Origin: Armatimonadota bacterium
Lineage (GTDB): Bacteria > Armatimonadota > UBA10988
DNA: 64,000 bases
NCBI GenBank assembly: GCA_016235455.1
Contig: JACRKZ010000069.1
Span: 1 to 64,000, forward strand
Direction: 5' to 3'
Part shown: one piece after another, positions 1 through 64,000 of the stretch
How the letters are laid out: every line of letters begins with the position of its first letter
Numbering within the stretch: position 1 is the stretch's first letter
Made by a program: the position numbers and the translations under genes
Notes under the pieces: model-generated
What the model saw: only the letters and a program-made list of their open reading frames with translations
Told to the model about the DNA's origin: nothing
Database searches by the model: none

Positions 1-1
1 C

Positions 2-856
2 GGGCTGGCCGTGGATGGGCCGAACCACGAGGCGCTGCTGTTCAACAATGTGGGCTACGACAGCATCCACGCCAGCTTCCTCGGTCGCGATGGCGCGTTT
101 CAGGCCGTGGGCCGGCTCGATGTGCCCTTCGGCGCGGAGTTCGAGAAGCCCGAGCCCGTGCGCATCTGCTATCACGTGATGGCGCTACGCAACAAAGCTG
201 CGCATGTGCTGGGCGTGAGCGACATCATCGAGCCGGTCAAGGCCTGGCGCGAGTACAAGCTGGGGCTGCACGGGGGCAACGTCTGGGACTACGACTTCCG
301 CCGGCTGTACTACCGCACGACGCCCGATGTGACCACCAAGCCGTGGCAACCGTGGTTGCTGGTGGCCGACCGCGACGCCACTTGCGGGCACATCGCCAAC
401 TACGACCTGTGGCTCGACGCTCGCGGCCGCGCGCACCTGCTGTGGGCCGAGCTGAGCGTGTGGGATCAGCGCATGCGCGACAAGTTCTTCCCCGACACCA
501 AGATCACCAAGGCGCTGATGACTGCCGTCATCGAGGACGGCCGGGTCACTCGCCGGCAGCAGTTGCACATCGGCGGCGAAGGCTGCCCGACCGGCGAGCA
601 GACCTCATGGGCGCGCTTCCACGCCACGCCCGACGGCCGGCTGTTCGTCTTCGCGGCCATCGGCGGCGAGAACCGGCTGGCGGAGGTGCTGCCCGACGGC
701 ACGGCGGGCCCGTGGGTGAAGGTGCCCATGGCGCATCCCATGACTCAGTTCATGACCGCCACGGAGCGGCTGGGCTCGCCACCGTCGGCGGTGCTGGACC
801 TGTATGGGTCGGCGCAGGGCGTGCCGGGGTTGAGCTATGCTCGGGTGAGGATGTGA
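2..856 (+). CDS. Hypothetical protein, 5'-truncated by window edge; probably beta-propeller (BNR/sialidase-like fold)
   Basis: Frame is open from the window start. Trp/Gly/Asp-rich strand pattern (DLWLDARGRAHLLW, FHATPDGRLFVF). No catalytic motif recognised. Confidence 0.55.
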   Translation, partial: GLAVDGPNHEALLFNNVGYDSIHASFLGRDGAFQAVGRLDVPFGAEFEKPEPVRICYHVMALRNKAAHVLGVSDIIEPVKAWREYKLGLHGGNVWDYDFRRLYYRTTPDVTTKPWQPWLLVADRDATCGHIANYDLWLDARGRAHLLWAELSVWDQRMRDKFFPDTKITKALMTAVIEDGRVTRRQQLHIGGEGCPTGEQTSWARFHATPDGRLFVFAAIGGENRLAEVLPDGTAGPWVKVPMAHPMTQFMTATERLGSPPSAVLDLYGSAQGVPGLSYARVRM

Positions 857-869
857 CGCGCCGGGCATG

Positions 870-933
870 AACCGCAGAGACGCAGAGAAGTCCAGGACAA
901 GCCGTTTCTCTGCGCCTCTGCGCCTCTGCGGTT
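870..933. repeat. REP-like palindromic intergenic element between convergent genes
   Basis: Left arm aaccgcagagacgcagagaa, right arm ttctctgcgcctctgcgcctctgcggtt, built from 8-bp ctctgcgc units. Could also act as a bidirectional terminator hairpin. Confidence 0.75.
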
Positions 934-949
934 TATGCCCGGCCAGCCC

Positions 950-3300
950 TCACCGCACCAGCCGCACCTCCGACGGCGCGAGCGTTACTTCCTGCTCGCG
1001 CCCGGCCCAGCTCAGCCGCCCCGTCTGCTTCTCGTCCGTGACGTTGACCATGACCACCGCGCGCGAGCCGTCCGCCGCCTGCCAGGCGTTGTGCAGGATG
1101 GCCGGCCAGGCGCGGTCGCGCGACTGCCAGGTGGCGCAGGTCAGCTTGGGCGGCGGCCGGCCGACACCTGCCGCCAGCCGGCGTCCGCCGCCGGGTACGC
1201 CAGCCGGGCGTTGCCCACGGACTTCAGGCCCGGCGCGAACAGGCCCAGCGCAATGCCGTTGCCCGCGGCCACGCCGCGGCTGCGCAGCCAGGCGCTCAGG
1301 CGGTAGGTGCGGCCCGTGGTCAGGCCCGCGCCGACCATCACGTTGCGGCTGACCTGGACGATCTCGCCCGCGCCGGTGTTGGACAGGCGCAGGCTGGCCG
1401 CGCCGCCGTGCTTCTCGGCCTCGTCGCGGGCGCACAGGCCGGTGTAGTTCACGCCCTGCCAGCCGCTGACTCGATCCCAGCCGGTGGGCACGGCACCGTC
1501 GAAGCGATCGAAGGCGCCATCGAGCATCGGGCCCGGCCCGATGTCGCGGGTCGGCACGAATTGGGGCACCTGGCCGTTGACCAACTCGTAGGCCGCCATC
1601 AGCCGGTCGCCGACGCGTGGGTTGCTCTGGAACTGCGGTACATACTCGTGGTACACGTAGCCGAAGACTGATGCCGGCTCGACATCAGCCTGGCCCAGCA
1701 CCTCCCAATCGCGGTAGTCCTGCCAGCCGATCTGGTCCAGATACCACTCGTTGGGCTCCTCGAAGCAGGCCACGAAGTCCGGCTGGAGCTTGCGGCCGGC
1801 CTCGCGCATGGTGGCCAGTTGGCGGCGGAAGGCCTCGGTCTGCCAACGGCCGGTGCCCAGCGGATGCCCGTGCGCCGGGTCGTAGCAGGCGGGATAGGAG
1901 CCGCCCACGACCTGGTCGACCTGCACCATCTCGCCGCCGCGCCGGGCGATCTCGGTGGTGATGTGGTTGAACCAGTCGATGGTCCACGGGTCGCCGGGGC
2001 ACATGGTCACCGTCTGGCCGCCGCGCAGCCAGCTCGGATCACGGGTCAGCAGCTGGCCGTTGCGGCCCAGCACGGCGTGCGGCCGGATGCCGGCATCGAA
2101 CCGCGCGCGGTCATCCCAGGCAAACGTGCCGTCGGGCTGCTTGTTGTAGGTCAGCGTGTAGTGATAGCCCGACGGCCAGAGCATCTCGTGGCCGCCCATA
2201 CCGCGCACGAACCGCGTCAGATCGGCGAAGGTCGCGTCGTCGGGGAAGCAGGGGAAGTAGTCGGGCGTGATCCAGGTGTCGACCTTCTCCCAGCCCCAGT
2301 AGGCCACGCACAGCGGCACGCCGGGAAAGAAGCGCTGGTAGTAGTCGCGCAACCAGGCCTTGGTATCGTCGGGCCTGGCCAGCCAGTCGCGGTTGAAGCG
2401 CACCATGGCCGGGCCGGAGCGGATCCAGGCGGGCAGGTCGGTGCGCTGGGCGAGGGTCTTGGCCGCCCACGACTGCTTGGTGGCCCACGACCGGTAGCGG
2501 TCGGCGGCATGGCGCCAGTCGGTGCCGGTCTGGCCGTGGAACGGCGCCAGCACCAGATCGTAGTCGGTCTGATAGCGGCCTAGCGCATAGCAGCCGGCAT
2601 ACCACTGCAGCACCACGCCGTCGGCACCGCGCGCGATGGCGATGCCCTTGGGCGTGCCTTGGCCGTCGAGCGCGGCGGTGTAGACACCGCCCGCCGCGTC
2701 GTAGTAGCAGCCGAACCCCGCGGCCAGGTTGCCCGGCTGGCCGTAGCCCTGCCAGCGCCCGGTCTTCCAGGCCGACGGCCGGTGGTGGACGCCGCCCTTG
2801 GTGTTGCCGCAGACAAAGGCGTCGTCGCCGCCGGGATGCAGTGGCGCGGCCAGGTTGACCACGGGGAAGCGGGTGAACTCCAGCGCCATGCCCGCGGGGA
2901 AGGTCGCGCTGAGCCGGCAGCGCAGCAGCGGATCGTCAGGCCGGGCGACGAACGTGGCCACCGCCTCGACGCCGCGACCCGCCAGGTTGCGCCAGGTCAG
3001 CGTGAGTGTCACCGCGCCGCCGGCCGTGGCCAATGCGCCGGTCAGCTCGGCGGTGTCGGTGTTGGTCAAGCTGGTGCGCTTGGCCGCGGGATCCTTGGGG
3101 TCGGTGAAGGCCAGTTCGAAAAGCTGCGGCCGCCGGCCCGGCGCGGCCAGCTCACGGCTGTCGGCGCGGTCGACGAAGGAGACGAGGCCGCCACCGTCCG
3201 CGGCGAAGGTGAAGTCGGCGGCGGCGGTGGATAGGCGCCACGGCGCGGGCTGAGCGGCGCAGCCCGCGCAGAGGAAGGCCAGCAGGGCGAGAGAGCGCAT
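950..3300 (-). pseudogene. Secreted DUF6259-like putative glycoside hydrolase with inserted CBM4/9-like module, frameshifted near 1160
   Basis: Signal-like start MRSLALLAFLCAGC (ATG 3300) and TIM-barrel-like motifs (VQVDQV, CFEEPNE). The main frame stops at 1141 inside the CBM (..WRQVSA), while a coherent C-terminus (RPPPKLTC..ILHNAWQAADGSRAVVMVN..) runs in another frame to 950. Confidence 0.65.
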
Positions 3301-3370
3301 GTGAGAACTCCGGCTAAGGCCGGGCTTCGCCACGGCGATCGGTCGCCCTGCTGGAGTCGTGCCGGCACCC

Positions 3371-4093
<723 letters not shown>

Positions 4094-4121
4094 ATCACTC
4101 CCCGTAGGTCGCGGGACCTTG

Positions 4122-4138
4122 GTTGTGCTGTGCACAAC
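4122..4138. promoter_or_regulatory. 7-3-7 palindrome between divergent prepilin and GH5-like genes (candidate operator or leader hairpin)
   Basis: GTTGTGC-TGT-GCACAAC. Confidence 0.3.
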
Positions 4139-4281
4139 ACCACACGATCACCGTAACACGCTACCTGTGTGCCTTTCAAGCCAATCCAGGTTGGCATGTT
4201 GCGGGTCTGCTGCGTGGTGCCCGCCGCTTGCCGTCGAGCCGGTGGGCGGCGTAGGATCGGCTGGGTGGAGGAGCCTTTGCC

Positions 4282-6924
4282 ATGGTGCGGCGCACAGCCC
4301 TGTTGGCTACCTGTCTGCTGGCGTCGGTGGCCTGGTCCGCGCCGGCCGACATGTTCCCGTTCGTCCTGCCGTGGGACGATGACAGCCCCGGCATCACCGA
4401 CCTGAGCGGCTGGCTCGACAAGCCGGCTGGTCGCCTCGGCCCGGTGCGCGCCGGGGCCGACGGGCACCTCTACACCGGGGATCGGCAGCTGCGGCTGTTC
4501 GGCGTCGACCAGACCTTCAGCGCCAACTTCCCAACGCACGAGCAGGCCGAGAAGGTCGCCGGCCGGCTGGCCAAGTTCGGCGTCAACATCATGCGCTTCC
4601 ACATCATGGACATGGCGCGCTACCCGCGCGGGCTGCTGGCGCGCGACGCGACCAACACCCGTGACTTCGACCCCGAAGCGCTGGAGCGGCTGGACTACTA
4701 CACCGCGCAGCTCAAGGCGCGCGGTATCTACACCTACCTCTGCCTGCTCAACTACCGCCCGTTTGCTGCCGCGGACGGCCTGCCCAAGCCCATCGAGGAA
4801 CTGGGCAATCCGTACCAAGGCCGGCATGTGCCGGGCTTCTGGGATCCGGCCCAGATCGCGCTCCAGAAGGAGTATGCGCAGCGCCTGCTGAGCCATCGCA
4901 ACGCCTATACCCAGCTGACCTACGCCGAGGACCCGGCGGTGGCGTTCGTGGAGATCAACAACGAGAATGGGCTGATCCACGCCTGGCTCAGCGGCACGGT
5001 CGACGGGCTGCCGGCGGTATTCCGCGAGCAGCTCCAGGCCCGCTTCGCCGCCTGGCTGCGTGGGCGCTATGCCTCGACGGAGGTGCTGCGCGCGGCCTGG
5101 GCCCGCGGCGCGCAGCCGCTGGGCGAGGAGATGCTGACCAACGGCGACTTTGGGCACGGCCTGGACGGCTGGAACTTCGAGACGCACGCGCCGGCGGTGG
5201 CCCGCGCCACGGTGGTCGAGGAGGCGCCACCGGCGATGGCCGGAGCGCGCTCGGTGTGCCTCGACACCACGACGCCCGGCGCCGAGAGCTGGCATGTGCG
5301 CCTCCAACAAGGCGGCCATGGCTTCGAGGCCGGGCGTACCTACGTGGTCACCGGTTGGGCGCGGGCCGACCGGCCCATGGAGTTGCGGGCCAGCCTGGAG
5401 ATGTTCCACGAGCCATGGCACGTGCTGGGCGCGCTGGGCACCGTGGCGCTGACCACCGAGTGGCAGCCGCTGCGCTTGTCGGTACGCGCGAGCGAAGGTG
5501 ACCGGGAGGCGCGACTGGTCTTCGACCCGCCCCGTCAGGCGGGCCGCATCCAGTTGGCCGGGCTGTCGCTGCGGCCCGGCGGCGTGACCGGCCTGCCGGC
5601 GGGCGAGAGCCTGGAGGCCGGCACGGTGACAGCGCTGGCTTACGCCGGGCGACATCAGCGTTCGGTGGCCATGGTCGGCGACTGGTGCCGGTTCCTGTGG
5701 GAGACCGAGCGCGCCTACTGGCGGACCATGCACGCCTATGTGCGCGACGAACTGAAGGTGCGCAGCCTGGTCATCGGCACTGTGGTCGGCTGCTCGACAC
5801 CGAACCTGATGGCCGAGTTCGGGGTCATCGACGGTCATGCCTACTGGGAGCACCCGGTCTTCCCCGGCCGCGCTTGGGACGCCGACAACTGGGTGGTCGG
5901 ACGCGGCACCATGGTCAACGCGCGCGGCGGCGTGCTGACCGGCCTGGCCGCCAAGCGTGTGCTGGGCCAGCCCTTCTGCATCACCGAGTACGGTCATCCG
6001 GCGCCCAACCCATTCCTGGCCGAGGCGCACCTGCTGCGGGCCGCCTACGGCAGCCTCCAGGACTGGGACTACCTGTCCGCCTCGCGCTATGCTCAGTCCA
6101 ACGATTTCGACATCGCCCGTATCCGTGGCTTCTTCGACATCGATCAGCATCCCGTGGGCATGTTGACGATGGTGCCCGCCGCGGCCATGTATCTGCGCGG
6201 CGATGTCAGCCGTGCCCGTCGCGAGGTCATCACGTCGTTGAGCCGCGAGCGGGAGATCGACTTGCTGCCCACCCAGCACTCGTGGGATCTGGTCAGCCTG
6301 GGCGCGCTCGGGCCCGAGCCGCAGACGGCGCTGCTGCACCGCATGTCGCTGGCCACCGAAGGCCGCGAGGTGCGGACCGGTGCGGCGGCCAGACCGGTGG
6401 TGGACCCCATGGCCGACCGCTACGTGGCCGACACTGGCGAGTTGGACTGGGACCTGCGCCAGGCGCAGCGCGGCGTGGTGACGGTCAACACCGCGCGCAG
6501 CAAGGCAGTCATCGGCTATGGCGCGGGACGCTCGTTTGAGCTGGGCACGGTCGCTGTGGAGCCCGGCCCGACCTCACTCGACGGCTGGAGCGCGATCACC
6601 GTCACGGCCATGACCGGCGAGTTGGGCGCAGGCCCGGCCCGGCTGCTGATCACCGCCTGCGCCAACGCCGAGAACACCGGCATGGTCTGGAAGAACGCCG
6701 AGAAGACCAGCGTCGGCCGCGCCTGGGGTACGGCGCCCACGCTGGCCGAGGGTGTGCCGGCCAGGCTGACGCTGCCCTGGCCGGCAGCGCGCGTCAAAGC
6801 CTGGGCCTTGGACGAGCGGGGGCAGCGGCGCGCCGCGTTGCCCGTGAGCGAGGTCGGCGGCCATGCCGTGCTGGCCATCGGGCCGGAGTGGCGGACGCTG
6901 TGGTATGAGGTGGCCGCCAACTGA
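4282..6924 (+). CDS. Secreted clan GH-A (GH5-like) glycoside hydrolase with inserted CBM4/9-like domain
   Basis: Signal peptide; GVNIMRFH; acid/base-like VEINNENG; nucleophile-like ITEYGH; CBM start MLTNGDFGHGLDGW lies between the two. Confidence 0.75.
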   Translation: MVRRTALLATCLLASVAWSAPADMFPFVLPWDDDSPGITDLSGWLDKPAGRLGPVRAGADGHLYTGDRQLRLFGVDQTFSANFPTHEQAEKVAGRLAKFGVNIMRFHIMDMARYPRGLLARDATNTRDFDPEALERLDYYTAQLKARGIYTYLCLLNYRPFAAADGLPKPIEELGNPYQGRHVPGFWDPAQIALQKEYAQRLLSHRNAYTQLTYAEDPAVAFVEINNENGLIHAWLSGTVDGLPAVFREQLQARFAAWLRGRYASTEVLRAAWARGAQPLGEEMLTNGDFGHGLDGWNFETHAPAVARATVVEEAPPAMAGARSVCLDTTTPGAESWHVRLQQGGHGFEAGRTYVVTGWARADRPMELRASLEMFHEPWHVLGALGTVALTTEWQPLRLSVRASEGDREARLVFDPPRQAGRIQLAGLSLRPGGVTGLPAGESLEAGTVTALAYAGRHQRSVAMVGDWCRFLWETERAYWRTMHAYVRDELKVRSLVIGTVVGCSTPNLMAEFGVIDGHAYWEHPVFPGRAWDADNWVVGRGTMVNARGGVLTGLAAKRVLGQPFCITEYGHPAPNPFLAEAHLLRAAYGSLQDWDYLSASRYAQSNDFDIARIRGFFDIDQHPVGMLTMVPAAAMYLRGDVSRARREVITSLSREREIDLLPTQHSWDLVSLGALGPEPQTALLHRMSLATEGREVRTGAAARPVVDPMADRYVADTGELDWDLRQAQRGVVTVNTARSKAVIGYGAGRSFELGTVAVEPGPTSLDGWSAITVTAMTGELGAGPARLLITACANAENTGMVWKNAEKTSVGRAWGTAPTLAEGVPARLTLPWPAARVKAWALDERGQRRAALPVSEVGGHAVLAIGPEWRTLWYEVAAN

Positions 6925-6970
6925 GCAACGCGGCCCACTGGAGCGACACGGTCCAGAAGGCAGTCGTACG

Positions 6971-7669
6971 ATGTCAGAGCAGGCTCAACCGCTGGCCCCG
7001 CGTGTGGTCCGGGGCGTCATCCGTTCGCTACTCATCGCCACCGTGGTGGTGCTCATTCGCCTGGGCTCATGGGGGTTGGGCGATGTGGCGGGTTACCTGG
7101 CCAACCCGGTGCGCCGCTGGTCGCTGCTGTGGCTGGTGGGCAGCGCCTTGGCCGTAGCCTGGATCTTGCCGCCCAACCCGTACAGCCGCGGGCGCGAGGA
7201 GACGTTCCAGCACGAGCGCGTGTCGCTGCGCATGCTGGCCACGCTGGTCTTCGTGCTGTATGTGCTGCCGCCCGTGTGCGACCGCCATGGCTGGTTGATC
7301 GTCGCGGGCGACGGTTGGCGCTGGCTGGGCCTGGCGCTCGATGTCGTCGGCACCGTGCTGGCGGCCTGGGCGCCCTATCACCAGGGCCGTGCCTTCAGCG
7401 CGTTTGTCACGCTACAGGAGGACCACCGGTTGGTCACTGACGGCCCGTTTGCCGTCCTGCGCCACCCGCGCTACACGGGCATGGTGCTGGGGTCGGTGGG
7501 CGTGTCGCTGATCCACGGCGCGCTGGCCGGCGTGGTGCTGAACGTCCTACTCGCCGCGGCGCTGGTCAGCCGCGCCGGGCTCGAGGAGCGCCTGCTGGCC
7601 GCGGAGTTCGGCGATGCGTGGACCGCCTATGCCGCACGCACTCGGCGCTTCCTGCCCGGGCTGTGGTAG
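6971..7669 (+). CDS. Isoprenylcysteine carboxyl methyltransferase (ICMT/Ste14) family membrane protein
   Basis: Several TM segments; HRLVTDGPFAVLRHPRYTG; EERLLAAEFGDAWTAYAARTRRFLP. Confidence 0.88.
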   Translation: MSEQAQPLAPRVVRGVIRSLLIATVVVLIRLGSWGLGDVAGYLANPVRRWSLLWLVGSALAVAWILPPNPYSRGREETFQHERVSLRMLATLVFVLYVLPPVCDRHGWLIVAGDGWRWLGLALDVVGTVLAAWAPYHQGRAFSAFVTLQEDHRLVTDGPFAVLRHPRYTGMVLGSVGVSLIHGALAGVVLNVLLAAALVSRAGLEERLLAAEFGDAWTAYAARTRRFLPGLW

Positions 7670-8005
7670 TCCCTTGGCGGCCGGCCGGCCGCCAAGCGAG
7701 GCGATGACCATGCCCACGCCGACCAGCGCGATGCCGGCCCACTGGGTGGCCGTGGGCTGCGGGCCGAAGATGAAGGCCAGCGCGAGCTGAATGAGCAGGA
7801 AGGACCCGCCGCCGGCCAACGCCATGGCCAGGTTGGGGTCGAGCCGGGCGTAGAGCTTCATCATGAAGAAGATGCTCGACGCGCCGACCACATTGCCGAG
7901 CACGAACCCCACCACCCAGCGCGACGGCGCCGTGCTGCCATACTTGAAGAACAGGTTCGCGGCGACCTGCATCGTCCAGAACGTTGCCAACAACAGCCAG
8001 ACCAT
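7547..8005 (-). CDS. Small 4-TM DMT/SMR-like membrane protein
   Basis: MVWLLLATFW..ANLFFKYG..QWAGIALVGVGMVIASLG with RBS AGGAG. The hydrophilic tail overlaps the convergent ICMT gene by 123 bp. Confidence 0.7.
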   Translation of the reverse strand: MVWLLLATFWTMQVAANLFFKYGSTAPSRWVVGFVLGNVVGASSIFFMMKLYARLDPNLAMALAGGGSFLLIQLALAFIFGPQPTATQWAGIALVGVGMVIASLGGRPAAKGLPQPGQEAPSACGIGGPRIAELRGQQALLEPGAADQRRGE

Positions 8006-8013
8006 CACGACTC

Positions 8014-10674
8014 CTACCTGACCAGCATTGCCGGCATCGTCACCCCAACCAGCGGCCAACTCGCGCGTTCTGGCGCGGCATAGCATCCGATGCGCTCGAC
8101 CGCCAGCGGCCGAATGCCCAGCTTCTCCGCCGGCGAGCCCGGCTTGAGGCGCCAGTCGCCGCGCGCCGGGTCGACGAACAGCGGGTCAGCCACCAGTGAA
8201 TGCGTATCGAGCCCCATGCGCTGCCAGGCGGTCCACTCGTCGACGACCTGCGCCTCGCGCAGGCTGACATCGTCGAGCCACACCTGCCCGTCGGCCGAAC
8301 GGCAGTCGAAGCGGATGTACAGGTCGACCATGCCGGCTTTGCCTTCCTCCTGGTCGGGCGTCGGGGTGGTGAACCCGAACTCGATCTGCTTCCACTCCGG
8401 GCCGGCCTTGGCGGCAATCTCCCGCGCCCAGTGGTACTTGCCCGCGCGATACGACTGGGCCACCAGGTTGACCGGCAGATCGGGCCGGCTGGCCTTGACC
8501 CAAGCCGCCAGACGGTAGCTCCGGCCCGGCACGATGGGCAGGTCGCCGGTCTTGACCATGGCATACGTGAACTGCGCCGTCGTGCTGCGCGCCTCGGCGC
8601 AGTTGATGCGCAGACAGCGCCCCGTGCGGCCGCCGTCGGCCAGCTCGGCGGTGGCCTGGTCGCCGGGCCGCGCATACCACGACCAGCCGGTGGGCATCTG
8701 GCCCAGCTCGCCCTGGTCGAACGCCGCGTTGGGCGCCATCTCGACCTCGCCCACTGCCTCGATGGGTGGCGCGCTCATGCCCGTCGAGACGGGCCGACCG
8801 CCCAGCCACAGCAGATTGCGCTCGAAGGTGGTCTGGTCGTAGGGCAGGTTGTTGCAGCGGTAGATGCGCGCCCCCGGTGCCCGGCCCGCCAACACATTGC
8901 CCACGATCTGGTTGCCCGACATGACCAGCGGCGTCCACTGGCTGACAGGCTTTAGGAAAAGATCAGGGAACCGCTTCATCCAGGCCGGCAGGACCTTATG
9001 GCGCTCCCAGTTGGCCTGACGCTCGGCCACCTGGGGCGCCCAGTAGCCGTGGGTATCATTCCAGCCGTTGAACTCGATCTGCTGCAGTTCGCCATCGACC
9101 AGGTAGTTGTTCTCGATGCGGTTGTAGCGGCCGCTGTGGATGTGCACGCCACCGCGCAGGCAGCCGATGACCAGGTTGCCCGAGACCGTGACGCCGCTGG
9201 CCAGGTCGTCCAGGTAGATGCCCCAGGAGAAGGCCGGGCTGCGCCACTTGCCGCCCTCGCGGCCATAGCCCAGCACATCGTGGATGACGTTGTCGCGAAT
9301 GACGCTGCCCCAGGGCGACACCGCGTCTCGGCCACCGGTGTAGATCGCGCCCGTGTCGCAGGTCTCCAGGTTGAGCCGCCACAGGTGGTTGCCGGCGATG
9401 AGTTGGTCGTTGCCGCCGAAGATGACCGCCATGCGCGGGATGTCGTGGACGTCGTTGCGCTGGAACTCGTTGCCGACACCCTCCAGTCGCGCGCCGCAGC
9501 CCTGCTTCCAGTCGAGGCCGGTGTGGTGGATGTGGTTGTTCTCCGCGCGGTGGCCGGCCGGGCGCAGGGCATCGTGGTCGCCGCCGGTGAGCTTGACGCC
9601 GTGGCCGCCGACGATGCTGATGTCGCAGCCCAGTACCTGGTTGCGCTCGCCGCCAAACACGCCGATGCCGCAGCAGTCCTCCCACGGGCCCCAGCCGCCG
9701 ATCTCGGTGCCCACGCCGATGTTGCGCACGGTGCAGCGCGTGACGCGGCAGTCGGTCGTGCCATCGAGCCGCACCCCGGTGCGTCGTGCGCACTCGATAG
9801 CCAGTTCGGTCACCTCGATCTGCTTCGCGCCCGGCTCGAAGCGCACCGCGTGGTCGACCAGCGGCACCTCGACCACGCACTGCGCGACCGGCTTGGGTGG
9901 CAGGAAGTAGACGATCGAAGTGGCTCGGTCGAGATACCACTCGCCAGGCACATCGAGCAGGGCCAGCGCGTTCTGGTAGAAGTACCGCTCTGCGCCACCG
10001 CCGCGGATGGTGCCGTAGGTGTCCTGGGCCAGCGTGACGCGGCGCGTGGCGCGGTCGATGCTCTTGAGCGGCACGACCGTGTTGTAGTAGTTGACGTCGT
10101 GGAATTCGAACACCTCGGCGCCGCCATCGAGCGGCGGCAGATCCGCCTCGGCGGCGAGGAACTCGCGAGCATTGGGTGGGTCCACGGGCTTGTCGGCATA
10201 GAGCCAACCACCGCCGATCGGGTCGCGGGGGTCGGCGTTGGGGTAGCGGGCCAGCGTCTGGCGGAGGTTGTCGCAGTACAACTCGCGGAACACCGCGCCG
10301 GTCAGGCCGAGCGACTTGAGGTCGCACTGCACGATGGCGCCACGGAAAGGCTGCCAGCCGCTGAGCCGGGCGCCACCGACCAGCCGCGCGCCCGGCTCAC
10401 CTACGATGCGGGTGGGCTTGGCCGCCGTGCCGGAGTCGCCCGCGCGCAGCGTCAGCGCCTCGGTGAGGTGGTAGTCGCCGGCTGCCAGCCGGACCTCGTA
10501 GCCGTCGTCGCTGGCGCCGCGCGCGGCGCGCGCCTTGGCCAGGGCGACGGCGGGCGAAGCCAGCGGCGCGGCTCTGGTGCCGGCGGCCGTGTCGCTGCCG
10601 CCGGGCGCGACGTAGAGCGTGGCTGCCGACGAGGCGACGGTTATAGTCATGAGTAGGGCAAGTGCAACGCGCAT
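8014..10674 (-). CDS. Secreted right-handed parallel beta-helix protein (GH141/GH110-like or lyase-like) with CBM4/9-like insert
   Basis: Signal peptide; LYVAPGGSD; LARYPN; LLDVPGEWYLD; DTGAIY; WGIYLDD; PbH1-like repeats; DPLFVDPARGDWRLKPGSPA. Confidence 0.8.
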   Translation of the reverse strand: MRVALALLMTITVASSAATLYVAPGGSDTAAGTRAAPLASPAVALAKARAARGASDDGYEVRLAAGDYHLTEALTLRAGDSGTAAKPTRIVGEPGARLVGGARLSGWQPFRGAIVQCDLKSLGLTGAVFRELYCDNLRQTLARYPNADPRDPIGGGWLYADKPVDPPNAREFLAAEADLPPLDGGAEVFEFHDVNYYNTVVPLKSIDRATRRVTLAQDTYGTIRGGGAERYFYQNALALLDVPGEWYLDRATSIVYFLPPKPVAQCVVEVPLVDHAVRFEPGAKQIEVTELAIECARRTGVRLDGTTDCRVTRCTVRNIGVGTEIGGWGPWEDCCGIGVFGGERNQVLGCDISIVGGHGVKLTGGDHDALRPAGHRAENNHIHHTGLDWKQGCGARLEGVGNEFQRNDVHDIPRMAVIFGGNDQLIAGNHLWRLNLETCDTGAIYTGGRDAVSPWGSVIRDNVIHDVLGYGREGGKWRSPAFSWGIYLDDLASGVTVSGNLVIGCLRGGVHIHSGRYNRIENNYLVDGELQQIEFNGWNDTHGYWAPQVAERQANWERHKVLPAWMKRFPDLFLKPVSQWTPLVMSGNQIVGNVLAGRAPGARIYRCNNLPYDQTTFERNLLWLGGRPVSTGMSAPPIEAVGEVEMAPNAAFDQGELGQMPTGWSWYARPGDQATAELADGGRTGRCLRINCAEARSTTAQFTYAMVKTGDLPIVPGRSYRLAAWVKASRPDLPVNLVAQSYRAGKYHWAREIAAKAGPEWKQIEFGFTTPTPDQEEGKAGMVDLYIRFDCRSADGQVWLDDVSLREAQVVDEWTAWQRMGLDTHSLVADPLFVDPARGDWRLKPGSPAEKLGIRPLAVERIGCYAAPERASWPLVGVTMPAMLVR

Positions 10675-10787
10675 GGCCGCTTGGCTCCCGGCGTGGCGGA
10701 TTCGCCGGCCGGGCCGTGCGACCTGCCGAGGCAGGATTGCCACCGTGGGTCGGGTATCATGGTGTGGTTCGTAGGCGAGGAAGCAGG

Positions 10788-13451
10788 ATGATTCGGCGAC
10801 TGGTGTGGGGTGTGGTGGTCACCGGCGTGATCTGGCTGCTTCTGGCTCACGCCACTGAGCTGCGGCATGTGCTGGAGGCTTGTGCACAGGCCAGGCCCGG
10901 TTGGCTGGCCGTGGCCGTACTGCTGCAGGTGGCCTACCAGTTCGCCTACGCCGGCATCTACCAGACCGCCATGGCCGCGTTCGACGTGCGCATCCCCTTG
11001 CCGCGCATGACGGCGGTCTTCCTGGGCGCGCTGGCGCTCAACTTCGTGGCGCCCGGCAGCGGCAACGCGCTGTTCGTCACCGAGGCCAGCCGGCGCGGGC
11101 TGTCGGCCTCGCGCGCGGCCGCCGGCGCGGTGCTGGTACGCGTCGTCGACTTCGCCACGTTCGCGCTGCTGGTGATCTATGCGCTCATCTACCTGGCCGT
11201 CCGGCATGATCTCTACGCCTACGAGCTGGCCGGCGGCGTGGGGCTGGTGGTGGTCATCGCCGGCTGGGCGCTGCTGCTGGTACTGGGTATATGGTGGCCG
11301 GCGGCGTTGCTGCGGTTGCTCGGCTGGGTGAGCCGGCTCGTGGCTTGGGTCAGCGCCCGCATGGGCAAGCCGTCGCCGTTGGACGAGGGCTGGGCGCAGC
11401 GCATGACCGATGAGTACGGCGACGCGGCCAAACTGGCGGCCGATGAGCCCAGGCGCCTGTTGCCACCCGTGTGGGTGTCGCTGCTGGCCCATGCCATCGA
11501 CCTGCTCAGCCTGGGCGCACTGTTCGCCGCGTTCAGCCAACCGGCCCATCCCGGCCTGATCATCACGGGCTTCACCATCGCCGTGCTCTTCTGGATCGTG
11601 GCCATCACGCCCCAGGGCGTCGGTGTGGTCGAGGGCAGCATGGCCTTCGTCTACCATTCGCTGGGCGTCGAGGTGGCCACCGCCACCAGCATCGCCCTGG
11701 CCTTCCGCGCGTTGACCTTCTGGCTGCCCATGCTCGCCGGCTGGCTGGCGCTGCCCCGCGTGGCGCAGCGGCCGCGCTTGGTCGGCCGGCCGCGGACCTG
11801 GCCGGCGAGCCTGGGTGCGGTGCTCTGCGCGGCGATGGGCCTGGTCAACGTGTTGTCGGCGGTCACGCCCTCGCTGGCCAGCCGCTGGATGCTGATCGAG
11901 CAACACCTGCCCACCACTCTGCACCGCGGCGGCCGCTTGACCGCGGCCCTGGCCGGGTTCGCGTTGTTGTGGCTGGCGCAAGGCCTGGCCCGGCGCAAGC
12001 GAGTGGCCTGGGCCGGCGCGCTGGTGGCGCTGGTCGTCTCGGTGTTGGCCAACCTGATCAAGGGCCTCGACTACGAGGAGACGCTGCTCTGCTGCGCGCT
12101 GCTGACCTATCTGGTGGTCTACCGTCACTGGTTCCACGCCAGCTCCGACCGGCCGTCGGTCTATGGAGCACTGCGGCTGGTGGGCGCCGCTCTGGCGTTC
12201 ACACTGCTCTACGGCGTGCTCGGGTTCTACCTGCTCGACCACCACTTCCACACCAACTTCGGCCTGCGCGCGGCCGTTCGCCAGACGCTGGTGATGTTCG
12301 TCGAGTACTACGACCCTGGGCTGCAGCCGGTCACGCGGTTCGGCCGGCACTTCGCCGACTCCATCTACTGGATCGGCGCGCTCACCACCGGCTACGCCTT
12401 CCTGCTGTTGCTGCGGCCGGTGCTGGTGCGCAGCCCGGCGACCGCCGACGAGCGGCGTCGCGCGGCCGAGATCGTCGCCGCCCATGGCCGCTCGGGTCTG
12501 GCCCGCTTCTGCCTGTTCGACGACAAGCGCTACTGGTTCAGCCCCGGTGGCAGCGTCGTGGCCTTCACGGTCAAGGGCCGCGTGGCGTTGGCCCTGGGCG
12601 ATCCCATTGGGCCCGAGGCCGACCTGCCCGCCGCCATCACCGCTTTCAGCGAGCACTGTCAGCGCATGGACTGGCGGCCAGCGTTCTACGAGACGATGCC
12701 CGACCTGCTGCCGGCGTACCAGGCCGCCGGCCTGCACGCGCTGTGCATGGGCCATGCCGCGGTCGTCGACCTGGCCGCCTTCAGCCTGGAGGGCAAGGCC
12801 TTCAAGAACCCTCGCAACACGCTCAACCGCTACACCAAGGAGGGTTGGACGGCCAAGGTCTTCGGGCCGCCGTTGCCGCCCGAGCTGATCGAGGATCTGC
12901 GCGAGATCAGCAATGAGTGGCTGTCGATCAAGCGCGGCAACGAGAAACAGTTCGCGCTGGGCTGGTTCGACCCCGACTATCTGCGCGGCTGCCAGACCAT
13001 GGTGGTGCTCGATCCCGATGGTCGCCCGCGGGCCTTTGCCAACCTGGTGCCCGAGTACCAGCGCAATGAAGCCACCATCGACCTGATGCGCCACGAGGAG
13101 GACGTGCCGTCGAACGCCATGGAGTACCTGTTCACCTCGCTGCTGCTATGGGCCAAGGAGCAGGGCTACGACAGCTTCGACCTGGGTCTCAGTTCGCTGG
13201 CCGGCGTGGGCGACGAGCCCGGCGATCCGGCCCTGGAGCGTGTGCTGGGCCTCATCTATGAGCATGTGAACCGGTTCTACAACTTCAAGGGCCTGCACAC
13301 CTTCAAGTCCAAGTTCGGCCCCCGCTGGGAGCCGCGCTACCTGGTCCACGCCGGCGCCGCCGCCCTGCCCGCGGTCTGGACCGCCATCATGCGGGCCAAC
13401 GGCGGCGAGGACTTCGCTCGAGCCTACCTGCATCGTAGTTGCAGTAGCTAA
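10788..13451 (+). CDS. mprF: MprF-like bifunctional aminoacyl-phosphatidylglycerol flippase/synthase
   Basis: N-terminal LPG-synthase TM region (ITPQGVGVVEG), further TM helices, and a DUF2156 domain (ALGDPIG, IDLMRH, FYNFKGLHTFKSKFGPRWEPRYL). Confidence 0.85.
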   Translation: MIRRLVWGVVVTGVIWLLLAHATELRHVLEACAQARPGWLAVAVLLQVAYQFAYAGIYQTAMAAFDVRIPLPRMTAVFLGALALNFVAPGSGNALFVTEASRRGLSASRAAAGAVLVRVVDFATFALLVIYALIYLAVRHDLYAYELAGGVGLVVVIAGWALLLVLGIWWPAALLRLLGWVSRLVAWVSARMGKPSPLDEGWAQRMTDEYGDAAKLAADEPRRLLPPVWVSLLAHAIDLLSLGALFAAFSQPAHPGLIITGFTIAVLFWIVAITPQGVGVVEGSMAFVYHSLGVEVATATSIALAFRALTFWLPMLAGWLALPRVAQRPRLVGRPRTWPASLGAVLCAAMGLVNVLSAVTPSLASRWMLIEQHLPTTLHRGGRLTAALAGFALLWLAQGLARRKRVAWAGALVALVVSVLANLIKGLDYEETLLCCALLTYLVVYRHWFHASSDRPSVYGALRLVGAALAFTLLYGVLGFYLLDHHFHTNFGLRAAVRQTLVMFVEYYDPGLQPVTRFGRHFADSIYWIGALTTGYAFLLLLRPVLVRSPATADERRRAAEIVAAHGRSGLARFCLFDDKRYWFSPGGSVVAFTVKGRVALALGDPIGPEADLPAAITAFSEHCQRMDWRPAFYETMPDLLPAYQAAGLHALCMGHAAVVDLAAFSLEGKAFKNPRNTLNRYTKEGWTAKVFGPPLPPELIEDLREISNEWLSIKRGNEKQFALGWFDPDYLRGCQTMVVLDPDGRPRAFANLVPEYQRNEATIDLMRHEEDVPSNAMEYLFTSLLLWAKEQGYDSFDLGLSSLAGVGDEPGDPALERVLGLIYEHVNRFYNFKGLHTFKSKFGPRWEPRYLVHAGAAALPAVWTAIMRANGGEDFARAYLHRSCSS

Positions 13452-13551
13452 TCCATCCTGTTGGGACCAGATGTAACCGACAGGACCCGGCGGCTCTCCT
13501 TGGCAGACAAGTGGCCCCGATGACAGTGCCGGTGGGGTCGAGGAGGTCGTA

Positions 13552-13977
13552 ATGGACAACGAACAGACGCCGAAGCGCTTCAGCTTCCGGGCGTTCACGT
13601 CGATGGTGGTCATGTTCTCGTTTGCCGTGGTGGCGTTGAGCGGGCTGATCATGCTGCTCTGGCCGGGCCGCAGCACCCAGAGCGTGTTGGGTTTGGGCCG
13701 ACATACCTGGTCGGGCATGCACGAGTGGGTCTGCGTGCTCACCGTCATCGCCGCGGCCGTGCATCTTTGGTACAACTGGCGCAGTGTCGTCGCCCATGTG
13801 ACGCGGCGGCGCGGCCCCATCCGCAGCGAGTGGATCGTGGCGCTATGCCTCACCGCCGTCGTGGCAGCCGGCGCGTTCCTGGGTGGCGGTGAAGGCGGTC
13901 GCCCGCCGGGCGGGCCACCCATGGCCGACGGTGGACCCGGTGGGCCCGGTGGACCGCCGCCGGGAGACGACGGGTAG
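13552..13977 (+). CDS. DUF4405-like membrane protein
   Basis: LSGLIML..LGLGRHTWSGMHEW..HLWYNW with paired His; Gly/Pro tail; RBS AGGAGG. Confidence 0.75.
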   Translation: MDNEQTPKRFSFRAFTSMVVMFSFAVVALSGLIMLLWPGRSTQSVLGLGRHTWSGMHEWVCVLTVIAAAVHLWYNWRSVVAHVTRRRGPIRSEWIVALCLTAVVAAGAFLGGGEGGRPPGGPPMADGGPGGPGGPPPGDDG

Positions 13978-14037
13978 CGCCGCCACGAGCGCAGCACCAC
14001 GGCCCGCTGGCCTCAATCGGCCGGCGGGCCGCGTTGA

Positions 14038-17000
14038 TCATTGGGCCAGTACTCTAAAGCCTACGTCGTACACCTTCTGCCACGGCGCATACGTTCGGCG
14101 CACGCTGGCCCCGGCATCGACCGGTCGATCGGCCCAGGAGCCGCCGCGCGCCACGCCCTCCGCCGTCCACTCGCTGACGTTGCCGACCACGTCGTGCAGG
14201 CCCCACGGGCTTGGCTCGGTCTGGGCCACATAGTCCACCACGTGCCAGGGATCGTTGTAGCGCTCGTCGTGCAGCGGGAAGTTCATCTCTGGCGGATAGG
14301 GGTTGCGCCGCTGCAGCGCGCTCGGCCCGTCATAGCCCATGGCGAACCAGCGCAACGACCTGTCCGCCAGGTTGGCGCAACGTCCCCAGTCGGCTTCCAG
14401 GCCGCCCCACCAGAAGCGCGTGGCGCTGCCGGCTCGCGCGGCATACTCCCATTGGGGCTCGCTGGGCAGCGATACGTGGAGCCCGACCTTCTCGCTCAGC
14501 CACCGACAGAAGCGCTCGGCCTCCTGGCAGGAGACGCGCGCCACGGGCTGGTTGGGGTGGTTGGCGATGTAGCCCGGCACCACGCGGTCCAGCGAGTGCA
14601 TGTCGACATACCGAGTGTCGTGCTCCGGGTCGAAGCGCGCATACTGGCTGTTGGTCACCTCGGTGGTGCCCATCCAGAATGGCTCGGTGACCTTGACCAC
14701 GCGCCGCGGCCGCTCGTCGGGCGCGCCGTCCAGGCTGCCCATGACGAACTCGCCCGCGGGGATCCACGCCAACGTCAGCGTCACGCCATCGCCCAGGCTG
14801 ACCACACGGCGCGCGCCACCCAGGTGGGCCTGCTGCTGCCGCGTGGCTTCGGCCGCCGCCAGCGGGAAGTCGGCGGCCTGCTGACCATCGTCGGTCACCA
14901 GATCCTCCTTGGGCGGCGGCTGGAAGCGCACCGGCGCGCGCTGGGTGAAGGCCGCCTCGACCGCCTGGTACTCCGCCTCGGGGTCGCAGTCGTTCGAGGC
15001 GAAGGTCACCGCCAGCTCGCGCCGCCGTTGGCGCTGGTCGGCCTGCTGGAAGGCTGGTGGCGACCAACGACCGGTGCGCGGCACGTTCAGGTCGATCCAG
15101 GTGTACAGCCGCTCGCGCGACTCGCGGTCCATGCCGGCCAAGGTGACGCCGTGGTGGCCCTTGGTCAGCATCTGCACCACGGGGCTGGTGGTGGCGTGGT
15201 ACTCCATGGGCGTGAGCAGCGCCATGTCGCTCTCCACGCCGGGCCGATGAACATACGGGTGCAGCGTGTCGTACGCCGTGTCGGGCGTGGCGAACGACGG
15301 CTTGCTACGCGGGCCGACCTGGGCCGGGCCGTCGTGGCAACCCTTACAGTAGCGCTCCAGCACCGGATAGACCTCCGGCGCGAAGGCAAACGGCCGCGCC
15401 GGGCCGTACCACGGCGCCAGCGGCTGCGCGGGGCGCCCGCTAGCCAGTGTCAGGCGCTGCGGGATGGCCTCGCCGCGTGACTCATGGCAACCGACGCACG
15501 ACACATGCTCCCCGGGCATGCCCACCAGCCAACTGCGCATGAGTTGCACCGCGCGGCCCTCGGCGTCGACCGGCTGCAGCGACACCGGCGTGTTGGCAGG
15601 TATCTCGAACGACGCCGAGCCATCGGCCTCGACGCTCGCTGTGCCCAGGATGCGCTTGACGTCCCACCCGGCCTGCGTGCCTATCAGCGGGAAGCCCGCG
15701 CGGGCGTTGTAGCCGAAATGGTAGGCGAAGACACGCACCTGCTTCACCGTGCCGCGCGGCACGCCAGCCAGGCCCGGCCCGGCGTAGATGTCCGCGATGC
15801 GCACCTCGGCCGAGCGCTTGTTGGGCGTGATGCGGTCGGGAATGACCGGCGGTCGGGACCGCGCCGAGAGCAGTTGTGGCTCGAACAGCGCGGCGCCCTC
15901 GACCTCGGCGATGAGCGTGCTGTTGTCGAACACATCGACCAGGTAGATGCCCCACAGACTGTCGGGCGTGGGCTTGCGCGAGACCAGGTGGTACTTGCTG
16001 CTCAGCGGGAAGGGGTGCGTGGTCAGCGCCGGGTACTCCGGCCGGTACAGGTGGCCGATGATGGCGTCGCACACGGTGCCCGCGACGGTCTTGCCGCGGC
16101 CGGGCACCAACTGCAGGAAGCCGGTGCGGTCGGCCGGCAGGATGTCGGGCGTAACGGCGATGGGCTGACCCTCGATGCCCCATTCCTTGCTGGCCGGCCG
16201 GAACCGGAACGGGTAGCCGCCGGCCAGGCCGGGGTCGATGACGGCCATGCGCCCGCAGTCGCCGAAGTCATGGTGACCGCTGATGATGCCCACCAGCCGT
16301 GTGGGATGGTCGGGCACCGGCCGGGCGAACCGGAACGCCGTGGGGTACCAGGAGTTGCTGCCATGGATGGCCATCTGGCTGGTGCCATCGGGGTTCATGG
16401 CCATGCGCCGACGCGAGAAGTAGTGCGGGATATCGCTGTACTCCCAGCGCTGATAGAGCACGCGCCCGTCGTTGAGCACGATGGGGTCGTTGTCGCTGTC
16501 CTGGTCGAAGGTGAGTTGCCGCAGGCTGCCCTGGGCCGGGTCACACAGGTAGAGGCTGGCGATCTGGCCGTTGCCATCCAGGCAGGGCAGGCCCTGATAG
16601 CTGCCCGTGGCGCAGACGATGAGGCGCCCGTCGGGCAGGTAGCAACCGTCGAAGAAGTCCAGATCGGGGTAGTCGGTCGGCGTGAGCTGGCGCCAGGTGG
16701 CGCCGTCGGCGGTCACCTCGAACACCGCCCAGCGCCCGCGCGCGTCGATGCCCGAGAAGAGCATCTTCTGACCGCTGTAGTCCAGCCGCACATCGCGCAG
16801 AATGGTGTCGCCCGACGGCCGGTGCAGCCGTTCGGCGCGGGGCGTGCCGCGCAGGTCGCTGAGCAGCGCGATCTCGTTGTCGAACCCGTGCCGCGGCATG
16901 GCCGTCTGGTTGAGGTAGTTGGCCGGCACGAAGCCCGCATCGGCGCCGGTCGCCGCGCGTGCGGCGCCGCCCAGATTGCGCCGTACCACCAGCAGCCGGC

Positions 17001-17745
17001 CACCATCGAGCAGCGGATTGGCCAGCAAGGCCGAGCGCACGCTGTCGAGCAGGCGCCGCGCCGCGCCGAAGTCGGCCTGCGCGCCCGCGGCCAGCAGTCG
17101 TTCGCGCTCGGCGCCCAGGTTGGCCAGCGCCTGCCGGTAGCGAGCCGCGTCGTAGCGCCCGGCAAACGTCGCCGCCAGGTCGTCGATGGCCAGCCGCACG
17201 GCCTCGGGATCGACCTCGCGCAGCGCGGCGAGGATGATCTTGCGTTGCGCGCGCTCGGCTCGCTCCTCGGGCGTCGGCCGCGCCTGCTTCCAGCCGGCGG
17301 GGAAGTCCTCGGCCGTCTCGAAGCGCAACGCGCAGATGTGCGGGAAGGGCCCTCCGCACTCCAGCGCGAGGACGTGCCGGCCCCGCTCGATGCGCAGCTT
17401 GCCCTGCACCTCCCACCGCGCGCTCTTCGTCTGCCAACTGCCGGTCTTGCCGCTGAAGCCGGTGAGCTGGGCCTTGCCATCGAGGCTGATGACCACGGGC
17501 CGCGGATCGGCGGCGGCATAGAGCGCGGACAGCGTGTATTCGGTGGTCAGTGGGAAGTCCAGCTCATACTCGGCGCGGTTGGGCATCGTGCCGGCGTTCC
17601 AGATGCAGGCTGGGCCATCGGCATACTCGCCGCCGGTCTGGCTGACGCGGATGTTGGCCGTGTCGAAGTCGGGCGCGGCGACGGTGAACTCGCCGGCGAC
17701 GGCGGGCAGGGCGAGAAGGGTCAGGAGGAGCCACGTTCGGCGCAT
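14038..17745 (-). CDS. Secreted multidomain protein: CBM-like, TolB-like propeller, HZS-alpha middle-domain-like, two CxxCH, C-terminal FGE-sulfatase (SUMF1) domain
   Basis: Signal peptide; DGRVLYQRWEY; KRILGTASVEADGSASFEIPANTPVSLQPVDAEGRAVQLMRSW; CVGCH and CKGCH; FVMGS, EVTNSQY, LPSEPQWEYAARAG, GNVSEW, RGGSW, VGFRV. Confidence 0.85.
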   Translation of the reverse strand: MRRTWLLLTLLALPAVAGEFTVAAPDFDTANIRVSQTGGEYADGPACIWNAGTMPNRAEYELDFPLTTEYTLSALYAAADPRPVVISLDGKAQLTGFSGKTGSWQTKSARWEVQGKLRIERGRHVLALECGGPFPHICALRFETAEDFPAGWKQARPTPEERAERAQRKIILAALREVDPEAVRLAIDDLAATFAGRYDAARYRQALANLGAERERLLAAGAQADFGAARRLLDSVRSALLANPLLDGGRLLVVRRNLGGAARAATGADAGFVPANYLNQTAMPRHGFDNEIALLSDLRGTPRAERLHRPSGDTILRDVRLDYSGQKMLFSGIDARGRWAVFEVTADGATWRQLTPTDYPDLDFFDGCYLPDGRLIVCATGSYQGLPCLDGNGQIASLYLCDPAQGSLRQLTFDQDSDNDPIVLNDGRVLYQRWEYSDIPHYFSRRRMAMNPDGTSQMAIHGSNSWYPTAFRFARPVPDHPTRLVGIISGHHDFGDCGRMAVIDPGLAGGYPFRFRPASKEWGIEGQPIAVTPDILPADRTGFLQLVPGRGKTVAGTVCDAIIGHLYRPEYPALTTHPFPLSSKYHLVSRKPTPDSLWGIYLVDVFDNSTLIAEVEGAALFEPQLLSARSRPPVIPDRITPNKRSAEVRIADIYAGPGLAGVPRGTVKQVRVFAYHFGYNARAGFPLIGTQAGWDVKRILGTASVEADGSASFEIPANTPVSLQPVDAEGRAVQLMRSWLVGMPGEHVSCVGCHESRGEAIPQRLTLASGRPAQPLAPWYGPARPFAFAPEVYPVLERYCKGCHDGPAQVGPRSKPSFATPDTAYDTLHPYVHRPGVESDMALLTPMEYHATTSPVVQMLTKGHHGVTLAGMDRESRERLYTWIDLNVPRTGRWSPPAFQQADQRQRRRELAVTFASNDCDPEAEYQAVEAAFTQRAPVRFQPPPKEDLVTDDGQQAADFPLAAAEATRQQQAHLGGARRVVSLGDGVTLTLAWIPAGEFVMGSLDGAPDERPRRVVKVTEPFWMGTTEVTNSQYARFDPEHDTRYVDMHSLDRVVPGYIANHPNQPVARVSCQEAERFCRWLSEKVGLHVSLPSEPQWEYAARAGSATRFWWGGLEADWGRCANLADRSLRWFAMGYDGPSALQRRNPYPPEMNFPLHDERYNDPWHVVDYVAQTEPSPWGLHDVVGNVSEWTAEGVARGGSWADRPVDAGASVRRTYAPWQKVYDVGFRVLAQ

Positions 17746-17791
17746 CGGGTTGCTCCGCTGCTGAGCAGAGCATAGTCGCTGCGTACTGTCG

Positions 17792-17821
17792 GGCGCAAGC
17801 GGGAGGCCGGCCGCTTGCGCC
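17792..17821. other. 11-bp inverted repeat hairpin in divergent intergenic region
   Basis: ggcgcaagcgg-8 nt-ccgcttgcgcc. Confidence 0.4.
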
Positions 17822-18032
17822 GCAATCTACAGGCATCCGCCGAGCGTTCTATGCAGGTCGCCAAGGGTGATGCGCCTTGTGCCCGATTGCCCTTGCGGGC
17901 TGCGGCCTTAGCATGGCTATGCCAGAACAAGCAGTCAGCCGGCCCGCTCGCCGTCCATGGCCCCACTGGGGGCTGATCAGCAGACCGAGTGGGACGAGGC
18001 GTCGGCGGGCAGGGCGTTGGGCGGAGTAGACC

Positions 18033-18770
18033 ATGAGTCAAGGCATCAAAGGCAAAGTCGTCGTCATCACGGGTGCGAGCAGTGGGCTGGGCGAGGCGAC
18101 GGCTCGCCTGCTGATCGAGCACGGCGCGATGGTGGTATTGGGTGCCCGGCGCATCGACCGGCTGAAGGCGCTGGCGGCCGATCTGGGCGGCAAGGCGCTG
18201 GCCGTAGCCACCGATGTGACCGATCGCGCTCAGGTACAGCGGCTGGTGGACGCTGCGCTAACGGCGCACGGCCGTGTCGACGTGATGGTCAACAACGCCG
18301 GCCTGATGCCGTTGTCGCTGCTCGAGCGGCTGAAGGTCGACGAGTGGGACCGCATGGTCGACGTGAACATCAAGGGCGTCCTGTACGGCATCGCCGCGGC
18401 GTTGCCGGTCATGCAGCGGCAGAAGTCCGGGCACATCATCAACGTCTCGTCGGTGGCCGGGCATGTGCTGATGCCGGGCGGTGCGGTCTACTGCGCCACC
18501 AAGTTCGCCGTGCGCGCCCTGTCCGAAGGCCTGCGCATTGAGGTCAAGCCGTACGGCATCCGCACGACGATCATCTCGCCGGGCGCGGTGGACACGGAAC
18601 TGCCCGCGACCATCACCGACCCCGACTCCGCGACCAGCATCAACTCGTTCTACGAGCAGGTGGCCATTCCCGCTGACTCGTTCGCGCGCGCCGTGGCTTT
18701 CGCCATGAGCCAGCCCGATGATGTCGACATCAACGAGATCGTCTTCCGGCCCACGTCGCAGACGCTGTGA
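18033..18770 (+). CDS. SDR family oxidoreductase (YdfG-like)
   Basis: [17 protein letters not shown]. Confidence 0.93.
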
Positions 18771-18792
18771 TCGCTGTGGGCAGGAGACGCGC

Positions 18793-19188
18793 ATGCAGAT
18801 CAGACGTAGTGGCCCGCACCCGCCGGCCAAGGGGCCGGCCGTGCGCTTGGGCGGCAGCCCATGCATCGAACCGCCGCCCGAGTCGGCCGCGCCGGCACGA
18901 GAGGGTGGCGCGCGCGTCACCTTCGAACCCGGATGTCGGACGCCGTGGCACATGCATCCGCTGGGGCAGACCCTGGTGGTCGCCTCCGGCTGTGGTTGGG
19001 TGCAGCACGAAGGCGGTACGATCGAGGTGATCCGGCCCGGCGACGTGGTCTGGCTCGAGCCGGGCGAGCGGCACTGGCACGGCGCCACGGCAACCACCGC
19101 CATGACCCACATCGCCATCCAGGAACAGCTCGACGGCAAGGCCGTCGACTGGCTGGCGCGCGTCGGCGACCTGCGGCACGGCGCCTGA
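18793..19188 (+). CDS. Cupin domain protein
   Basis: VTFEPGCRTPWHMHPLGQTL..IRPGDVVWLEPGERHWHGA..MTHIAIQE; ATG 18793 after AGGAG. Confidence 0.85.
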   Translation: MQIRRSGPHPPAKGPAVRLGGSPCIEPPPESAAPAREGGARVTFEPGCRTPWHMHPLGQTLVVASGCGWVQHEGGTIEVIRPGDVVWLEPGERHWHGATATTAMTHIAIQEQLDGKAVDWLARVGDLRHGA

Positions 19189-19287
19189 TCCGGCTCGACG
19201 AACCAGCGCACGGGCTGCTTGACCGTAACCTGTCCGCGGCGTGCGGCGGCTCAACGGCGAAGTCAGACTTGTCACGGAGGCATTCGC

Positions 19288-20130
19288 ATGGAACAGCGCA
19301 CCTGGCTCATCACCGGCGCCAACAGCGGCTTTGGCCGCGAGTTGGCGGAGCAGCTACTGGCACGAGGCGACCGGGTCGTCGGCACGGTCCGCGACGCCGG
19401 CAAGGTCGCCGATCTGCTCCATCGCTACCCCGACACGTACCGCGCCGAACTGCTCGATGTGACCGACACGGCGGCGATCACCCAGGTCGTCGACCGCTCG
19501 TTCGCCGAGCTGGGCCGCATCGATGTGGTCATCAGCAACGCCGGCTACGGCCTGTTCGGCGCCGCCGAGGAGCTGGCCATAGAGCAGATCGAGCACATCG
19601 TGGCGACCAACCTCATCGGGTCGATCCAGCTCATCCGCGCCGCGCTGCCGCATCTCCGGGCACAGGGCGGAGGACGCATCATCCAGATCTCCTCCTACGG
19701 CGGCCAGGTGGCCTTCCCCGGCAACTCAATGTATCACGCCACCAAGTGGGGCATCGAGGGCTTCGTGGAGTCCGTCGCCCAGGAGGTCGCCGCCTTCGGC
19801 ATCGGCGTGACCATCGTGGAGCCCGGCGGCGCCCGCACCGAGTTCCGTCGCGGCGGCGTGCGGCCACCCGAACTCCTGCCCGCGTACGCCGACACGCCGG
19901 CACACAGCTTCCTGAAGTTCCTCGATCCCGCCAGCGGCCCGGCCGCGGGTGACCCGGCCCGCATGGCCGCGCGTATCATCGAGAGCGTCGACACAGAGCC
20001 GGCGCCACTGCGCCTGGTGCTCGGCTCACAGGCGCTGGCGCGGACGATAGAGACGTTGCGCGCGCGGATCGCCGGCTTTGAGGCGCAGGCCGAGATCGCC
20101 GCCTCGACCGACTACCCGCCTGGGGAGTGA
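19288..20130 (+). CDS. SDR family oxidoreductase
   Basis: WLITGANSGFG, SNAGYG, YHATK; RBS GGAGG. Confidence 0.93.
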   Translation: MEQRTWLITGANSGFGRELAEQLLARGDRVVGTVRDAGKVADLLHRYPDTYRAELLDVTDTAAITQVVDRSFAELGRIDVVISNAGYGLFGAAEELAIEQIEHIVATNLIGSIQLIRAALPHLRAQGGGRIIQISSYGGQVAFPGNSMYHATKWGIEGFVESVAQEVAAFGIGVTIVEPGGARTEFRRGGVRPPELLPAYADTPAHSFLKFLDPASGPAAGDPARMAARIIESVDTEPAPLRLVLGSQALARTIETLRARIAGFEAQAEIAASTDYPPGE

Positions 20131-20271
20131 GGGCGCTGGCGGCCGGAGCCAAGCGGGGCGTGCGCTACCCGAGCGGTTCTCTCGGTCGTCGCAGCGCGGG
20201 CGCGGTACAATCGTGTGATGCCATCTGGCCGGCCCCCTGACCGAGTGGGTGCGGTATAGAGACGAGGTGCC

Positions 20272-20889
20272 GTGATGCTATTCGTGGGCTTCGACCCAGG
20301 TGGCAAGAACGCGTTTGGCTGGGCCGTGCTGACCACGGGCATGGACGGCGAGCCGCGGTCGCTGGTCACCGGCTGCTGCGACACAGCCCCGGCGGCGTTC
20401 GGCGGCGCTGCCGGGTCGCTGGCGGCGGCGCCCGCTGCCGTGGGCATCGATGCGCCGCTGTTCTGGGTTGAGGCTGGCGACCGCCGGGCCGACCAGACCG
20501 TACGCCGCGCGGTCATCGCCCACGGCGGGCACAACGGGACAGTCGGTGCCGTCAACTCGTTGCAGGGAGCCTGTCTGGTTCAGGGTATCCTGGTCGCACG
20601 CCACGTTCATGGCACCTGGCCTGCCGTGCCTGTGACCGAGGCGCACCCCAAGGCTCTCCTGCGAGTCGACCCAGCGTCAGCGACCACGATCTCGCGGCTG
20701 ATGCCCGAGTTCGACAACCCGCGCCGCGAGCACGAGCGCGATGCCGCGCTGGCGGCCTACACTGCCGTCGGATGCTTGCTGGCGCGCCCGGGCTGGCGCG
20801 ACTTGGCGCTGGCCGAGGATGGGCCGTTCTTCCCAGCTGGCAGACCGGTGTCCTACTGGTTCCCGTACGCCGCGGCGAGTCTTCCTTAG
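20272..20889 (+). CDS. DUF429 family (RNase H-like fold) putative nuclease
   Basis: FVGFDPGG..GWA; VGIDAPL; VTEAHP; HERDAALAA. Confidence 0.75.
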   Translation: MMLFVGFDPGGKNAFGWAVLTTGMDGEPRSLVTGCCDTAPAAFGGAAGSLAAAPAAVGIDAPLFWVEAGDRRADQTVRRAVIAHGGHNGTVGAVNSLQGACLVQGILVARHVHGTWPAVPVTEAHPKALLRVDPASATTISRLMPEFDNPRREHERDAALAAYTAVGCLLARPGWRDLALAEDGPFFPAGRPVSYWFPYAAASLP

Positions 20890-20949
20890 CCGACGGCCCC
20901 AGGCAGGGATCGGTGTGGACGCAGCCAATGTCCGGTCCCGGAGGCACCC

Positions 20950-21875
20950 ATGACCATGCTCGCCCTGCTGCTCAGCGTCGCCGCGCCGGCCGACGACAGC
21001 GTCTACCTGTTCAGCTCGTTCCGTGGCAACGGCGAGGACGGGCTGCACCTGGCCTGGAGCGAGGACGGGCTCAAATGGACCGCGCTGGGCGGCGATAAGT
21101 CGTATCTGAAGCCTGCCGCCGGTCAGGACAATCTGATGCGCGACCCCTGTCTGCTGCTCGGCCCGGACGGCGTGTTCCGCTTGACCTGGACCACCGGTTG
21201 GCGCGACAAGACCGTGGGCTATGCCGCCAGCCGCGATCTGCTGACCTGGACGCCGCAGAAGGGCATCCCCGTCATGGCTCACGAGCCCGAGGTGCGCAAT
21301 GTCTGGGCGCCCGAGATGTTCTACGACGCCGCGACCAGCGAGTACGTCATCCTCTGGGCCAGCACCATCCCCGGCCGTTACCCGCAAGGCGAGCAGGCCG
21401 GCGACGATGGCTACAACCACCGCATGTACTGCACCACGACCACCGCATGTACTGCACCACGACCCGCGACTTCGAGACGTTCGCGCCCACCCGGCTGCTG
21501 TACGACGGCGGGTTCAACGTGATCGACGCGACGCTGCTGACCAGCGGCGGCAAGTACTACATGATCCTCAAGGACGAGACGCGCACGCCGCCGGCGAAGA
21601 ACCTGCGCATCGCGGTGGCCGACAAGGCGACCGGCCCATACGGACCCGCGGGCGTGCCGTTCACCGAGGGCTGGGTCGAAGGCCCGTCGGTCATCCGGTC
21701 GGGCGAGTGGTGGGTGGTCTACTACGACTGCTACACGCGGCACCGCTATGGCGCGCGCCGCAGCCGCGACCTGGTCAACTGGGAAGATATCAGCGACCAG
21801 CTTAGCTTCCCCGGCGACACACGCCATGGCACGGTGCTGCGGGTGCCACGCAAGATCGTCGACGCGCTGCGCTGA
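20950..21875 (+). pseudogene. GH43-like five-bladed propeller glycosidase frameshifted by a 23-bp tandem duplication
   Basis: YLFSSFRGNGEDGLHLAWS, MRDP and WAPE lie in one frame, and VIDAT, ILKDE, VEGPS and RHGTV in another. The frame switch coincides with the duplication. Confidence 0.88.
21416..21464 (+). repeat. Perfect 23-bp tandem duplication (caccgcatgtactgcaccacgac x2)
   Basis: Read directly at 21418-21440 and 21441-21463, bounded by acc microhomology. Confidence 0.95.
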
Positions 21876-21879
21876 GCGG

Positions 21880-22117
21880 GTTCGTTGTGCCGGCTTGGGT
21901 CGAACGGCGCTTCCATTGGTCGGTCACTGCCGCTGGTGCGGGTACGCCAAGCTCCAGATTGGCATCGGCCGGAGGCGAAGCCGCAGGTCGACATCGCGGC
22001 AGCCCGGCGGCCAACGGTGGTCCTGCGGACCACTGCCAATCTGGAGATTGGCGTACCGGCGATAGCGCTTGGAGTCCGGTGTGGGAGCGCCATGCCGACC
22101 AGGCCGGGACCACGAAC
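21880..22117. repeat. Nested inverted-repeat element (REPIN/MITE-like) between convergent genes
   Basis: Inner 24-bp IR at 21941-21964 / 22034-22057 (1 mismatch, each arm self-palindromic). Outer imperfect ~35-bp IR at 21880-21915 / 22082-22117. Confidence 0.75.
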
Positions 22118-22143
22118 GAGAACACGGTCCCGCTGCGCCGCGC

Positions 22144-23115
22144 CTAACGGATCGACGTGGCCAGCCGGCGCAGTTGCCGTTCGGGCAGGTCGCCGATGAC
22201 CACCCATTCGCGGTCGGGCCGACTGACCGTGGCCACGTTGGCCTGCTCTCCGCTCTGCATCAGGCACGGGCCATCATTGCCGCCGCGGAACTGTCGGCCG
22301 CGCCCCATGCCGCGGTCGAACAGAGTGACGACGTTGAGCCCATCGGAGAAAGTAGCTACCGGCCGCAGCCGGCCGCTGCGCGCGGTGCGGGCGAAGTAGC
22401 CGTGCAGCGTGTAACCCGCCGGCAGCCAGGTGGGCAGCGGCATGGCCTCACCCAGCAGTTCGGCCATCTGGCGCGCGTCGGTCAGCGCCGTCAGGTCAGC
22501 CAGCGGGTACTCATGTACGGGCTGGCTCGACCGGGGCAGGTCGATAGTCGGCCGTGCGGCGAGGTCGAGTTCGCCCACCTGCGTCGTGGCCAGCAGCACC
22601 CCACGGTGGTTGCGCTGCTCGGACCGCAGGATCAGGCCGTTCTCCGCGTCCAGCCACAGCCGCCGGGCCAGATTGCCGCGATGGCGCGGGCGAAGGTCGA
22701 GGCGCACACACCGTCGACCGGCGACCGGTTCGGCCTTGGCCAGCACGATCAGGTAGTTGGCGGCGATGCGCGTCAGGTCGCGCTCATCGAGGTCCAGCCC
22801 CGGCGCGGCGGGCAAGGCCCGGCTGGTCCAGGCGCCTTGGCCCTGCCGCCGCCATTCGGCCTGACCGGCGGCGATGACTTCCAGTGCACGACACGGGCCG
22901 TCCAGGTGCACGCGCCGCTGCCGGCCACGGCCGTCCGCCTCAACGGCGACGCTGGCCAGGGCGCCCGCGGCCGACAGGTGGAGTTGCCCGCGCCAGGCGA
23001 CGGTGCGCTCGGCGCGAGCCGCGGCCCGCAGCCAGCCCAGGCCGGACAGTGACGAGCCACCGCCGCAGCCGGCCAGCCACAGAGTCGCGAGCAGCGCCAG
23101 CAGCAGGCGCTTCAC
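22144..23115 (-). CDS. MucB/RseB-like periplasmic sigma regulator, predicted lipoprotein
   Basis: GTG start coupled to the anti-sigma stop, with RBS GGAGG; lipobox LAGC; NY..EPVAGRRC..L.PR..RLWLDAENGLILRSE; PTWLPAGY; FSDGLNVVTLF. Confidence 0.8.
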   Translation of the reverse strand: MKRLLLALLATLWLAGCGGGSSLSGLGWLRAAARAERTVAWRGQLHLSAAGALASVAVEADGRGRQRRVHLDGPCRALEVIAAGQAEWRRQGQGAWTSRALPAAPGLDLDERDLTRIAANYLIVLAKAEPVAGRRCVRLDLRPRHRGNLARRLWLDAENGLILRSEQRNHRGVLLATTQVGELDLAARPTIDLPRSSQPVHEYPLADLTALTDARQMAELLGEAMPLPTWLPAGYTLHGYFARTARSGRLRPVATFSDGLNVVTLFDRGMGRGRQFRGGNDGPCLMQSGEQANVATVSRPDREWVVIGDLPERQLRRLATSIR

Positions 23116-23561
23116 GGGCCGACCTCCTGGGTGGTGGCGGTCGCCGTGAGCAGGTCGCCCAGCGCGCCGTTGGCCAATGGGCCGCGGTTGGCCAGCCGTT
23201 GGTGCTGGCCGAGAAACTCCGATGCCGGCGCGGCTGGCATCGTGCGCGGCCAGACCAGCACAACCGCCAGCACGGCCATGGCGGCCGCGGCGCCGCCCAC
23301 CCAGGCCAAGCTCAACCGCGTGCGCGGCAGCGGCAGCCGCGTGTTGGCGGCCAGACGCGCCTCGATGCCGGCCCACAGCTCGGGCCGGGCGCCGGCGCCG
23401 GACGCGGAATCGAGCAGCGCGCCGACCGAGCGCAACGCAGCCAGTTCGGCCCGGCACGCGGAGCAGCGCGGCAGATGCGCGCCGACCGACGCGCGTCGGC
23501 GCGCCGACAGCGCGTCCGCGTCGTAGGCGGCCAGGTGTCGGCGAACGCCACGGCAGTTCAT
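23112..23561 (-). CDS. Zinc-binding (zf-HC2/ZAS) transmembrane anti-sigma factor
   Basis: MNC..HLPRCSAC (HxxxCxxC) followed by one TM helix. Confidence 0.88.
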   Translation of the reverse strand: MNCRGVRRHLAAYDADALSARRRASVGAHLPRCSACRAELAALRSVGALLDSASGAGARPELWAGIEARLAANTRLPLPRTRLSLAWVGGAAAAMAVLAVVLVWPRTMPAAPASEFLGQHQRLANRGPLANGALGDLLTATATTQEVGP

Positions 23562-23562
23562 C

Positions 23563-24084
23563 TCAGCTCTCCATCCACGGGCTCAACCGGCGCCTCAGCG
23601 CCTCTCGCCCACGGCCCAATCTCGACTTGACGGTGCCCACTCGCACGCTCAGCGCCTCGGCGATGGCGGTGACTTCCAGACCCTCGAAATGGTGCAGCAC
23701 GATGACCGCGCGCTGGTCGGGCGGTAGGGTCGCCACGGCGGCGCGGATGGCGGCGTCCAGCTCCTCGCGCAGCAGTCGGCTGGCCGGATCAGCGCGTGGG
23801 TCGGCCCGCTCGAAGGTGGCCTCGTCATCGGTCAGCACCTCCGTTGCGCGCGCCGCCTGGTCGCGCACCAGGTTGCTGCCGATCTGGAACAGCCAGCCCC
23901 GGAAGGCGGCGTCCTCTCGCAGTCGGGGCAGCGCGGTCAGGGCGCGGGCGAAGGTCTCTTGGGTCAGGTCATCAGCCCGGCTCACGTCCCGCGTCATGTG
24001 CAGCAGGTAGTGGCGCAGGCCTGGGTGCAATACCTCGAACAACCGCTGTCGCGCAACGCGGTCGCCGCCGCGGGCCGGTGCCAC
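23563..24084 (-). CDS. ECF sigma-70 factor (start uncertain)
   Basis: ADDLTQETF, FRGWLFQIGSN, LPPDQRAVIVLHHFEGL, VGTVKSRLGRGR. Confidence 0.9.
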   Translation of the reverse strand: MAPARGGDRVARQRLFEVLHPGLRHYLLHMTRDVSRADDLTQETFARALTALPRLREDAAFRGWLFQIGSNLVRDQAARATEVLTDDEATFERADPRADPASRLLREELDAAIRAAVATLPPDQRAVIVLHHFEGLEVTAIAEALSVRVGTVKSRLGRGREALRRRLSPWMES

Positions 24085-24140
24085 GAAGGGCAGCCAGGCC
24101 TCGCGCGGCGGCGAACCATGTTGCGCACTCGAACCGACGC

Positions 24141-24701
24141 TTAGTTTGTCGGCTGGTTGGGGCAAACGCCACCGTTCCCTTGACCGCCGCCACGACGCAT
24201 GCCACGGCCCATGCCCTGGCCCTGGCCCATACCGGCGCCTCGGCCCATGCCACGGCCCATGCCCATGCCCTGGCCACCGGCCATGCCGCACTGACCACGG
24301 CCTTGGCCCATGCCCATGCCCATGCCGCACTGGCCCATGCCACACTGGCCGGAGCCGCACGGGCCCATGCCGCATTGGCCGGGGCCGGGGCAGGTGCCGC
24401 CGTTGGACAGGTAGGCATCGCGTTCGGCAGCGGTCTTGGCCGCCAACTGCGCGCGCAGTCCGTCGACCTCCTGGGCCTTGGCCTCAAGCGCCGAGGCGTC
24501 GGCGTTGGGGTCGGCATTGAGCTGCGCCAGCGCCTGCACGGCGGTCATGGTCTGGCTGCGCAAGCTGGCCAGTTCGGGGCTCTGCCAGACCGGACCCGCG
24601 ACGCGCGGGCCGCTGCCCGCGGCGGCGGTGCTGACGGCGCTCTGCGCCATGGCCACGCCGACGATCGCCAGCAAGACGGCGATCCCGAAGTACTTCTTCA
24701 T
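24141..24701 (-). CDS. Spy/CpxP/ZraP-like periplasmic protein with Cys/Met/Gly-rich tail
   Basis: Signal peptide MKKYFGIAVLLAIVGVAMA; helical core (L..LNADPNAD...LEAKAQEVDGLRAQL); tail with 7 Cys and 12 Met in GMG/GQC repeats. Confidence 0.7.
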   Translation of the reverse strand: MKKYFGIAVLLAIVGVAMAQSAVSTAAAGSGPRVAGPVWQSPELASLRSQTMTAVQALAQLNADPNADASALEAKAQEVDGLRAQLAAKTAAERDAYLSNGGTCPGPGQCGMGPCGSGQCGMGQCGMGMGMGQGRGQCGMAGGQGMGMGRGMGRGAGMGQGQGMGRGMRRGGGQGNGGVCPNQPTN

Positions 24702-24735
24702 CGGATGGACTCCTTGGTGGTTGCCCACTGTGAAA

Positions 24736-24764
24736 GGGGACGGACGAGCCTGCATCGCGTTCCC
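24736..24764 (-). promoter_or_regulatory. Candidate ECF autoregulatory promoter GGGAAC-N16-CGTCCCC
   Basis: Matches the common ECF AAC(-35)/CGT(-10) pattern, about 35 nt before the first operon gene. Confidence 0.65.
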
Positions 24765-25067
24765 TCTGATTCTGCCACGTCGCGCGCGGGTCAACCAGCG
24801 CGGATTCGGCGCTAACCCTGCGAGCCCTCGCCGTGGTACTCTGAGGGGGTGCTATGACGGGTCTACCGTGGCCGATTGGTCGCGCGGACAAGCACCACCC
24901 CCTTGGCATGGAACACCGGGGTGCTTGCTCGCTGTCGAACGCTATGGCTGGCCCGAGGACGCGTTCTCTGTTGTCTGGCGCGGGGAGGAATCTGGACCGC
25001 TCCGCCGAACGCGTCCTGGCCGGGAATACCGCGGCCAGCAACCACCAGCGATGGTGGGGAGTTAGAT

Positions 25068-26444
25068 ATGACATTCGAACCAACGCGACGTGAATTCATC
25101 GGCAGCGCCGCCGTGGCGGGCCTGGCCTTCTGGGCTGGTGGCAGCGCTTCCGCGGCACCTGGCAAGAACGACAAGCTCAAGGTTGCGCACATCGGTGTCG
25201 GCGGCAAGGGCGGCAGCGACACGATCGACCTGGCCAACGGCAACATCACCCTGGCCATCTGCGACATCGACAAGGGTCGCCTGGCCAACATGGCCAAGGA
25301 ACTCGAGAACCGCGGACAGAAGGACTTCAAGCTCTACACCGACTACCGCAGGATGTTCGATGAGGTCAAGGGTCTCGACGCGGTGAACGTCAGCACTCCC
25401 GACCATCACCATGCGGTGGCCGGCATGCACGCCCTGACCCGCGACATCGCCGTCTTCGTGCAGAAGCCGTTCGCGCACACCATCTATGAGTGCCGCCTGA
25501 TGACCACTGTGGCCCGCCAGCGCAAGCTGGCCAGCCAGATGGGCAACCAGGGCACCTCCAATGGCGTGTTGCGCGAAGGCGTCGAGGTCATCCAGTCGGG
25601 CGCCATCGGCAAGGTCAAGGAACTGCACGTCTGGACCAACCGCCCGGTGTGGCCTCAGGGCATCGACCGGCCGGCCGGCGAGGACGCCGTTCCCGAGAAC
25701 GTCGACTGGGAGTGCTGGATCGGACCGGCGCCGATGCGGCCATTCAAGGCCAACCGCGCCTACCACGACTTCAACTGGCGTGGCTGGTATGACTTCGGGT
25801 GCGGCGCACTGGGCGACATGGCCTGCCACACGCTCAACCTGCCGTGCCTCGGTCTCGAGCTGGGCTACCCGACGCGGTTCTGGCTCGATAGCTCCTCGGA
25901 ACTCAAGAAAGAGACCTTCCCCAGCTGGGAGATCATCAAGTACGAGTTCCCCGAGCGCAAGAGCAAGCACTCGGGCGAGATGCTGCCGGCCCTGAACATG
26001 ACCTGGTACGACGGCAACAAGAAGCCCGCCAAGGAGCTCTTCCCCGACGGCAAGGTGCCCAACACCGGCTGCCTGCTCATCGGCGACCAGGGCTGCCTGG
26101 TCAGCGACGGCGACTACGGCACCAGCTACAAGCTGCTCGACGAGGCCAAGTTCAAGGACTACGAGCCGCCCAAGCCGTGGATTGCCCGCTCGCCGGGCCA
26201 TATGCGCGAGTTCACCGACATGGTCCGCGGCGGCGCCCCGGCCATGAGCAACTTCGAGTACTCGGGCTTCTTGTCGGAAGTCGTTCTGGCCGGCTGCCTG
26301 GCCACGCACACGACTAAGAAGATCGAGTGGGACGGCCCCAACATGGTGGCCAAGAACGCGCCCGAACTCGCCGGCCTGATCGACAAGACCTATCGCCCCG
26401 GTTGGGAACTGCCGGGCCGCAGTGAGATGAAGAAGGGCCAGTAG
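25068..26444 (+). CDS. Tat-exported Gfo/Idh/MocA oxidoreductase, copy 1
   Basis: TRREFIG Tat motif; IGVGGKG; VSTPDHHHA; VQKP; QMGNQG; GALGDMACH. Confidence 0.92.
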   Translation: MTFEPTRREFIGSAAVAGLAFWAGGSASAAPGKNDKLKVAHIGVGGKGGSDTIDLANGNITLAICDIDKGRLANMAKELENRGQKDFKLYTDYRRMFDEVKGLDAVNVSTPDHHHAVAGMHALTRDIAVFVQKPFAHTIYECRLMTTVARQRKLASQMGNQGTSNGVLREGVEVIQSGAIGKVKELHVWTNRPVWPQGIDRPAGEDAVPENVDWECWIGPAPMRPFKANRAYHDFNWRGWYDFGCGALGDMACHTLNLPCLGLELGYPTRFWLDSSSELKKETFPSWEIIKYEFPERKSKHSGEMLPALNMTWYDGNKKPAKELFPDGKVPNTGCLLIGDQGCLVSDGDYGTSYKLLDEAKFKDYEPPKPWIARSPGHMREFTDMVRGGAPAMSNFEYSGFLSEVVLAGCLATHTTKKIEWDGPNMVAKNAPELAGLIDKTYRPGWELPGRSEMKKGQ

Positions 26445-26457
26445 CTCTTCGCCACGA

Positions 26458-26496
26458 CACGACCGGAGTCACGCTGTCTGGGTGACTCCGGTCGTG
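26458..26496. terminator. Perfect 15-bp hairpin after copy 1 (terminator or mRNA stabiliser; no clear U-tract)
   Basis: cacgaccggagtcac-9 nt-gtgactccggtcgtg. Confidence 0.6.
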
Positions 26497-26535
26497 CCCG
26501 TTTCGGAACATCGCATCCTGGAGGAAATCATCGCA

Positions 26536-27975
26536 ATGGCGACGACACGACGTGAATTCCTTGGCACCAGCGCGGTTGCCGGTCTGGCCTTCTGGGCTGC
26601 CGGCAGCGCGTCGGCCAAGCCATCCGGCAACGACAAGCTCAAGGTCGCCCACATTGGTGTGGGTGGCAAGGGCGGCAGCGACACCATCGACCTGGCCAAC
26701 GGCAACATCACCCTGGCGCTCTGCGACATCGACAAGGGCCGTCTGGCCTCGATGGCCAAGGAGCTCGAGGCGCGGGGGCAGAAGGACTTCAAGCTCTACA
26801 CCGACTACCGCAAGATGCTCGACGAGGTCAAGGGCCTCGACGCGGTCAACGTCAGCACGCCCGACCACACTCACGCCCCCGCCGCCATGCAGGCCATGGT
26901 GCGCGACATTGCGGTGTTCGTGCAGAAGCCGTTTGCCCATACCATCTATGAGTGCCGGCTGATGACCACCACCGCGCGCGAGCGCAAGTTGGCCAGCCAG
27001 ATGGGCAACCAGGGCACGTCCAGCGGCATGCTGCGCGAGGCCGTCGAGGTCGTCCAGTCGGGCGCCATCGGCAAGGTCAAGGAACTGCACGTCTGGACCA
27101 ACCGCCCGGTCTGGCCCCAGGGCATCGACCGCCCGGCCGGCCAGGATCCCATTCCCGACAACCTCGATTGGGAGTCGTGGATCGGCGCGGCGCCCATGCG
27201 CCCCTACAAGGCCGGCGTGTACCACGACTTCAAGTGGCGCGGCTGGTACGATTTCGGCTGCGGCGCGCTCGGCGACATGGCCTGCCATACGCTGAACCTG
27301 CCGTTGTGGGCGCTGGAACTCGGCTATCCCACGCGCTTCTGGCGCGAGGACAGCTCCGAACTCAAGCCCGAGACCTTCCCCAACTGGGAAATCCTCAAGT
27401 ACGAGTTCCCCGAGCGCGTCAGCAAGCACACGGGCGAGATGCTGCCGCCGGTCACCATGACCTGGTACGACGGCGACGACGGCCACAAGCATGTGCCGGC
27501 CAAGGAACTCTTCCCCGACGGCAACGTGCCGCGCACCGGCTCGCTGCTCATCGGCGACAAGGGCGTGCTGGTCTCTGGTGGCGACTACGGCGGCGACTAC
27601 AAGCTGCTGCCCGAGCCGACCTTCAAGAGCTACGAGCCGCCCAAGCCGTGGATCCCGCGCTCGCCGGGCCACATGCGCGAGTTCACCGACATGGTCAAGG
27701 GTGGCGCGCCGGCCATGAGCAACTTCGAGTATGCCGGCTTCCTGTCGGAAGTGGTCCTGGCTGGCTGCCTGGCCCTGCACACCGACAAGAAGATCGACTG
27801 GGACGGCCCCAACATGGTGGCCAAGAACGCGCCCGAAGTCGCTCACTTCATCGACAAGCCCTATCGCCCCGGCTACGAGCTGGTCGGCCGCGAGTTGCTT
27901 GACGCCAAGCTCGCCGCGGGCCGTGCCGCCGCCGGCGCGGGCGCGCGCCACATTCCGACCTACACCATCAAGTAG
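26536..27975 (+). CDS. Tat-exported Gfo/Idh/MocA oxidoreductase, copy 2
   Basis: TRREFLG; same motifs as copy 1. Confidence 0.92.
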   Translation: MATTRREFLGTSAVAGLAFWAAGSASAKPSGNDKLKVAHIGVGGKGGSDTIDLANGNITLALCDIDKGRLASMAKELEARGQKDFKLYTDYRKMLDEVKGLDAVNVSTPDHTHAPAAMQAMVRDIAVFVQKPFAHTIYECRLMTTTARERKLASQMGNQGTSSGMLREAVEVVQSGAIGKVKELHVWTNRPVWPQGIDRPAGQDPIPDNLDWESWIGAAPMRPYKAGVYHDFKWRGWYDFGCGALGDMACHTLNLPLWALELGYPTRFWREDSSELKPETFPNWEILKYEFPERVSKHTGEMLPPVTMTWYDGDDGHKHVPAKELFPDGNVPRTGSLLIGDKGVLVSGGDYGGDYKLLPEPTFKSYEPPKPWIPRSPGHMREFTDMVKGGAPAMSNFEYAGFLSEVVLAGCLALHTDKKIDWDGPNMVAKNAPEVAHFIDKPYRPGYELVGRELLDAKLAAGRAAAGAGARHIPTYTIK

Positions 27976-28000
27976 GACCTCTCGGTTCGCTGGCGAAACA

Positions 28001-28034
28001 GAGGCCCAGGCTGACCACGGTCGGCCTGGGCCTC
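28001..28034. terminator. Hairpin after copy 2
   Basis: gaggcccaggctgac-cacg-gtcggcctgggcctc. Confidence 0.55.
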
Positions 28035-28069
28035 GCCTGTTGCGGGGCCCGCTGGAGGGTACCCGCGAC

Positions 28070-29503
28070 ATGGCAACGACACGGCGAGACTTCATCGGTA
28101 CCGGCGCGCTGGCCTCACTGGCCTTCTGGTCGGGTGGACGTGCCTCGGCTCAAGCGGCCGACGCCAAGGACAAGCTCAAGGTGGCCCACGTCGGTGTGGG
28201 CGGCAAGGGCGGCAGCGACACCATCGACCTGGCCAACGGCAACATCACCCTCGCGCTGTGCGACATCGACAAGGGCCGCCTGGCCTCAATGGCCAAGGAG
28301 CTCGAGGCGCGGGGTCAGAAGGACTTCAAGCTCTACACCGACTACCGCCGCATGTTCGACGAGGTCAAGGGCCTCGACGCCGTCACGGTCAGCACGCCCG
28401 ACCATCACCACGCGCCGGCGGGCATGAGGGCCCTGGTGCGCGACATCGCGGTGTTCGTGCAGAAGCCGTTCGCCCACAGCATCTACGAGACGCGGCTGAT
28501 GACCCTCACCGCGCGGCAGCGCAAGCTGGCCAGCCAGATGGGCAACCAGGGCACCTCGGCCGCGCGGCTGCGCGAAGCTGTCGAGGTCGTCCAGTCGGGC
28601 GCCATCGGCAAGGTGCATGAACTGCACGTCTGGACCAACCGGCCTATCTGGCCGCAAGGCATCGATCGGCCCGCCGGCGAAGACCCGATCCCCGACAGCA
28701 TCGACTGGGAGTGCTGGATCGGACCAGCGCCCATGCGGCCGTACAAGGCCGGCGTCTACCACGACTTCAAGTGGCGCGGCTGGTTCGATTTCGGTACCGG
28801 CGCGCTCGGCGACATGGCCTGCCACACGCTGAACATGCCGTTCTGGGCGCTCGAACTCGGCTACCCGACCCGCTTCTGGCGCGAGGACAGCGGCGAACGC
28901 CATCTCGAGACCTTCCCCAAGTGGTCCGTGCTCAAGTATGAGTTCCCCGAGCGCCGCAGCCGGCACACGGGCGAGACGCTGCCGCCGGTCAGCATGACCT
29001 GGTATGACGGCGACGACGCCAACATGCACCAGCCGCCCAAGGACCTGTTCCCCAACGGCCAGGTGCCGCGCACGGGCGCGCTGCTCATCGGCGACAAGGG
29101 CGTCATGGTCTCCCCCGGCGACAGCGGCAACGAGTACACGCTCTTCCCCGAGGCCCAGTTCAAGGACTACGAGCCGCCCAAGCCGTGGATCGCGCGCTCG
29201 CCCGGCCACATGCGCGAGTTCGTTGACGCGGTCAAGGGCGGCCCGCCTGCAGCCAGCAACTTCGAGTACTCCGGATTCCTCTCGGAGGTCGTGCTGGCCG
29301 GCTGTCTGTCCCTGCACTCGGACAAGAAGATCGAGTGGGACGGTCCGAACATGGTCGCCCGCAACGCGCCCGAGCTGGCTCACTACATCGACACGCCCTA
29401 CCGGCCCGGCTGGGAGCTGGTCGGTCGCGAGTTGCTCGATAACCAGCTCGCCGCGGCTGCGACGACCATCGAGCGCACCATGTCGAGCTACACCATCCGG
29501 TAG
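28070..29503 (+). CDS. Tat-exported Gfo/Idh/MocA oxidoreductase, copy 3
   Basis: TRRDFIG; same motifs as copy 1. Confidence 0.92.
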   Translation: MATTRRDFIGTGALASLAFWSGGRASAQAADAKDKLKVAHVGVGGKGGSDTIDLANGNITLALCDIDKGRLASMAKELEARGQKDFKLYTDYRRMFDEVKGLDAVTVSTPDHHHAPAGMRALVRDIAVFVQKPFAHSIYETRLMTLTARQRKLASQMGNQGTSAARLREAVEVVQSGAIGKVHELHVWTNRPIWPQGIDRPAGEDPIPDSIDWECWIGPAPMRPYKAGVYHDFKWRGWFDFGTGALGDMACHTLNMPFWALELGYPTRFWREDSGERHLETFPKWSVLKYEFPERRSRHTGETLPPVSMTWYDGDDANMHQPPKDLFPNGQVPRTGALLIGDKGVMVSPGDSGNEYTLFPEAQFKDYEPPKPWIARSPGHMREFVDAVKGGPPAASNFEYSGFLSEVVLAGCLSLHSDKKIEWDGPNMVARNAPELAHYIDTPYRPGWELVGRELLDNQLAAAATTIERTMSSYTIR

Positions 29504-29526
29504 GACGCGCTGGTTGACCGGCGAAT

Positions 29527-29565
29527 AGCAGGCCTGGGCTGACGTTGCGTTGGCCCAGGCCTGTT
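29527..29565 (+). terminator. Hairpin after copy 3 with weak U-rich tail
   Basis: agcaggcctgggctgacg-ttg-cgttggcccaggcctgtt, then gtgtt. Confidence 0.55.
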
Positions 29566-29583
29566 GTGTTGGGAGGGACGATC

Positions 29584-32500
29584 ATGCCCGAGCCAAGGTA
29601 TCTGATGACGTTGCTGCTCGTCGTGACGTGCCTGCGCGCCGAGGTGCTGGATCTGTCGGGTACCTGGCGCTTCCGCCTCGACCCCGACCGCATCGGCATG
29701 GTCGAGGGCCTGCCCGACAGCATTCGGCTACCGGGCTCCACCGATGAGGCAGGCTTCGGTACGAAGAACCCCAAGACCGAGACCTTCGCCCACCTGCACC
29801 GCAAGTGGGAGTACGTCGGACCGGCCTGGTATGAGCGCGACATCGACGTACCTGCCCGCTTTCGCGGCAAGCGCGTCACGCTGTTCCTCGAACGCTGCCA
29901 CTGGGAAACGCGTGCTTGGCTCGACGGACGGCCGCTGGGCATGCGCGACAGCCTGTGCACGCCGCATGTCTATGACCTGGGCACGACGCTGGCGCCCGGG
30001 CGGCACCGGCTGGCCATTCGCGTCGACAACACCATCAAGTACAACGTCGGTGGCTGGGCGCACTCGATCACCGACGAGACGCAGACCAACTGGAACGGCA
30101 TCATCGGGCGGTTGGAGTTGCGCACCAGTGACCCGGTCTGGATCGCCGACGCGCAGGCCTATCCCGATGTGCTCGCGCGCGCGCTGCGGTTCACCATCAC
30201 CGTGGGCAACGCCACCGGCAAGCCGGTCAGCGGCACGGTGGCGGACCGGGCCTTCACCTGCCCCGGTGAGTCGGTGACCGTGGAGACCAAGCAGCCGTTG
30301 CCCGTCGGCGTCAAGGTCTACGACGAGTTCAGCCGGGCGGCCGGCTCGGTCAAGGTGGACCTGGTGGCCGGCGCGTACCGCGACCAGCAGGTCGTGCCCT
30401 ATGGGCTGCGGTTTGTCGAGGTCAAGGACAAACGGCTGATGCTCAACGATCGGCCGCACTTCCTGCGCGGCACGCTGGAGTGCTGCATCTTCCCGCGGAC
30501 GGGCTACCCGGCGACCGACCTGGCCAGTTGGCGCCGCATCATGGCCGTTTGCCGCGACTATGGCCTCAACCACCTGCGCTTCCACAGTTGGTGCCCGCCC
30601 GAGGCGGCCTTTGCCGCGGCCGATGAGCAGGGCTTCCTGCTCCAGATCGAGCTACCCCAATGGGTGGGCAACTGCGGCAAGGAGCCACCGCGCGACGCCT
30701 TCATCAGCAATGAACTGCGCCGCATCCTGGACACTTACGGCAATCACCCGTCGTTCGGCATGTTGTGCATGGGCAACGAACTCGGCGGCGACGTCGACTT
30801 CCTCGACGGGCTGGTCAAGCTGGGCAAGGCGCTGGACCGGCGCCATCTCTACACCACGTCCACCGCCTGGTCACACGGGCCAAGTAACGACTACAACGTC
30901 AGCGTGGTGCGCGGCCTGCGCGGCGCCAAGACCGACCATGACTTCCGCGCCGAAGACGCCAAGGTCACTATACCCACCGTCAGCCACGAGATCGGCCAGT
31001 GGATGGTCTTCCCCAACTTGGCCGAGATCCCCAAGTACACCGGCGCGCTGGCGCCGCGCAACTTCGAGGCGGTACGCGACCAGATGACCAAGAACGGCCT
31101 GCTGGACCAGGCCGACACCTTCGTCCAGGCCTCGGGCCGGCTCTCCGCGCTGCTCTACAAGGAGGAGATGGAGGTCCTGCTGCGCACGCCCGGTCACGGC
31201 GGTTTCCAGTTGCTCGATCTGCATGACTTCCCCGGCCAGTGGACGTCGCTGGTCGGCATCCTCGACGCCTTCTGGGACTCCAAGGGGGTCATTACCCCGG
31301 CCGCATGGCGCCGCTTCTGCTCGCCCAGCGTGCCGCTGCTGCGACTGCCCAAGCGCGTCTATGGCAACCAGGACACGTTGACCGCCGCCGCCGAGTTGGC
31401 CCACTTCGGCCCCAGCGACCTCAAGGCGGCCAAGGCCACCTGGCGCGCGGTGGACGATGCTGGCCGCGTGGTGGGCCAGGGCGCCTTCGAGCCGCACGAT
31501 CTGCCCACCGGCCAGCTGTCGCCGCTGGGCACGATAATACTTGACCTCAAGCCAGTTAGTGAGCCGAGCAAGCTACGCCTGGAGGTGGCGGTGCCGGAGG
31601 CCGGAGCGGTCAACGATTGGAACGTCTGGGTCTACCCCGCCGTGGAAGCCGACAAGCCCAGCGACGCGCTCCTGGCCACCACCTGGGAAGAGGCCAAGAC
31701 CGGACTGGCGGCCGGCCGCAAGGTGCTGCTCATGGCCGGCGGCTGCCTGCGAGAGCCGGTCAGCACGCGCCTCGAAGTGCCGTTCTGGAATCCGCTGATG
31801 TTCAAGGGCCAGCCGCACACCTTCGGCCAGGTCATCGACCCGAAGCATCCAGCGCTGGCGCTGTTCCCCAGCGAGATGCACAACGACTGGCAGTGGTCCG
31901 ACGTGCTCGCCGGCGCGCGGTCCATGGTCATCGACAGCCTGCCGCGCGAATGTCGGCCCATCATCGCCTCGATCGACTGCCTCGACAGCAACCGACGGCT
32001 GGCTAACGTGCTTGAGGCTAAGGTCGGCGAAGGCCGCCTCCTGGTTGTCAGCTACGATCTGCGGCGCAATCTGGACCAGCGGCCGGCGGCGCGGGCGCTG
32101 CGCCGCAGCTTGCTGGCCTACATGGCGGGCCCGGCCTTCGCGCCGCGCGTGGCGCTGACGAACGCGCAGTTGGAAACCGTGTTTGGCCCCAACCTGCTGA
32201 CCGTCGTGCCCGGCGCGCCGACCGAGGGCGTGCAGCTGAGCGTGCGCGCCGCGGTCAACAACCCGCAGAAGGCGGCCAACCTGGACTGGGAACCCAAGCT
32301 GGACAAGGTCGAGCGACGCGAGGCCGGGTTCGACTACAAGGTCATCCAGGGCGCCACCTGGCTCGATGACACCGGTTCGTCGTGGCACCACACCGACGAA
32401 GTGAAGCTGCAGGTGACCTGCCCCAAGGGTTTTGCCGGTCGGCTGTACCTGTTCCTGTGGGACTGGAACAGCCTCAACCGGGCCGCGGCGATCCGCTACG

Positions 32501-32676
32501 AGGGGCGAACGCTGGGCACGCTCGACGAGTATGATGGCGCGGGCAAGTGGGTCATGATGCCGGTCACGGCCGCCGACTCCGCCGATGGCGTGCTCGACAT
32601 CGCGGCGCAGGCGCAGGCGGGCAACGTCATGGTGAGCGCTCTGTCGCTGTCAAGCGACACAGCGCCCGCCAAGTGA
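29584..32676 (+). CDS. GH2 family glycosidase with an extra C-terminal beta-sandwich domain
   Basis: LDLSGTWRFRLD; YVGPAWYER; FLRGTLECCIFP; GLNHLRFHSWCPP; NHPSF..GNE; SHEIGQW; FQLLDLHDFPGQ. Confidence 0.88.
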   Translation: MPEPRYLMTLLLVVTCLRAEVLDLSGTWRFRLDPDRIGMVEGLPDSIRLPGSTDEAGFGTKNPKTETFAHLHRKWEYVGPAWYERDIDVPARFRGKRVTLFLERCHWETRAWLDGRPLGMRDSLCTPHVYDLGTTLAPGRHRLAIRVDNTIKYNVGGWAHSITDETQTNWNGIIGRLELRTSDPVWIADAQAYPDVLARALRFTITVGNATGKPVSGTVADRAFTCPGESVTVETKQPLPVGVKVYDEFSRAAGSVKVDLVAGAYRDQQVVPYGLRFVEVKDKRLMLNDRPHFLRGTLECCIFPRTGYPATDLASWRRIMAVCRDYGLNHLRFHSWCPPEAAFAAADEQGFLLQIELPQWVGNCGKEPPRDAFISNELRRILDTYGNHPSFGMLCMGNELGGDVDFLDGLVKLGKALDRRHLYTTSTAWSHGPSNDYNVSVVRGLRGAKTDHDFRAEDAKVTIPTVSHEIGQWMVFPNLAEIPKYTGALAPRNFEAVRDQMTKNGLLDQADTFVQASGRLSALLYKEEMEVLLRTPGHGGFQLLDLHDFPGQWTSLVGILDAFWDSKGVITPAAWRRFCSPSVPLLRLPKRVYGNQDTLTAAAELAHFGPSDLKAAKATWRAVDDAGRVVGQGAFEPHDLPTGQLSPLGTIILDLKPVSEPSKLRLEVAVPEAGAVNDWNVWVYPAVEADKPSDALLATTWEEAKTGLAAGRKVLLMAGGCLREPVSTRLEVPFWNPLMFKGQPHTFGQVIDPKHPALALFPSEMHNDWQWSDVLAGARSMVIDSLPRECRPIIASIDCLDSNRRLANVLEAKVGEGRLLVVSYDLRRNLDQRPAARALRRSLLAYMAGPAFAPRVALTNAQLETVFGPNLLTVVPGAPTEGVQLSVRAAVNNPQKAANLDWEPKLDKVERREAGFDYKVIQGATWLDDTGSSWHHTDEVKLQVTCPKGFAGRLYLFLWDWNSLNRAAAIRYEGRTLGTLDEYDGAGKWVMMPVTAADSADGVLDIAAQAQAGNVMVSALSLSSDTAPAK

Positions 32677-32683
32677 GGTGAGG

Positions 32684-33832
32684 ATGAGCAGCTTGTTGGA
32701 CCCCTGGCTGGCGCGCGCCGTGGAGCGCGCGGGCACTGACCTGCACCTCGACCCCCTGGCCGAGGGCGCTGTGGTGCGCCTGCGCATCGACGGCGCGCTG
32801 GGCGAGATCGCTCGGCTGTCGGCCGACGAGACCGCCGCCGCGGGCGCCGAACTGGCGCAGCGCCTGGGGCTGGCCGAGGGCGCGCTGCTGGGCGCTGGCC
32901 GGTTCCGTGTCGACCTTGGCGGGCGCAGCCTGGAGGTGCGCGGCAGTCTGGCGCCGACGCTGCATGGCCCGCGCTACTGCCTGCGCCTGGTGGACCGCGA
33001 GCAGGCGCTGGTGCCGTGGGACACGCTCTTCCATCGCCCGGCCAACAGCGCCGCCGCGCGCCGCCTGCTGCGCCGGCCGCACGGGCTGATCGTTGTCGCC
33101 GGGCCCGCCGGCTCGGGCAAGACGACGGTCGCCGCGCGGCTGCTGGACGAGTTGGCCGGCGTACGCCTCAATGCCATGAGCGTCGAAGACCCCATCGAGT
33201 TCGACCTGGACTGGGTGGCCCAGGCCTCGGTCGACCGCGACCGTGGCCTGACCCATCAGAGCCTGCTGCGCGCGGCGCTGGGCCAGGACCCGGACGTGCT
33301 GATGATCAGCGATCTGCCCGACGAGGAGACGGCACGGTTGGCGGTGGAGGCAACCACTTCGGGCCATCTGGTCATCGTCTGCGTGCCGGCCAACGACGGC
33401 CTCTCGGCGTTGGCCTGGCTGCGCGAGATGGGCGTGCCGGCGTGGTCGCTGGGCGCGGCGTTCGTCGGCGCGGTGGGCGTGCGGCTGGTGCGGCGCGTCT
33501 GCCACGACTGCGCGGTGCAGGTGCCGCCCAAGTCGGCCAGCGCCATGATGGCGCTCGGCCTCGACGGCGAGCTGGATCTGGTGACCATGGGCGACGGCTG
33601 CGACTCGTGCGACGGCACGGGCTACCACGGGCGCGTGCCGCTGGTGGAACTGATCGAAGCCACCCAGGCGCTGAGCGACGCGGTCGGCCGCGATGCGCCG
33701 CGCGACGTGCTGGAAGAACTGGCCTTCAGCCCCAACCTGCCGCCATTCCGCCAGCAGGCGGCGGAACTGGTGACCCGCGCGCTGACCACGCCCGAGGAGG
33801 CCTACCGGGCGCTGTACAGCGTGCTGGGGTAG
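32684..33832 (+). CDS. GspE/PilB-family ATPase homologue with degenerate Walker B and His box
   Basis: DLHLDP..RLRIDG; GPAGSGKTT; VEDPIE; QDPDVLMISDLPD; GHLVIVCVPAND; CHDC..CDSC; GYHGR. Confidence 0.85.
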   Translation: MSSLLDPWLARAVERAGTDLHLDPLAEGAVVRLRIDGALGEIARLSADETAAAGAELAQRLGLAEGALLGAGRFRVDLGGRSLEVRGSLAPTLHGPRYCLRLVDREQALVPWDTLFHRPANSAAARRLLRRPHGLIVVAGPAGSGKTTVAARLLDELAGVRLNAMSVEDPIEFDLDWVAQASVDRDRGLTHQSLLRAALGQDPDVLMISDLPDEETARLAVEATTSGHLVIVCVPANDGLSALAWLREMGVPAWSLGAAFVGAVGVRLVRRVCHDCAVQVPPKSASAMMALGLDGELDLVTMGDGCDSCDGTGYHGRVPLVELIEATQALSDAVGRDAPRDVLEELAFSPNLPPFRQQAAELVTRALTTPEEAYRALYSVLG

Positions 33833-33839
33833 GGGCGTG

Positions 33840-36800
33840 TCAGCGCGTCACGCGCACCTCGGCCAACCACTTCCGCCGCAGGTACTCCTCGACGCCCAGT
33901 CGGTCGGCGTCGCTCAGCTTGGTATCGAAGGCGATGAACTCAGCCACCGATCCCTCCCACAGCGTGTGCGTGCGGCGAATGGCTCGGCTGGACGGCGTCG
34001 CCAGCTCGAACGTCACCTGGCGCCAGTCGAGCGGCGCCGGCGTGGCGTAGGGGTCCACGAGCTGGCCGTCGAGCCACGCGCGGCCGTCGCGGAAGGGCTT
34101 GTCCACCTGAGCCAACTCAGGCTTGCCGCGCAAGTCGCCCAGGTAGGCGTCCACACCCTCCCACGGCCCCGTGCCCAGCTTCGACAGGTCGTGATCGCGG
34201 TAGACCATGAACACGGTCTGGTAGCCGGCGATGCCGGCCTGCATGTCCTCCACCCAGATCCACTGCCAACTGGCGGTCTCGCGGCCGTTGAGCGAGTTGG
34301 GCTCGGCGATGACGAAGGCGCCGGGGGTGAACCCGCCGCTGGGCTTGGCGCGCCAGCCCAGCAGCGAGCTGCGCGGCCATTGCGGGCTGTCTTCCTTGCC
34401 GTCGCCATCGAAATCGGCCGCATCGAGCCAGCAAAGAAGCTTGCTGCCGGTCACCTTGTCTGGCGCCAATGGCGTCGTCGTCGGCAGCGGATCGGCCGCG
34501 ATGCTCACGCCAACGCGGTTGAAGCTGACAGCGCCGCTCTCCTCGCGTTGCGCCGCCACCCAGTACTGGCCGGGCCGGGGCGGAACGAACGACGCGCCGA
34601 CATGGATGGGGCGGCTGGCGTCTTCGTGACGCGCCGTGTAGCGCAAGTCGAAGTGTCCGCCATCGGGGCCGACGCCGTCCGCAATCAGCCGGCCGCGGTC
34701 GCAGGTGCCTTGCCACACCGCTTCACCCAGCAGGTCGTGCGAGCTGAGCCCGCGCTTGGTGCTGCCGCGCAGGGCCAGGCGAGCGCCCGGTGTGCCGTCG
34801 TGGTCGCAGTCGATCTTGAAGGTCACCGGCTTCTCGGTCCGGCCCTTGACGTAAGCGTCCAGCCGCACCCATGAGCCATGGTCGTTGTGCTCGCGGTTGC
34901 GCTCCTTGTCCACGTCCGATCCATTGGCCCAGAACCCGTCGACATTGGCGATGACGGCGCCCGTCGCTTCGACCACTTGGCCGTCAGCCGTGGTGAACAC
35001 GCCTTCGTAGACGCCGCGCGGCGCGCGTGCGATGTAGCCCGGGTAGTCGCGGTCGTACCACAAGTAGCGCCAGCCCGGCTGCGCATCGCCGATGCGCACG
35101 GCCTGGCCGGCCGCCTCGAAGCGCGGACGAGCCAGCGTGAAGGCCGGCTCGTCACGCACGGTGGCGCTCAGTTCCACCGCCGACTGGTTGGCATCCCTGA
35201 CTACCACGTGGTATGCGCCCGGCGGCAGGAACATGCGCTCCGCGCCGGCCGGGGCGTCGGTCCAGGTGTAGCTGTAGGGCGCCCGCCCGCCGGCGACCCG
35301 CAGGTGGATCTCGCCGTTGTTCTCGCCGGTCGATGCGGCCAGATGGTCGATCTCGGCGGCCAGAGGTTCCGTCGGCCTGGCCAGCTTCAGCTCGCCGCGC
35401 TTCTCGGCGCCCGAAGCATGGCGCACCACGTAGCTGTATTCGCCATCGCGCAGGCCGCGCACCGACGGGCCGCTCGCCCCGCTTGACCAACGACAGGCAA
35501 CCTGCTTGAGGTCGGCGCCGCCGATGCGCAGGTCCACCTGCCAGCGGCCGTCGGTGCAGGTGCTGCGCGCGTCCACGGTCATCGTGGTGGGCCGCTCCAA
35601 CGTCCATGCTGCGCTGGCCGAGCGGCACTCGCTATCGACAACGACGAGCGTACCCCGACCGGCGTCGAGTCCCGTGGCCGTGGCCTTGTCGCCACCGCAT
35701 GACCAGGTGTAGGTGTATGGCGGCACGCCGCCGCGAACCTGTGCCGTCAACCGGCCATCGTTCACACCCAGCACGCTCAGGTTCCGCGTCTGCACTGCGA
35801 CGGTCAGGGGCGCCGCGGCCGAAGTCGGCTTGGGGTTGGTGATGCGCCAGCGCCGTTCGGCGCGCGGGTACCGCGAGAACGGCGGGTCTTCGCGTACGTA
35901 CGGCGACCGGTCAATCAGCGAGTACACGAGCTCATACTCGGCCAGGGCGCCCAGATCCACGTCGATCTCGTCGCGGCCTTGGGCGATGACCTTGCCGTTG
36001 AGACGCCATTCGGTCTGCTGAGTGTCAGGCACCGGGTGGACGCGCGCCACACCAAAGCGCGCCTTGCCGGGCGTGGCCAGCACCAGGTCCGCACGCGAGG
36101 GCACCGCGCTATCGATGGGGTCCACATAGTCGTAGTGGCTGAGCACCGCCTGCTGCGTGCACAAAGCGCAGAGCGTGTCGCCGAACTGGTTGACGCCCAT
36201 GGAGCAGACCGGCGTCGTGCGGAAGATGCCCGACGGTCGGTGGACGCCGCCCTCGAACAGGCCGGTCTTGCGCAGATTCTCGCGGTTGTACGGCGTGGGC
36301 ACGGGTGTGGTCGGCGCGATCCAGGCCTTCCACGGCACGCGGTCGCGCTGCCAGAACAGCGTCGTGTTGCTGGACTCGTCGGCCCTGCCCCACATGCCCC
36401 AACCGATGTACTTGTCGCCCAGTTTCATGGCGGTGTGGCTGAACTCGTGGAAGAACGGCGGGATGTTGTTGCCCTCGATGAGGGCATCACCGACTCGCTG
36501 GTCGAGCAGCAGTCCCGCGCCGCCGCCACCGCCGCGCGAGTTGACCCAGGCCAGGTGCGTCACCCAGCCGCGACCGTCGCGCCGCCAGGGCAGGAAGAGC
36601 CGGTCTCGCACCAACTCGTTGTAGACCGCCCAATGGCAGGCCGACTGGCCCTTATCATAGGCAGGCGGATCCCAGGGCGGCGTGCTGGGCCACCACAGGG
36701 CGTAGACGTTGTAGAACGGCTTGTAGTTGGCGAACGGGCGCTGCGTCTTGTCGCCGTCGAGGGCGAAGGCCGGGTCGATGCAGTCGTGCACATCCTTGAG

Positions 36801-37304
36801 GAACGTCTCGCGCATCGCCGGCTTGTTGTACGGGTTCGTCTCGTCCTTGCGCCAGCGGTTGATGATCACGATGTTGATGCGGTTGTCTTTGTCGCCGCTG
36901 ATCTGGATGGGGATCAGCTCGGCTTCGCCGGCGACGATGCCGTCGAAGCGGTTGGCCGGCGGCGTGTGTGCGCTGACCGGCGCCGACGGCGCGCGCAGGG
37001 CAACGCGGCTCGTTTTGTCGCGCACATGGGCCACGAACGTGTAGTCCGTGCTCGGCTTGAGGCCCGCGCAGCGGTAGTCGGGCGATGCTTGCCAGCCGCT
37101 TTCCGCGGCTCCGCCGGCGGTACAGACGAAGTTGTACTCCGCCGCGTCGCCGAGTGCCTGGGCCGACATGACCACGGCAGTGCTCAGCGGGGCACGCGGC
37201 GGCGCGGCCCAGGCCAACGGGTCTGCACCGACGAACGTGGCATCGGCCGCGGCCAGTGTGCAGGACAGAAGGAGTACGGCACTACCCAGCGCAAGGTGCG
37301 TCAT
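33840..37304 (-). CDS. Secreted M64 (IgA peptidase-like) metallopeptidase with FN3-like, SprB-like and LamG-like domains
   Basis: Signal peptide; ISGDKDNRINIVII..PFANYKPFYNVYA; HEFSH..LGD; GLFEGG..CSM..LCALC; GGVPPYTYTWS and GGRAPYSYTWT repeats; WLDAAD..AEFIAFDTKLS..VEEYLRRKW. Confidence 0.72.
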   Translation of the reverse strand: MTHLALGSAVLLLSCTLAAADATFVGADPLAWAAPPRAPLSTAVVMSAQALGDAAEYNFVCTAGGAAESGWQASPDYRCAGLKPSTDYTFVAHVRDKTSRVALRAPSAPVSAHTPPANRFDGIVAGEAELIPIQISGDKDNRINIVIINRWRKDETNPYNKPAMRETFLKDVHDCIDPAFALDGDKTQRPFANYKPFYNVYALWWPSTPPWDPPAYDKGQSACHWAVYNELVRDRLFLPWRRDGRGWVTHLAWVNSRGGGGGAGLLLDQRVGDALIEGNNIPPFFHEFSHTAMKLGDKYIGWGMWGRADESSNTTLFWQRDRVPWKAWIAPTTPVPTPYNRENLRKTGLFEGGVHRPSGIFRTTPVCSMGVNQFGDTLCALCTQQAVLSHYDYVDPIDSAVPSRADLVLATPGKARFGVARVHPVPDTQQTEWRLNGKVIAQGRDEIDVDLGALAEYELVYSLIDRSPYVREDPPFSRYPRAERRWRITNPKPTSAAAPLTVAVQTRNLSVLGVNDGRLTAQVRGGVPPYTYTWSCGGDKATATGLDAGRGTLVVVDSECRSASAAWTLERPTTMTVDARSTCTDGRWQVDLRIGGADLKQVACRWSSGASGPSVRGLRDGEYSYVVRHASGAEKRGELKLARPTEPLAAEIDHLAASTGENNGEIHLRVAGGRAPYSYTWTDAPAGAERMFLPPGAYHVVVRDANQSAVELSATVRDEPAFTLARPRFEAAGQAVRIGDAQPGWRYLWYDRDYPGYIARAPRGVYEGVFTTADGQVVEATGAVIANVDGFWANGSDVDKERNREHNDHGSWVRLDAYVKGRTEKPVTFKIDCDHDGTPGARLALRGSTKRGLSSHDLLGEAVWQGTCDRGRLIADGVGPDGGHFDLRYTARHEDASRPIHVGASFVPPRPGQYWVAAQREESGAVSFNRVGVSIAADPLPTTTPLAPDKVTGSKLLCWLDAADFDGDGKEDSPQWPRSSLLGWRAKPSGGFTPGAFVIAEPNSLNGRETASWQWIWVEDMQAGIAGYQTVFMVYRDHDLSKLGTGPWEGVDAYLGDLRGKPELAQVDKPFRDGRAWLDGQLVDPYATPAPLDWRQVTFELATPSSRAIRRTHTLWEGSVAEFIAFDTKLSDADRLGVEEYLRRKWLAEVRVTR

Positions 37305-37329
37305 TCTGTCGCTCCCAGGGGCGACTTCG

Positions 37330-38643
37330 TCACCCGCGCAGGAACGCCTCCACCTCATCCAGCCCCAATGGCGCGGCGGCGGTGAAGTTCTCACAGCCCT
37401 GCTCGGTGACGACGACCGTGTCCTCGCAGCGGATGTAGAGCTTCTCCTCGGGCACCCACAGCTGCGGGTCGACCGCGAAGACCACGCCCGGCTCCAGGGG
37501 CCGCAGCGTGTAGTTGTCCACGTCGTGGACGATCATCCCCACCGAGTGCGACAGATGGCCGCGGAAGTCCAGCATGCGCCGCCCGGCGGCCTCGTATGCG
37601 GGCTTGGACCACGGCCAGCGGTCGATCACGGGCGCCATGGCCCCAGCGGCCTCGGCATGGACCTCGTCGGCGGTGAGACCGGGCCGGATGGCGGCCAGGA
37701 CAGCCAGATGGTACTCGACCACGAAGCCGTACAGCTCGCGCGCCTGGGCCGAGTAGGTGCCGTTGACGGGCCACATGCGGCCGATGTCGCTGGTGTAGTA
37801 GCCGTAGTCGGGAGCCGTGTCCATCAGGATCAGGTCGCCGTCGCGCAGCTCACAATCACACCGCCAGTAGTGGGCGAACCAGATGTTGCCCGCGCCCGCC
37901 GCGGTGATCGAGCGGTAGCCCTCGCCGCGCGCGCCGCCGTCGAGGTAGACCTGGTTGGCCAGCGCATTGAGTTGGTACTCATAGAGGCCCGGCCGGGTCG
38001 CGGCCATGGCGGCGATGATGGCTTGCGCCGACAATTCGCCCGCGCGGCGCATGACCGCGATCTCGGCGGCGCTCTTGATGCCCCTCATGCGGTCGGTAAT
38101 CGGGGATAGGTCGGCGATCGTGACGCCCGGCAGGCGGTCGCACAATAGGTCGATGAGCCGCTGCTCGCGAGTCGGCGCGGCGTCCCAGGGGTCGGCCGCG
38201 ATGAGGCGCTCGGCGTGGAGCATCTCGTCGCGCGACGACTGGAAGCCCTCGGCCGGCTGGTGCGGGGTGTAGACCGTCGTTGCGCCGGCGAGATCGTTCG
38301 CCAACTCCGCTAGCGGACGCACGCGGTCGACGCCGGTGTGGGCACGGATCAGTTCTTCATCCTGCGCGCCGAGCGTGTCGCCTTCCGCGCCTGGCGTCTC
38401 GCGGCGCGGCGGGAGGTAGATCGTCGAGCGCTGAGCGCGGCCGTCGAGCAGCAGGTAGGCCTGGGGCACTTCGAGCCCGGTCAGGTAGTACAGCTCGTTG
38501 GTTTGGCGGAAGGCCACGAATCCACGCGGCGGCGCGGCGCCCTGCACCAGCGCGACGGCGTCGTCGCCGACGGCGGCCAGCACGCGGCGGCGGCGGTCGG
38601 TCAGTTCGGCGGGGGTGAAGTGGGTCTGGAAGAGGCTGGGCAT
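37330..38643 (-). CDS. pepP: Xaa-Pro aminopeptidase (M24B)
   Basis: FRQTNELYYLTG; MRGIKSAAEI; LMDTAPDYGYYTSDIGR; HSVGMIVHD; IRCEDTVVVT. Confidence 0.85.
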   Translation of the reverse strand: MPSLFQTHFTPAELTDRRRRVLAAVGDDAVALVQGAAPPRGFVAFRQTNELYYLTGLEVPQAYLLLDGRAQRSTIYLPPRRETPGAEGDTLGAQDEELIRAHTGVDRVRPLAELANDLAGATTVYTPHQPAEGFQSSRDEMLHAERLIAADPWDAAPTREQRLIDLLCDRLPGVTIADLSPITDRMRGIKSAAEIAVMRRAGELSAQAIIAAMAATRPGLYEYQLNALANQVYLDGGARGEGYRSITAAGAGNIWFAHYWRCDCELRDGDLILMDTAPDYGYYTSDIGRMWPVNGTYSAQARELYGFVVEYHLAVLAAIRPGLTADEVHAEAAGAMAPVIDRWPWSKPAYEAAGRRMLDFRGHLSHSVGMIVHDVDNYTLRPLEPGVVFAVDPQLWVPEEKLYIRCEDTVVVTEQGCENFTAAAPLGLDEVEAFLRG

Positions 38644-38676
38644 GGATGGCCTACGCCTTCGGGCGGTGGGACGCGC

Positions 38677-38757
38677 GTTTGTAGTTCCGCCTTCAGGCGG
38701 TCGAGGCGGAGGCACGACGTGCTCGCACTTCGGCCGCCCGAAGGCGGAACTACAAAC
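38677..38757. repeat. GTAG-type REP doublet (REPIN)
   Basis: gtttGTAGttccgccttcaggcgg ... ccgcccgaaggcggaactacaaac (24-bp IR, 1 mismatch). Partial third copy cgccttcgggcgg at 38654-38666. Confidence 0.8.
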
Positions 38758-38781
38758 AGGGCTCGGTTCGCGGCCTTTGGC

Positions 38782-39465
38782 CTAGAACTTCACCCCAGGA
38801 TTGGTGAAGCGCAAGCCAGCGCCGTCGTGATAGGTGGCGTACTCGGTGACGATCGCGCCATCGGTGCCGCCCATCATGAAGTGCTTCTGGCCGACAGCGG
38901 CCAGGCGCTGCGCGCCGCCGACGTCGAGTCGGCTGACCTTGCGGGCCGTGGTGAACTTCTGCTGGCTCTCGGGGATGAGCTTGGCCGCTTCGGGCGACTC
39001 GGGGCCCTCGGCGAACAGGTAGACCCAACCGTAACGAGCCTGCCAGGACTCCATCTTCGGCGCCATGTCGGTCTTGACGTGCGCGTGCTCGACGATCATC
39101 TGGCCGGGCAGCAGGTAGATCTCATGGCCGAAGTACGAGAAGTCCTTCTCGTTGACCCAGAAGATGCCGCCCATGCCGGCGTGAACGAAGTCGCCCAGGC
39201 CGAAGTCGGTGGCCCAGATGTTGGCCTTGAGGTAGTCGCTGCTGGGCACATGGTACTTGGCCATCAGCTCGAGGTACGCGGCTTTGCCCTTCTCGGCGTC
39301 GAACTTGCCGTCGGCGCCGTAGAACATCTCGTTCTTATACGGGGACATCGGGATCTCCTGAGCCGGCGCCACGCCTGTGCGGCTGGCGCCACCAGCCATC
39401 GCCACGCCGGTCACGCCCAGGGCCGCCATCGCGGCCAGGACCTGTCGGCGATTGAGGTCTTCCAT
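38782..39465 (-). CDS. Tat-signal cupin sugar isomerase (D-lyxose/D-mannose isomerase-like)
   Basis: NRRQVL Tat-like motif; TDFGLGDF; LLPGQMIVEHAH..KMESW; GQKHF..GAIVTEYAT.H..RFTNP. Confidence 0.72.
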   Translation of the reverse strand: MEDLNRRQVLAAMAALGVTGVAMAGGASRTGVAPAQEIPMSPYKNEMFYGADGKFDAEKGKAAYLELMAKYHVPSSDYLKANIWATDFGLGDFVHAGMGGIFWVNEKDFSYFGHEIYLLPGQMIVEHAHVKTDMAPKMESWQARYGWVYLFAEGPESPEAAKLIPESQQKFTTARKVSRLDVGGAQRLAAVGQKHFMMGGTDGAIVTEYATYHDGAGLRFTNPGVKF

Positions 39466-39492
39466 GGATCGCTCCTCACGCCAGGCGCCCGA

Positions 39493-40380
39493 TCAGGCGT
39501 CCTGGTACATCTGATAGGCATCCGCCGGCGGCATCAGTTGATGCACCACCGCCGAGACGGCCTTGGCCATGGCCACCGGCTTGTCGGCCTGGAAGATGTT
39601 GCGGCCCATGTCGACGCCCGCGGCGCCCTGCTGGACGGCGTTGTAGCACATCTTCAGCGTGTCGAGCTCGGGCAGCTTCTTGCCGCCGGCGATGACGATA
39701 GGCACGGGGCAGGCTGCGGTGACCTGCTCGAAGTCGGACTCACAGTAGTACGTCTTGACATAGTGAGCGCCGAGTTCGGCGATGATGCGGCAGGCCAGGC
39801 CCAGGTAGCGCGCGTCACGTACCATCTCGCGTCCGACGGCGGTCACGCCGAGGGTCGGGATGCCGTAGCGGTTGCCCGCATCGATGGTCTTGGTCAGGTT
39901 CTCCAGCGTGTCGTGCTCATGCTCGCCGCCGACATAGACCTGCACCGCCATGGCCGCGGCGTCGAGGCGCACGGCGTCCTCGATGTCCACGCCGACATGC
40001 TCGTAGCTCAGATCCTTGAGGATCGTCGCGCCGGCCGAGCAGCGCAGGGCGATCGGCTTGGTGACGGTGGGCGGAATGCAGCTGCGCAGCACGCCGCGCG
40101 TGCACATGAGCACGTCGACATGCTCGCACAGGGGCACGATGTTCAGGTCGATGCGCTCGAGACCGGTGGTCGGTCCCATGATGTAGCCATGGTCGAAGGC
40201 CAACATCACAGTGCGCCCGCTCTTGGGGTTGAAGATGCGCGACAGGCGGTTCTTCATGCCCCAGTCGAGGTTGCCCGAGCCGCGCAGGAAGAAGCCTGGG
40301 GTCTCGAACGGGATATGGGGGCTGAACGCCTTGCTCTCGCCCGTGTCACCACCCGGGGTGGTCGTTTGTTCGTCTGGCAT
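39493..40380 (-). CDS. lsrF: 3-hydroxy-5-phosphonooxypentane-2,4-dione thiolase LsrF (class I aldolase fold)
   Basis: [29 protein letters not shown]; [12 protein letters not shown]; PIVIAGGKK; [10 protein letters not shown]. Confidence 0.92.
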
Positions 40381-40445
40381 ATGTCTCTCCATAGGGTGTG
40401 GGGGCGACCCGGGTGGGCCGCCCCTGGCACGTCGTGCAGACCGGC

Positions 40446-41081
40446 TCAGGCCGCGGCTTCCGCGAAGGCGCGGAAGAGCAGGCTCATCGACGTGGCGCCG
40501 GCATCGGGCGAGCCCTTGCTGCGCTCGCCCAGATTGCGGGCCCGGCCGAACTTGGCCTGCATGTCGGTGGTGGCCACGGCGCCGGCCTCGGCGGCCGCGG
40601 CCGCGTTGTCCAACGCCTCGGCCACGCCCAGACCGCCGTCCGCGGCGCTGCGCAGCGCCTGCACCGCGGGGACCAGCGCGTCCATCATGGTCTTGTCGCC
40701 GGGCTGGGCCTTGGTCTGGCGCTGCACGGCGGCCAGACCAGCCTCGAACGCCGCGGCGAAGGCAGCGGCATCCAGGGCGCTCTGACCGGCCGCGGATTCG
40801 GCCAGGCCGTTGAACAGCGTGCCCAGCAGCGGCCCGGTGGACCCGCCGTCGACGCCCAGCAGCGCCCAGCCGACATCGGTCAGCAGGGCCGGCAGGTCGC
40901 CTTCGGCTGAGGCGCCGATGGCCGTCTCGATGCAGCCCATGGCGCGCTTCATGGTCGTGCCATGATCGCCGTCACCGGCATAGGCATCGAGCTGGCCGAG
41001 CCACTCGTGCTTGTCGATCACCTTGGTCTCGGCGGCGCGCAGCAGCGCCACCATGGCCGCGTAGTCAATGCTCTGGATCAT
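40446..41081 (-). CDS. dhaL: Dihydroxyacetone kinase L subunit (DAK2)
   Basis: [11 protein letters not shown]; GGSTGPLLG; GDKTMMDAL; [19 protein letters not shown]. Confidence 0.9.
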
Positions 41082-41091
41082 CGAGCCTGCC

Positions 41092-42093
41092 TCACTTGCC
41101 GCTCACGGTCAGGTACGGCGTGTCGGCGGGGGCGTCCCACAGCGCGATCAGTTCGTCGTCCATCTTGGCGGCGAACATCTGGAAGCCGGCCATCTCCTGC
41201 ACCGTGAGGTACTCGTCGCAGCCGCCGCGCACCACTTCGATGCCCTTCTCGGCGCACACCTGAGCCACCTTGCGGAAGACGATGAACATCTCCATGAGCG
41301 TGGTGGCGCCGGTGCCGTTGAGCAGAACCAGCAACTTGTCCCCGGCCTTGGCCTCGATGTCGGCCAGCAGCATGTTGATCATGATCTCCGCGGTCTCGTC
41401 CGCGCTCTTGAGCTTCATGCGGCCCGTGCCGGCCTCGCCGTGCTGGCCCATGCCGATTTCCATCTCGTCTTCGGGCAGTTCGAAGATGAACTCACCGGTC
41501 GAGGGATGGCTGGCGGGCGTCAAGGCCACGGCCAGCGTGGCCATGTTGTCGTTGAACTTCTCGGCCACGGCCAGCACTTCATCCAGCGAACGGCCCTCTT
41601 CGGCGGCCGCGCCGGCGATCTTGTACAGCGGCACGCAGCCGACCAGGCCGCGCCGGTTCTCGGGCTCGGACTTGGGGCCGCCGGCCACGTCTTCGTGGGT
41701 CAGGATCTGCTTGACGTTCAGGCCCTGCTTGGCGGCCATCTCCATGACGATGTTGGCGGTCATGACGTCGCCCGAGTGGTTGAGCACCACAAAGAGCACG
41801 CCCGCGCCGAGGTCGGCCCGCTTGATGGCGTCGAGCACGCGGGGCGGACCAGGCGCCGCGAAGATCTCGCCGGGCACGCTGATGTCGATCATGCCTTCGC
41901 CCACGAAGCCCGACAGCGCCGGCTCATGCCCGCTGCCGCCGTGGGTGACGATGGCCACTTTGCCCGCCGCCTTGGGCGTCGCGCGCACGACCAGATTGTT
42001 GCCTTCCAGCTTGATCTTCTTGGCGTACGCCGCGGCATAGCCCTCCAGAAGCTCGCTGACGAGATTGTCCGGATCGTTGATGAACTTCTTCAT
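41092..42093 (-). CDS. dhaK: Dihydroxyacetone kinase K subunit (DAK1)
   Basis: MKKFIND; GGSGHEP; GEIFAAP; NHSGDV; RRGLVG; EIGMGQHGEAG. Confidence 0.92.
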   Translation of the reverse strand: MKKFINDPDNLVSELLEGYAAAYAKKIKLEGNNLVVRATPKAAGKVAIVTHGGSGHEPALSGFVGEGMIDISVPGEIFAAPGPPRVLDAIKRADLGAGVLFVVLNHSGDVMTANIVMEMAAKQGLNVKQILTHEDVAGGPKSEPENRRGLVGCVPLYKIAGAAAEEGRSLDEVLAVAEKFNDNMATLAVALTPASHPSTGEFIFELPEDEMEIGMGQHGEAGTGRMKLKSADETAEIMINMLLADIEAKAGDKLLVLLNGTGATTLMEMFIVFRKVAQVCAEKGIEVVRGGCDEYLTVQEMAGFQMFAAKMDDELIALWDAPADTPYLTVSGK

Positions 42094-42173
42094 GCCACTC
42101 TCACTCCCATCGCCTCGGTCCCACGCTCGGCGGTGGCCCCCAGGGCCAACGGTCCGCGTCGCGTGCCCTTGGC

Positions 42174-42488
42174 TCAGCCCAGTTGGATGTACTCGAGGTT
42201 GACGCCGTCCTTGACCAGGAACGCGACGGTCACGCCGGGCATGACCTCCATCGGCGCGTTGAGGATCTTCTCCTCGCCGGCCAGGGCCGCCTGGATGTCC
42301 TCGACCTGATAGGCCACGTGCGGCCCACGCCGCAGCGACTCGTGGAGGACACTGTCGTGCTCGAAACGAACGTACTCGAAGCACAGCGGATGCGCCGAGG
42401 GGTCGGTCACGTGGACACCGGCGGCTTCGATGTACGTGGTTTCCGGCAGGCGCTCTTGGGTCGGCACGCCGACGTGAAGGAACTGCAT
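42174..42488 (-). CDS. Small VOC/glyoxalase-like protein
   Basis: FLHVGVP..EYVRF..PHVAYQVEDI..VAFL..LEYIQ (His/Glu paired metal-ligand pattern); RBS AGGAG. Confidence 0.65.
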   Translation of the reverse strand: MQFLHVGVPTQERLPETTYIEAAGVHVTDPSAHPLCFEYVRFEHDSVLHESLRRGPHVAYQVEDIQAALAGEEKILNAPMEVMPGVTVAFLVKDGVNLEYIQLG

Positions 42489-42557
42489 CGTGAACACTCC
42501 TGACCAGGTGATTGCCCATCGTGCGCGAGAGGGCGGACACGGGCCATTCACCGCGCG

Positions 42558-42586
42558 AGTCTGCCCGATCAATATCCCTGCGTCAA
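42558..42586 (-). promoter_or_regulatory. Candidate sigma70 promoter of the VOC-dhaKL-lsrF operon
   Basis: TTGACG-N17-CAGACT on the minus strand. Confidence 0.5.
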
Positions 42587-42650
42587 GGGCTTCCACCGCT
42601 GATCGCGCTATGCTACCATACTCTCGGCGCGGGGATGTGGTATCGATATC

Positions 42651-42680
42651 GGGAACCTCGCCCCGAGATGGTTCGTCCCC
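42651..42680 (+). promoter_or_regulatory. Candidate ECF promoter GGGAAC-N17-CGTCCCC
   Basis: Same two boxes as at 24736-24764, about 30 nt before ATG 42709. Confidence 0.55.
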
Positions 42681-42708
42681 AAGCACGTTTCGCAGGAATC
42701 AAGAAACC

Positions 42709-44571
42709 ATGCGCAAGTCTATCTCCATGATGCTCGTCGGCGCGCTTGCGGGCGCTGTCGTTCTCTGGTCCGGTGGTCGGGTGGAGGCCCAGCAGGGCAA
42801 CGCTCACGCGCCGGTCGCCATCGCCGCCGACACCGCGGGCACCCGGCTCTGGGTGGCGGAATCGGATGGGCGGCGCCTGGTGGCGCTCGACGCCGGGGGC
42901 AAGCAGTTGGCCCAGGTCGCGTTGCCGGGACCGGCGACGGGTCTGGCCCTCAACCGCGATGCCTCGACGGCCTTTGTGACCATGGGCGACAGCTCGGTGG
43001 CGGCGTTCGATGCCGCGACGCTCAAGGCGCGCGGCACCTGGCAGTCCGGCTACGGCGTGTCCGGCCCGGTGGTCAGCCCCGACGGCGCCACGGTCTATGT
43101 GTGCCTGCGCTGGACCGCCGAAGTGGCGGCCATCGACGCCAAGACCGGCAAGGAGCGCGCGCGCATCAAGGTGCTGCGCCAGCCGACCGTCGCGGCCATC
43201 ACGCCCGACGGCGCCAAGCTCTACGTGGCCAACCTGCTGTCGGTCGACCCGTCGACCGCGCCGACCGTGGCCGCCGAAGTGAGCATCGTCGACACCAAGA
43301 CCAACAAGGTCAGCGGCCAGGTGCGGCTGCCTGACGGCAGCCACTCGCTGCGCGGCATCGCGCTGGCGCCCGATGGCAAGACGGTCTATGTGGCGCACCT
43401 GCTGTCGCGCTACCACCTGCCCACCACGCAGCTCGAGCGCGGCTGGATGAACACCAACGCGCTGTCGCTCATCGACACTGCCACGGACAAGCGCATCAAC
43501 ACCGTGCTGCTCGACGAAGTGGACCGCGGCTCCGCCAACCCGTGGGCCGTGGGTGTCTCCGCCGACGGCGCGACGCTGTGCGTCACCTCGGCCGGGACCC
43601 ACGAGGTCAGCCTGATCGACACCGCCGCGCTGCGCAAGAAGCTGGACGAGGCCGCCAAGGCCTTCGCCGCCAAGACGCAGACCACCGCGGTCGCCGTTGA
43701 CGGCTACACCGAGACCGACGGCGTGTCCGAGGACCTGACCTTCCTGCTGGGCATGCGCCGGCGGGTGGCTCTGCCCATCAACGGCCCGCGCAGCATCGCC
43801 GTGGCCGGTGGCAAGGCTTTCTCGGCGGGCTTCTACAGTGACAACATCGCCATGGTCGACCTGGCCAGCAGCAAGGTCGAGTCGGCCAAGCTGTTGCCCG
43901 AAGTGCCCATGAGCGAAGTGCGCCGCGGTGACATGTTCTTCGCCGACGCCTCGCTCTGCTTCCAGAACTGGCAGAGCTGCTCCAGCTGCCATCCCGACAC
44001 GCGCGCGGACGGCCTCAACTGGGACCTGCTGAACGATGGCATCGGCAACCCCAAGAACACCAAGAGCATGCTCTACACGTTCAAGACGCCGCCGGCCATG
44101 AGCCTGGGCGTGCGCGAATCGGTCGAGGCGGCGGTGCGCGCCGGTATCCGCGTCATCCAGTTCGCCGTGCGGCCCGAAGAGGACGCCAAGGCCATCGACG
44201 AGTACCTCAAGTCGTTCAAGCCGCAGGCCAGCCCCAAGCTGGTCAACGGTAAGCTGAGCGCCTCGGCGCAGCGCGGCAAGGCGCTGTTCGACAACAAGGA
44301 CGTCGGCTGCTCGAGCTGCCACGAGGGCCCGCTGTTCACTTCGCTCAAGCACTACGACGTGGGCCTGGGCATCGGCAGCGAGGCCGGCAAGCCGTTCGAC
44401 ACGCCGACTCTCATTGAGGCCTGGCGCACCGGTCCCTACCTGCATGATGGTCGCGCGGCCACGCTGCTCGACGTGATCACCAAGTGCAATCCCAACGACA
44501 AGCACGGCAAGACGTCGCAACTGAACAAGCAGCAGTTGGCGGACCTGGCCGAGTACGTCGGTTCGCTCTGA
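42709..44571 (+). CDS. Secreted YVTN/YncE beta-propeller fused to di-heme cytochrome c peroxidase-like domain
   Basis: Signal peptide; repeated (S/T/A)PDGxxxYV blades; two CSSCH; FDTPTLIEAWRTGPYLHDGRA. Confidence 0.87.
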   Translation: MRKSISMMLVGALAGAVVLWSGGRVEAQQGNAHAPVAIAADTAGTRLWVAESDGRRLVALDAGGKQLAQVALPGPATGLALNRDASTAFVTMGDSSVAAFDAATLKARGTWQSGYGVSGPVVSPDGATVYVCLRWTAEVAAIDAKTGKERARIKVLRQPTVAAITPDGAKLYVANLLSVDPSTAPTVAAEVSIVDTKTNKVSGQVRLPDGSHSLRGIALAPDGKTVYVAHLLSRYHLPTTQLERGWMNTNALSLIDTATDKRINTVLLDEVDRGSANPWAVGVSADGATLCVTSAGTHEVSLIDTAALRKKLDEAAKAFAAKTQTTAVAVDGYTETDGVSEDLTFLLGMRRRVALPINGPRSIAVAGGKAFSAGFYSDNIAMVDLASSKVESAKLLPEVPMSEVRRGDMFFADASLCFQNWQSCSSCHPDTRADGLNWDLLNDGIGNPKNTKSMLYTFKTPPAMSLGVRESVEAAVRAGIRVIQFAVRPEEDAKAIDEYLKSFKPQASPKLVNGKLSASAQRGKALFDNKDVGCSSCHEGPLFTSLKHYDVGLGIGSEAGKPFDTPTLIEAWRTGPYLHDGRAATLLDVITKCNPNDKHGKTSQLNKQQLADLAEYVGSL

Positions 44572-44650
44572 ATCTCGACGGGAACCACCCGATAGATGTA
44601 TTGGGCGAGTAGCCCACGCGAGCACGGCGGCGGACCGCCGGGAGTGGACC

Positions 44651-45721
44651 ATGCGTTGTGTCGGTGAGTTGACCGAATACGATATCACCCTGGCTGCGCA
44701 GCCAGGGGAGACCCTGGAGCAGATGGTTGGCCGGCTGGCCGAGCAGCTGCACTCGGCCGATGCCGAGATGCTGCGGCTCGTGGCGCTGGCGCCGGTCGGT
44801 ATGAAGGACCGGCTCGACGGTGCGTTGGCCGATGCCTTCGGCGAGGTGGACTGGCCGGTGACGCAGCTCTGCGGCGTGGGCACCGTGCCCGAGGGTCAGG
44901 TGCTGGGCCTGCAGGCCCATGCGCTGGCCGGCGCCGTCATCGACCGAGTCGAGTACGAAGGTCGCCCGATCGGCAGCATGTACAGCGATGGCTACGCGCA
45001 GTACGTGCTGTTGGGCAACCTGTTCGATCCCGACCTGAGCAAGAGCCGCTACGACCAGTGCCGGGGCACCTTCGAGTTCATGGAGCAGGTGCTCGACCCG
45101 CTGGGCATGGACTTCCACAACATCGTGCGCACCTGGCTCTTCGCCGATCGCATCCTGGAGTGGTATGGCGACCTGAACAAGGCCCGCAGCAGCTTCTTCA
45201 CCGACCGTGGCGTGTTTGGCCGGCGCGTGCCGGCCAGCACCGGTGTCGGTATCGGCAACCCGTTTGGCGCCGCCATGGTGACCGACGTGTTGGCCATGCT
45301 GCCGGCCGAGACCGACGGCTGCGTCGCCGAGCCGACTCCGTCGCCGCTGCAGTGCGCGGCGCTCGACTACGGCAGTGCCTTCAGCCGCGCCATGGAGCTG
45401 CGCGTGCCCGGCAGTCGCCGACTGCTCATCAGCGGCACCGCCAGCATCGAGCCAGGCGGCGCCACGGTGCATGACACCATCGACGAGCAGATCGACTGGA
45501 CCATGCAGGTGGTCGAGGCCCTGCTGCGCTCGCGCGGCATGGACCACGGCGACGTCTGTCGAGCCATCGTTTACTACGCCAACCCCGACTGGTTCGGCAA
45601 GTTGGAGGAGTGGCAGACGGCGCACGACGTCGACCTGTACCCGGCGACCAACGCCCAGGCCGATATCTGCCGCGACGACCTGCTGTTCGAGATCGAACTC
45701 GACGCCGAAATCGCCGAGTAG
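44651..45721 (+). CDS. Tandem-domain RidA/YjgF superfamily protein (FkbO/Hyg5-like architecture)
   Basis: IVRTWLF..ILEWY..LNKAR; PASTGVG; FSRAM; ISGTASI; ADICRDDLLFEIE. Confidence 0.8.
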   Translation: MRCVGELTEYDITLAAQPGETLEQMVGRLAEQLHSADAEMLRLVALAPVGMKDRLDGALADAFGEVDWPVTQLCGVGTVPEGQVLGLQAHALAGAVIDRVEYEGRPIGSMYSDGYAQYVLLGNLFDPDLSKSRYDQCRGTFEFMEQVLDPLGMDFHNIVRTWLFADRILEWYGDLNKARSSFFTDRGVFGRRVPASTGVGIGNPFGAAMVTDVLAMLPAETDGCVAEPTPSPLQCAALDYGSAFSRAMELRVPGSRRLLISGTASIEPGGATVHDTIDEQIDWTMQVVEALLRSRGMDHGDVCRAIVYYANPDWFGKLEEWQTAHDVDLYPATNAQADICRDDLLFEIELDAEIAE

Positions 45722-45849
45722 GGGCCGCCGCCCGGATCCCCATGGAGCACAGCCGCCCTCGGCGGTGCGTTGGTCGAGAGGCCGCGCACAGCCGAGGGCG
45801 GTTCTGTCTTCAGGTGGCAAGGTGCCGGGTCTGATCCGCTCACCGGCCA

Positions 45850-46824
45850 CTACGCCAGCGAAACCACCCGGCCTTCGCGCGCTGACTCATAGGCGGCCTT
45901 GACATAGGCCAGATTGTCCCGCGCCGCCGGGGCGCTGGACAGCGGCTGGGCGCCGGTCGCCACGCAGCTGACGAAATCCTCGATCGGTCCGGCCATCCAC
46001 GCGCCGGGCGGCAGCTCGATGGTCTGCTCGCCATCGCGGTCGCTGCGCAGCTCAAGCCGGCCACGATGCGCCGTGAGACTGCCCGCCGTGCCCAGCACGC
46101 GCAGCGGCATGCCCGGCGTGTGGCGGCTGGAGGCTGAGATGGTCAGCACCGAGAGCACGCCGTCGCGATGGCGCGCGGTCACCGCCGCCACGTCCTCACC
46201 GGCGTAGCAGTCGCGCACGCGCCGGGTCAGACAGCTCATTTGCTCCGGCAGGCCGGCGTAGTGCAGCAGGTAGTCCACGTAGTGGATACCACCGTCGACC
46301 AGGGCGCCGCCGCCCATGAGGTGCTCGTCGAACCGCCAGTCGGTGGTCAGGTACTCGTTGCCCTGCCACCAGGCCATGGTGACCTGCACAGCCAGCACAT
46401 CGCCTATGCAGCCGGTGTCGACCAACTCGCGAGCGCGCGGCACCAACGGGTCATAGCGGCACGACTCGGCGATGAGCAGCGTGCGGCCCGACCGCTCGGC
46501 CGCCGCGATCATGGCGTCGGCGTCCTCCAGCGTGTGCGCGATGGGCTTCTGGCACATGACATGCTTGCCGGCGGCCAGCGCGGCCTCGGTGAACGGCCGG
46601 TGCAGGTGGTGCGGCAGGCAGAGGTCCACGGCATCGATGGCGGGGTCGGCCAGCATGGCCTCGAAGGCCAGCACCGACGCACCCGACTTCGTCGCGGCGG
46701 CCTGCGCCTTGTCCGCATCCACGTCCGCCACGGCGACCACGCGCGCGTGCTCGCCCACTTGCGCCCAAGTGTCGAGATGCGCGCCACTGATGATGCCGCA
46801 CCCGACCAGCCCGACTCGTATCAC
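45850..46824 (-). CDS. Cytoplasmic Gfo/Idh/MocA oxidoreductase
   Basis: IRVGLVGCG; LPHHLH; HVMCQKP; GGALVDGGIH. Confidence 0.9.
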   Translation of the reverse strand: MIRVGLVGCGIISGAHLDTWAQVGEHARVVAVADVDADKAQAAATKSGASVLAFEAMLADPAIDAVDLCLPHHLHRPFTEAALAAGKHVMCQKPIAHTLEDADAMIAAAERSGRTLLIAESCRYDPLVPRARELVDTGCIGDVLAVQVTMAWWQGNEYLTTDWRFDEHLMGGGALVDGGIHYVDYLLHYAGLPEQMSCLTRRVRDCYAGEDVAAVTARHRDGVLSVLTISASSRHTPGMPLRVLGTAGSLTAHRGRLELRSDRDGEQTIELPPGAWMAGPIEDFVSCVATGAQPLSSAPAARDNLAYVKAAYESAREGRVVSLA

Positions 46825-46897
46825 ACGTCTCTCCCAGCACGCACACCAAGCCTGCGGGGACGCGCCACGATGGCCGTCCCCGCGGGCTTCGCCGTAC

Positions 46898-49800
46898 CTA
46901 CTTGACCTCGGCCACGACGCCCGAGCGCAGCACCACCGGCCCCAGCATACCCGACGGCAGCAGCTCGGAGTCCTTGGTGTAGTGGCGCCAGGTGGTCCAG
47001 GTGTAGCGACCGTCGTTGGGCTTGGGCTTGCCGTCGAGTATCCACTGCGGCCAGGCCAGCAGGCGGCCGTCACCGCCCCACTGCCGGCCGTCGTCGATCT
47101 GCTCGTCACCAATGAGGCGGTTGGGCCACAGGTTGGTCACGCGCACGCGGATGTCGTTGCTGCCGGCCTTGGCCACGCCCGTCAGGTCATAGCGGAACGG
47201 CGGCTTCCAGAGCACGCCCTGGCTCTTGCCGTTGACGAACAGCTCGGCGAAGTTGACCACCCGGCCCAGGTCGAGCACCAGCCTTCGGTTGGCGCCCACC
47301 CAGTCGGCGGGCACATCGAGGTTGCGCTGATACTCGGCGGTGCCCGAGAAGTAGCGCACGCCGGCCTCGGTGTGCTCGGTCCAGGAGATCAGCTTGTCCA
47401 GCGTGACGCTCGCCGGCGCACCCCAGTTGGGTGGGAACGACAGCTTCCACGGCCCGGGCACGGCCGCCTGGCGCGGGCCGGTGGCGATGTCGAGCTTGGC
47501 CGTCTTGCCACCGCTGAGCCCGAACTCGAACGCGCCGGGCGCCCACGCGGTCAGCCTCGGCCGCCCGTTGGCGCCGATGGCCAGGTCATAGGGCTCGGGC
47601 AGCAGCGTCGCGCCGCCGCTGCTGGCCGGCAGCGTCAGCACCGCGTTCTCCGCCACGCGCGCCGAGCGGCGCACGCCGTTGAGGCGGTACTCGACGCGCG
47701 TCTCCTTGACGGTCATGTTGGCCGGGTCACCGGCCAGGTCGTTGCCGCATTGCAGCTGCAGGCGGCCGTTCTTCACCGCGTCGTTGAGGATCTTGGTGAC
47801 GTCGACGAACTGGGCCTGCGGCTCCTCGCCTTCCACCAGGCCATAAACCGCCTTCTCGACAGTGGCGCCGGCGGGCACTTCCAGGTTGCTGTTCTCCTCG
47901 ACAACCACGGTCTTCTGCTGGCCGTTGAGGGTGTAGACGACCTTGAGCGACTTGACCACCTGGTTGGCGGGGTCGGAGCCGGCCATGGCGTTGGTGGCGG
48001 GGATGGCGCGCTGGCCGGCGGCCACCATGGCGCGCACCTTCTCGGTGACGTCGACGCGGTCGCCGGCTTCGGGGAACACGCCATAGCGCGCCGAGTCGAT
48101 GATCAGCTCGTCCGGCTTGGCGGCTTCGACGCCGGGCGCGGTCATGGCCTCGCCGGTACGCGCCACACTGGCCACGCCCACGGCGCCACCCAGCGGCTTA
48201 CGGAAGACCACGAACACCGAGCCGCGGCCTTCGAAGGGCAGCGTGACCCGCGTGCGGCCATCGACCCGCTGCCACAGCGGCGCGGGCTCGATGACGCCGG
48301 TGTCGGCGTGGAACAGTTCGGGCAGCAGGTTGCCGACGCGGAACGTGGCGCTGAGTTCGTGCGAGCGGTCGGACCAACTGGCCAGGAAGTAGATCTCCTG
48401 GTTGCCCGCACGGCGGTGCAGCCAGCGCATCGAGCCGGCCTCTGGCCCGGCGAACTCCAGGTCGGGGCTGAGCTTCATGTCGGTCAGCACCGCCGCCAGC
48501 GGCTTGCCCCACACCAGCGTGCCGCGGCCGACGGCGCGCTGGGTCTTGGTCTTGCCGTCCAGGTCGCCCCAGACCGCTGACGCCAGCTTCTGCACCTCGG
48601 CATCGCTGCCGGGCTTCAGGCTCGGGCTGCGGCTCGGCTTGGGGCCGACCACCGTGGCGCCGGCTTCCAACAGTGCCTGCACCTTGGCCAGCGACTCGGG
48701 CAGCATGGTGTCCGACTCCGGCAGCACCAGCACCCGGTAGCGGCTGCCATGCGGCAGCGTCAACTGGCCGTCGGCCACCTTCAGCCGGCCTAGGATGGTC
48801 GGGTCGGCGCAGTCGTAGTCGTAGCCGGCCGGCAGCGTGCCGCGGCCCACGGCGTTGTTGGGCGAGTTGTCGCCCACGAAGACCAGCGCATCGGCGGCAT
48901 AGACGCCCGACTGCAGCAGGAACTGGCCGCGCGCGAGGTACTTGGTCCAGGCCGGGGCCTGTTCCCACCAGGTGATGGGCCACTCGAAGTGCATGCCCCA
49001 GCGGCTCATGGTCATGCCCGGCTTCAGGTCGGTCCAGGGCTGATGGGCATAGCGGTGGAAGATGAAGCGGCTCACGCCGGCGCACCACATGCGGTCGCCG
49101 AGCGCCTTGATGGACCACGGGTCGTTGCGCCAGGCGCCGTTCTCGGGGCTGGCGGTGAACGATTCCGCGCCGACCACGCTGCGGCCATAGGTGTGGGCGA
49201 TGGAGCCGGCCAGTTTGCCGCCGAACTCATCGCCGCCACTGCCCGACCAGAATTCGGTCATGGGCAGCGTGGCATAGCCGCCGGCTGTCAGGCCGTCGAA
49301 GTTACCATTGCCATAGGGCTCAGCCGCGAGGCTCATGCCACGTTGCGCGGCCAGCTCGGCGAAGCGCCCGTAGTAGTTTTCGTCGAACAGCTCTCCCAGC
49401 GTCCGGCGCACGTCCCACAAGAAGCGCTCGCTGACGGCCAGGCTGTCCACCACGCGGCCGGTCATGGCCGGCAGGTAGAGCTTGGGGTCGTAGCCGCGGC
49501 GCTTGGTGAACTCGGCGGCGAACTTGGGGGTCCAGGTCTGGAAGCCGACCTCATAGCTGTCGATCAACGTCTGCGTGAGCGACTTGCCCACAAACGGCTC
49601 GCAAGCGTCGAGGATGGGCTTGACGCCCTTGTCCCAGAAGGAGGTCACGGCCTCGTAGCTGAGCTTGTCGACCTCCAGCCCGCGGCCCGGCTCGGGCGAG
49701 GGATGGTTGTCCTTGCCGGTGCAGGTGTGGCCCAGGCGCAAGATGGTCCAGTCGCCCGTGGGCGCGTCCCAGTCCAGCGTGCCATCGGCGGCGCACTTGT

Positions 49801-50857
49801 CGCTCAGGTCGATCATCTGCGCGCGGTCGAGGCGCGCGTCGGCGTCGACTTCGGGACCGGCGGCGGGCGGCTGGTTGTCGGCGCGGTCGAAGCCGGCCTT
49901 GCGCGGCCAGTCGTCGATGCGCGCGGCGCCGCTCAGGTCGACCTCGGCCAGCGCCACGGCGCGCGCGCGGCTGTCGAAGCCGGTGAAGCGCACGCGCCAG
50001 ACCTTGGCGCGGGCGGCGGCGAAGGTGGTCGAGGCGCGACCACCCTCGGCCGAGATGGCGAACACGTCGACCCGGCGGAAGTTCGTGCCGTCGTCCGACG
50101 CCTCCAGCACGCCGCGGTGCGCCTGGCGACCGGGTCCGCCCTGAATGGTCAGCGAGCGCGCCGCGAACGGCGCGGCGAAGGCGAAGGTGAGGGCCAGCTC
50201 AGTGCCTGCCGCGGGCTTGGCCAGCGTCACCGCGGTGCCGTTGTTGCCGTCTGTCAGCCGCGCGAAGTCGACGGCCGTCGCGGGCGCGGGCGTGACCGTC
50301 ACGGTCGGCTTGGCCTCGGCCAGAGAGTGCTGCTCGGCGCGCGGCGTGGGGAAGGCCAGCACGGCGATGGGCACGTAATGGTTCTGCACCTTCTGCGGCT
50401 GGGCCAGCGGCGCCTTGGGCCGACCGGGCCCGACCAGATGCGCCTCGGTCCACACCAGCTTCTGCATACCCTCGGCCGGGGTGACCCACGGTCCGCCCGA
50501 CGACGACCAGCCGGCGCAGTTGTGGAAGCACATCTCCAGCCCGTTGCGGTCGGCCTCGGAGATGGCGTGGCGGAACAGCTTGATCCACTCGGGGCTCAGG
50601 TAGTTGACCCGGCCCGCGGGGATGCCGTCGTCGACGTTGAAGATCTGCGCGCCGCCCAGACCGACCTTGCGCATCTCCTCGATGTCCTTGGTCAGGCCGG
50701 CGGCGGTGATGTTGCCGTTCATCCAGTGCCACCAGGTCTGCGGCTTGGCGGCCCGCGGCGGGTCGGCGAACCCGGCGGTCAGGTCCTGCGCGGCCAGCGG
50801 CGCCAGGGCCAGCAGCAGGGCGGCGGTCAGTAGTCGGAGCAGTCGGCACGTGCGCAT
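46898..50857 (-). CDS. Secreted GH106 alpha-L-rhamnosidase-like protein with inserted binding modules
   Basis: WWHWMNGNIT; GWSSSGGPWV; GLEVDKL; IDSYE; GAESFT; FHRYAHQP; YFSGTAEY; VTNLWPNRLIGD; LPSGMLGPV. Confidence 0.9.
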   Translation of the reverse strand: MRTCRLLRLLTAALLLALAPLAAQDLTAGFADPPRAAKPQTWWHWMNGNITAAGLTKDIEEMRKVGLGGAQIFNVDDGIPAGRVNYLSPEWIKLFRHAISEADRNGLEMCFHNCAGWSSSGGPWVTPAEGMQKLVWTEAHLVGPGRPKAPLAQPQKVQNHYVPIAVLAFPTPRAEQHSLAEAKPTVTVTPAPATAVDFARLTDGNNGTAVTLAKPAAGTELALTFAFAAPFAARSLTIQGGPGRQAHRGVLEASDDGTNFRRVDVFAISAEGGRASTTFAAARAKVWRVRFTGFDSRARAVALAEVDLSGAARIDDWPRKAGFDRADNQPPAAGPEVDADARLDRAQMIDLSDKCAADGTLDWDAPTGDWTILRLGHTCTGKDNHPSPEPGRGLEVDKLSYEAVTSFWDKGVKPILDACEPFVGKSLTQTLIDSYEVGFQTWTPKFAAEFTKRRGYDPKLYLPAMTGRVVDSLAVSERFLWDVRRTLGELFDENYYGRFAELAAQRGMSLAAEPYGNGNFDGLTAGGYATLPMTEFWSGSGGDEFGGKLAGSIAHTYGRSVVGAESFTASPENGAWRNDPWSIKALGDRMWCAGVSRFIFHRYAHQPWTDLKPGMTMSRWGMHFEWPITWWEQAPAWTKYLARGQFLLQSGVYAADALVFVGDNSPNNAVGRGTLPAGYDYDCADPTILGRLKVADGQLTLPHGSRYRVLVLPESDTMLPESLAKVQALLEAGATVVGPKPSRSPSLKPGSDAEVQKLASAVWGDLDGKTKTQRAVGRGTLVWGKPLAAVLTDMKLSPDLEFAGPEAGSMRWLHRRAGNQEIYFLASWSDRSHELSATFRVGNLLPELFHADTGVIEPAPLWQRVDGRTRVTLPFEGRGSVFVVFRKPLGGAVGVASVARTGEAMTAPGVEAAKPDELIIDSARYGVFPEAGDRVDVTEKVRAMVAAGQRAIPATNAMAGSDPANQVVKSLKVVYTLNGQQKTVVVEENSNLEVPAGATVEKAVYGLVEGEEPQAQFVDVTKILNDAVKNGRLQLQCGNDLAGDPANMTVKETRVEYRLNGVRRSARVAENAVLTLPASSGGATLLPEPYDLAIGANGRPRLTAWAPGAFEFGLSGGKTAKLDIATGPRQAAVPGPWKLSFPPNWGAPASVTLDKLISWTEHTEAGVRYFSGTAEYQRNLDVPADWVGANRRLVLDLGRVVNFAELFVNGKSQGVLWKPPFRYDLTGVAKAGSNDIRVRVTNLWPNRLIGDEQIDDGRQWGGDGRLLAWPQWILDGKPKPNDGRYTWTTWRHYTKDSELLPSGMLGPVVLRSGVVAEVK

Positions 50858-51027
50858 TGGTCGGTCCCCGTGTGGTCTTGGGGCAGGGTTCCGCGGCGAA
50901 CGGCTGAGTCCTTCCAGTCTCCTCGATGCCCGAGCGGATCCCTACCGGTACTTGGCGCGAGATGTTACTTGCTGTGAAGGGAAGGCCGCCCGGGTGGCGA
51001 AGCGGGTGCGGCACAAGGCGGGAACCC

Positions 51028-54000
51028 ATGGCTGTAGCGTGGCTGGCCGAGACCACGGCGGCGGACGCTGTCGTGAACCTGGCGTGCGACTTCGGCTACG
51101 CCACCGCGCGCGACGGCGAGGTGGCAGAGCGCGTGCGCGTGATGTTGCGGCTGGCTGAACAGGGCGCCGAAGCCAACCACGATCTGCTTCGTGCGCTACG
51201 CATCGCCGAGGCCGAGGCGCTGGCGGGCCTCTGTGACCGCTGGTTGCACTGGTCTGGTGCGGCGCCCGCGCTCAACCGCACGCCCACGGCACCGACGGCC
51301 CATGGCGCGGCCAACGACGCCGTGCGCTGGGTGCTCCGTCTGACCGAGGCCGCACAGGCCCGTGCGCAGAGCCTGAGGACGGCGAGCTCCGAGTCGATCG
51401 GGCGATGCGGAGTCGCGCCGCTGAGCGCCGTCGATCGCGTGCTGGCCGCCGCGCTCGCGGCGCAGGTCCGACCCGCCGCCGGTGGCGAGTTCGGCGAGTC
51501 GCTGGCAGGCTACCTGGCGGCGGTGGCAGCGCCCCTGGGCACGCCGCCAGAGAGCTTCGGCGCGCTGTGCCAGGGCTGGTGGCTCAGCCTGCTGGCCCAC
51601 CGGTTCCGGCGGGAGTTCGCACCTGATGGGCGGCCTCGGGCCTGCTATCAGTCGGACCTACTGGCCCGCATCGGCCAAGCCGAACTCGTGCCCGAACGGC
51701 TCGCTGAGCGTGATGGCCAGATGGCGCAAGCGCTGGCGGTGCTGGCCGAATGGCGTCTCACGAGCCCAGACGTCACGGCGTCCAGGGACGACCAGGATGG
51801 GCAGGCAAGCCGCCTCACCGAGGCCTGGTCCACGCTCGATGGCTGGCTTGGCGAGCTGGTCGGCGTCTCCTGGCACGTGGGCGCCAGCCGCTGGCGACGC
51901 GGCCGGCTCCACACCCAGTTCCACGTCGTGGCCACGAGCTCGTCGCTGCCACCGGTCTACGCCGCTGTGCCCGTGCCGGCGCCACCCAACGCGGACCACT
52001 TCGCCGAGCGCGAGGCCGATGTCGAGGCCATCGTCGCGGCGTTGGCGGCGCGATGCCCGGTGGCCCTGCTCGGTCCGGCCGGCATCGGCTTGACCAGCCT
52101 GGCGGCCGCAGCCCTGGCTGATCCGCGCGTGGCTGGACCGGGCGCCGACCGGCGGTACTACGCCGACCTGAGGCGCGCGGCCGCCGCTGATACCATCGTG
52201 TCCACAGTGGTCGCGGCGTGCGGCGTGAAGCCGAGCGGCGCCGACACGAGCAGACTCGTCGCGCATCTGGCCCAGTCGCCGGCGGCCTTGGTGCTCGACC
52301 ACGCCGACGCCGCGCTGCGGCTCGGTGCCAAGGTGGTCGATGACCTGCTGCGGGCCCTGACGGGCACGCCTGGCCTGGGCCTGATCGTCGCCCTGCGCGG
52401 CGAACCGCGAACGCCTGACGAGACGCTGTCGGGCTTCAGGCAGGTCAGACCGAGGCTGCTGAGTCCTGACGCCGCCCTGGGGCTGTTTCGCCGACTGACT
52501 GACCGGCCGAGCGGCGACAACGCCGTCCTGCGCGGCCTGTTGGCCAAGGTCGACGGCCTGCCGCTGGCGGTAACGCTGCTGGCGGCAGCGGCCCGGCTCG
52601 AGCCCGACCTGGCCGCGCTGGCGAGCCGCTGGGACAGCGAGCGCGCCCGCCTGACGCGCTCCGGCGCGGGCGGCATCGTCACTGGTCTGGACATCGCGGT
52701 CGCCGTGGCCCTGGCCAGCGAACAGCTCACCGACCAGGCCAAGCGCCTGTTGCGTGCGCTGGCTGAGCTGCCCGACGGTCTGGGCGATGACGACCTGGCG
52801 GAGCTCTACCCCCATGATGGGCGGCGATGCGCGCGCTGCCTGCGTGCTCATGCGCTGCTGGACGAGACGGCCGGCCGGCTGAGGCTGCCGGGCGCGGTCG
52901 CCGAGCGGGCGCGCGCGCAGTTGCCGCCCGATGAGGTCGAGCACGACCGCGTCGCCGAGCACTTCGCGGCGCTGTCCGAGGCGGGCAAGATGATCGGCCG
53001 CGACGGCGCTGCCGAAGTGGTGGCGCGCCTGGCGGCCGAAGCGGGCAACATCGAGGCCGCGTTGCACTGGTTGGTGGACCGGCGGCCTGTCGCCGTGCTG
53101 ATGACCGCCTTCGACGGCTACGCCGAACTGGTCCGCTTCACGGGCATCGGATCCGAGGCGCCACTGCGACGCGCGGCGGCCCGGGCCGAGGCCGCGGGCG
53201 ACACCTATGGCGTGGCGGAGGCGTTGCTCGAGCTGGCGCTGACGGCTTCCGGGCGCGGCGACCGCCCTGCCGCCCGATCACACTACGAGCACGCGCTGCT
53301 GAACTACCAACGCATGGGCGACCTGCGGGGTCAGGCCAACTGTGTCAGGGGCCTGGGTAACATAGCGCTCGACGGCGTGGACGCCATGACGGCACGGGCA
53401 CACTACGAGCAGGCGGTGCCGCTGTACCAGCAGGCGGGTGACGTTGTCGGGCAGGCGGGTTGCGAGGAGGGGCTCGGCCGCGCGGCGCTGCTTCGCTCGG
53501 ACTACGCCTCGGCACGCGCTCATTTCGAGCAGGCACTGCCGTTGTATGAGCGGGCCGCGATCGCCGTGGGCCAGGCCAACTGCCTGCACAGCCTCGGCGA
53601 ACTGGCGATGGAGCGCGCGGACCATGCCGAGGCCGGAGTTCGCTACGGGCAGGCGCTGCCGCTGTACCAGCAGATCGGCGATGCTCACTCGCACGCGCAT
53701 TGCCTTCAGGCGCTGGGCGAGGTGGCGCTGGCCGGCTCGCGGTTCAAGACGGCCATGGCCCGCTTCGAGCAGGCCCTGGCTGCCCACGAGCAAGCTGGCT
53801 CCGTGCTGGGTCAGGCCGGCGCCGTGCGCCGCCTCGGCGACCTGGTCAAGGGCTTCTGGGACCACCCGACCGCGCGCCGACACTACCAGCAGGCGCTGGC
53901 GATGTACGAGAGTGCTGGGGCCGACCTTGGCCGGGCGTGGTGCGAGATAGCGCTGGGCGATGTGGCTCGTGACAGCGGCGACCTCGCCGGCGCGCGGCTC

Positions 54001-54264
54001 GGCTTTGAGCGTGCCGCGGAACTGGCCCTGCGCGCGGCCGCCCCGAGCGCCGCGGCCATGGCCCACCTGCGCCTGGCGGCCATCGCCGCCGACGGCGCGG
54101 AGTGTGCCCAACAGCAAGCCATGGCGGTCGAGTTGCTGGGCGCCGACGGCCGCGATGTCCAGCCGGCGCAAGTGGCCATGCTGACCCGCCAGCACCGCCA
54201 GCGGTCGCGTGTCGCCCTGCGCCGGTGGATTGCACGCCTGTTCTGGGCCGCTTTGCGCGAGTGA
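51028..54264 (+). CDS. STAND (NB-ARC-like) NTPase with TPR array; Walker A Lys replaced by Leu (start uncertain)
   Basis: HFAERE; GPAGIGLTS; LVLDHAD; DGLPLAVTL; about 40-aa TPR repeats (A..HYEQAL.LY...GD..GQANC...LG). Confidence 0.8.
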   Translation: MAVAWLAETTAADAVVNLACDFGYATARDGEVAERVRVMLRLAEQGAEANHDLLRALRIAEAEALAGLCDRWLHWSGAAPALNRTPTAPTAHGAANDAVRWVLRLTEAAQARAQSLRTASSESIGRCGVAPLSAVDRVLAAALAAQVRPAAGGEFGESLAGYLAAVAAPLGTPPESFGALCQGWWLSLLAHRFRREFAPDGRPRACYQSDLLARIGQAELVPERLAERDGQMAQALAVLAEWRLTSPDVTASRDDQDGQASRLTEAWSTLDGWLGELVGVSWHVGASRWRRGRLHTQFHVVATSSSLPPVYAAVPVPAPPNADHFAEREADVEAIVAALAARCPVALLGPAGIGLTSLAAAALADPRVAGPGADRRYYADLRRAAAADTIVSTVVAACGVKPSGADTSRLVAHLAQSPAALVLDHADAALRLGAKVVDDLLRALTGTPGLGLIVALRGEPRTPDETLSGFRQVRPRLLSPDAALGLFRRLTDRPSGDNAVLRGLLAKVDGLPLAVTLLAAAARLEPDLAALASRWDSERARLTRSGAGGIVTGLDIAVAVALASEQLTDQAKRLLRALAELPDGLGDDDLAELYPHDGRRCARCLRAHALLDETAGRLRLPGAVAERARAQLPPDEVEHDRVAEHFAALSEAGKMIGRDGAAEVVARLAAEAGNIEAALHWLVDRRPVAVLMTAFDGYAELVRFTGIGSEAPLRRAAARAEAAGDTYGVAEALLELALTASGRGDRPAARSHYEHALLNYQRMGDLRGQANCVRGLGNIALDGVDAMTARAHYEQAVPLYQQAGDVVGQAGCEEGLGRAALLRSDYASARAHFEQALPLYERAAIAVGQANCLHSLGELAMERADHAEAGVRYGQALPLYQQIGDAHSHAHCLQALGEVALAGSRFKTAMARFEQALAAHEQAGSVLGQAGAVRRLGDLVKGFWDHPTARRHYQQALAMYESAGADLGRAWCEIALGDVARDSGDLAGARLGFERAAELALRAAAPSAAAMAHLRLAAIAADGAECAQQQAMAVELLGADGRDVQPAQVAMLTRQHRQRSRVALRRWIARLFWAALRE

Positions 54265-54274
54265 GCGCCGGGCT

Positions 54275-55630
54275 CTACGCCTTCGCCGCCAACCGCGCCT
54301 CAATGCTTTCCCGCAGCTTCGTGGCCTCGGGGATGATGCTGCTGAAGGTCACCGCGCCGTCGATGATGATGGTCGGGATGGACTTCACGCCCAGCGCCAT
54401 CATGAGCGGGATGGTGTCGTCTTCCTTGAGCTTGTGCTCCACCCAGCGCACCTGCCCGCCAAACTGCGCCTCCACGGCCCGGACCGCTTCGACCATGTAC
54501 TGGCACGGCGCGCACGACAGCGAGTCGAGCGTGACCACCTCCACCAGCACCTCGCCCGGCTTAGTGTAGTCGGGCAGCTCGATGGTCACCGCGGCCGCCT
54601 CCTTCGCCGCGATCTCGCCGGTGAAGTCGCCGTGGACCACCTCGGCCACCGCCGCCACGTTCTCGGGCTTGGTGTCATAGGGCATGTCGCAGCCGGGCGC
54701 CAGCACGTAGCCGGTGGCGCCGCCGAGTTCGATGCACTGACGCGCCGCGCGGCGGGCGTCGTCGGTGTTGCCCAGCAGCAGCACGGTGGTCAGCGGGATG
54801 TTGCCACCAAAGGCTACGCCGTGCGCGCGGGCCACCTCGCCCATGGCCACCAGGTCGATCTGCTCGTCGACGAACAGCGCGTCGGGCTTCGTGGCACACA
54901 TGCCCGGCACGTTGCGCCAGGCATCGCCACACACGAACAGCGCGGTCGTGGCACCGACCGCCGCCCAACGCTGCCACAGCGGCGCGGCGACGGGAGCAAT
55001 GAACTGGGCGAAGTGCGCCGGCGAGATCTGGCTGGTCATGGGGTCGACCGCCGCCACCACGTCGCAACCCGCCTCGCGGTACCACTCGCCAACGCGCCCG
55101 GCGATGTCGGCGCAGTAAGCCAGCAGCGCGTGAATGCGTTCCTCGTTGAGCACCATCTCCAGGAAGATATCCGAGCCCAGCAGGTGCAGCGCGAGGGTGA
55201 AGGGGCCGGTGACCAGCCCGAACAGCGCCACCTCGTCACCCACCCGCGCTCTCGCGCGGCGGATGGCCTCGATCACCACCGGCAGGCGGCCTGAGTCCGG
55301 CGTGATCTCGGGCAGGTCGCTCAGATCGAGCCCGTGGGCCAGCGGATGGCTGTTGACTGCGGGCGGGTTCTCGCTCGACCAGACCAGTTCGCAGCCCAGC
55401 GCCTCGGCTTCCACCTGCAGATCGAAGACCACGGGCAGCCCGTCGGCGCGATAGCGCTCGGCCGCGGTGGCCACGCCGGTGGCGATGTACTCGGGATCGC
55501 GCAGGTAGACATCGGCCGGCAGGTGCAGCAGCTTGCCACCATGGCAACCCACATAAGGGACCCACGGTGTGCGCGGCGTCGGGCGGCAATGCAGGGCGTC
55601 CAGCAGCAGTTCGCGGCGGGTCTGAGCCAT
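54275..55630 (-). CDS. UroD/MtaA-family methyltransferase-like protein fused to C-terminal thioredoxin-like domain
   Basis: FDLQVEAEALG; GPFTLA; DPMTSQISP; FGGNIP; LAPGCDMP; then SCAPCQYM..GVKSIPTIIIDG. Confidence 0.85.
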   Translation of the reverse strand: MAQTRRELLLDALHCRPTPRTPWVPYVGCHGGKLLHLPADVYLRDPEYIATGVATAAERYRADGLPVVFDLQVEAEALGCELVWSSENPPAVNSHPLAHGLDLSDLPEITPDSGRLPVVIEAIRRARARVGDEVALFGLVTGPFTLALHLLGSDIFLEMVLNEERIHALLAYCADIAGRVGEWYREAGCDVVAAVDPMTSQISPAHFAQFIAPVAAPLWQRWAAVGATTALFVCGDAWRNVPGMCATKPDALFVDEQIDLVAMGEVARAHGVAFGGNIPLTTVLLLGNTDDARRAARQCIELGGATGYVLAPGCDMPYDTKPENVAAVAEVVHGDFTGEIAAKEAAAVTIELPDYTKPGEVLVEVVTLDSLSCAPCQYMVEAVRAVEAQFGGQVRWVEHKLKEDDTIPLMMALGVKSIPTIIIDGAVTFSSIIPEATKLRESIEARLAAKA

Positions 55631-55785
55631 CGAAGGTCTCCAGGCTGCCGAGCGCACGCGCCTAAGCTCGGGACGTGCGCCATCCTTGGCAGCCCTCAGG
55701 CTGTTTTGGTTAGGGTGAAAGCCCAGCGGCACGCGCCGTGGCGCGAGCCGCTGGGCTGAGCCAAGATGGCTCGGCAAAAGGAAGA

Positions 55786-56415
55786 CTAGGCGATGAGCGC
55801 CTTGAGCATATCGACGCAGCTACCGGCGTCCGGCGAGTAGCCGTCGGCACCGATCTCGTCGCAGTAGGCCTGGGTCACCGGCGCGCCGCCGATGATGACC
55901 TTGACACCGTCCTTGAGGCCGGCTTCCTTGAGCGCCTCGATGGTGCGGCCGATGTTCGGCATGGTGGTCGTCAGCAGGGCCGACAGAGCCACCACCGACG
56001 CACCGTCGGACACGGCTTCGATGAACTTCTCGGGCGACACGTCGACGCCCAGGTCCATGACCTTGAAGCCGGCGCCCTCGAGCATCATGGCCACCAGGTT
56101 CTTGCCGATGTCGTGAAGGTCGCCCTGCACCGTACCGATGGCCACCGTGGCCAACGCGGGCATGTCGCCTTCCTTCAGGAACGGCTTGACCAGCGCCATG
56201 GCGCCCTTCATCGCGCGAGCGGCGATGAGCACCTCGGGCACGTAGAACTCGTTGTTCTTGAACTTCTCACCCACCACCAACATGCCGGGAATGAGTCCGT
56301 CGTTGACGATGGCGCTCGGCGCGGTACCCTCGTCCAACGCCTCTTGGGTCAGCCGCGTCGCTTCGGGCAGATTGCCGCCGATCACGGCCTCCTGCATGCT
56401 GTTGAAGTCTGCCAT
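55786..56415 (-). CDS. Corrinoid (B12-binding) methyl-carrier protein, MtaC-like
   Basis: GM..VGEKF..YVPEVLIAARAM; GTVQGDLHDIGKNLV (DxHxxG); SALLTTTM; IIGGAPVT. Confidence 0.93.
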   Translation of the reverse strand: MADFNSMQEAVIGGNLPEATRLTQEALDEGTAPSAIVNDGLIPGMLVVGEKFKNNEFYVPEVLIAARAMKGAMALVKPFLKEGDMPALATVAIGTVQGDLHDIGKNLVAMMLEGAGFKVMDLGVDVSPEKFIEAVSDGASVVALSALLTTTMPNIGRTIEALKEAGLKDGVKVIIGGAPVTQAYCDEIGADGYSPDAGSCVDMLKALIA

Positions 56416-56520
56416 TGGTCACCTTCCTCTGACATGGACCGCGCCGCCACACGCGGCGCTTGGCCCAGCGGTCATTCTAGTGGCCAGCGACCGCGCAGGG
56501 GAAGTACCTGAGGGCCCCAT

Positions 56521-56557
56521 GAGCACGAAGTTACCAGGCAGAGCACGAAACTACCAG
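56521..56557. promoter_or_regulatory. 17-bp direct repeat with 20-bp period upstream of corrinoid operon
   Basis: gagcacgaagttaccag / gagcacgaaactaccag; minus-strand TAGAAT at 56474-56479. Confidence 0.45.
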
Positions 56558-56570
56558 AAGACGGTGAGAA

Positions 56571-56900
56571 TCAGCGAGTCGCGTCGATGCGGCTGGGGCG
56601 CGGCGTGGGGTCTGTGGCCGGGGCTGGCGTCAGGTGGCCCATGGCGATGGCCAACGAGAGCTCGGTCAGCGTCAGGTCGCGGAAGCTGGCGCCGTTGTCG
56701 TGGGTGATGCTGATCGTCTGGCGCGGATCGAGCCCGGCCAGGTGGGCGCGCAGGTCGTCCACGCCGACTCGTCGCGGCAGGCCGTGGTCGACCAGCGCGA
56801 TGCCTCGCCCATTGATCAGCCAGATGCTGGTCTCGGTGTCGATCTGCGCCTCCGCGTCCTGGTCGCGGCACCAGTCGAGCAGTTCCTCTGGTTCTATCAT
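56571..56900 (-). CDS. Hypothetical protein (109 aa)
   Basis: Protein-like composition; fills an otherwise empty gap; no family recognised. Confidence 0.6.
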   Translation of the reverse strand: MIEPEELLDWCRDQDAEAQIDTETSIWLINGRGIALVDHGLPRRVGVDDLRAHLAGLDPRQTISITHDNGASFRDLTLTELSLAIAMGHLTPAPATDPTPRPSRIDATR

Positions 56901-56985
56901 CCTTTGCGGGCCTCTTTCCCTTAAGCATAGGGCCCATGCGTAACGTCAACGCGAACCGCGTGTGATCCGCGCGTAGCGGCGGCCC

Positions 56986-57026
56986 AAATGGGAACCGCCA
57001 TCCGGCGAGCCGGATGGCGGTTCCCA
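56986..57026 (-). terminator. Intrinsic terminator-like hairpin downstream of Ala/Pro-rich lipoprotein gene
   Basis: Perfect 17-bp stem tgggaaccgccatccgg/ccggatggcggttccca followed by a short U run on the minus strand. Confidence 0.7.
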
Positions 57027-57048
57027 GACCTAGGAGGCCACTCAGCGC

Positions 57049-57936
57049 TTACGCACCGCCATGGGCCGCGGCAGCGGCCGGAGCGGCCGGCGCCGGCGTC
57101 TTGGCAGCCGGAGCCGCCGGCGCAGCCGGGGCGGCCGGAGCAGCCGACTTGGCAGCCGGAGCAGCAGGGGCAGCGGGGGCCGGAGCGGCCGGAGCGGCAG
57201 CCTTGGCGGCCGGAGCGGCCGGAGCAGCGGCAGCCGACGCCGCGGGGGCCGCGGGGGAGGCCGGCGCGGCAGCCGACGGCGCCGCCGGGGCAGCAGCGGC
57301 AGCCGGAGCAGCCGTCTTGCTGTCGGTCTTGGGCTCGGCGGCGGCAGCCACCAGGGCGAGGATGCTGCTGGTCTTGGGCTCGACGTTGGCGCCGGCCTTG
57401 ACCATCTCCTCGACGGCCGCGACCAAGTTGGCCAGAATGTCCAAGCGGGCGTCCTTCTTGTCACCCAGAACGCTGTCCTTCAGGCGCGCGCTGTCCTTCT
57501 TCACCGCGTCCAGCAGCGCATAGGCCTGCTCGAGCATCTCGGTGGCCAATGCTTCGCTGGCCTTGAGCTCGGGCATGACCGGCGCGGCCGGCACTTCGGC
57601 AGCCGGCGCAGCCGCGGCGGCTGGAGCTGCGGGCTTGGGGGCCGACTTGGCGATAGCGGAGGCCGGGATGGGACCCTTGGCCTTGATGCCCTGCTTGGCC
57701 GAGAGGCCGAAGCTGGCCAACTGGGCGGCCTGCACCGTGCGGCTCATGCTCTCGGCGAGCAGCTTCTCCGCCTCGTCCTTCTGCATCTTGCTGGCGATCT
57801 TCTTCTTGGCGACCTTGGCCGGACTATCGGCGTCAAGCCCCGCGGGCGGGGTCTTGCTGCAGCCAGCGACCAAGATCGACAACGCCAACGCCACCGTCGG
57901 CGCGGCAACGCGCGTGAAGAGCTTCATGGTTTCCAT
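57049..57936 (-). CDS. Ala/Pro/Lys-rich predicted lipoprotein
   Basis: Lipobox LVAGC; helical core; APAAP-repeat linker and tail ending HGGA. Confidence 0.75.
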   Translation of the reverse strand: METMKLFTRVAAPTVALALSILVAGCSKTPPAGLDADSPAKVAKKKIASKMQKDEAEKLLAESMSRTVQAAQLASFGLSAKQGIKAKGPIPASAIAKSAPKPAAPAAAAAPAAEVPAAPVMPELKASEALATEMLEQAYALLDAVKKDSARLKDSVLGDKKDARLDILANLVAAVEEMVKAGANVEPKTSSILALVAAAAEPKTDSKTAAPAAAAAPAAPSAAAPASPAAPAASAAAAPAAPAAKAAAPAAPAPAAPAAPAAKSAAPAAPAAPAAPAAKTPAPAAPAAAAAHGGA

Positions 57937-58097
57937 CTTCCTGCCGCGGGCCCTCTGGCGGGGCGCCGGCGGCGACATACGGACCGGTCGATGTCGATCC
58001 CTGACAGGTGTGCGACCGCCGCGGATCTCCCCAGGCCTAGCCTAGCCCGCCCGGCGTTACCCACCAGGTCGCCTCCCGACCGCAGGCGACGTATTGG

Positions 58098-58126
58098 AGT
58101 ATACGGACCCCGCTTGCCGGTGTCAA
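58098..58126 (-). promoter_or_regulatory. Near-consensus sigma70 promoter
   Basis: TTGACA-N17-TATACT on the minus strand, about 160 nt upstream of the lipoprotein start. Confidence 0.75.
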
Positions 58127-58281
58127 CGGATCACGACGTGGCATGACTCTGCGTTGGCCGGCCCAGGCGCCGGGTCCGGCGTGCCGCGACACTCGCTGCA
58201 CCGACTCGCCGCCGCTGGCCCGCCGACTCGCGCCGCCGGCCGCGCCACACGATCAGAGGCCCGACCAGCGCCAACTTGCGG

Positions 58282-58310
58282 TTGACAGATGCAAACGGGT
58301 GTTCCAGACT
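58282..58310 (+). promoter_or_regulatory. Candidate sigma70 promoter of the DinB-family gene
   Basis: TTGACA-N17-CAGACT, followed by RBS AGGAG. Confidence 0.55.
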
Positions 58311-58332
58311 GGGTGTGGCAAGGAGACAGGAC

Positions 58333-58857
58333 ATGGACTGGAAGAGCCTGCTGGGCAGCCTGCTGGCCCGCGAGTACCGCGCGGCCGAGGGGTTGTTGGG
58401 CAAGTTGACCGACGCGGATCTGACCTGGAAGCCGGCGACCGAGAACAACTGGATGACCGCCGGGCAGTTGGCGCACCACGTGGGCGATGCCTGTGGGATG
58501 CTGTTCGTCGGTTTCATCAGCGGTCAGTGGCCCTGCCCCGAGGGCGTTGACCCAGAGAACATGAAGCCCGAAGACATGCTGCCGCCGGCCGAGAAGCTGC
58601 CGACGGTGGCGACCGTGGCCGAGGCGCTGGCGCGGCTGGCCGCTGATCGCGAAGCGGCGCTGGCGGCGTTGGCCGGGTGCGATGACAGCCGTTTCGGCGA
58701 TCCGACGCCGGCGGCCTGGGATCCGACGCCGATCCCGCTGGGCGAGCGGCTGCTGCAGGGCGTGGAGCATCTGGCCAGCCACAAGACGCAGTTGTTCTAC
58801 TACCTCAAGCTGCGCGGCGTGCCGGTGCACACCGGTGATCTGTGGGGCATGGCGTAG
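58333..58857 (+). CDS. DinB/YfiT superfamily protein
   Basis: LTWKP..MTAGQLAHH..EHLASHKTQLFYYLKLRG (His triad). Confidence 0.85.
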   Translation: MDWKSLLGSLLAREYRAAEGLLGKLTDADLTWKPATENNWMTAGQLAHHVGDACGMLFVGFISGQWPCPEGVDPENMKPEDMLPPAEKLPTVATVAEALARLAADREAALAALAGCDDSRFGDPTPAAWDPTPIPLGERLLQGVEHLASHKTQLFYYLKLRGVPVHTGDLWGMA

Positions 58858-61800
58858 CTACGGGTTGACCAGCCGCCCGTCGCCCGTACGCACGAGCCGC
58901 GTGGGGGCGACGGCGGCTGGCGCCAGCCCGGTCTGCGGGCGCGGGCTGCCCAGCACGACGCGGCCCGGCAGGGAGAGTGTCGGCGTCTGGGCGGGTGCCT
59001 GGGCCGGCAATATCACGCGGGTCATGGGGATGGGCAGCAGGTCGGCTGGCGGCGCGAGCGGGTCGAGCAGGCCCGACCAAGCGCCCCACAGGCCGGGCAT
59101 CACATCCACCGGGGCGGAGGCCAGGCGCGGCGTCTCGCCGTTGGTGGTCAGCCAGCCGGTGACCAGCGGCGCGAGCGGCGGCATGGGCGGCAGGCCCATG
59201 GCCAGCGCGATGCGGTCCGGCGTGATCATGTCCGGCTCGAGCGCCATGCCGCCGGCCGCCGGCTCGGTAAGCACGCCGAGCAGTGGGATGGTGGTCAGCG
59301 GCGGAGCGGCGGCCTGCGGCGCGTCCGTCGGGCGGAGCGGCGCCGCGGTGCGCACGGGCTGCGGCAGCGGCCGGGGCGGCGTCAGCCGGGCTGGGGCCTC
59401 GGCCGGCCGCGCCACCGGCGCCTCCGCCGGCTGTGCCAGAGGCAGGCTCGGCGGTTGCGGCGTCGGGCGGGCCGGCGGCTGCGCCGTGGGTTGGGTTGGC
59501 GGTGGAGCTGTGGGCGGTGCGACGGGCAGCGCGGTCGACCGGCTCGGCGACGCGACCACGGGAGCTTGCGCGGCGCGCGGCGCGACTGGCGTCGCCGGTG
59601 CCGGCAGGGCGCCTTGCGTGCGCGGCGTCGGGTCGGGGCGCGGCATGGGCTTGGGTTCGGGCGCGGCGGGCTTGGGCGCCGGGGGCTTCTCGCTGCCCAT
59701 TTGCTCCTGGCTGCGGATGTACTCGCGCAGCGCCGGGAACTCGGTATCCAACTGCTGCTGGCGCTGCTCGCTGATGTTGCGCAGTTGCTCCTCGGTGGTC
59801 ACCACGAACGGTGTAAGGAAGACCATCAGCTCGGTGCGCTCCTGGTGGTCCTTGGTGGAGCGGAAGAGCGGGCCGATGATGGGCAGGTCCTGGAGGAACG
59901 GCACGCCGGTGCGCTGCTTGTCCACCTTGTCGCGGATGATGCCACCGATGACCACCGTCTGGCCGCTTTCGACCATGACATCGGTGGTGGCGCGTCGCGT
60001 GGCGATGAGCGGCAGGTCGAAGTTGCCCTGCCTGACCGTGCCGGTCAGCTCATCGATCTGCTGGTCCACGCTGAGTGTGACCATCTGGCTGCCCAGGCTG
60101 ACGCGCGGCAAGACATCCAGCTTGACCACGATGTCTTTCAGATCGAAGTTGGCCACGACGTTGCCGTTGTTGCCTTCGCTCTGGCTGGAGGGGAACGGGA
60201 AGCGCTGGCCGATGCTGATGCTGGCCTGCTTGTTGTTCACGCCGGTGACGTGCGGCGTAGACAGCACCTTGACCCGCTGCTTGTCCGAGAGTGCCTTGAG
60301 CAGCGCCGAGAACTCGTCGTGGACCAGGGCGTAGCGGATGCCCTGGGTGACGTTCTGATTGAGGTTGAGGTTGGTCGCGGCGGTATCGCCCTTGAGCGGG
60401 GCGTGGGTCCACGACAGCTCCACGCCGAGGTTCTGCGTGTCGTTGAGCGTGACATCGGCGATGATCACCGAGATGTAGACCTGTGCCTGGGGCTGGTCTA
60501 GCCCAGACACGAGGCGGCGCACGGTGGGCAGCGACTCGGCGGGTCCGCTGACTATCAGCGAGTTGGATGTCTCTTCGGCCACGACGGTCACGTCGCGCAA
60601 CTGCTGCAGCGGGCTGTCGGTCGAGCGCTGGTCGCCGAACACGAAGAACATCCAGCCGCGGTCGTTGTTGCTGCCGCGCAGCAAGCGGCTCAGGCTGGCC
60701 TGTACGGTGGAAGCCTTGGCGAACTCGAGCGGGATGACCTCGACCACGTCCTGCACCTGGCTGGGCTGGTCCATGCTCTTGATCAGCTCCTCGTAGATGC
60801 GCTGATTCTCGGGCGTGGCGGTGATCAGCAGGCTGTTGGTGCGCAGGTCGGGCACCACCAGGTTCTCCTTGAGGCTGGTGAACCCGCGGTCGGGCTGATT
60901 CTCCTCGTTCTGGCCCCAGCGCCGGAACCAAGAGGGCATGCGGCTGGCGCCGCCTTCGGGCTGCTGGAAGAGCTGGTTGAGGCTGCTGGAGATCTGCGCC
61001 GCGTCGGCGAACTGGAGTTGGTAGCGCTTGAAGACCACCTGCCGGCTGACATCCTGGTCGAGCTGGGTGATGGTCTCGCGCAGCGTCTTGAGCGTCTCCG
61101 GCGGGCCGTAGAGCACCAGTGAGTTGGTGCGCACATCGGCCGTGATCTTGACGGTGTCCGTGGCCTTGATGCCGCCCGCCTGCAGCATCTGCATCATGCC
61201 TTCGCCGCCACCGGGCATGCCGCCCATGCCGCCGCGGCCTCCGCCTCCGCCCTGCAACTGCTGTCGCAGTGCGGCCAGCGGGTTGGCGAACATGTCGTTG
61301 AGCAGCTTCTGCACTTCGGTCGCGTTGGCGTGGACCAGGCGCACCACTTCCACGGCGCGGCGGTCGTCGGGCACCTTGTCGACCAGTGCGATGATCTCCA
61401 ACATGCGCTTGATGTTGATGCCGGTGTCGGTGATGACGAGGTTGTTCGAGTCCTCGAGCGTGACGATGCTGGCGTGTTCCTTGTTGAGCAGCGGCTTGAG
61501 GGTCTCGCCCAGCGTGCGTGCGGGCAGGTACTTGATTTCGACCACCTGGGTGACGATCTGGATGTTGGCCGGCACCGTGGCGGGGTCGTTGCCCTGCTGC
61601 ACGATGGTGCCCTGGTTGGCGGCGTCACGGCGCGGCCAGATCTCCAGGATCTTGGTCTTGTCGTCCAGCCCGCCGATCAGCGTGAAGCCATGCACGTTGA
61701 GTGCGGTGCGCATGATCTCCAGGCTCTCGGCCGGCGTGACTTCCTTGGCCGAGATGACTGTGATGCTGCCCTGCAGGCTGGGGTGGATGGCGATCGTCTT

Positions 61801-62199
61801 GCCCCAGATGGTGGACAGCGCGCGCAGTACGGCGCCGATATCGGCGTTCTCGAAGGTCATCGAGATGAGGCCCTTGGCCTCCTTGGGCAGGTTCTCGGGA
61901 TCGAACGGGCGTGTCTTGCCGCTGTTGCCAGGGCTGCCACCACTGTCCGGTGTCTTCTGCGGGCCGTCGGAGCCGGGCACCGGCGCGGCGCCGGGTGGCG
62001 GCGTCATACCGGGCGGCATGGTCATGCCCGGCGGCATGGTCATGCCCGGCGGCATGCCGGCGCCGTCTGGTCGACGTCGCCCGCTCCAGCCCCCCGGCGG
62101 CTGCGCCGCGACGGGCAGGGCCAGCGCGGCCATCAGCGTCACAGCGAGCCCTGCCCTCAGGACTCGTGTACGCCTGGTGTATGGACACTGCCTACCCAA
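58858..62199 (-). CDS. gspD: Type II secretion secretin GspD-like with long Pro-rich C-terminal extension (start uncertain, TTG 62199)
   Basis: ISMTFENADI (N0); repeated N-domains (DVRTNSL, DLRTNSL, EETSNSL); QVYISVIIADV; VLSTPHV; IVVKLDVLP; GVPFLQDLPIIGPLFR; ELMVFLTP. Confidence 0.9.
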   Translation of the reverse strand: MGRQCPYTRRTRVLRAGLAVTLMAALALPVAAQPPGGWSGRRRPDGAGMPPGMTMPPGMTMPPGMTPPPGAAPVPGSDGPQKTPDSGGSPGNSGKTRPFDPENLPKEAKGLISMTFENADIGAVLRALSTIWGKTIAIHPSLQGSITVISAKEVTPAESLEIMRTALNVHGFTLIGGLDDKTKILEIWPRRDAANQGTIVQQGNDPATVPANIQIVTQVVEIKYLPARTLGETLKPLLNKEHASIVTLEDSNNLVITDTGINIKRMLEIIALVDKVPDDRRAVEVVRLVHANATEVQKLLNDMFANPLAALRQQLQGGGGGRGGMGGMPGGGEGMMQMLQAGGIKATDTVKITADVRTNSLVLYGPPETLKTLRETITQLDQDVSRQVVFKRYQLQFADAAQISSSLNQLFQQPEGGASRMPSWFRRWGQNEENQPDRGFTSLKENLVVPDLRTNSLLITATPENQRIYEELIKSMDQPSQVQDVVEVIPLEFAKASTVQASLSRLLRGSNNDRGWMFFVFGDQRSTDSPLQQLRDVTVVAEETSNSLIVSGPAESLPTVRRLVSGLDQPQAQVYISVIIADVTLNDTQNLGVELSWTHAPLKGDTAATNLNLNQNVTQGIRYALVHDEFSALLKALSDKQRVKVLSTPHVTGVNNKQASISIGQRFPFPSSQSEGNNGNVVANFDLKDIVVKLDVLPRVSLGSQMVTLSVDQQIDELTGTVRQGNFDLPLIATRRATTDVMVESGQTVVIGGIIRDKVDKQRTGVPFLQDLPIIGPLFRSTKDHQERTELMVFLTPFVVTTEEQLRNISEQRQQQLDTEFPALREYIRSQEQMGSEKPPAPKPAAPEPKPMPRPDPTPRTQGALPAPATPVAPRAAQAPVVASPSRSTALPVAPPTAPPPTQPTAQPPARPTPQPPSLPLAQPAEAPVARPAEAPARLTPPRPLPQPVRTAAPLRPTDAPQAAAPPLTTIPLLGVLTEPAAGGMALEPDMITPDRIALAMGLPPMPPLAPLVTGWLTTNGETPRLASAPVDVMPGLWGAWSGLLDPLAPPADLLPIPMTRVILPAQAPAQTPTLSLPGRVVLGSPRPQTGLAPAAVAPTRLVRTGDGRLVNP
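62003..62056 (-). repeat. 3 x 18-bp coding tandem repeat (MPPGMT) in secretin N-terminus
   Basis: gtcataccgggcggcatg plus 2 x gtcatgcccggcggcatg. Confidence 0.8.
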
Positions 62200-62953
62200 C
62201 TTCGTCTCCCTCACCACCGTCACCACCCTCGTCACCGCCGGCTTTGGCGCCGCCGCCACCACCACCACCGTCGGAGTAGCCGCTCCTCAGCGGTTCGACT
62301 CTCCGCTTGTCACCCAGTTTCAGCGTCAGCGTCTTGCCCATCACCGGATCGGTGGCCGATAGGCCGACGCGGCCGGCTTTGGCGTCGATGTACGTCACCT
62401 GCCAGCCCCACGCCGACTCCCCGACACCCATGATGCGAGACGTGCCGTAGCGCGTGTTTTCGATGACCGCCTTGGTGCCGCCCAGCCGCATGATGCCCGT
62501 GAGGGCCAGGGGCGGCTTGGCGGCCGGCGGCGGCACCGCGGCGGGTGGCTGCGGCTTGACCGGCGGCTGCGTCACTGGGCGCGTCGGCCCGACGGGCAGC
62601 ACTGGTGGGATGATCGACGGGATCGGGCCCAGGTCGATCCTGGCTGACCGAGCCGGGCTGGCCGGCGTGCGCGTCGGCGCGGTGACCAACGGCGTGAACA
62701 GTTTGCGATCGACAATCAGCTTGTACTCGGGCGGGATGCTGCCGATGGGCAGCGAACTGACGAATGCCGAGGCTGGGGCCCGACTGGGAGTTGTGGCCGG
62801 CCCGACGGCCTTGTTGCCGGTGCCGGCTGGGCTGCGGGCCTCCAACGGCGGCTCTCCCGGTGCGTTGATGCGCCGCAGCGCGACGATGCAACCCATGCAC
62901 AGCAGCGCCGAGAAGACGGCCAGGATGACCAGATCGCGGTTGGTCACTTTCAT
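62192..62953 (-). CDS. GspC/PilP-like single-TM, Pro-rich T2SS accessory protein
   Basis: N-terminal TM; RKLFTP; Pro-rich linker; LALTGIM..AVIEN..VGESAWGWQVTYID. Lies directly before the secretin. Confidence 0.6.
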   Translation of the reverse strand: MKVTNRDLVILAVFSALLCMGCIVALRRINAPGEPPLEARSPAGTGNKAVGPATTPSRAPASAFVSSLPIGSIPPEYKLIVDRKLFTPLVTAPTRTPASPARSARIDLGPIPSIIPPVLPVGPTRPVTQPPVKPQPPAAVPPPAAKPPLALTGIMRLGGTKAVIENTRYGTSRIMGVGESAWGWQVTYIDAKAGRVGLSATDPVMGKTLTLKLGDKRRVEPLRSGYSDGGGGGGGAKAGGDEGGDGGEGDEVG

Positions 62954-63594
62954 GGCGTCTTCTCTCCCTCAGCAGCGCCAGCGGGGCCAGCGCTGGTGCT
63001 GCCGTTGGTCTTGCGCCGCTCGGCGGCCTTCTTGGCCTGGGCCTGGGCCAGTTCGCGCCGCGTCGCGCGGTCGGCGATGCCAAACGAGGTCAGCTGCACC
63101 TGCATGGTCAACGGCCGCTCGGCCGCGTCGCGCCGGCGCACGGTCAGCCGGTCGATGCCGACCACGTTGGCCGAGGCCTGGATCTGGGCCAGGAAGGCCA
63201 CCACGCCTTGCGTGTCGCCGGCCAGGTTGACCGTCACGCCGAACTTCAGCAGTCCGTCCTCGGTGAGCACCTCGGGCTTGGGCGCAACGCTTTCCACCTT
63301 CAACTGGCAGCCGGAAGCCAGACCCTCGAGCCGGCTGTAGAACGCCGCCGCGGCCATGCTGCGCTCGCCCGCCTCAAGTGGCATGCCGTAGGCGTCGAGC
63401 AGATCGCTCAGTTCGGCGCGGCCGCCACTGCGTTCGCGGATCTCTTTGTCCAGCCCGTCGGCCTCGGCGCGCAGCGTGGCGATCTCGTCGGCCATGCGTG
63501 TGTACGGGCCGAAGAGCGGTTCGCGGAGCAGGATCAGCCCCACGACCAACGAGGCGAGTAGCAGGGCCAGGTAGAGCGGAGTGCGTTCGCTCAT
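62950..63594 (-). CDS. PilO/GspM-like inner-membrane alignment protein
   Basis: TM plus coiled coil plus LEGLA..GLKV-like..VTVNLAGD..VVAFLAQIQ..VGIDRLTV ferredoxin-like pattern; ATGA-coupled to neighbours. Confidence 0.75.
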   Translation of the reverse strand: MSERTPLYLALLLASLVVGLILLREPLFGPYTRMADEIATLRAEADGLDKEIRERSGGRAELSDLLDAYGMPLEAGERSMAAAAFYSRLEGLASGCQLKVESVAPKPEVLTEDGLLKFGVTVNLAGDTQGVVAFLAQIQASANVVGIDRLTVRRRDAAERPLTMQVQLTSFGIADRATRRELAQAQAKKAAERRKTNGSTSAGPAGAAEGEKTP

Positions 63595-63998
63595 CGCCCG
63601 GCCTCCGCGCTCTTGGTCGCCTTCTTGGCGCGGTCCGCGCGCGCCGTGCAGGTCACCTGGAAGTTGTACAGGGTCTCCTTGCCCACGCTCACGGCGTCGT
63701 AGGAGTCCAGCCGCGCCGGCTCGAAACGGCCGGTGTCGTTGAGCGCGGTCATCACCGCGGTGACCAGGGCGGCGCCGCGGGCCTGGCCACGCAGCGTCAC
63801 GCCGCGCACGGCATCGCAGCTCCACTCCTCGAGGGCGACGCCGTCGGGCAGCCGCTCGGCCAGCTGGCGCAGCACATCCAGCCAGGCGCTCTGCGCGTGG
63901 ACGCGATCGCGTGTGGCGGCCAGCGTGTCGATGAACAGCGCCGATTCGCCGCCGGCCAGCTCGAGATTGGAGCGCAGGCGCTTGACCTTGGCCTCGGC
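63591..63998 (-). CDS. PilN/GspL-like protein, 5'-truncated by window edge
   Basis: Coiled coil, then WLDVLRQLAERLPDGVAL..VTLRGQA..F..NFQV; frame open to the window end. Confidence 0.75.
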   Translation of the reverse strand, partial: AEAKVKRLRSNLELAGGESALFIDTLAATRDRVHAQSAWLDVLRQLAERLPDGVALEEWSCDAVRGVTLRGQARGAALVTAVMTALNDTGRFEPARLDSYDAVSVGKETLYNFQVTCTARADRAKKATKSAEAGR

Positions 63999-64000
63999 CG

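Follow-up and report, generated by a model that had tools for sequence, protein, structure and literature searches.

Promoters of the form GGGAAC-N16/17-CGTC would be read in this bacterium by the ECF sigma factor encoded at 23563..24084 on the minus strand of the window (the whole 64,000-nt stretch of DNA that we analysed), with the operon of a di-haem protein and a Rid/FkbO-like protein 18 kb away among its targets; we assign this reading a probability of roughly 60%. From the DNA sequence we infer which sigma reads the sites, the nature of the signal and the firing of the di-haem site. According to the mechanism that we propose, the sigma comes from a four-gene operon that also encodes a ZraP-like periplasmic protein, a membrane anti-sigma of the ZAS type and an RseB-like lipoprotein. 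Presumably the anti-sigma would keep the sigma inactive until an envelope signal, perhaps a metal or an oxidative one, freed it. The freed sigma would guide RNA polymerase to its own promoter, resulting in positive autoregulation, as well as to ~20 other promoters, one of which would lie 28 nt before the gene for the propeller/di-haem protein and its Rid/FkbO-like partner.

The two box pairs and the sigma operon

Both box pairs placed in the window by a preliminary description of this DNA are found exactly there, with spacers of 16 and 17 nt. The ECF-type promoter predicted for the sigma operon, GGGAAC-N16-CGTCCCC (24764..24736, minus strand), comprises the -35 box GGGAAC at 24764..24759, the -10 box CGTC at 24742..24739 and the trailing CCC at 24738..24736. 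The promoter-like boxes preceding the di-haem operon, GGGAAC-N17-CGTCCCC (42651..42680, plus strand), are made up of GGGAAC at 42651-42656, the 17-nt spacer, CGTC at 42674-42677 and CCC at 42678-42680. The former end 34 nt before the first-gene ATG at 24701 and the latter 28 nt before the ATG at 42709, so that the 30-35 nt to a start codon given earlier is roughly right. The genes 28-34 nt past both sites encode signal-peptide proteins. The window has two matches to the core motif against 0.86 expected, and two or more matches appear in 26 of 100 shuffles, i.e. there is no excess over chance; we rejected these window statistics, taken alone, as uninformative proof of the motif.

The first gene of the operon (24141..24701, minus strand) has orthologues in four family-level relatives. 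Its product is a secreted protein of 186 aa that combines a signal peptide and a GPVWQS motif with a helical hairpin and a tail rich in Gly/Met/Cys/Arg. As judged by sequence and predicted fold, this protein is probably ZraP/CpxP/Spy-like. A Pfam search gave no match even at E ≤ 5; the weak leads are a PDB profile hit to 3lay_A (ZraP) at E 3.1, ESM Atlas values of 0.84-0.85 against PF13801 clusters and a Foldseek search in which the top six rows are 3lay chains (probability 0.96-0.99, E 0.45-1.1). The protein shares with ZraP, its top structural match, secretion and a ~60-residue helical hairpin followed by a Gly/Met-rich tail, although the E values make this a weak similarity in both fold and sequence profile. 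ZraP is the periplasmic accessory protein of the ZraSR envelope stress system and thus works with a two-component system instead of an ECF sigma.

The sigma factor, 173 aa long if GTG 24084 (a start picked by inspecting the sequence) is correct, matches PF04542 and PF08281 (Sigma70_r2 and Sigma70_r4_2). It scores 92.6 bits against the sigma70-ECF model TIGR02937 (cut-off 42.9), which identifies it as an ECF sigma, and 91 bits against the RpoE equivalog TIGR02939 (cut-off 236), which does not identify it as an RpoE equivalog. Assignment to an ECF group via NCBIfam was abandoned, as many equivalog models match, all far under their cut-offs. The sigma stop codon (23563-23565) abuts the ATG (23561) of the next gene with no gap, as for an adjacent cognate anti-sigma. 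This gene (23112..23561, minus strand) encodes a predicted single-pass anti-sigma of the ZAS type with an N-terminal zf-HC2 domain (PF13490, 26 bits, cut-off 22.2), in which we recognise H-x3-C-x2-C plus one hydrophobic span. At position +2 follows a MucB/RseB-like protein (22144..23115, minus strand) with a lipoprotein-type signal (LAGC), which matches PF03888 with 45.6 bits (cut-off 22.3) and scores just 19.8 bits against the NCBIfam RseB equivalog (cut-off 368).

Probable autoregulation of the sigma operon

Very probably the promoter copy ahead of the ECF operon serves its autoregulation, because orthologous operons keep the motif: of 20 orthologous or best-hit loci, 11 have GGAAC-N16-CGTC upstream of the operon (nine GGGAAC and two CGGAAC), and these span several families of the phylum. 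The spacer is 16 nt in 11/11 of these copies, and in 11/11 CGTC is followed by a pyrimidine. The earlier ascription of ECF-type boxes and autoregulation to this operon is thereby supported. A homologue search with the sigma sequence was discarded as a basis for footprinting, yielding matches of ~30-40% identity from many phyla. According to PMC8103513, ECF sigmas are typified by AAC/CGT boxes and by positive autoregulation.

We also searched the upstream regions (up to 250 nt) of 29 sigma-70-family loci for [GT]GAAC-N15-18-CGT[CA]. Among the ECF loci the window's operon is the sole match; the second match precedes a 385-aa, primary-looking sigma. The looser pattern AAC-N15-18-CGT is found at 3 of 24 ECF-type loci, and GGAAC/CGTC at the window's locus only.

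A genome-wide family of sites

Genome-wide, GGGAAC-N16,17-CGTC is matched 41 times. Twenty-four of the matches are intergenic, where the non-coding share under our crude in-house gene caller is 7.7% of the genome, and 22 of the 41 have a same-strand start no more than 200 nt ahead; ~17 of the 41 sit within genes. In a control with 200 permuted box pairs the upstream count averages 1.3 and none reaches 22, the maximum of 8 belonging to a phase-shifted form of the GGGAAC/CGTC motif itself. Since the genome-wide upstream counts exceed all 200 permuted controls, the motif class is real, and we conclude that GGGAAC-N16/17-CGTC is a genuine family of predicted alternative-sigma-factor promoters in this bacterium. 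The comparison of a genome scan with background proposed in the preliminary description thus returned strong upstream enrichment. All gene calls come from the crude in-house caller, which we count as a caveat against the best explanation.

The intergenic share is 10/19 for N16, 14/22 for N17 and 5/8 for N18, and enrichment is confined to spacers of 16-18 nt. Intergenic GGGAAC sites thus comprise 14 with N17 versus 10 with N16, and intergenic GGAAC sites 28 versus 14; the bases flanking N16 and N17 sites show no visible difference. CCC follows CGTC in 3 of 24 family members as compared to ~1.4 expected from column counts, and we therefore rejected the CCC extension as a mark of specificity. The genome holds only three full 13-base copies, each upstream of a gene.

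Four sister genomes have fewer matches, of which about a quarter to two fifths precede operons. Among 30 sampled matches in relatives, nine are intergenic (five N16 and four N17). The genes downstream in relatives (DUF1559, a transketolase-like protein with a beta-eliminating lyase, PhyH, an STN-domain protein, AAA/DUF4143 and unknowns) have no obvious functional coherence.

The candidate regulon

The motif precedes ~22 operons (22-36 as a range). The downstream genes mostly encode glycoside hydrolases, sulfatases, GFO/IDH/MocA oxidoreductases, DUF1559 proteins and propellers, and we found no clear common function among them. The predicted regulon is broad and, with mostly putatively secreted enzymes of glycan degradation, not a specifically metal/peroxide one. 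The metal/peroxide regulon suggested earlier does not hold for the motif class as a whole, its ~22 operons being mostly of the classes just listed; the idea survives in part at the three 13-base sites, which precede the ZraP-like protein, the di-haem peroxidase-like protein and a tandem peroxiredoxin. For this peroxiredoxin we found no full-length orthologue among 40 relatives searched.

A crude signal-peptide test, blurred by miscalled starts, was positive for 9 of 22 targets as compared to 1185 of 4626 genes, which is not significant (p 0.085). By eye, signal peptides are present in more targets than the test counted, a tally that has no fair background. A more speculative and, in our view, rather unlikely extension is that an envelope-stress ECF module may have been promoted to the master switch of the lineage's secreted-enzyme repertoire, the three best sites joining periplasmic peroxide chemistry (di-haem propeller enzyme, tandem peroxiredoxin) to the polysaccharide degradation switch.

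The di-haem operon

The gene past the second box pair (42709..44571, plus strand) encodes a secreted protein in which a beta-propeller is joined to a di-haem CCP/MauG-like domain (Pfam CCP_MauG, PQQ_2 and Cytochrome_CBB3), with a signal peptide and two CXXCH motifs (CSSCH at residues 424 and 534). The start at ATG 42709 is supported because homologues align from residue 2-5 onward. Downstream lies the gene for a 356-aa protein (44651..45721, plus strand) with a C-terminal Rid/L-PSP domain (PF01042), weakly FkbO/Hyg5-like as it scores 32.8 bits against TIGR04444, far below the cut-off of 325. The two genes form a conserved pair: in 34 of 80 loci (L141-L220), as well as in L022, L024 and L025, the di-haem orthologue is followed directly by a homologue of the Rid/FkbO-like gene. 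The 220-nt intergenic region holding the boxes is shared with a divergent 104-aa ORF (42174..42488, minus strand; a gene call) that has no Pfam match; in L160, L200 and L215 the di-haem gene is closely followed by a homologue of this ORF, and contig C183 contains a second copy. A consensus scan of 42050-42800 detected no sigma-70-type promoter.

The di-haem site fits the consensus of the sigma at promoter distance, with GGGAAC, CGTC plus a pyrimidine and 28 nt to the ATG. Its N17 spacer differs from the N16 of all 11 autoregulatory copies, although N17 sites are still enriched upstream of genes and the genome-wide class includes 14 N17 sites in intergenic DNA, of which the di-haem site is one. 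The comparison of orthologous promoters, which the preliminary description had put forward as a check, came out differently for the two operons: the motif is kept at 11 of 20 loci for the sigma operon, and is found upstream of the di-haem gene at 0 of 9 orthologous or paralogous loci with upstream sequence, a same-genus genome included. In other phyla, 80 di-haem loci yielded one unrelated match. That this ECF sigma drives the di-haem/Rid operon, as had been suggested, is accordingly plausible only: the identity of the motif speaks for it, and the N17 spacer and the absence at orthologues speak against it.

RNA evidence comes from Logan contigs of a ~90-95% identical relative (four runs, selected by the di-haem stretch), which cover 42627-44000. 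In three of the four runs the contigs carry an inserted G after 42650 and hence bridge the boxes; GGGAAC is kept, the added G before it being the sole change at the -35 box. Bridging counts against a di-haem promoter, because a transcript beginning just after CGTC would not span the boxes, although the contigs give neither strand nor ends and may be DNA or a divergent transcript. The bin 24001-24667, which takes in the ECF operon's first gene, has almost no cover in any of the four runs and the di-haem gene is covered, a comparison that is uninformative. One X1 contig stops at 42592 and continues into adapter letters; contigs of this kind cannot define RNA ends.

Which sigma reads the sites

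Rather than by the window's sigma, the N17 sites, the di-haem one included, could be read by another ECF sigma whose specificity overlaps and which is either non-autoregulated or has its own promoter unassembled, leaving mainly N16 sites to the window's sigma. While no other ECF locus has the motif upstream, the N16 and N17 flanks are visibly alike and the intergenic sites of relatives show both spacers (5 N16 and 4 N17), all 11 conserved autoregulatory promoters are N16, yet N17 is the larger class in the genome. Candidates for such a second sigma may lie among the ~24 ECF-type loci of this genome, which is 93% complete: CGGAAC-N17-CGTC lies immediately 3' of another ECF gene (C126:219-839), and the region upstream of one partial sigma gene is cut off by a contig end. 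Several ECF groups are, in entries of the PMC7826278 supplement, predicted to use GGAAC-type -35 boxes. On balance we regard reading of the N17 sites by a second sigma as a tentative and fairly unlikely alternative.

It is improbable that the di-haem boxes are a chance or vestigial match, with the operon using another promoter further upstream in the 220-nt region: two matches in the window are within chance, the copies inside genes indicate that non-functional ones exist, the relative's contigs reach upstream past the boxes to at least 42627 in three of four runs and the motif is not conserved at di-haem orthologues, but a non-coding share of 7.7%, the right strand and 28 nt to the start would rarely coincide randomly, all three 13-base copies lie in non-coding DNA on the correct strand ahead of starts, the relative's contigs keep GGGAAC with an added G only, the consensus scan detected no sigma-70-type promoter, and an upstream housekeeping promoter could coexist with an ECF promoter.

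Comparison with known systems

The system resembles the envelope-stress system RpoE-RseA-RseB-RseC of E. coli (ECF02), with which it shares a predicted autoregulated ECF sigma whose transcript would also encode a membrane anti-sigma and, at +2, an RseB/MucB-like periplasmic protein, as well as a GGAAC-type -35 box and a putative broad regulon biased to extracytoplasmic proteins. In contrast to the E. coli system, the anti-sigma is ZAS-type (zf-HC2 being its sole match) and not RseA, there is no RseC, the -10 box is CGTC and not TCAAA-like, and a ZraP-like gene heads the operon.

ECF281, ECF290, ECF111 and ECF03 are linked to heavy-metal-resistance/LTXXQ proteins, and a role in envelope or heavy-metal stress has been proposed for them (Casas-Pastor et al. 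2021, PMC7826278). In the group descriptions that we drew on from this source, these groups resemble the present case in that the anti-sigma encoded at +1 is ZAS or single-pass and a periplasmic protein of CpxP/ZraP type belongs to the operon, as it probably does here. The periplasmic protein is placed there at +2 (or at +1 in one summary line), whereas here it is at -1 and has no Pfam match; the same descriptions mention no RseB-like protein, which is present here. The ECF111 motif, TTGAACCT / GTCTAAA, differs from GGGAAC/CGTC, the groups being compared by description. Likewise by description, in entries of the PMC7826278 supplement, ECF25 (SigG-type) is alike in its predicted GGAAC -35 box, GTC -10 box and single-pass anti-sigma, and ECF268 in its predicted GGGAAC -35 box and ZAS anti-sigma, although the ECF268 -10 box is GGTGT and not CGTC.

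The type of result, ECF autoregulation and motif-based regulon prediction, is standard and settles no open question. For a phylum that is uncultured and has hardly any genetics, it would add one concrete sigma-promoter pair and a list of ~22 candidate target operons, including the widely conserved two-gene module of a propeller/di-haem protein and a Rid/FkbO-like protein.

Distribution of the motif in the genome

The preliminary description had linked an ECF sigma operon and a di-haem operon through shared boxes, and the box observation is confirmed, both pairs lying where they had been placed. On the minus strand, the sigma-operon boxes are GGGAAC (24764..24759), 16 nt and CGTCCCC (24742..24736), 34 nt before the ATG at 24701; on the plus strand, the promoter-like boxes of the di-haem operon are GGGAAC (42651-42656), 17 nt and CGTCCCC (42674-42680), 28 nt before the ATG at 42709, slightly under the 30-35 nt claimed for both sites. 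The caution voiced over high GC (~69%) was justified: GGGAAC-N15-18-CGTC matches the window twice versus 0.86 expected, at least two matches occur in 26 of 100 dinucleotide shuffles, and the window count alone is not above chance.

We then scanned the whole assembly (6.5 Mb; 4871 genes and 7.7% non-coding sequence according to our own crude codon-bias gene caller) for GGGAAC-N16,17-CGTC, ‘the motif’. Of 41 matches, 24 are intergenic and 22 face a same-strand start at most 200 nt away. Controls with the letters of each box permuted (200 sampled from 719 possible box pairs) average 52 matches, 3.5 of them intergenic and 1.3 upstream-oriented; none of the 200 reaches the real intergenic or upstream-oriented value, and the top control (8 upstream), GGAACG/GTCC, is itself the real motif shifted in phase. 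The enrichment ahead of genes, on which the preliminary description had made its reading depend, is thus clear. It is limited to spacers of 16, 17 and 18 nt (10/19, 14/22 and 5/8 matches intergenic, respectively), with only 0-2 intergenic matches for each spacer of 12-15 and 19-21 nt. Shortening GGGAAC to GGAAC gives 42 intergenic sites. The 24 intergenic sites are not fully independent, since C118:51483-51509 and C161:35404-35430 have identical flanks, each upstream of DUF1559/N-methyl genes, and represent a duplicated promoter-plus-gene unit.

The genome contains three copies of the 13-base form (GGGAAC plus CGTCCCC), each of them ahead of a gene: the two in the window and a third (C62:36219-36248) before a secreted tandem peroxiredoxin gene. 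Judging by the motif column counts, CCC after CGTC is expected in ~1.4 of 24 members, and the CCC extension itself is uninformative. GGGAAC-N16,17-CGCT has 32 matches in the assembly (14 intergenic, 11 upstream-oriented), about 12 of the intergenic sites having the 17-nt spacer (e.g. C16:12150, C59:24928, C62:25982 and C185:8843); this form, too, is common ahead of genes, where CGCT may serve the same sigma as an alternative -10 or may point to a different one.

The ECF operon and its probable autoregulation

Domain searches agree with the gene descriptions previously given for both operons. The ECF operon comprises four minus-strand genes: a secreted 186-aa protein (24141-24701), the ECF sigma (23563-24084, start taken as GTG 24084; Sigma70_r2 and Sigma70_r4_2; 92.6 bits against TIGR02937, cut-off 42.9), a single-pass, zf-HC2-containing anti-sigma (23112-23561) and a MucB/RseB-like protein bearing a lipoprotein signal (22144-23115). 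PMC7826278, in the sections consulted, reports RseB at +2 for ECF02 and describes ECF281, ECF290, ECF111 and ECF03 as groups whose operons encode a ZAS anti-sigma together with a heavy-metal-resistance or LTXXQ protein; the window operon would unite these two features. Next to it, positions 25068-29503 hold three tandem GFO/IDH/MocA paralogues, where one RNA-library contig from a relative runs directly from 26305 into 27777, with 1471 nt missing, as if the relative were one copy short or the repeats had been collapsed by the assembler.

Orthologues of the 186-aa protein in four relatives have in common a signal peptide, GPxWQS, a helical hairpin and a Gly/Met/Arg(/Cys)-rich tail. Pfam gave no match, even at E<=5. 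Three leads concur in weakly suggesting the ZraP/Metal_resist family: a PDB profile search lists 3lay_A (E 3.1); clusters bearing PF13801 score 0.84-0.85 in the ESM Atlas; and, with the AlphaFold model (pLDDT 84-92 across the hairpin, 57 overall), the six top Foldseek rows are 3lay chains (probability 0.96-0.99, TM ~0.67 on target, E 0.45-1.1).

Textbook traits of ECF sigmas include AAC/CGT boxes together with positive autoregulation (PMC8103513). A search of the genome for the sigma-70 family gave 24-27 matches, mostly ECF-sized, and we scanned 250 nt before each sigma gene and the preceding same-strand genes (29 loci). Among ECF loci, [GT]GAAC-N15-18-CGT[CA] is found only at the window’s operon; the second match belongs to a 385-aa sigma that is primary-like in appearance. 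The looser AAC-N15-18-CGT matches 3/24 ECF-type loci (the upstream region of one partial sigma gene is lost at a contig end), with the GGAAC/CGTC form in the window’s alone. Separately, CGGAAC-N17-CGTC lies at C126:190-216 (minus), directly 3' of an ECF gene (C126:219-839, minus) near a contig end; N17 sites might also be read by this second sigma.

The strongest single result is a footprint over several families. Among the best 20 loci for the window’s sigma across 40 relatives, its own locus counted in, 11 have GGAAC-N16-CGTC ahead of the operon (9 GGGAAC, 2 CGGAAC), all 11 with a spacer of exactly 16 nt and a pyrimidine following CGTC. The distance from promoter to sigma match is 567-939 nt in the five family-level genomes, where the promoter stands before a homologue of the 186-aa protein, and 71-123 nt in six remoter ones. 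Such conservation makes it very likely that the operon is autoregulated from its own GGGAAC-N16-CGTC copy, as had been proposed.

The di-haem operon as a candidate target

The first gene (42709-44571, plus) encodes a secreted protein of 620 aa, in which a signal peptide and a YVTN/PQQ-type propeller are followed by a C-terminal di-haem CCP/MauG-like domain bearing two CSSCH motifs; after 80 nt follows a 356-aa Rid/FkbO-like protein (44651-45721, plus; C-terminal Rid/L-PSP, weak FkbO/Hyg5-like similarity). The two are a conserved pair: a homologue of the second gene comes right after the first in three relatives (L022, L024, L025) and in 34 of 80 loci around di-haem homologues in many phyla (20 of the 34 at E<1e-40, the other 14 Bacteroidales-type at 23-27% identity). 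In NCBIfam the only resemblance, below threshold, is to hydrazine synthase beta/gamma and to MauG/MbnH-type di-haem enzymes. A 104-aa ORF without a Pfam family (42174-42488, minus) diverges from the di-haem gene; homologues lie just after the di-haem gene at three Bacteroidales-type loci (L160, L200 and L215), and a second copy (C183:17640-17945) is on the contig of the di-haem paralogue.

We consider it plausible, at a probability of roughly 0.6, that this operon is a target of the window’s sigma. In favour are the full core motif, the conserved pyrimidine after CGTC, the promoter distance from the start, and the strong association of the motif class in this genome with gene starts and with a single sigma locus; a consensus scan of 42050-42800 found no sigma-70-type promoter. 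Against it stand the spacer of 17 nt versus 16 in all the autoregulatory copies and the motif’s absence upstream of di-haem homologues in all nine loci with upstream sequence (orthologues in G001, G002, G003, G004, G007, G008 and G019, a second G004 copy and the C183 paralogue), as well as the lack of a relevant match at the 80 loci from other phyla.

Expression data are limited to contigs from a 90-95% identical relative, taken from four metatranscriptome runs. One contig spans 42627-44000, and in three of the four runs contigs carry an extra G after 42650, GGGAAC being retained, so RNA-library contigs cross the boxes. This fits an additional upstream start, a divergent transcript or DNA carry-over and, the contigs showing neither strand nor ends, argues only weakly against transcription that starts solely downstream of the boxes.

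Breadth of the predicted regulon

The preliminary description’s ‘metal/peroxide regulon’ fits the three 13-base sites and is too narrow for the rest: the predicted regulon is broad, much wider than proposed. At 20 motif sites besides the window’s two, the genes that follow encode the tandem peroxiredoxin, glycoside hydrolases (GH5, GH88, GH99, GH141-like), sulfatases, 3-keto-disaccharide hydrolases, a heparinase-like lyase, GFO/IDH/MocA oxidoreductases with ApbE, DUF1559/N-methyl proteins, PA14 and PQQ-type propellers, aldo/keto reductase with Na/H exchanger, DUF6935 with S9 peptidase and ABC transporter, and a B12/radical-SAM protein; no further sigma gene is among them. We claim no signal-peptide enrichment because the crude score (9/22 first genes versus 1185/4626 genome-wide) gives p 0.085 and is blurred by miscalled starts. 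Single-domain homologues of the tandem peroxiredoxin at G035:C306:28366-28887 and G026:C41:2683-3183 (L222, L224) have one in-frame TGA each, which may encode selenocysteine or mark a break.

The exact pattern is rarer in four sister genomes, with 12, 30, 18 and 21 matches (81 in total); a sample of 30 of these includes 9 intergenic and 7 upstream-oriented sites, versus 24/41 intergenic in the window’s genome. The promoter set may have grown in the window’s lineage.

The earlier interpretation is partly supported: well in its ECF autoregulation, as a plausible proposal in its di-haem link, and not in its narrow regulon. The content rich in DUF1559, sulfatases and GH enzymes fits a glycan degrader. 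An ECF sigma with an autoregulated promoter and a motif-predicted regulon is a known type of system, of which this would be a new instance of modest significance.
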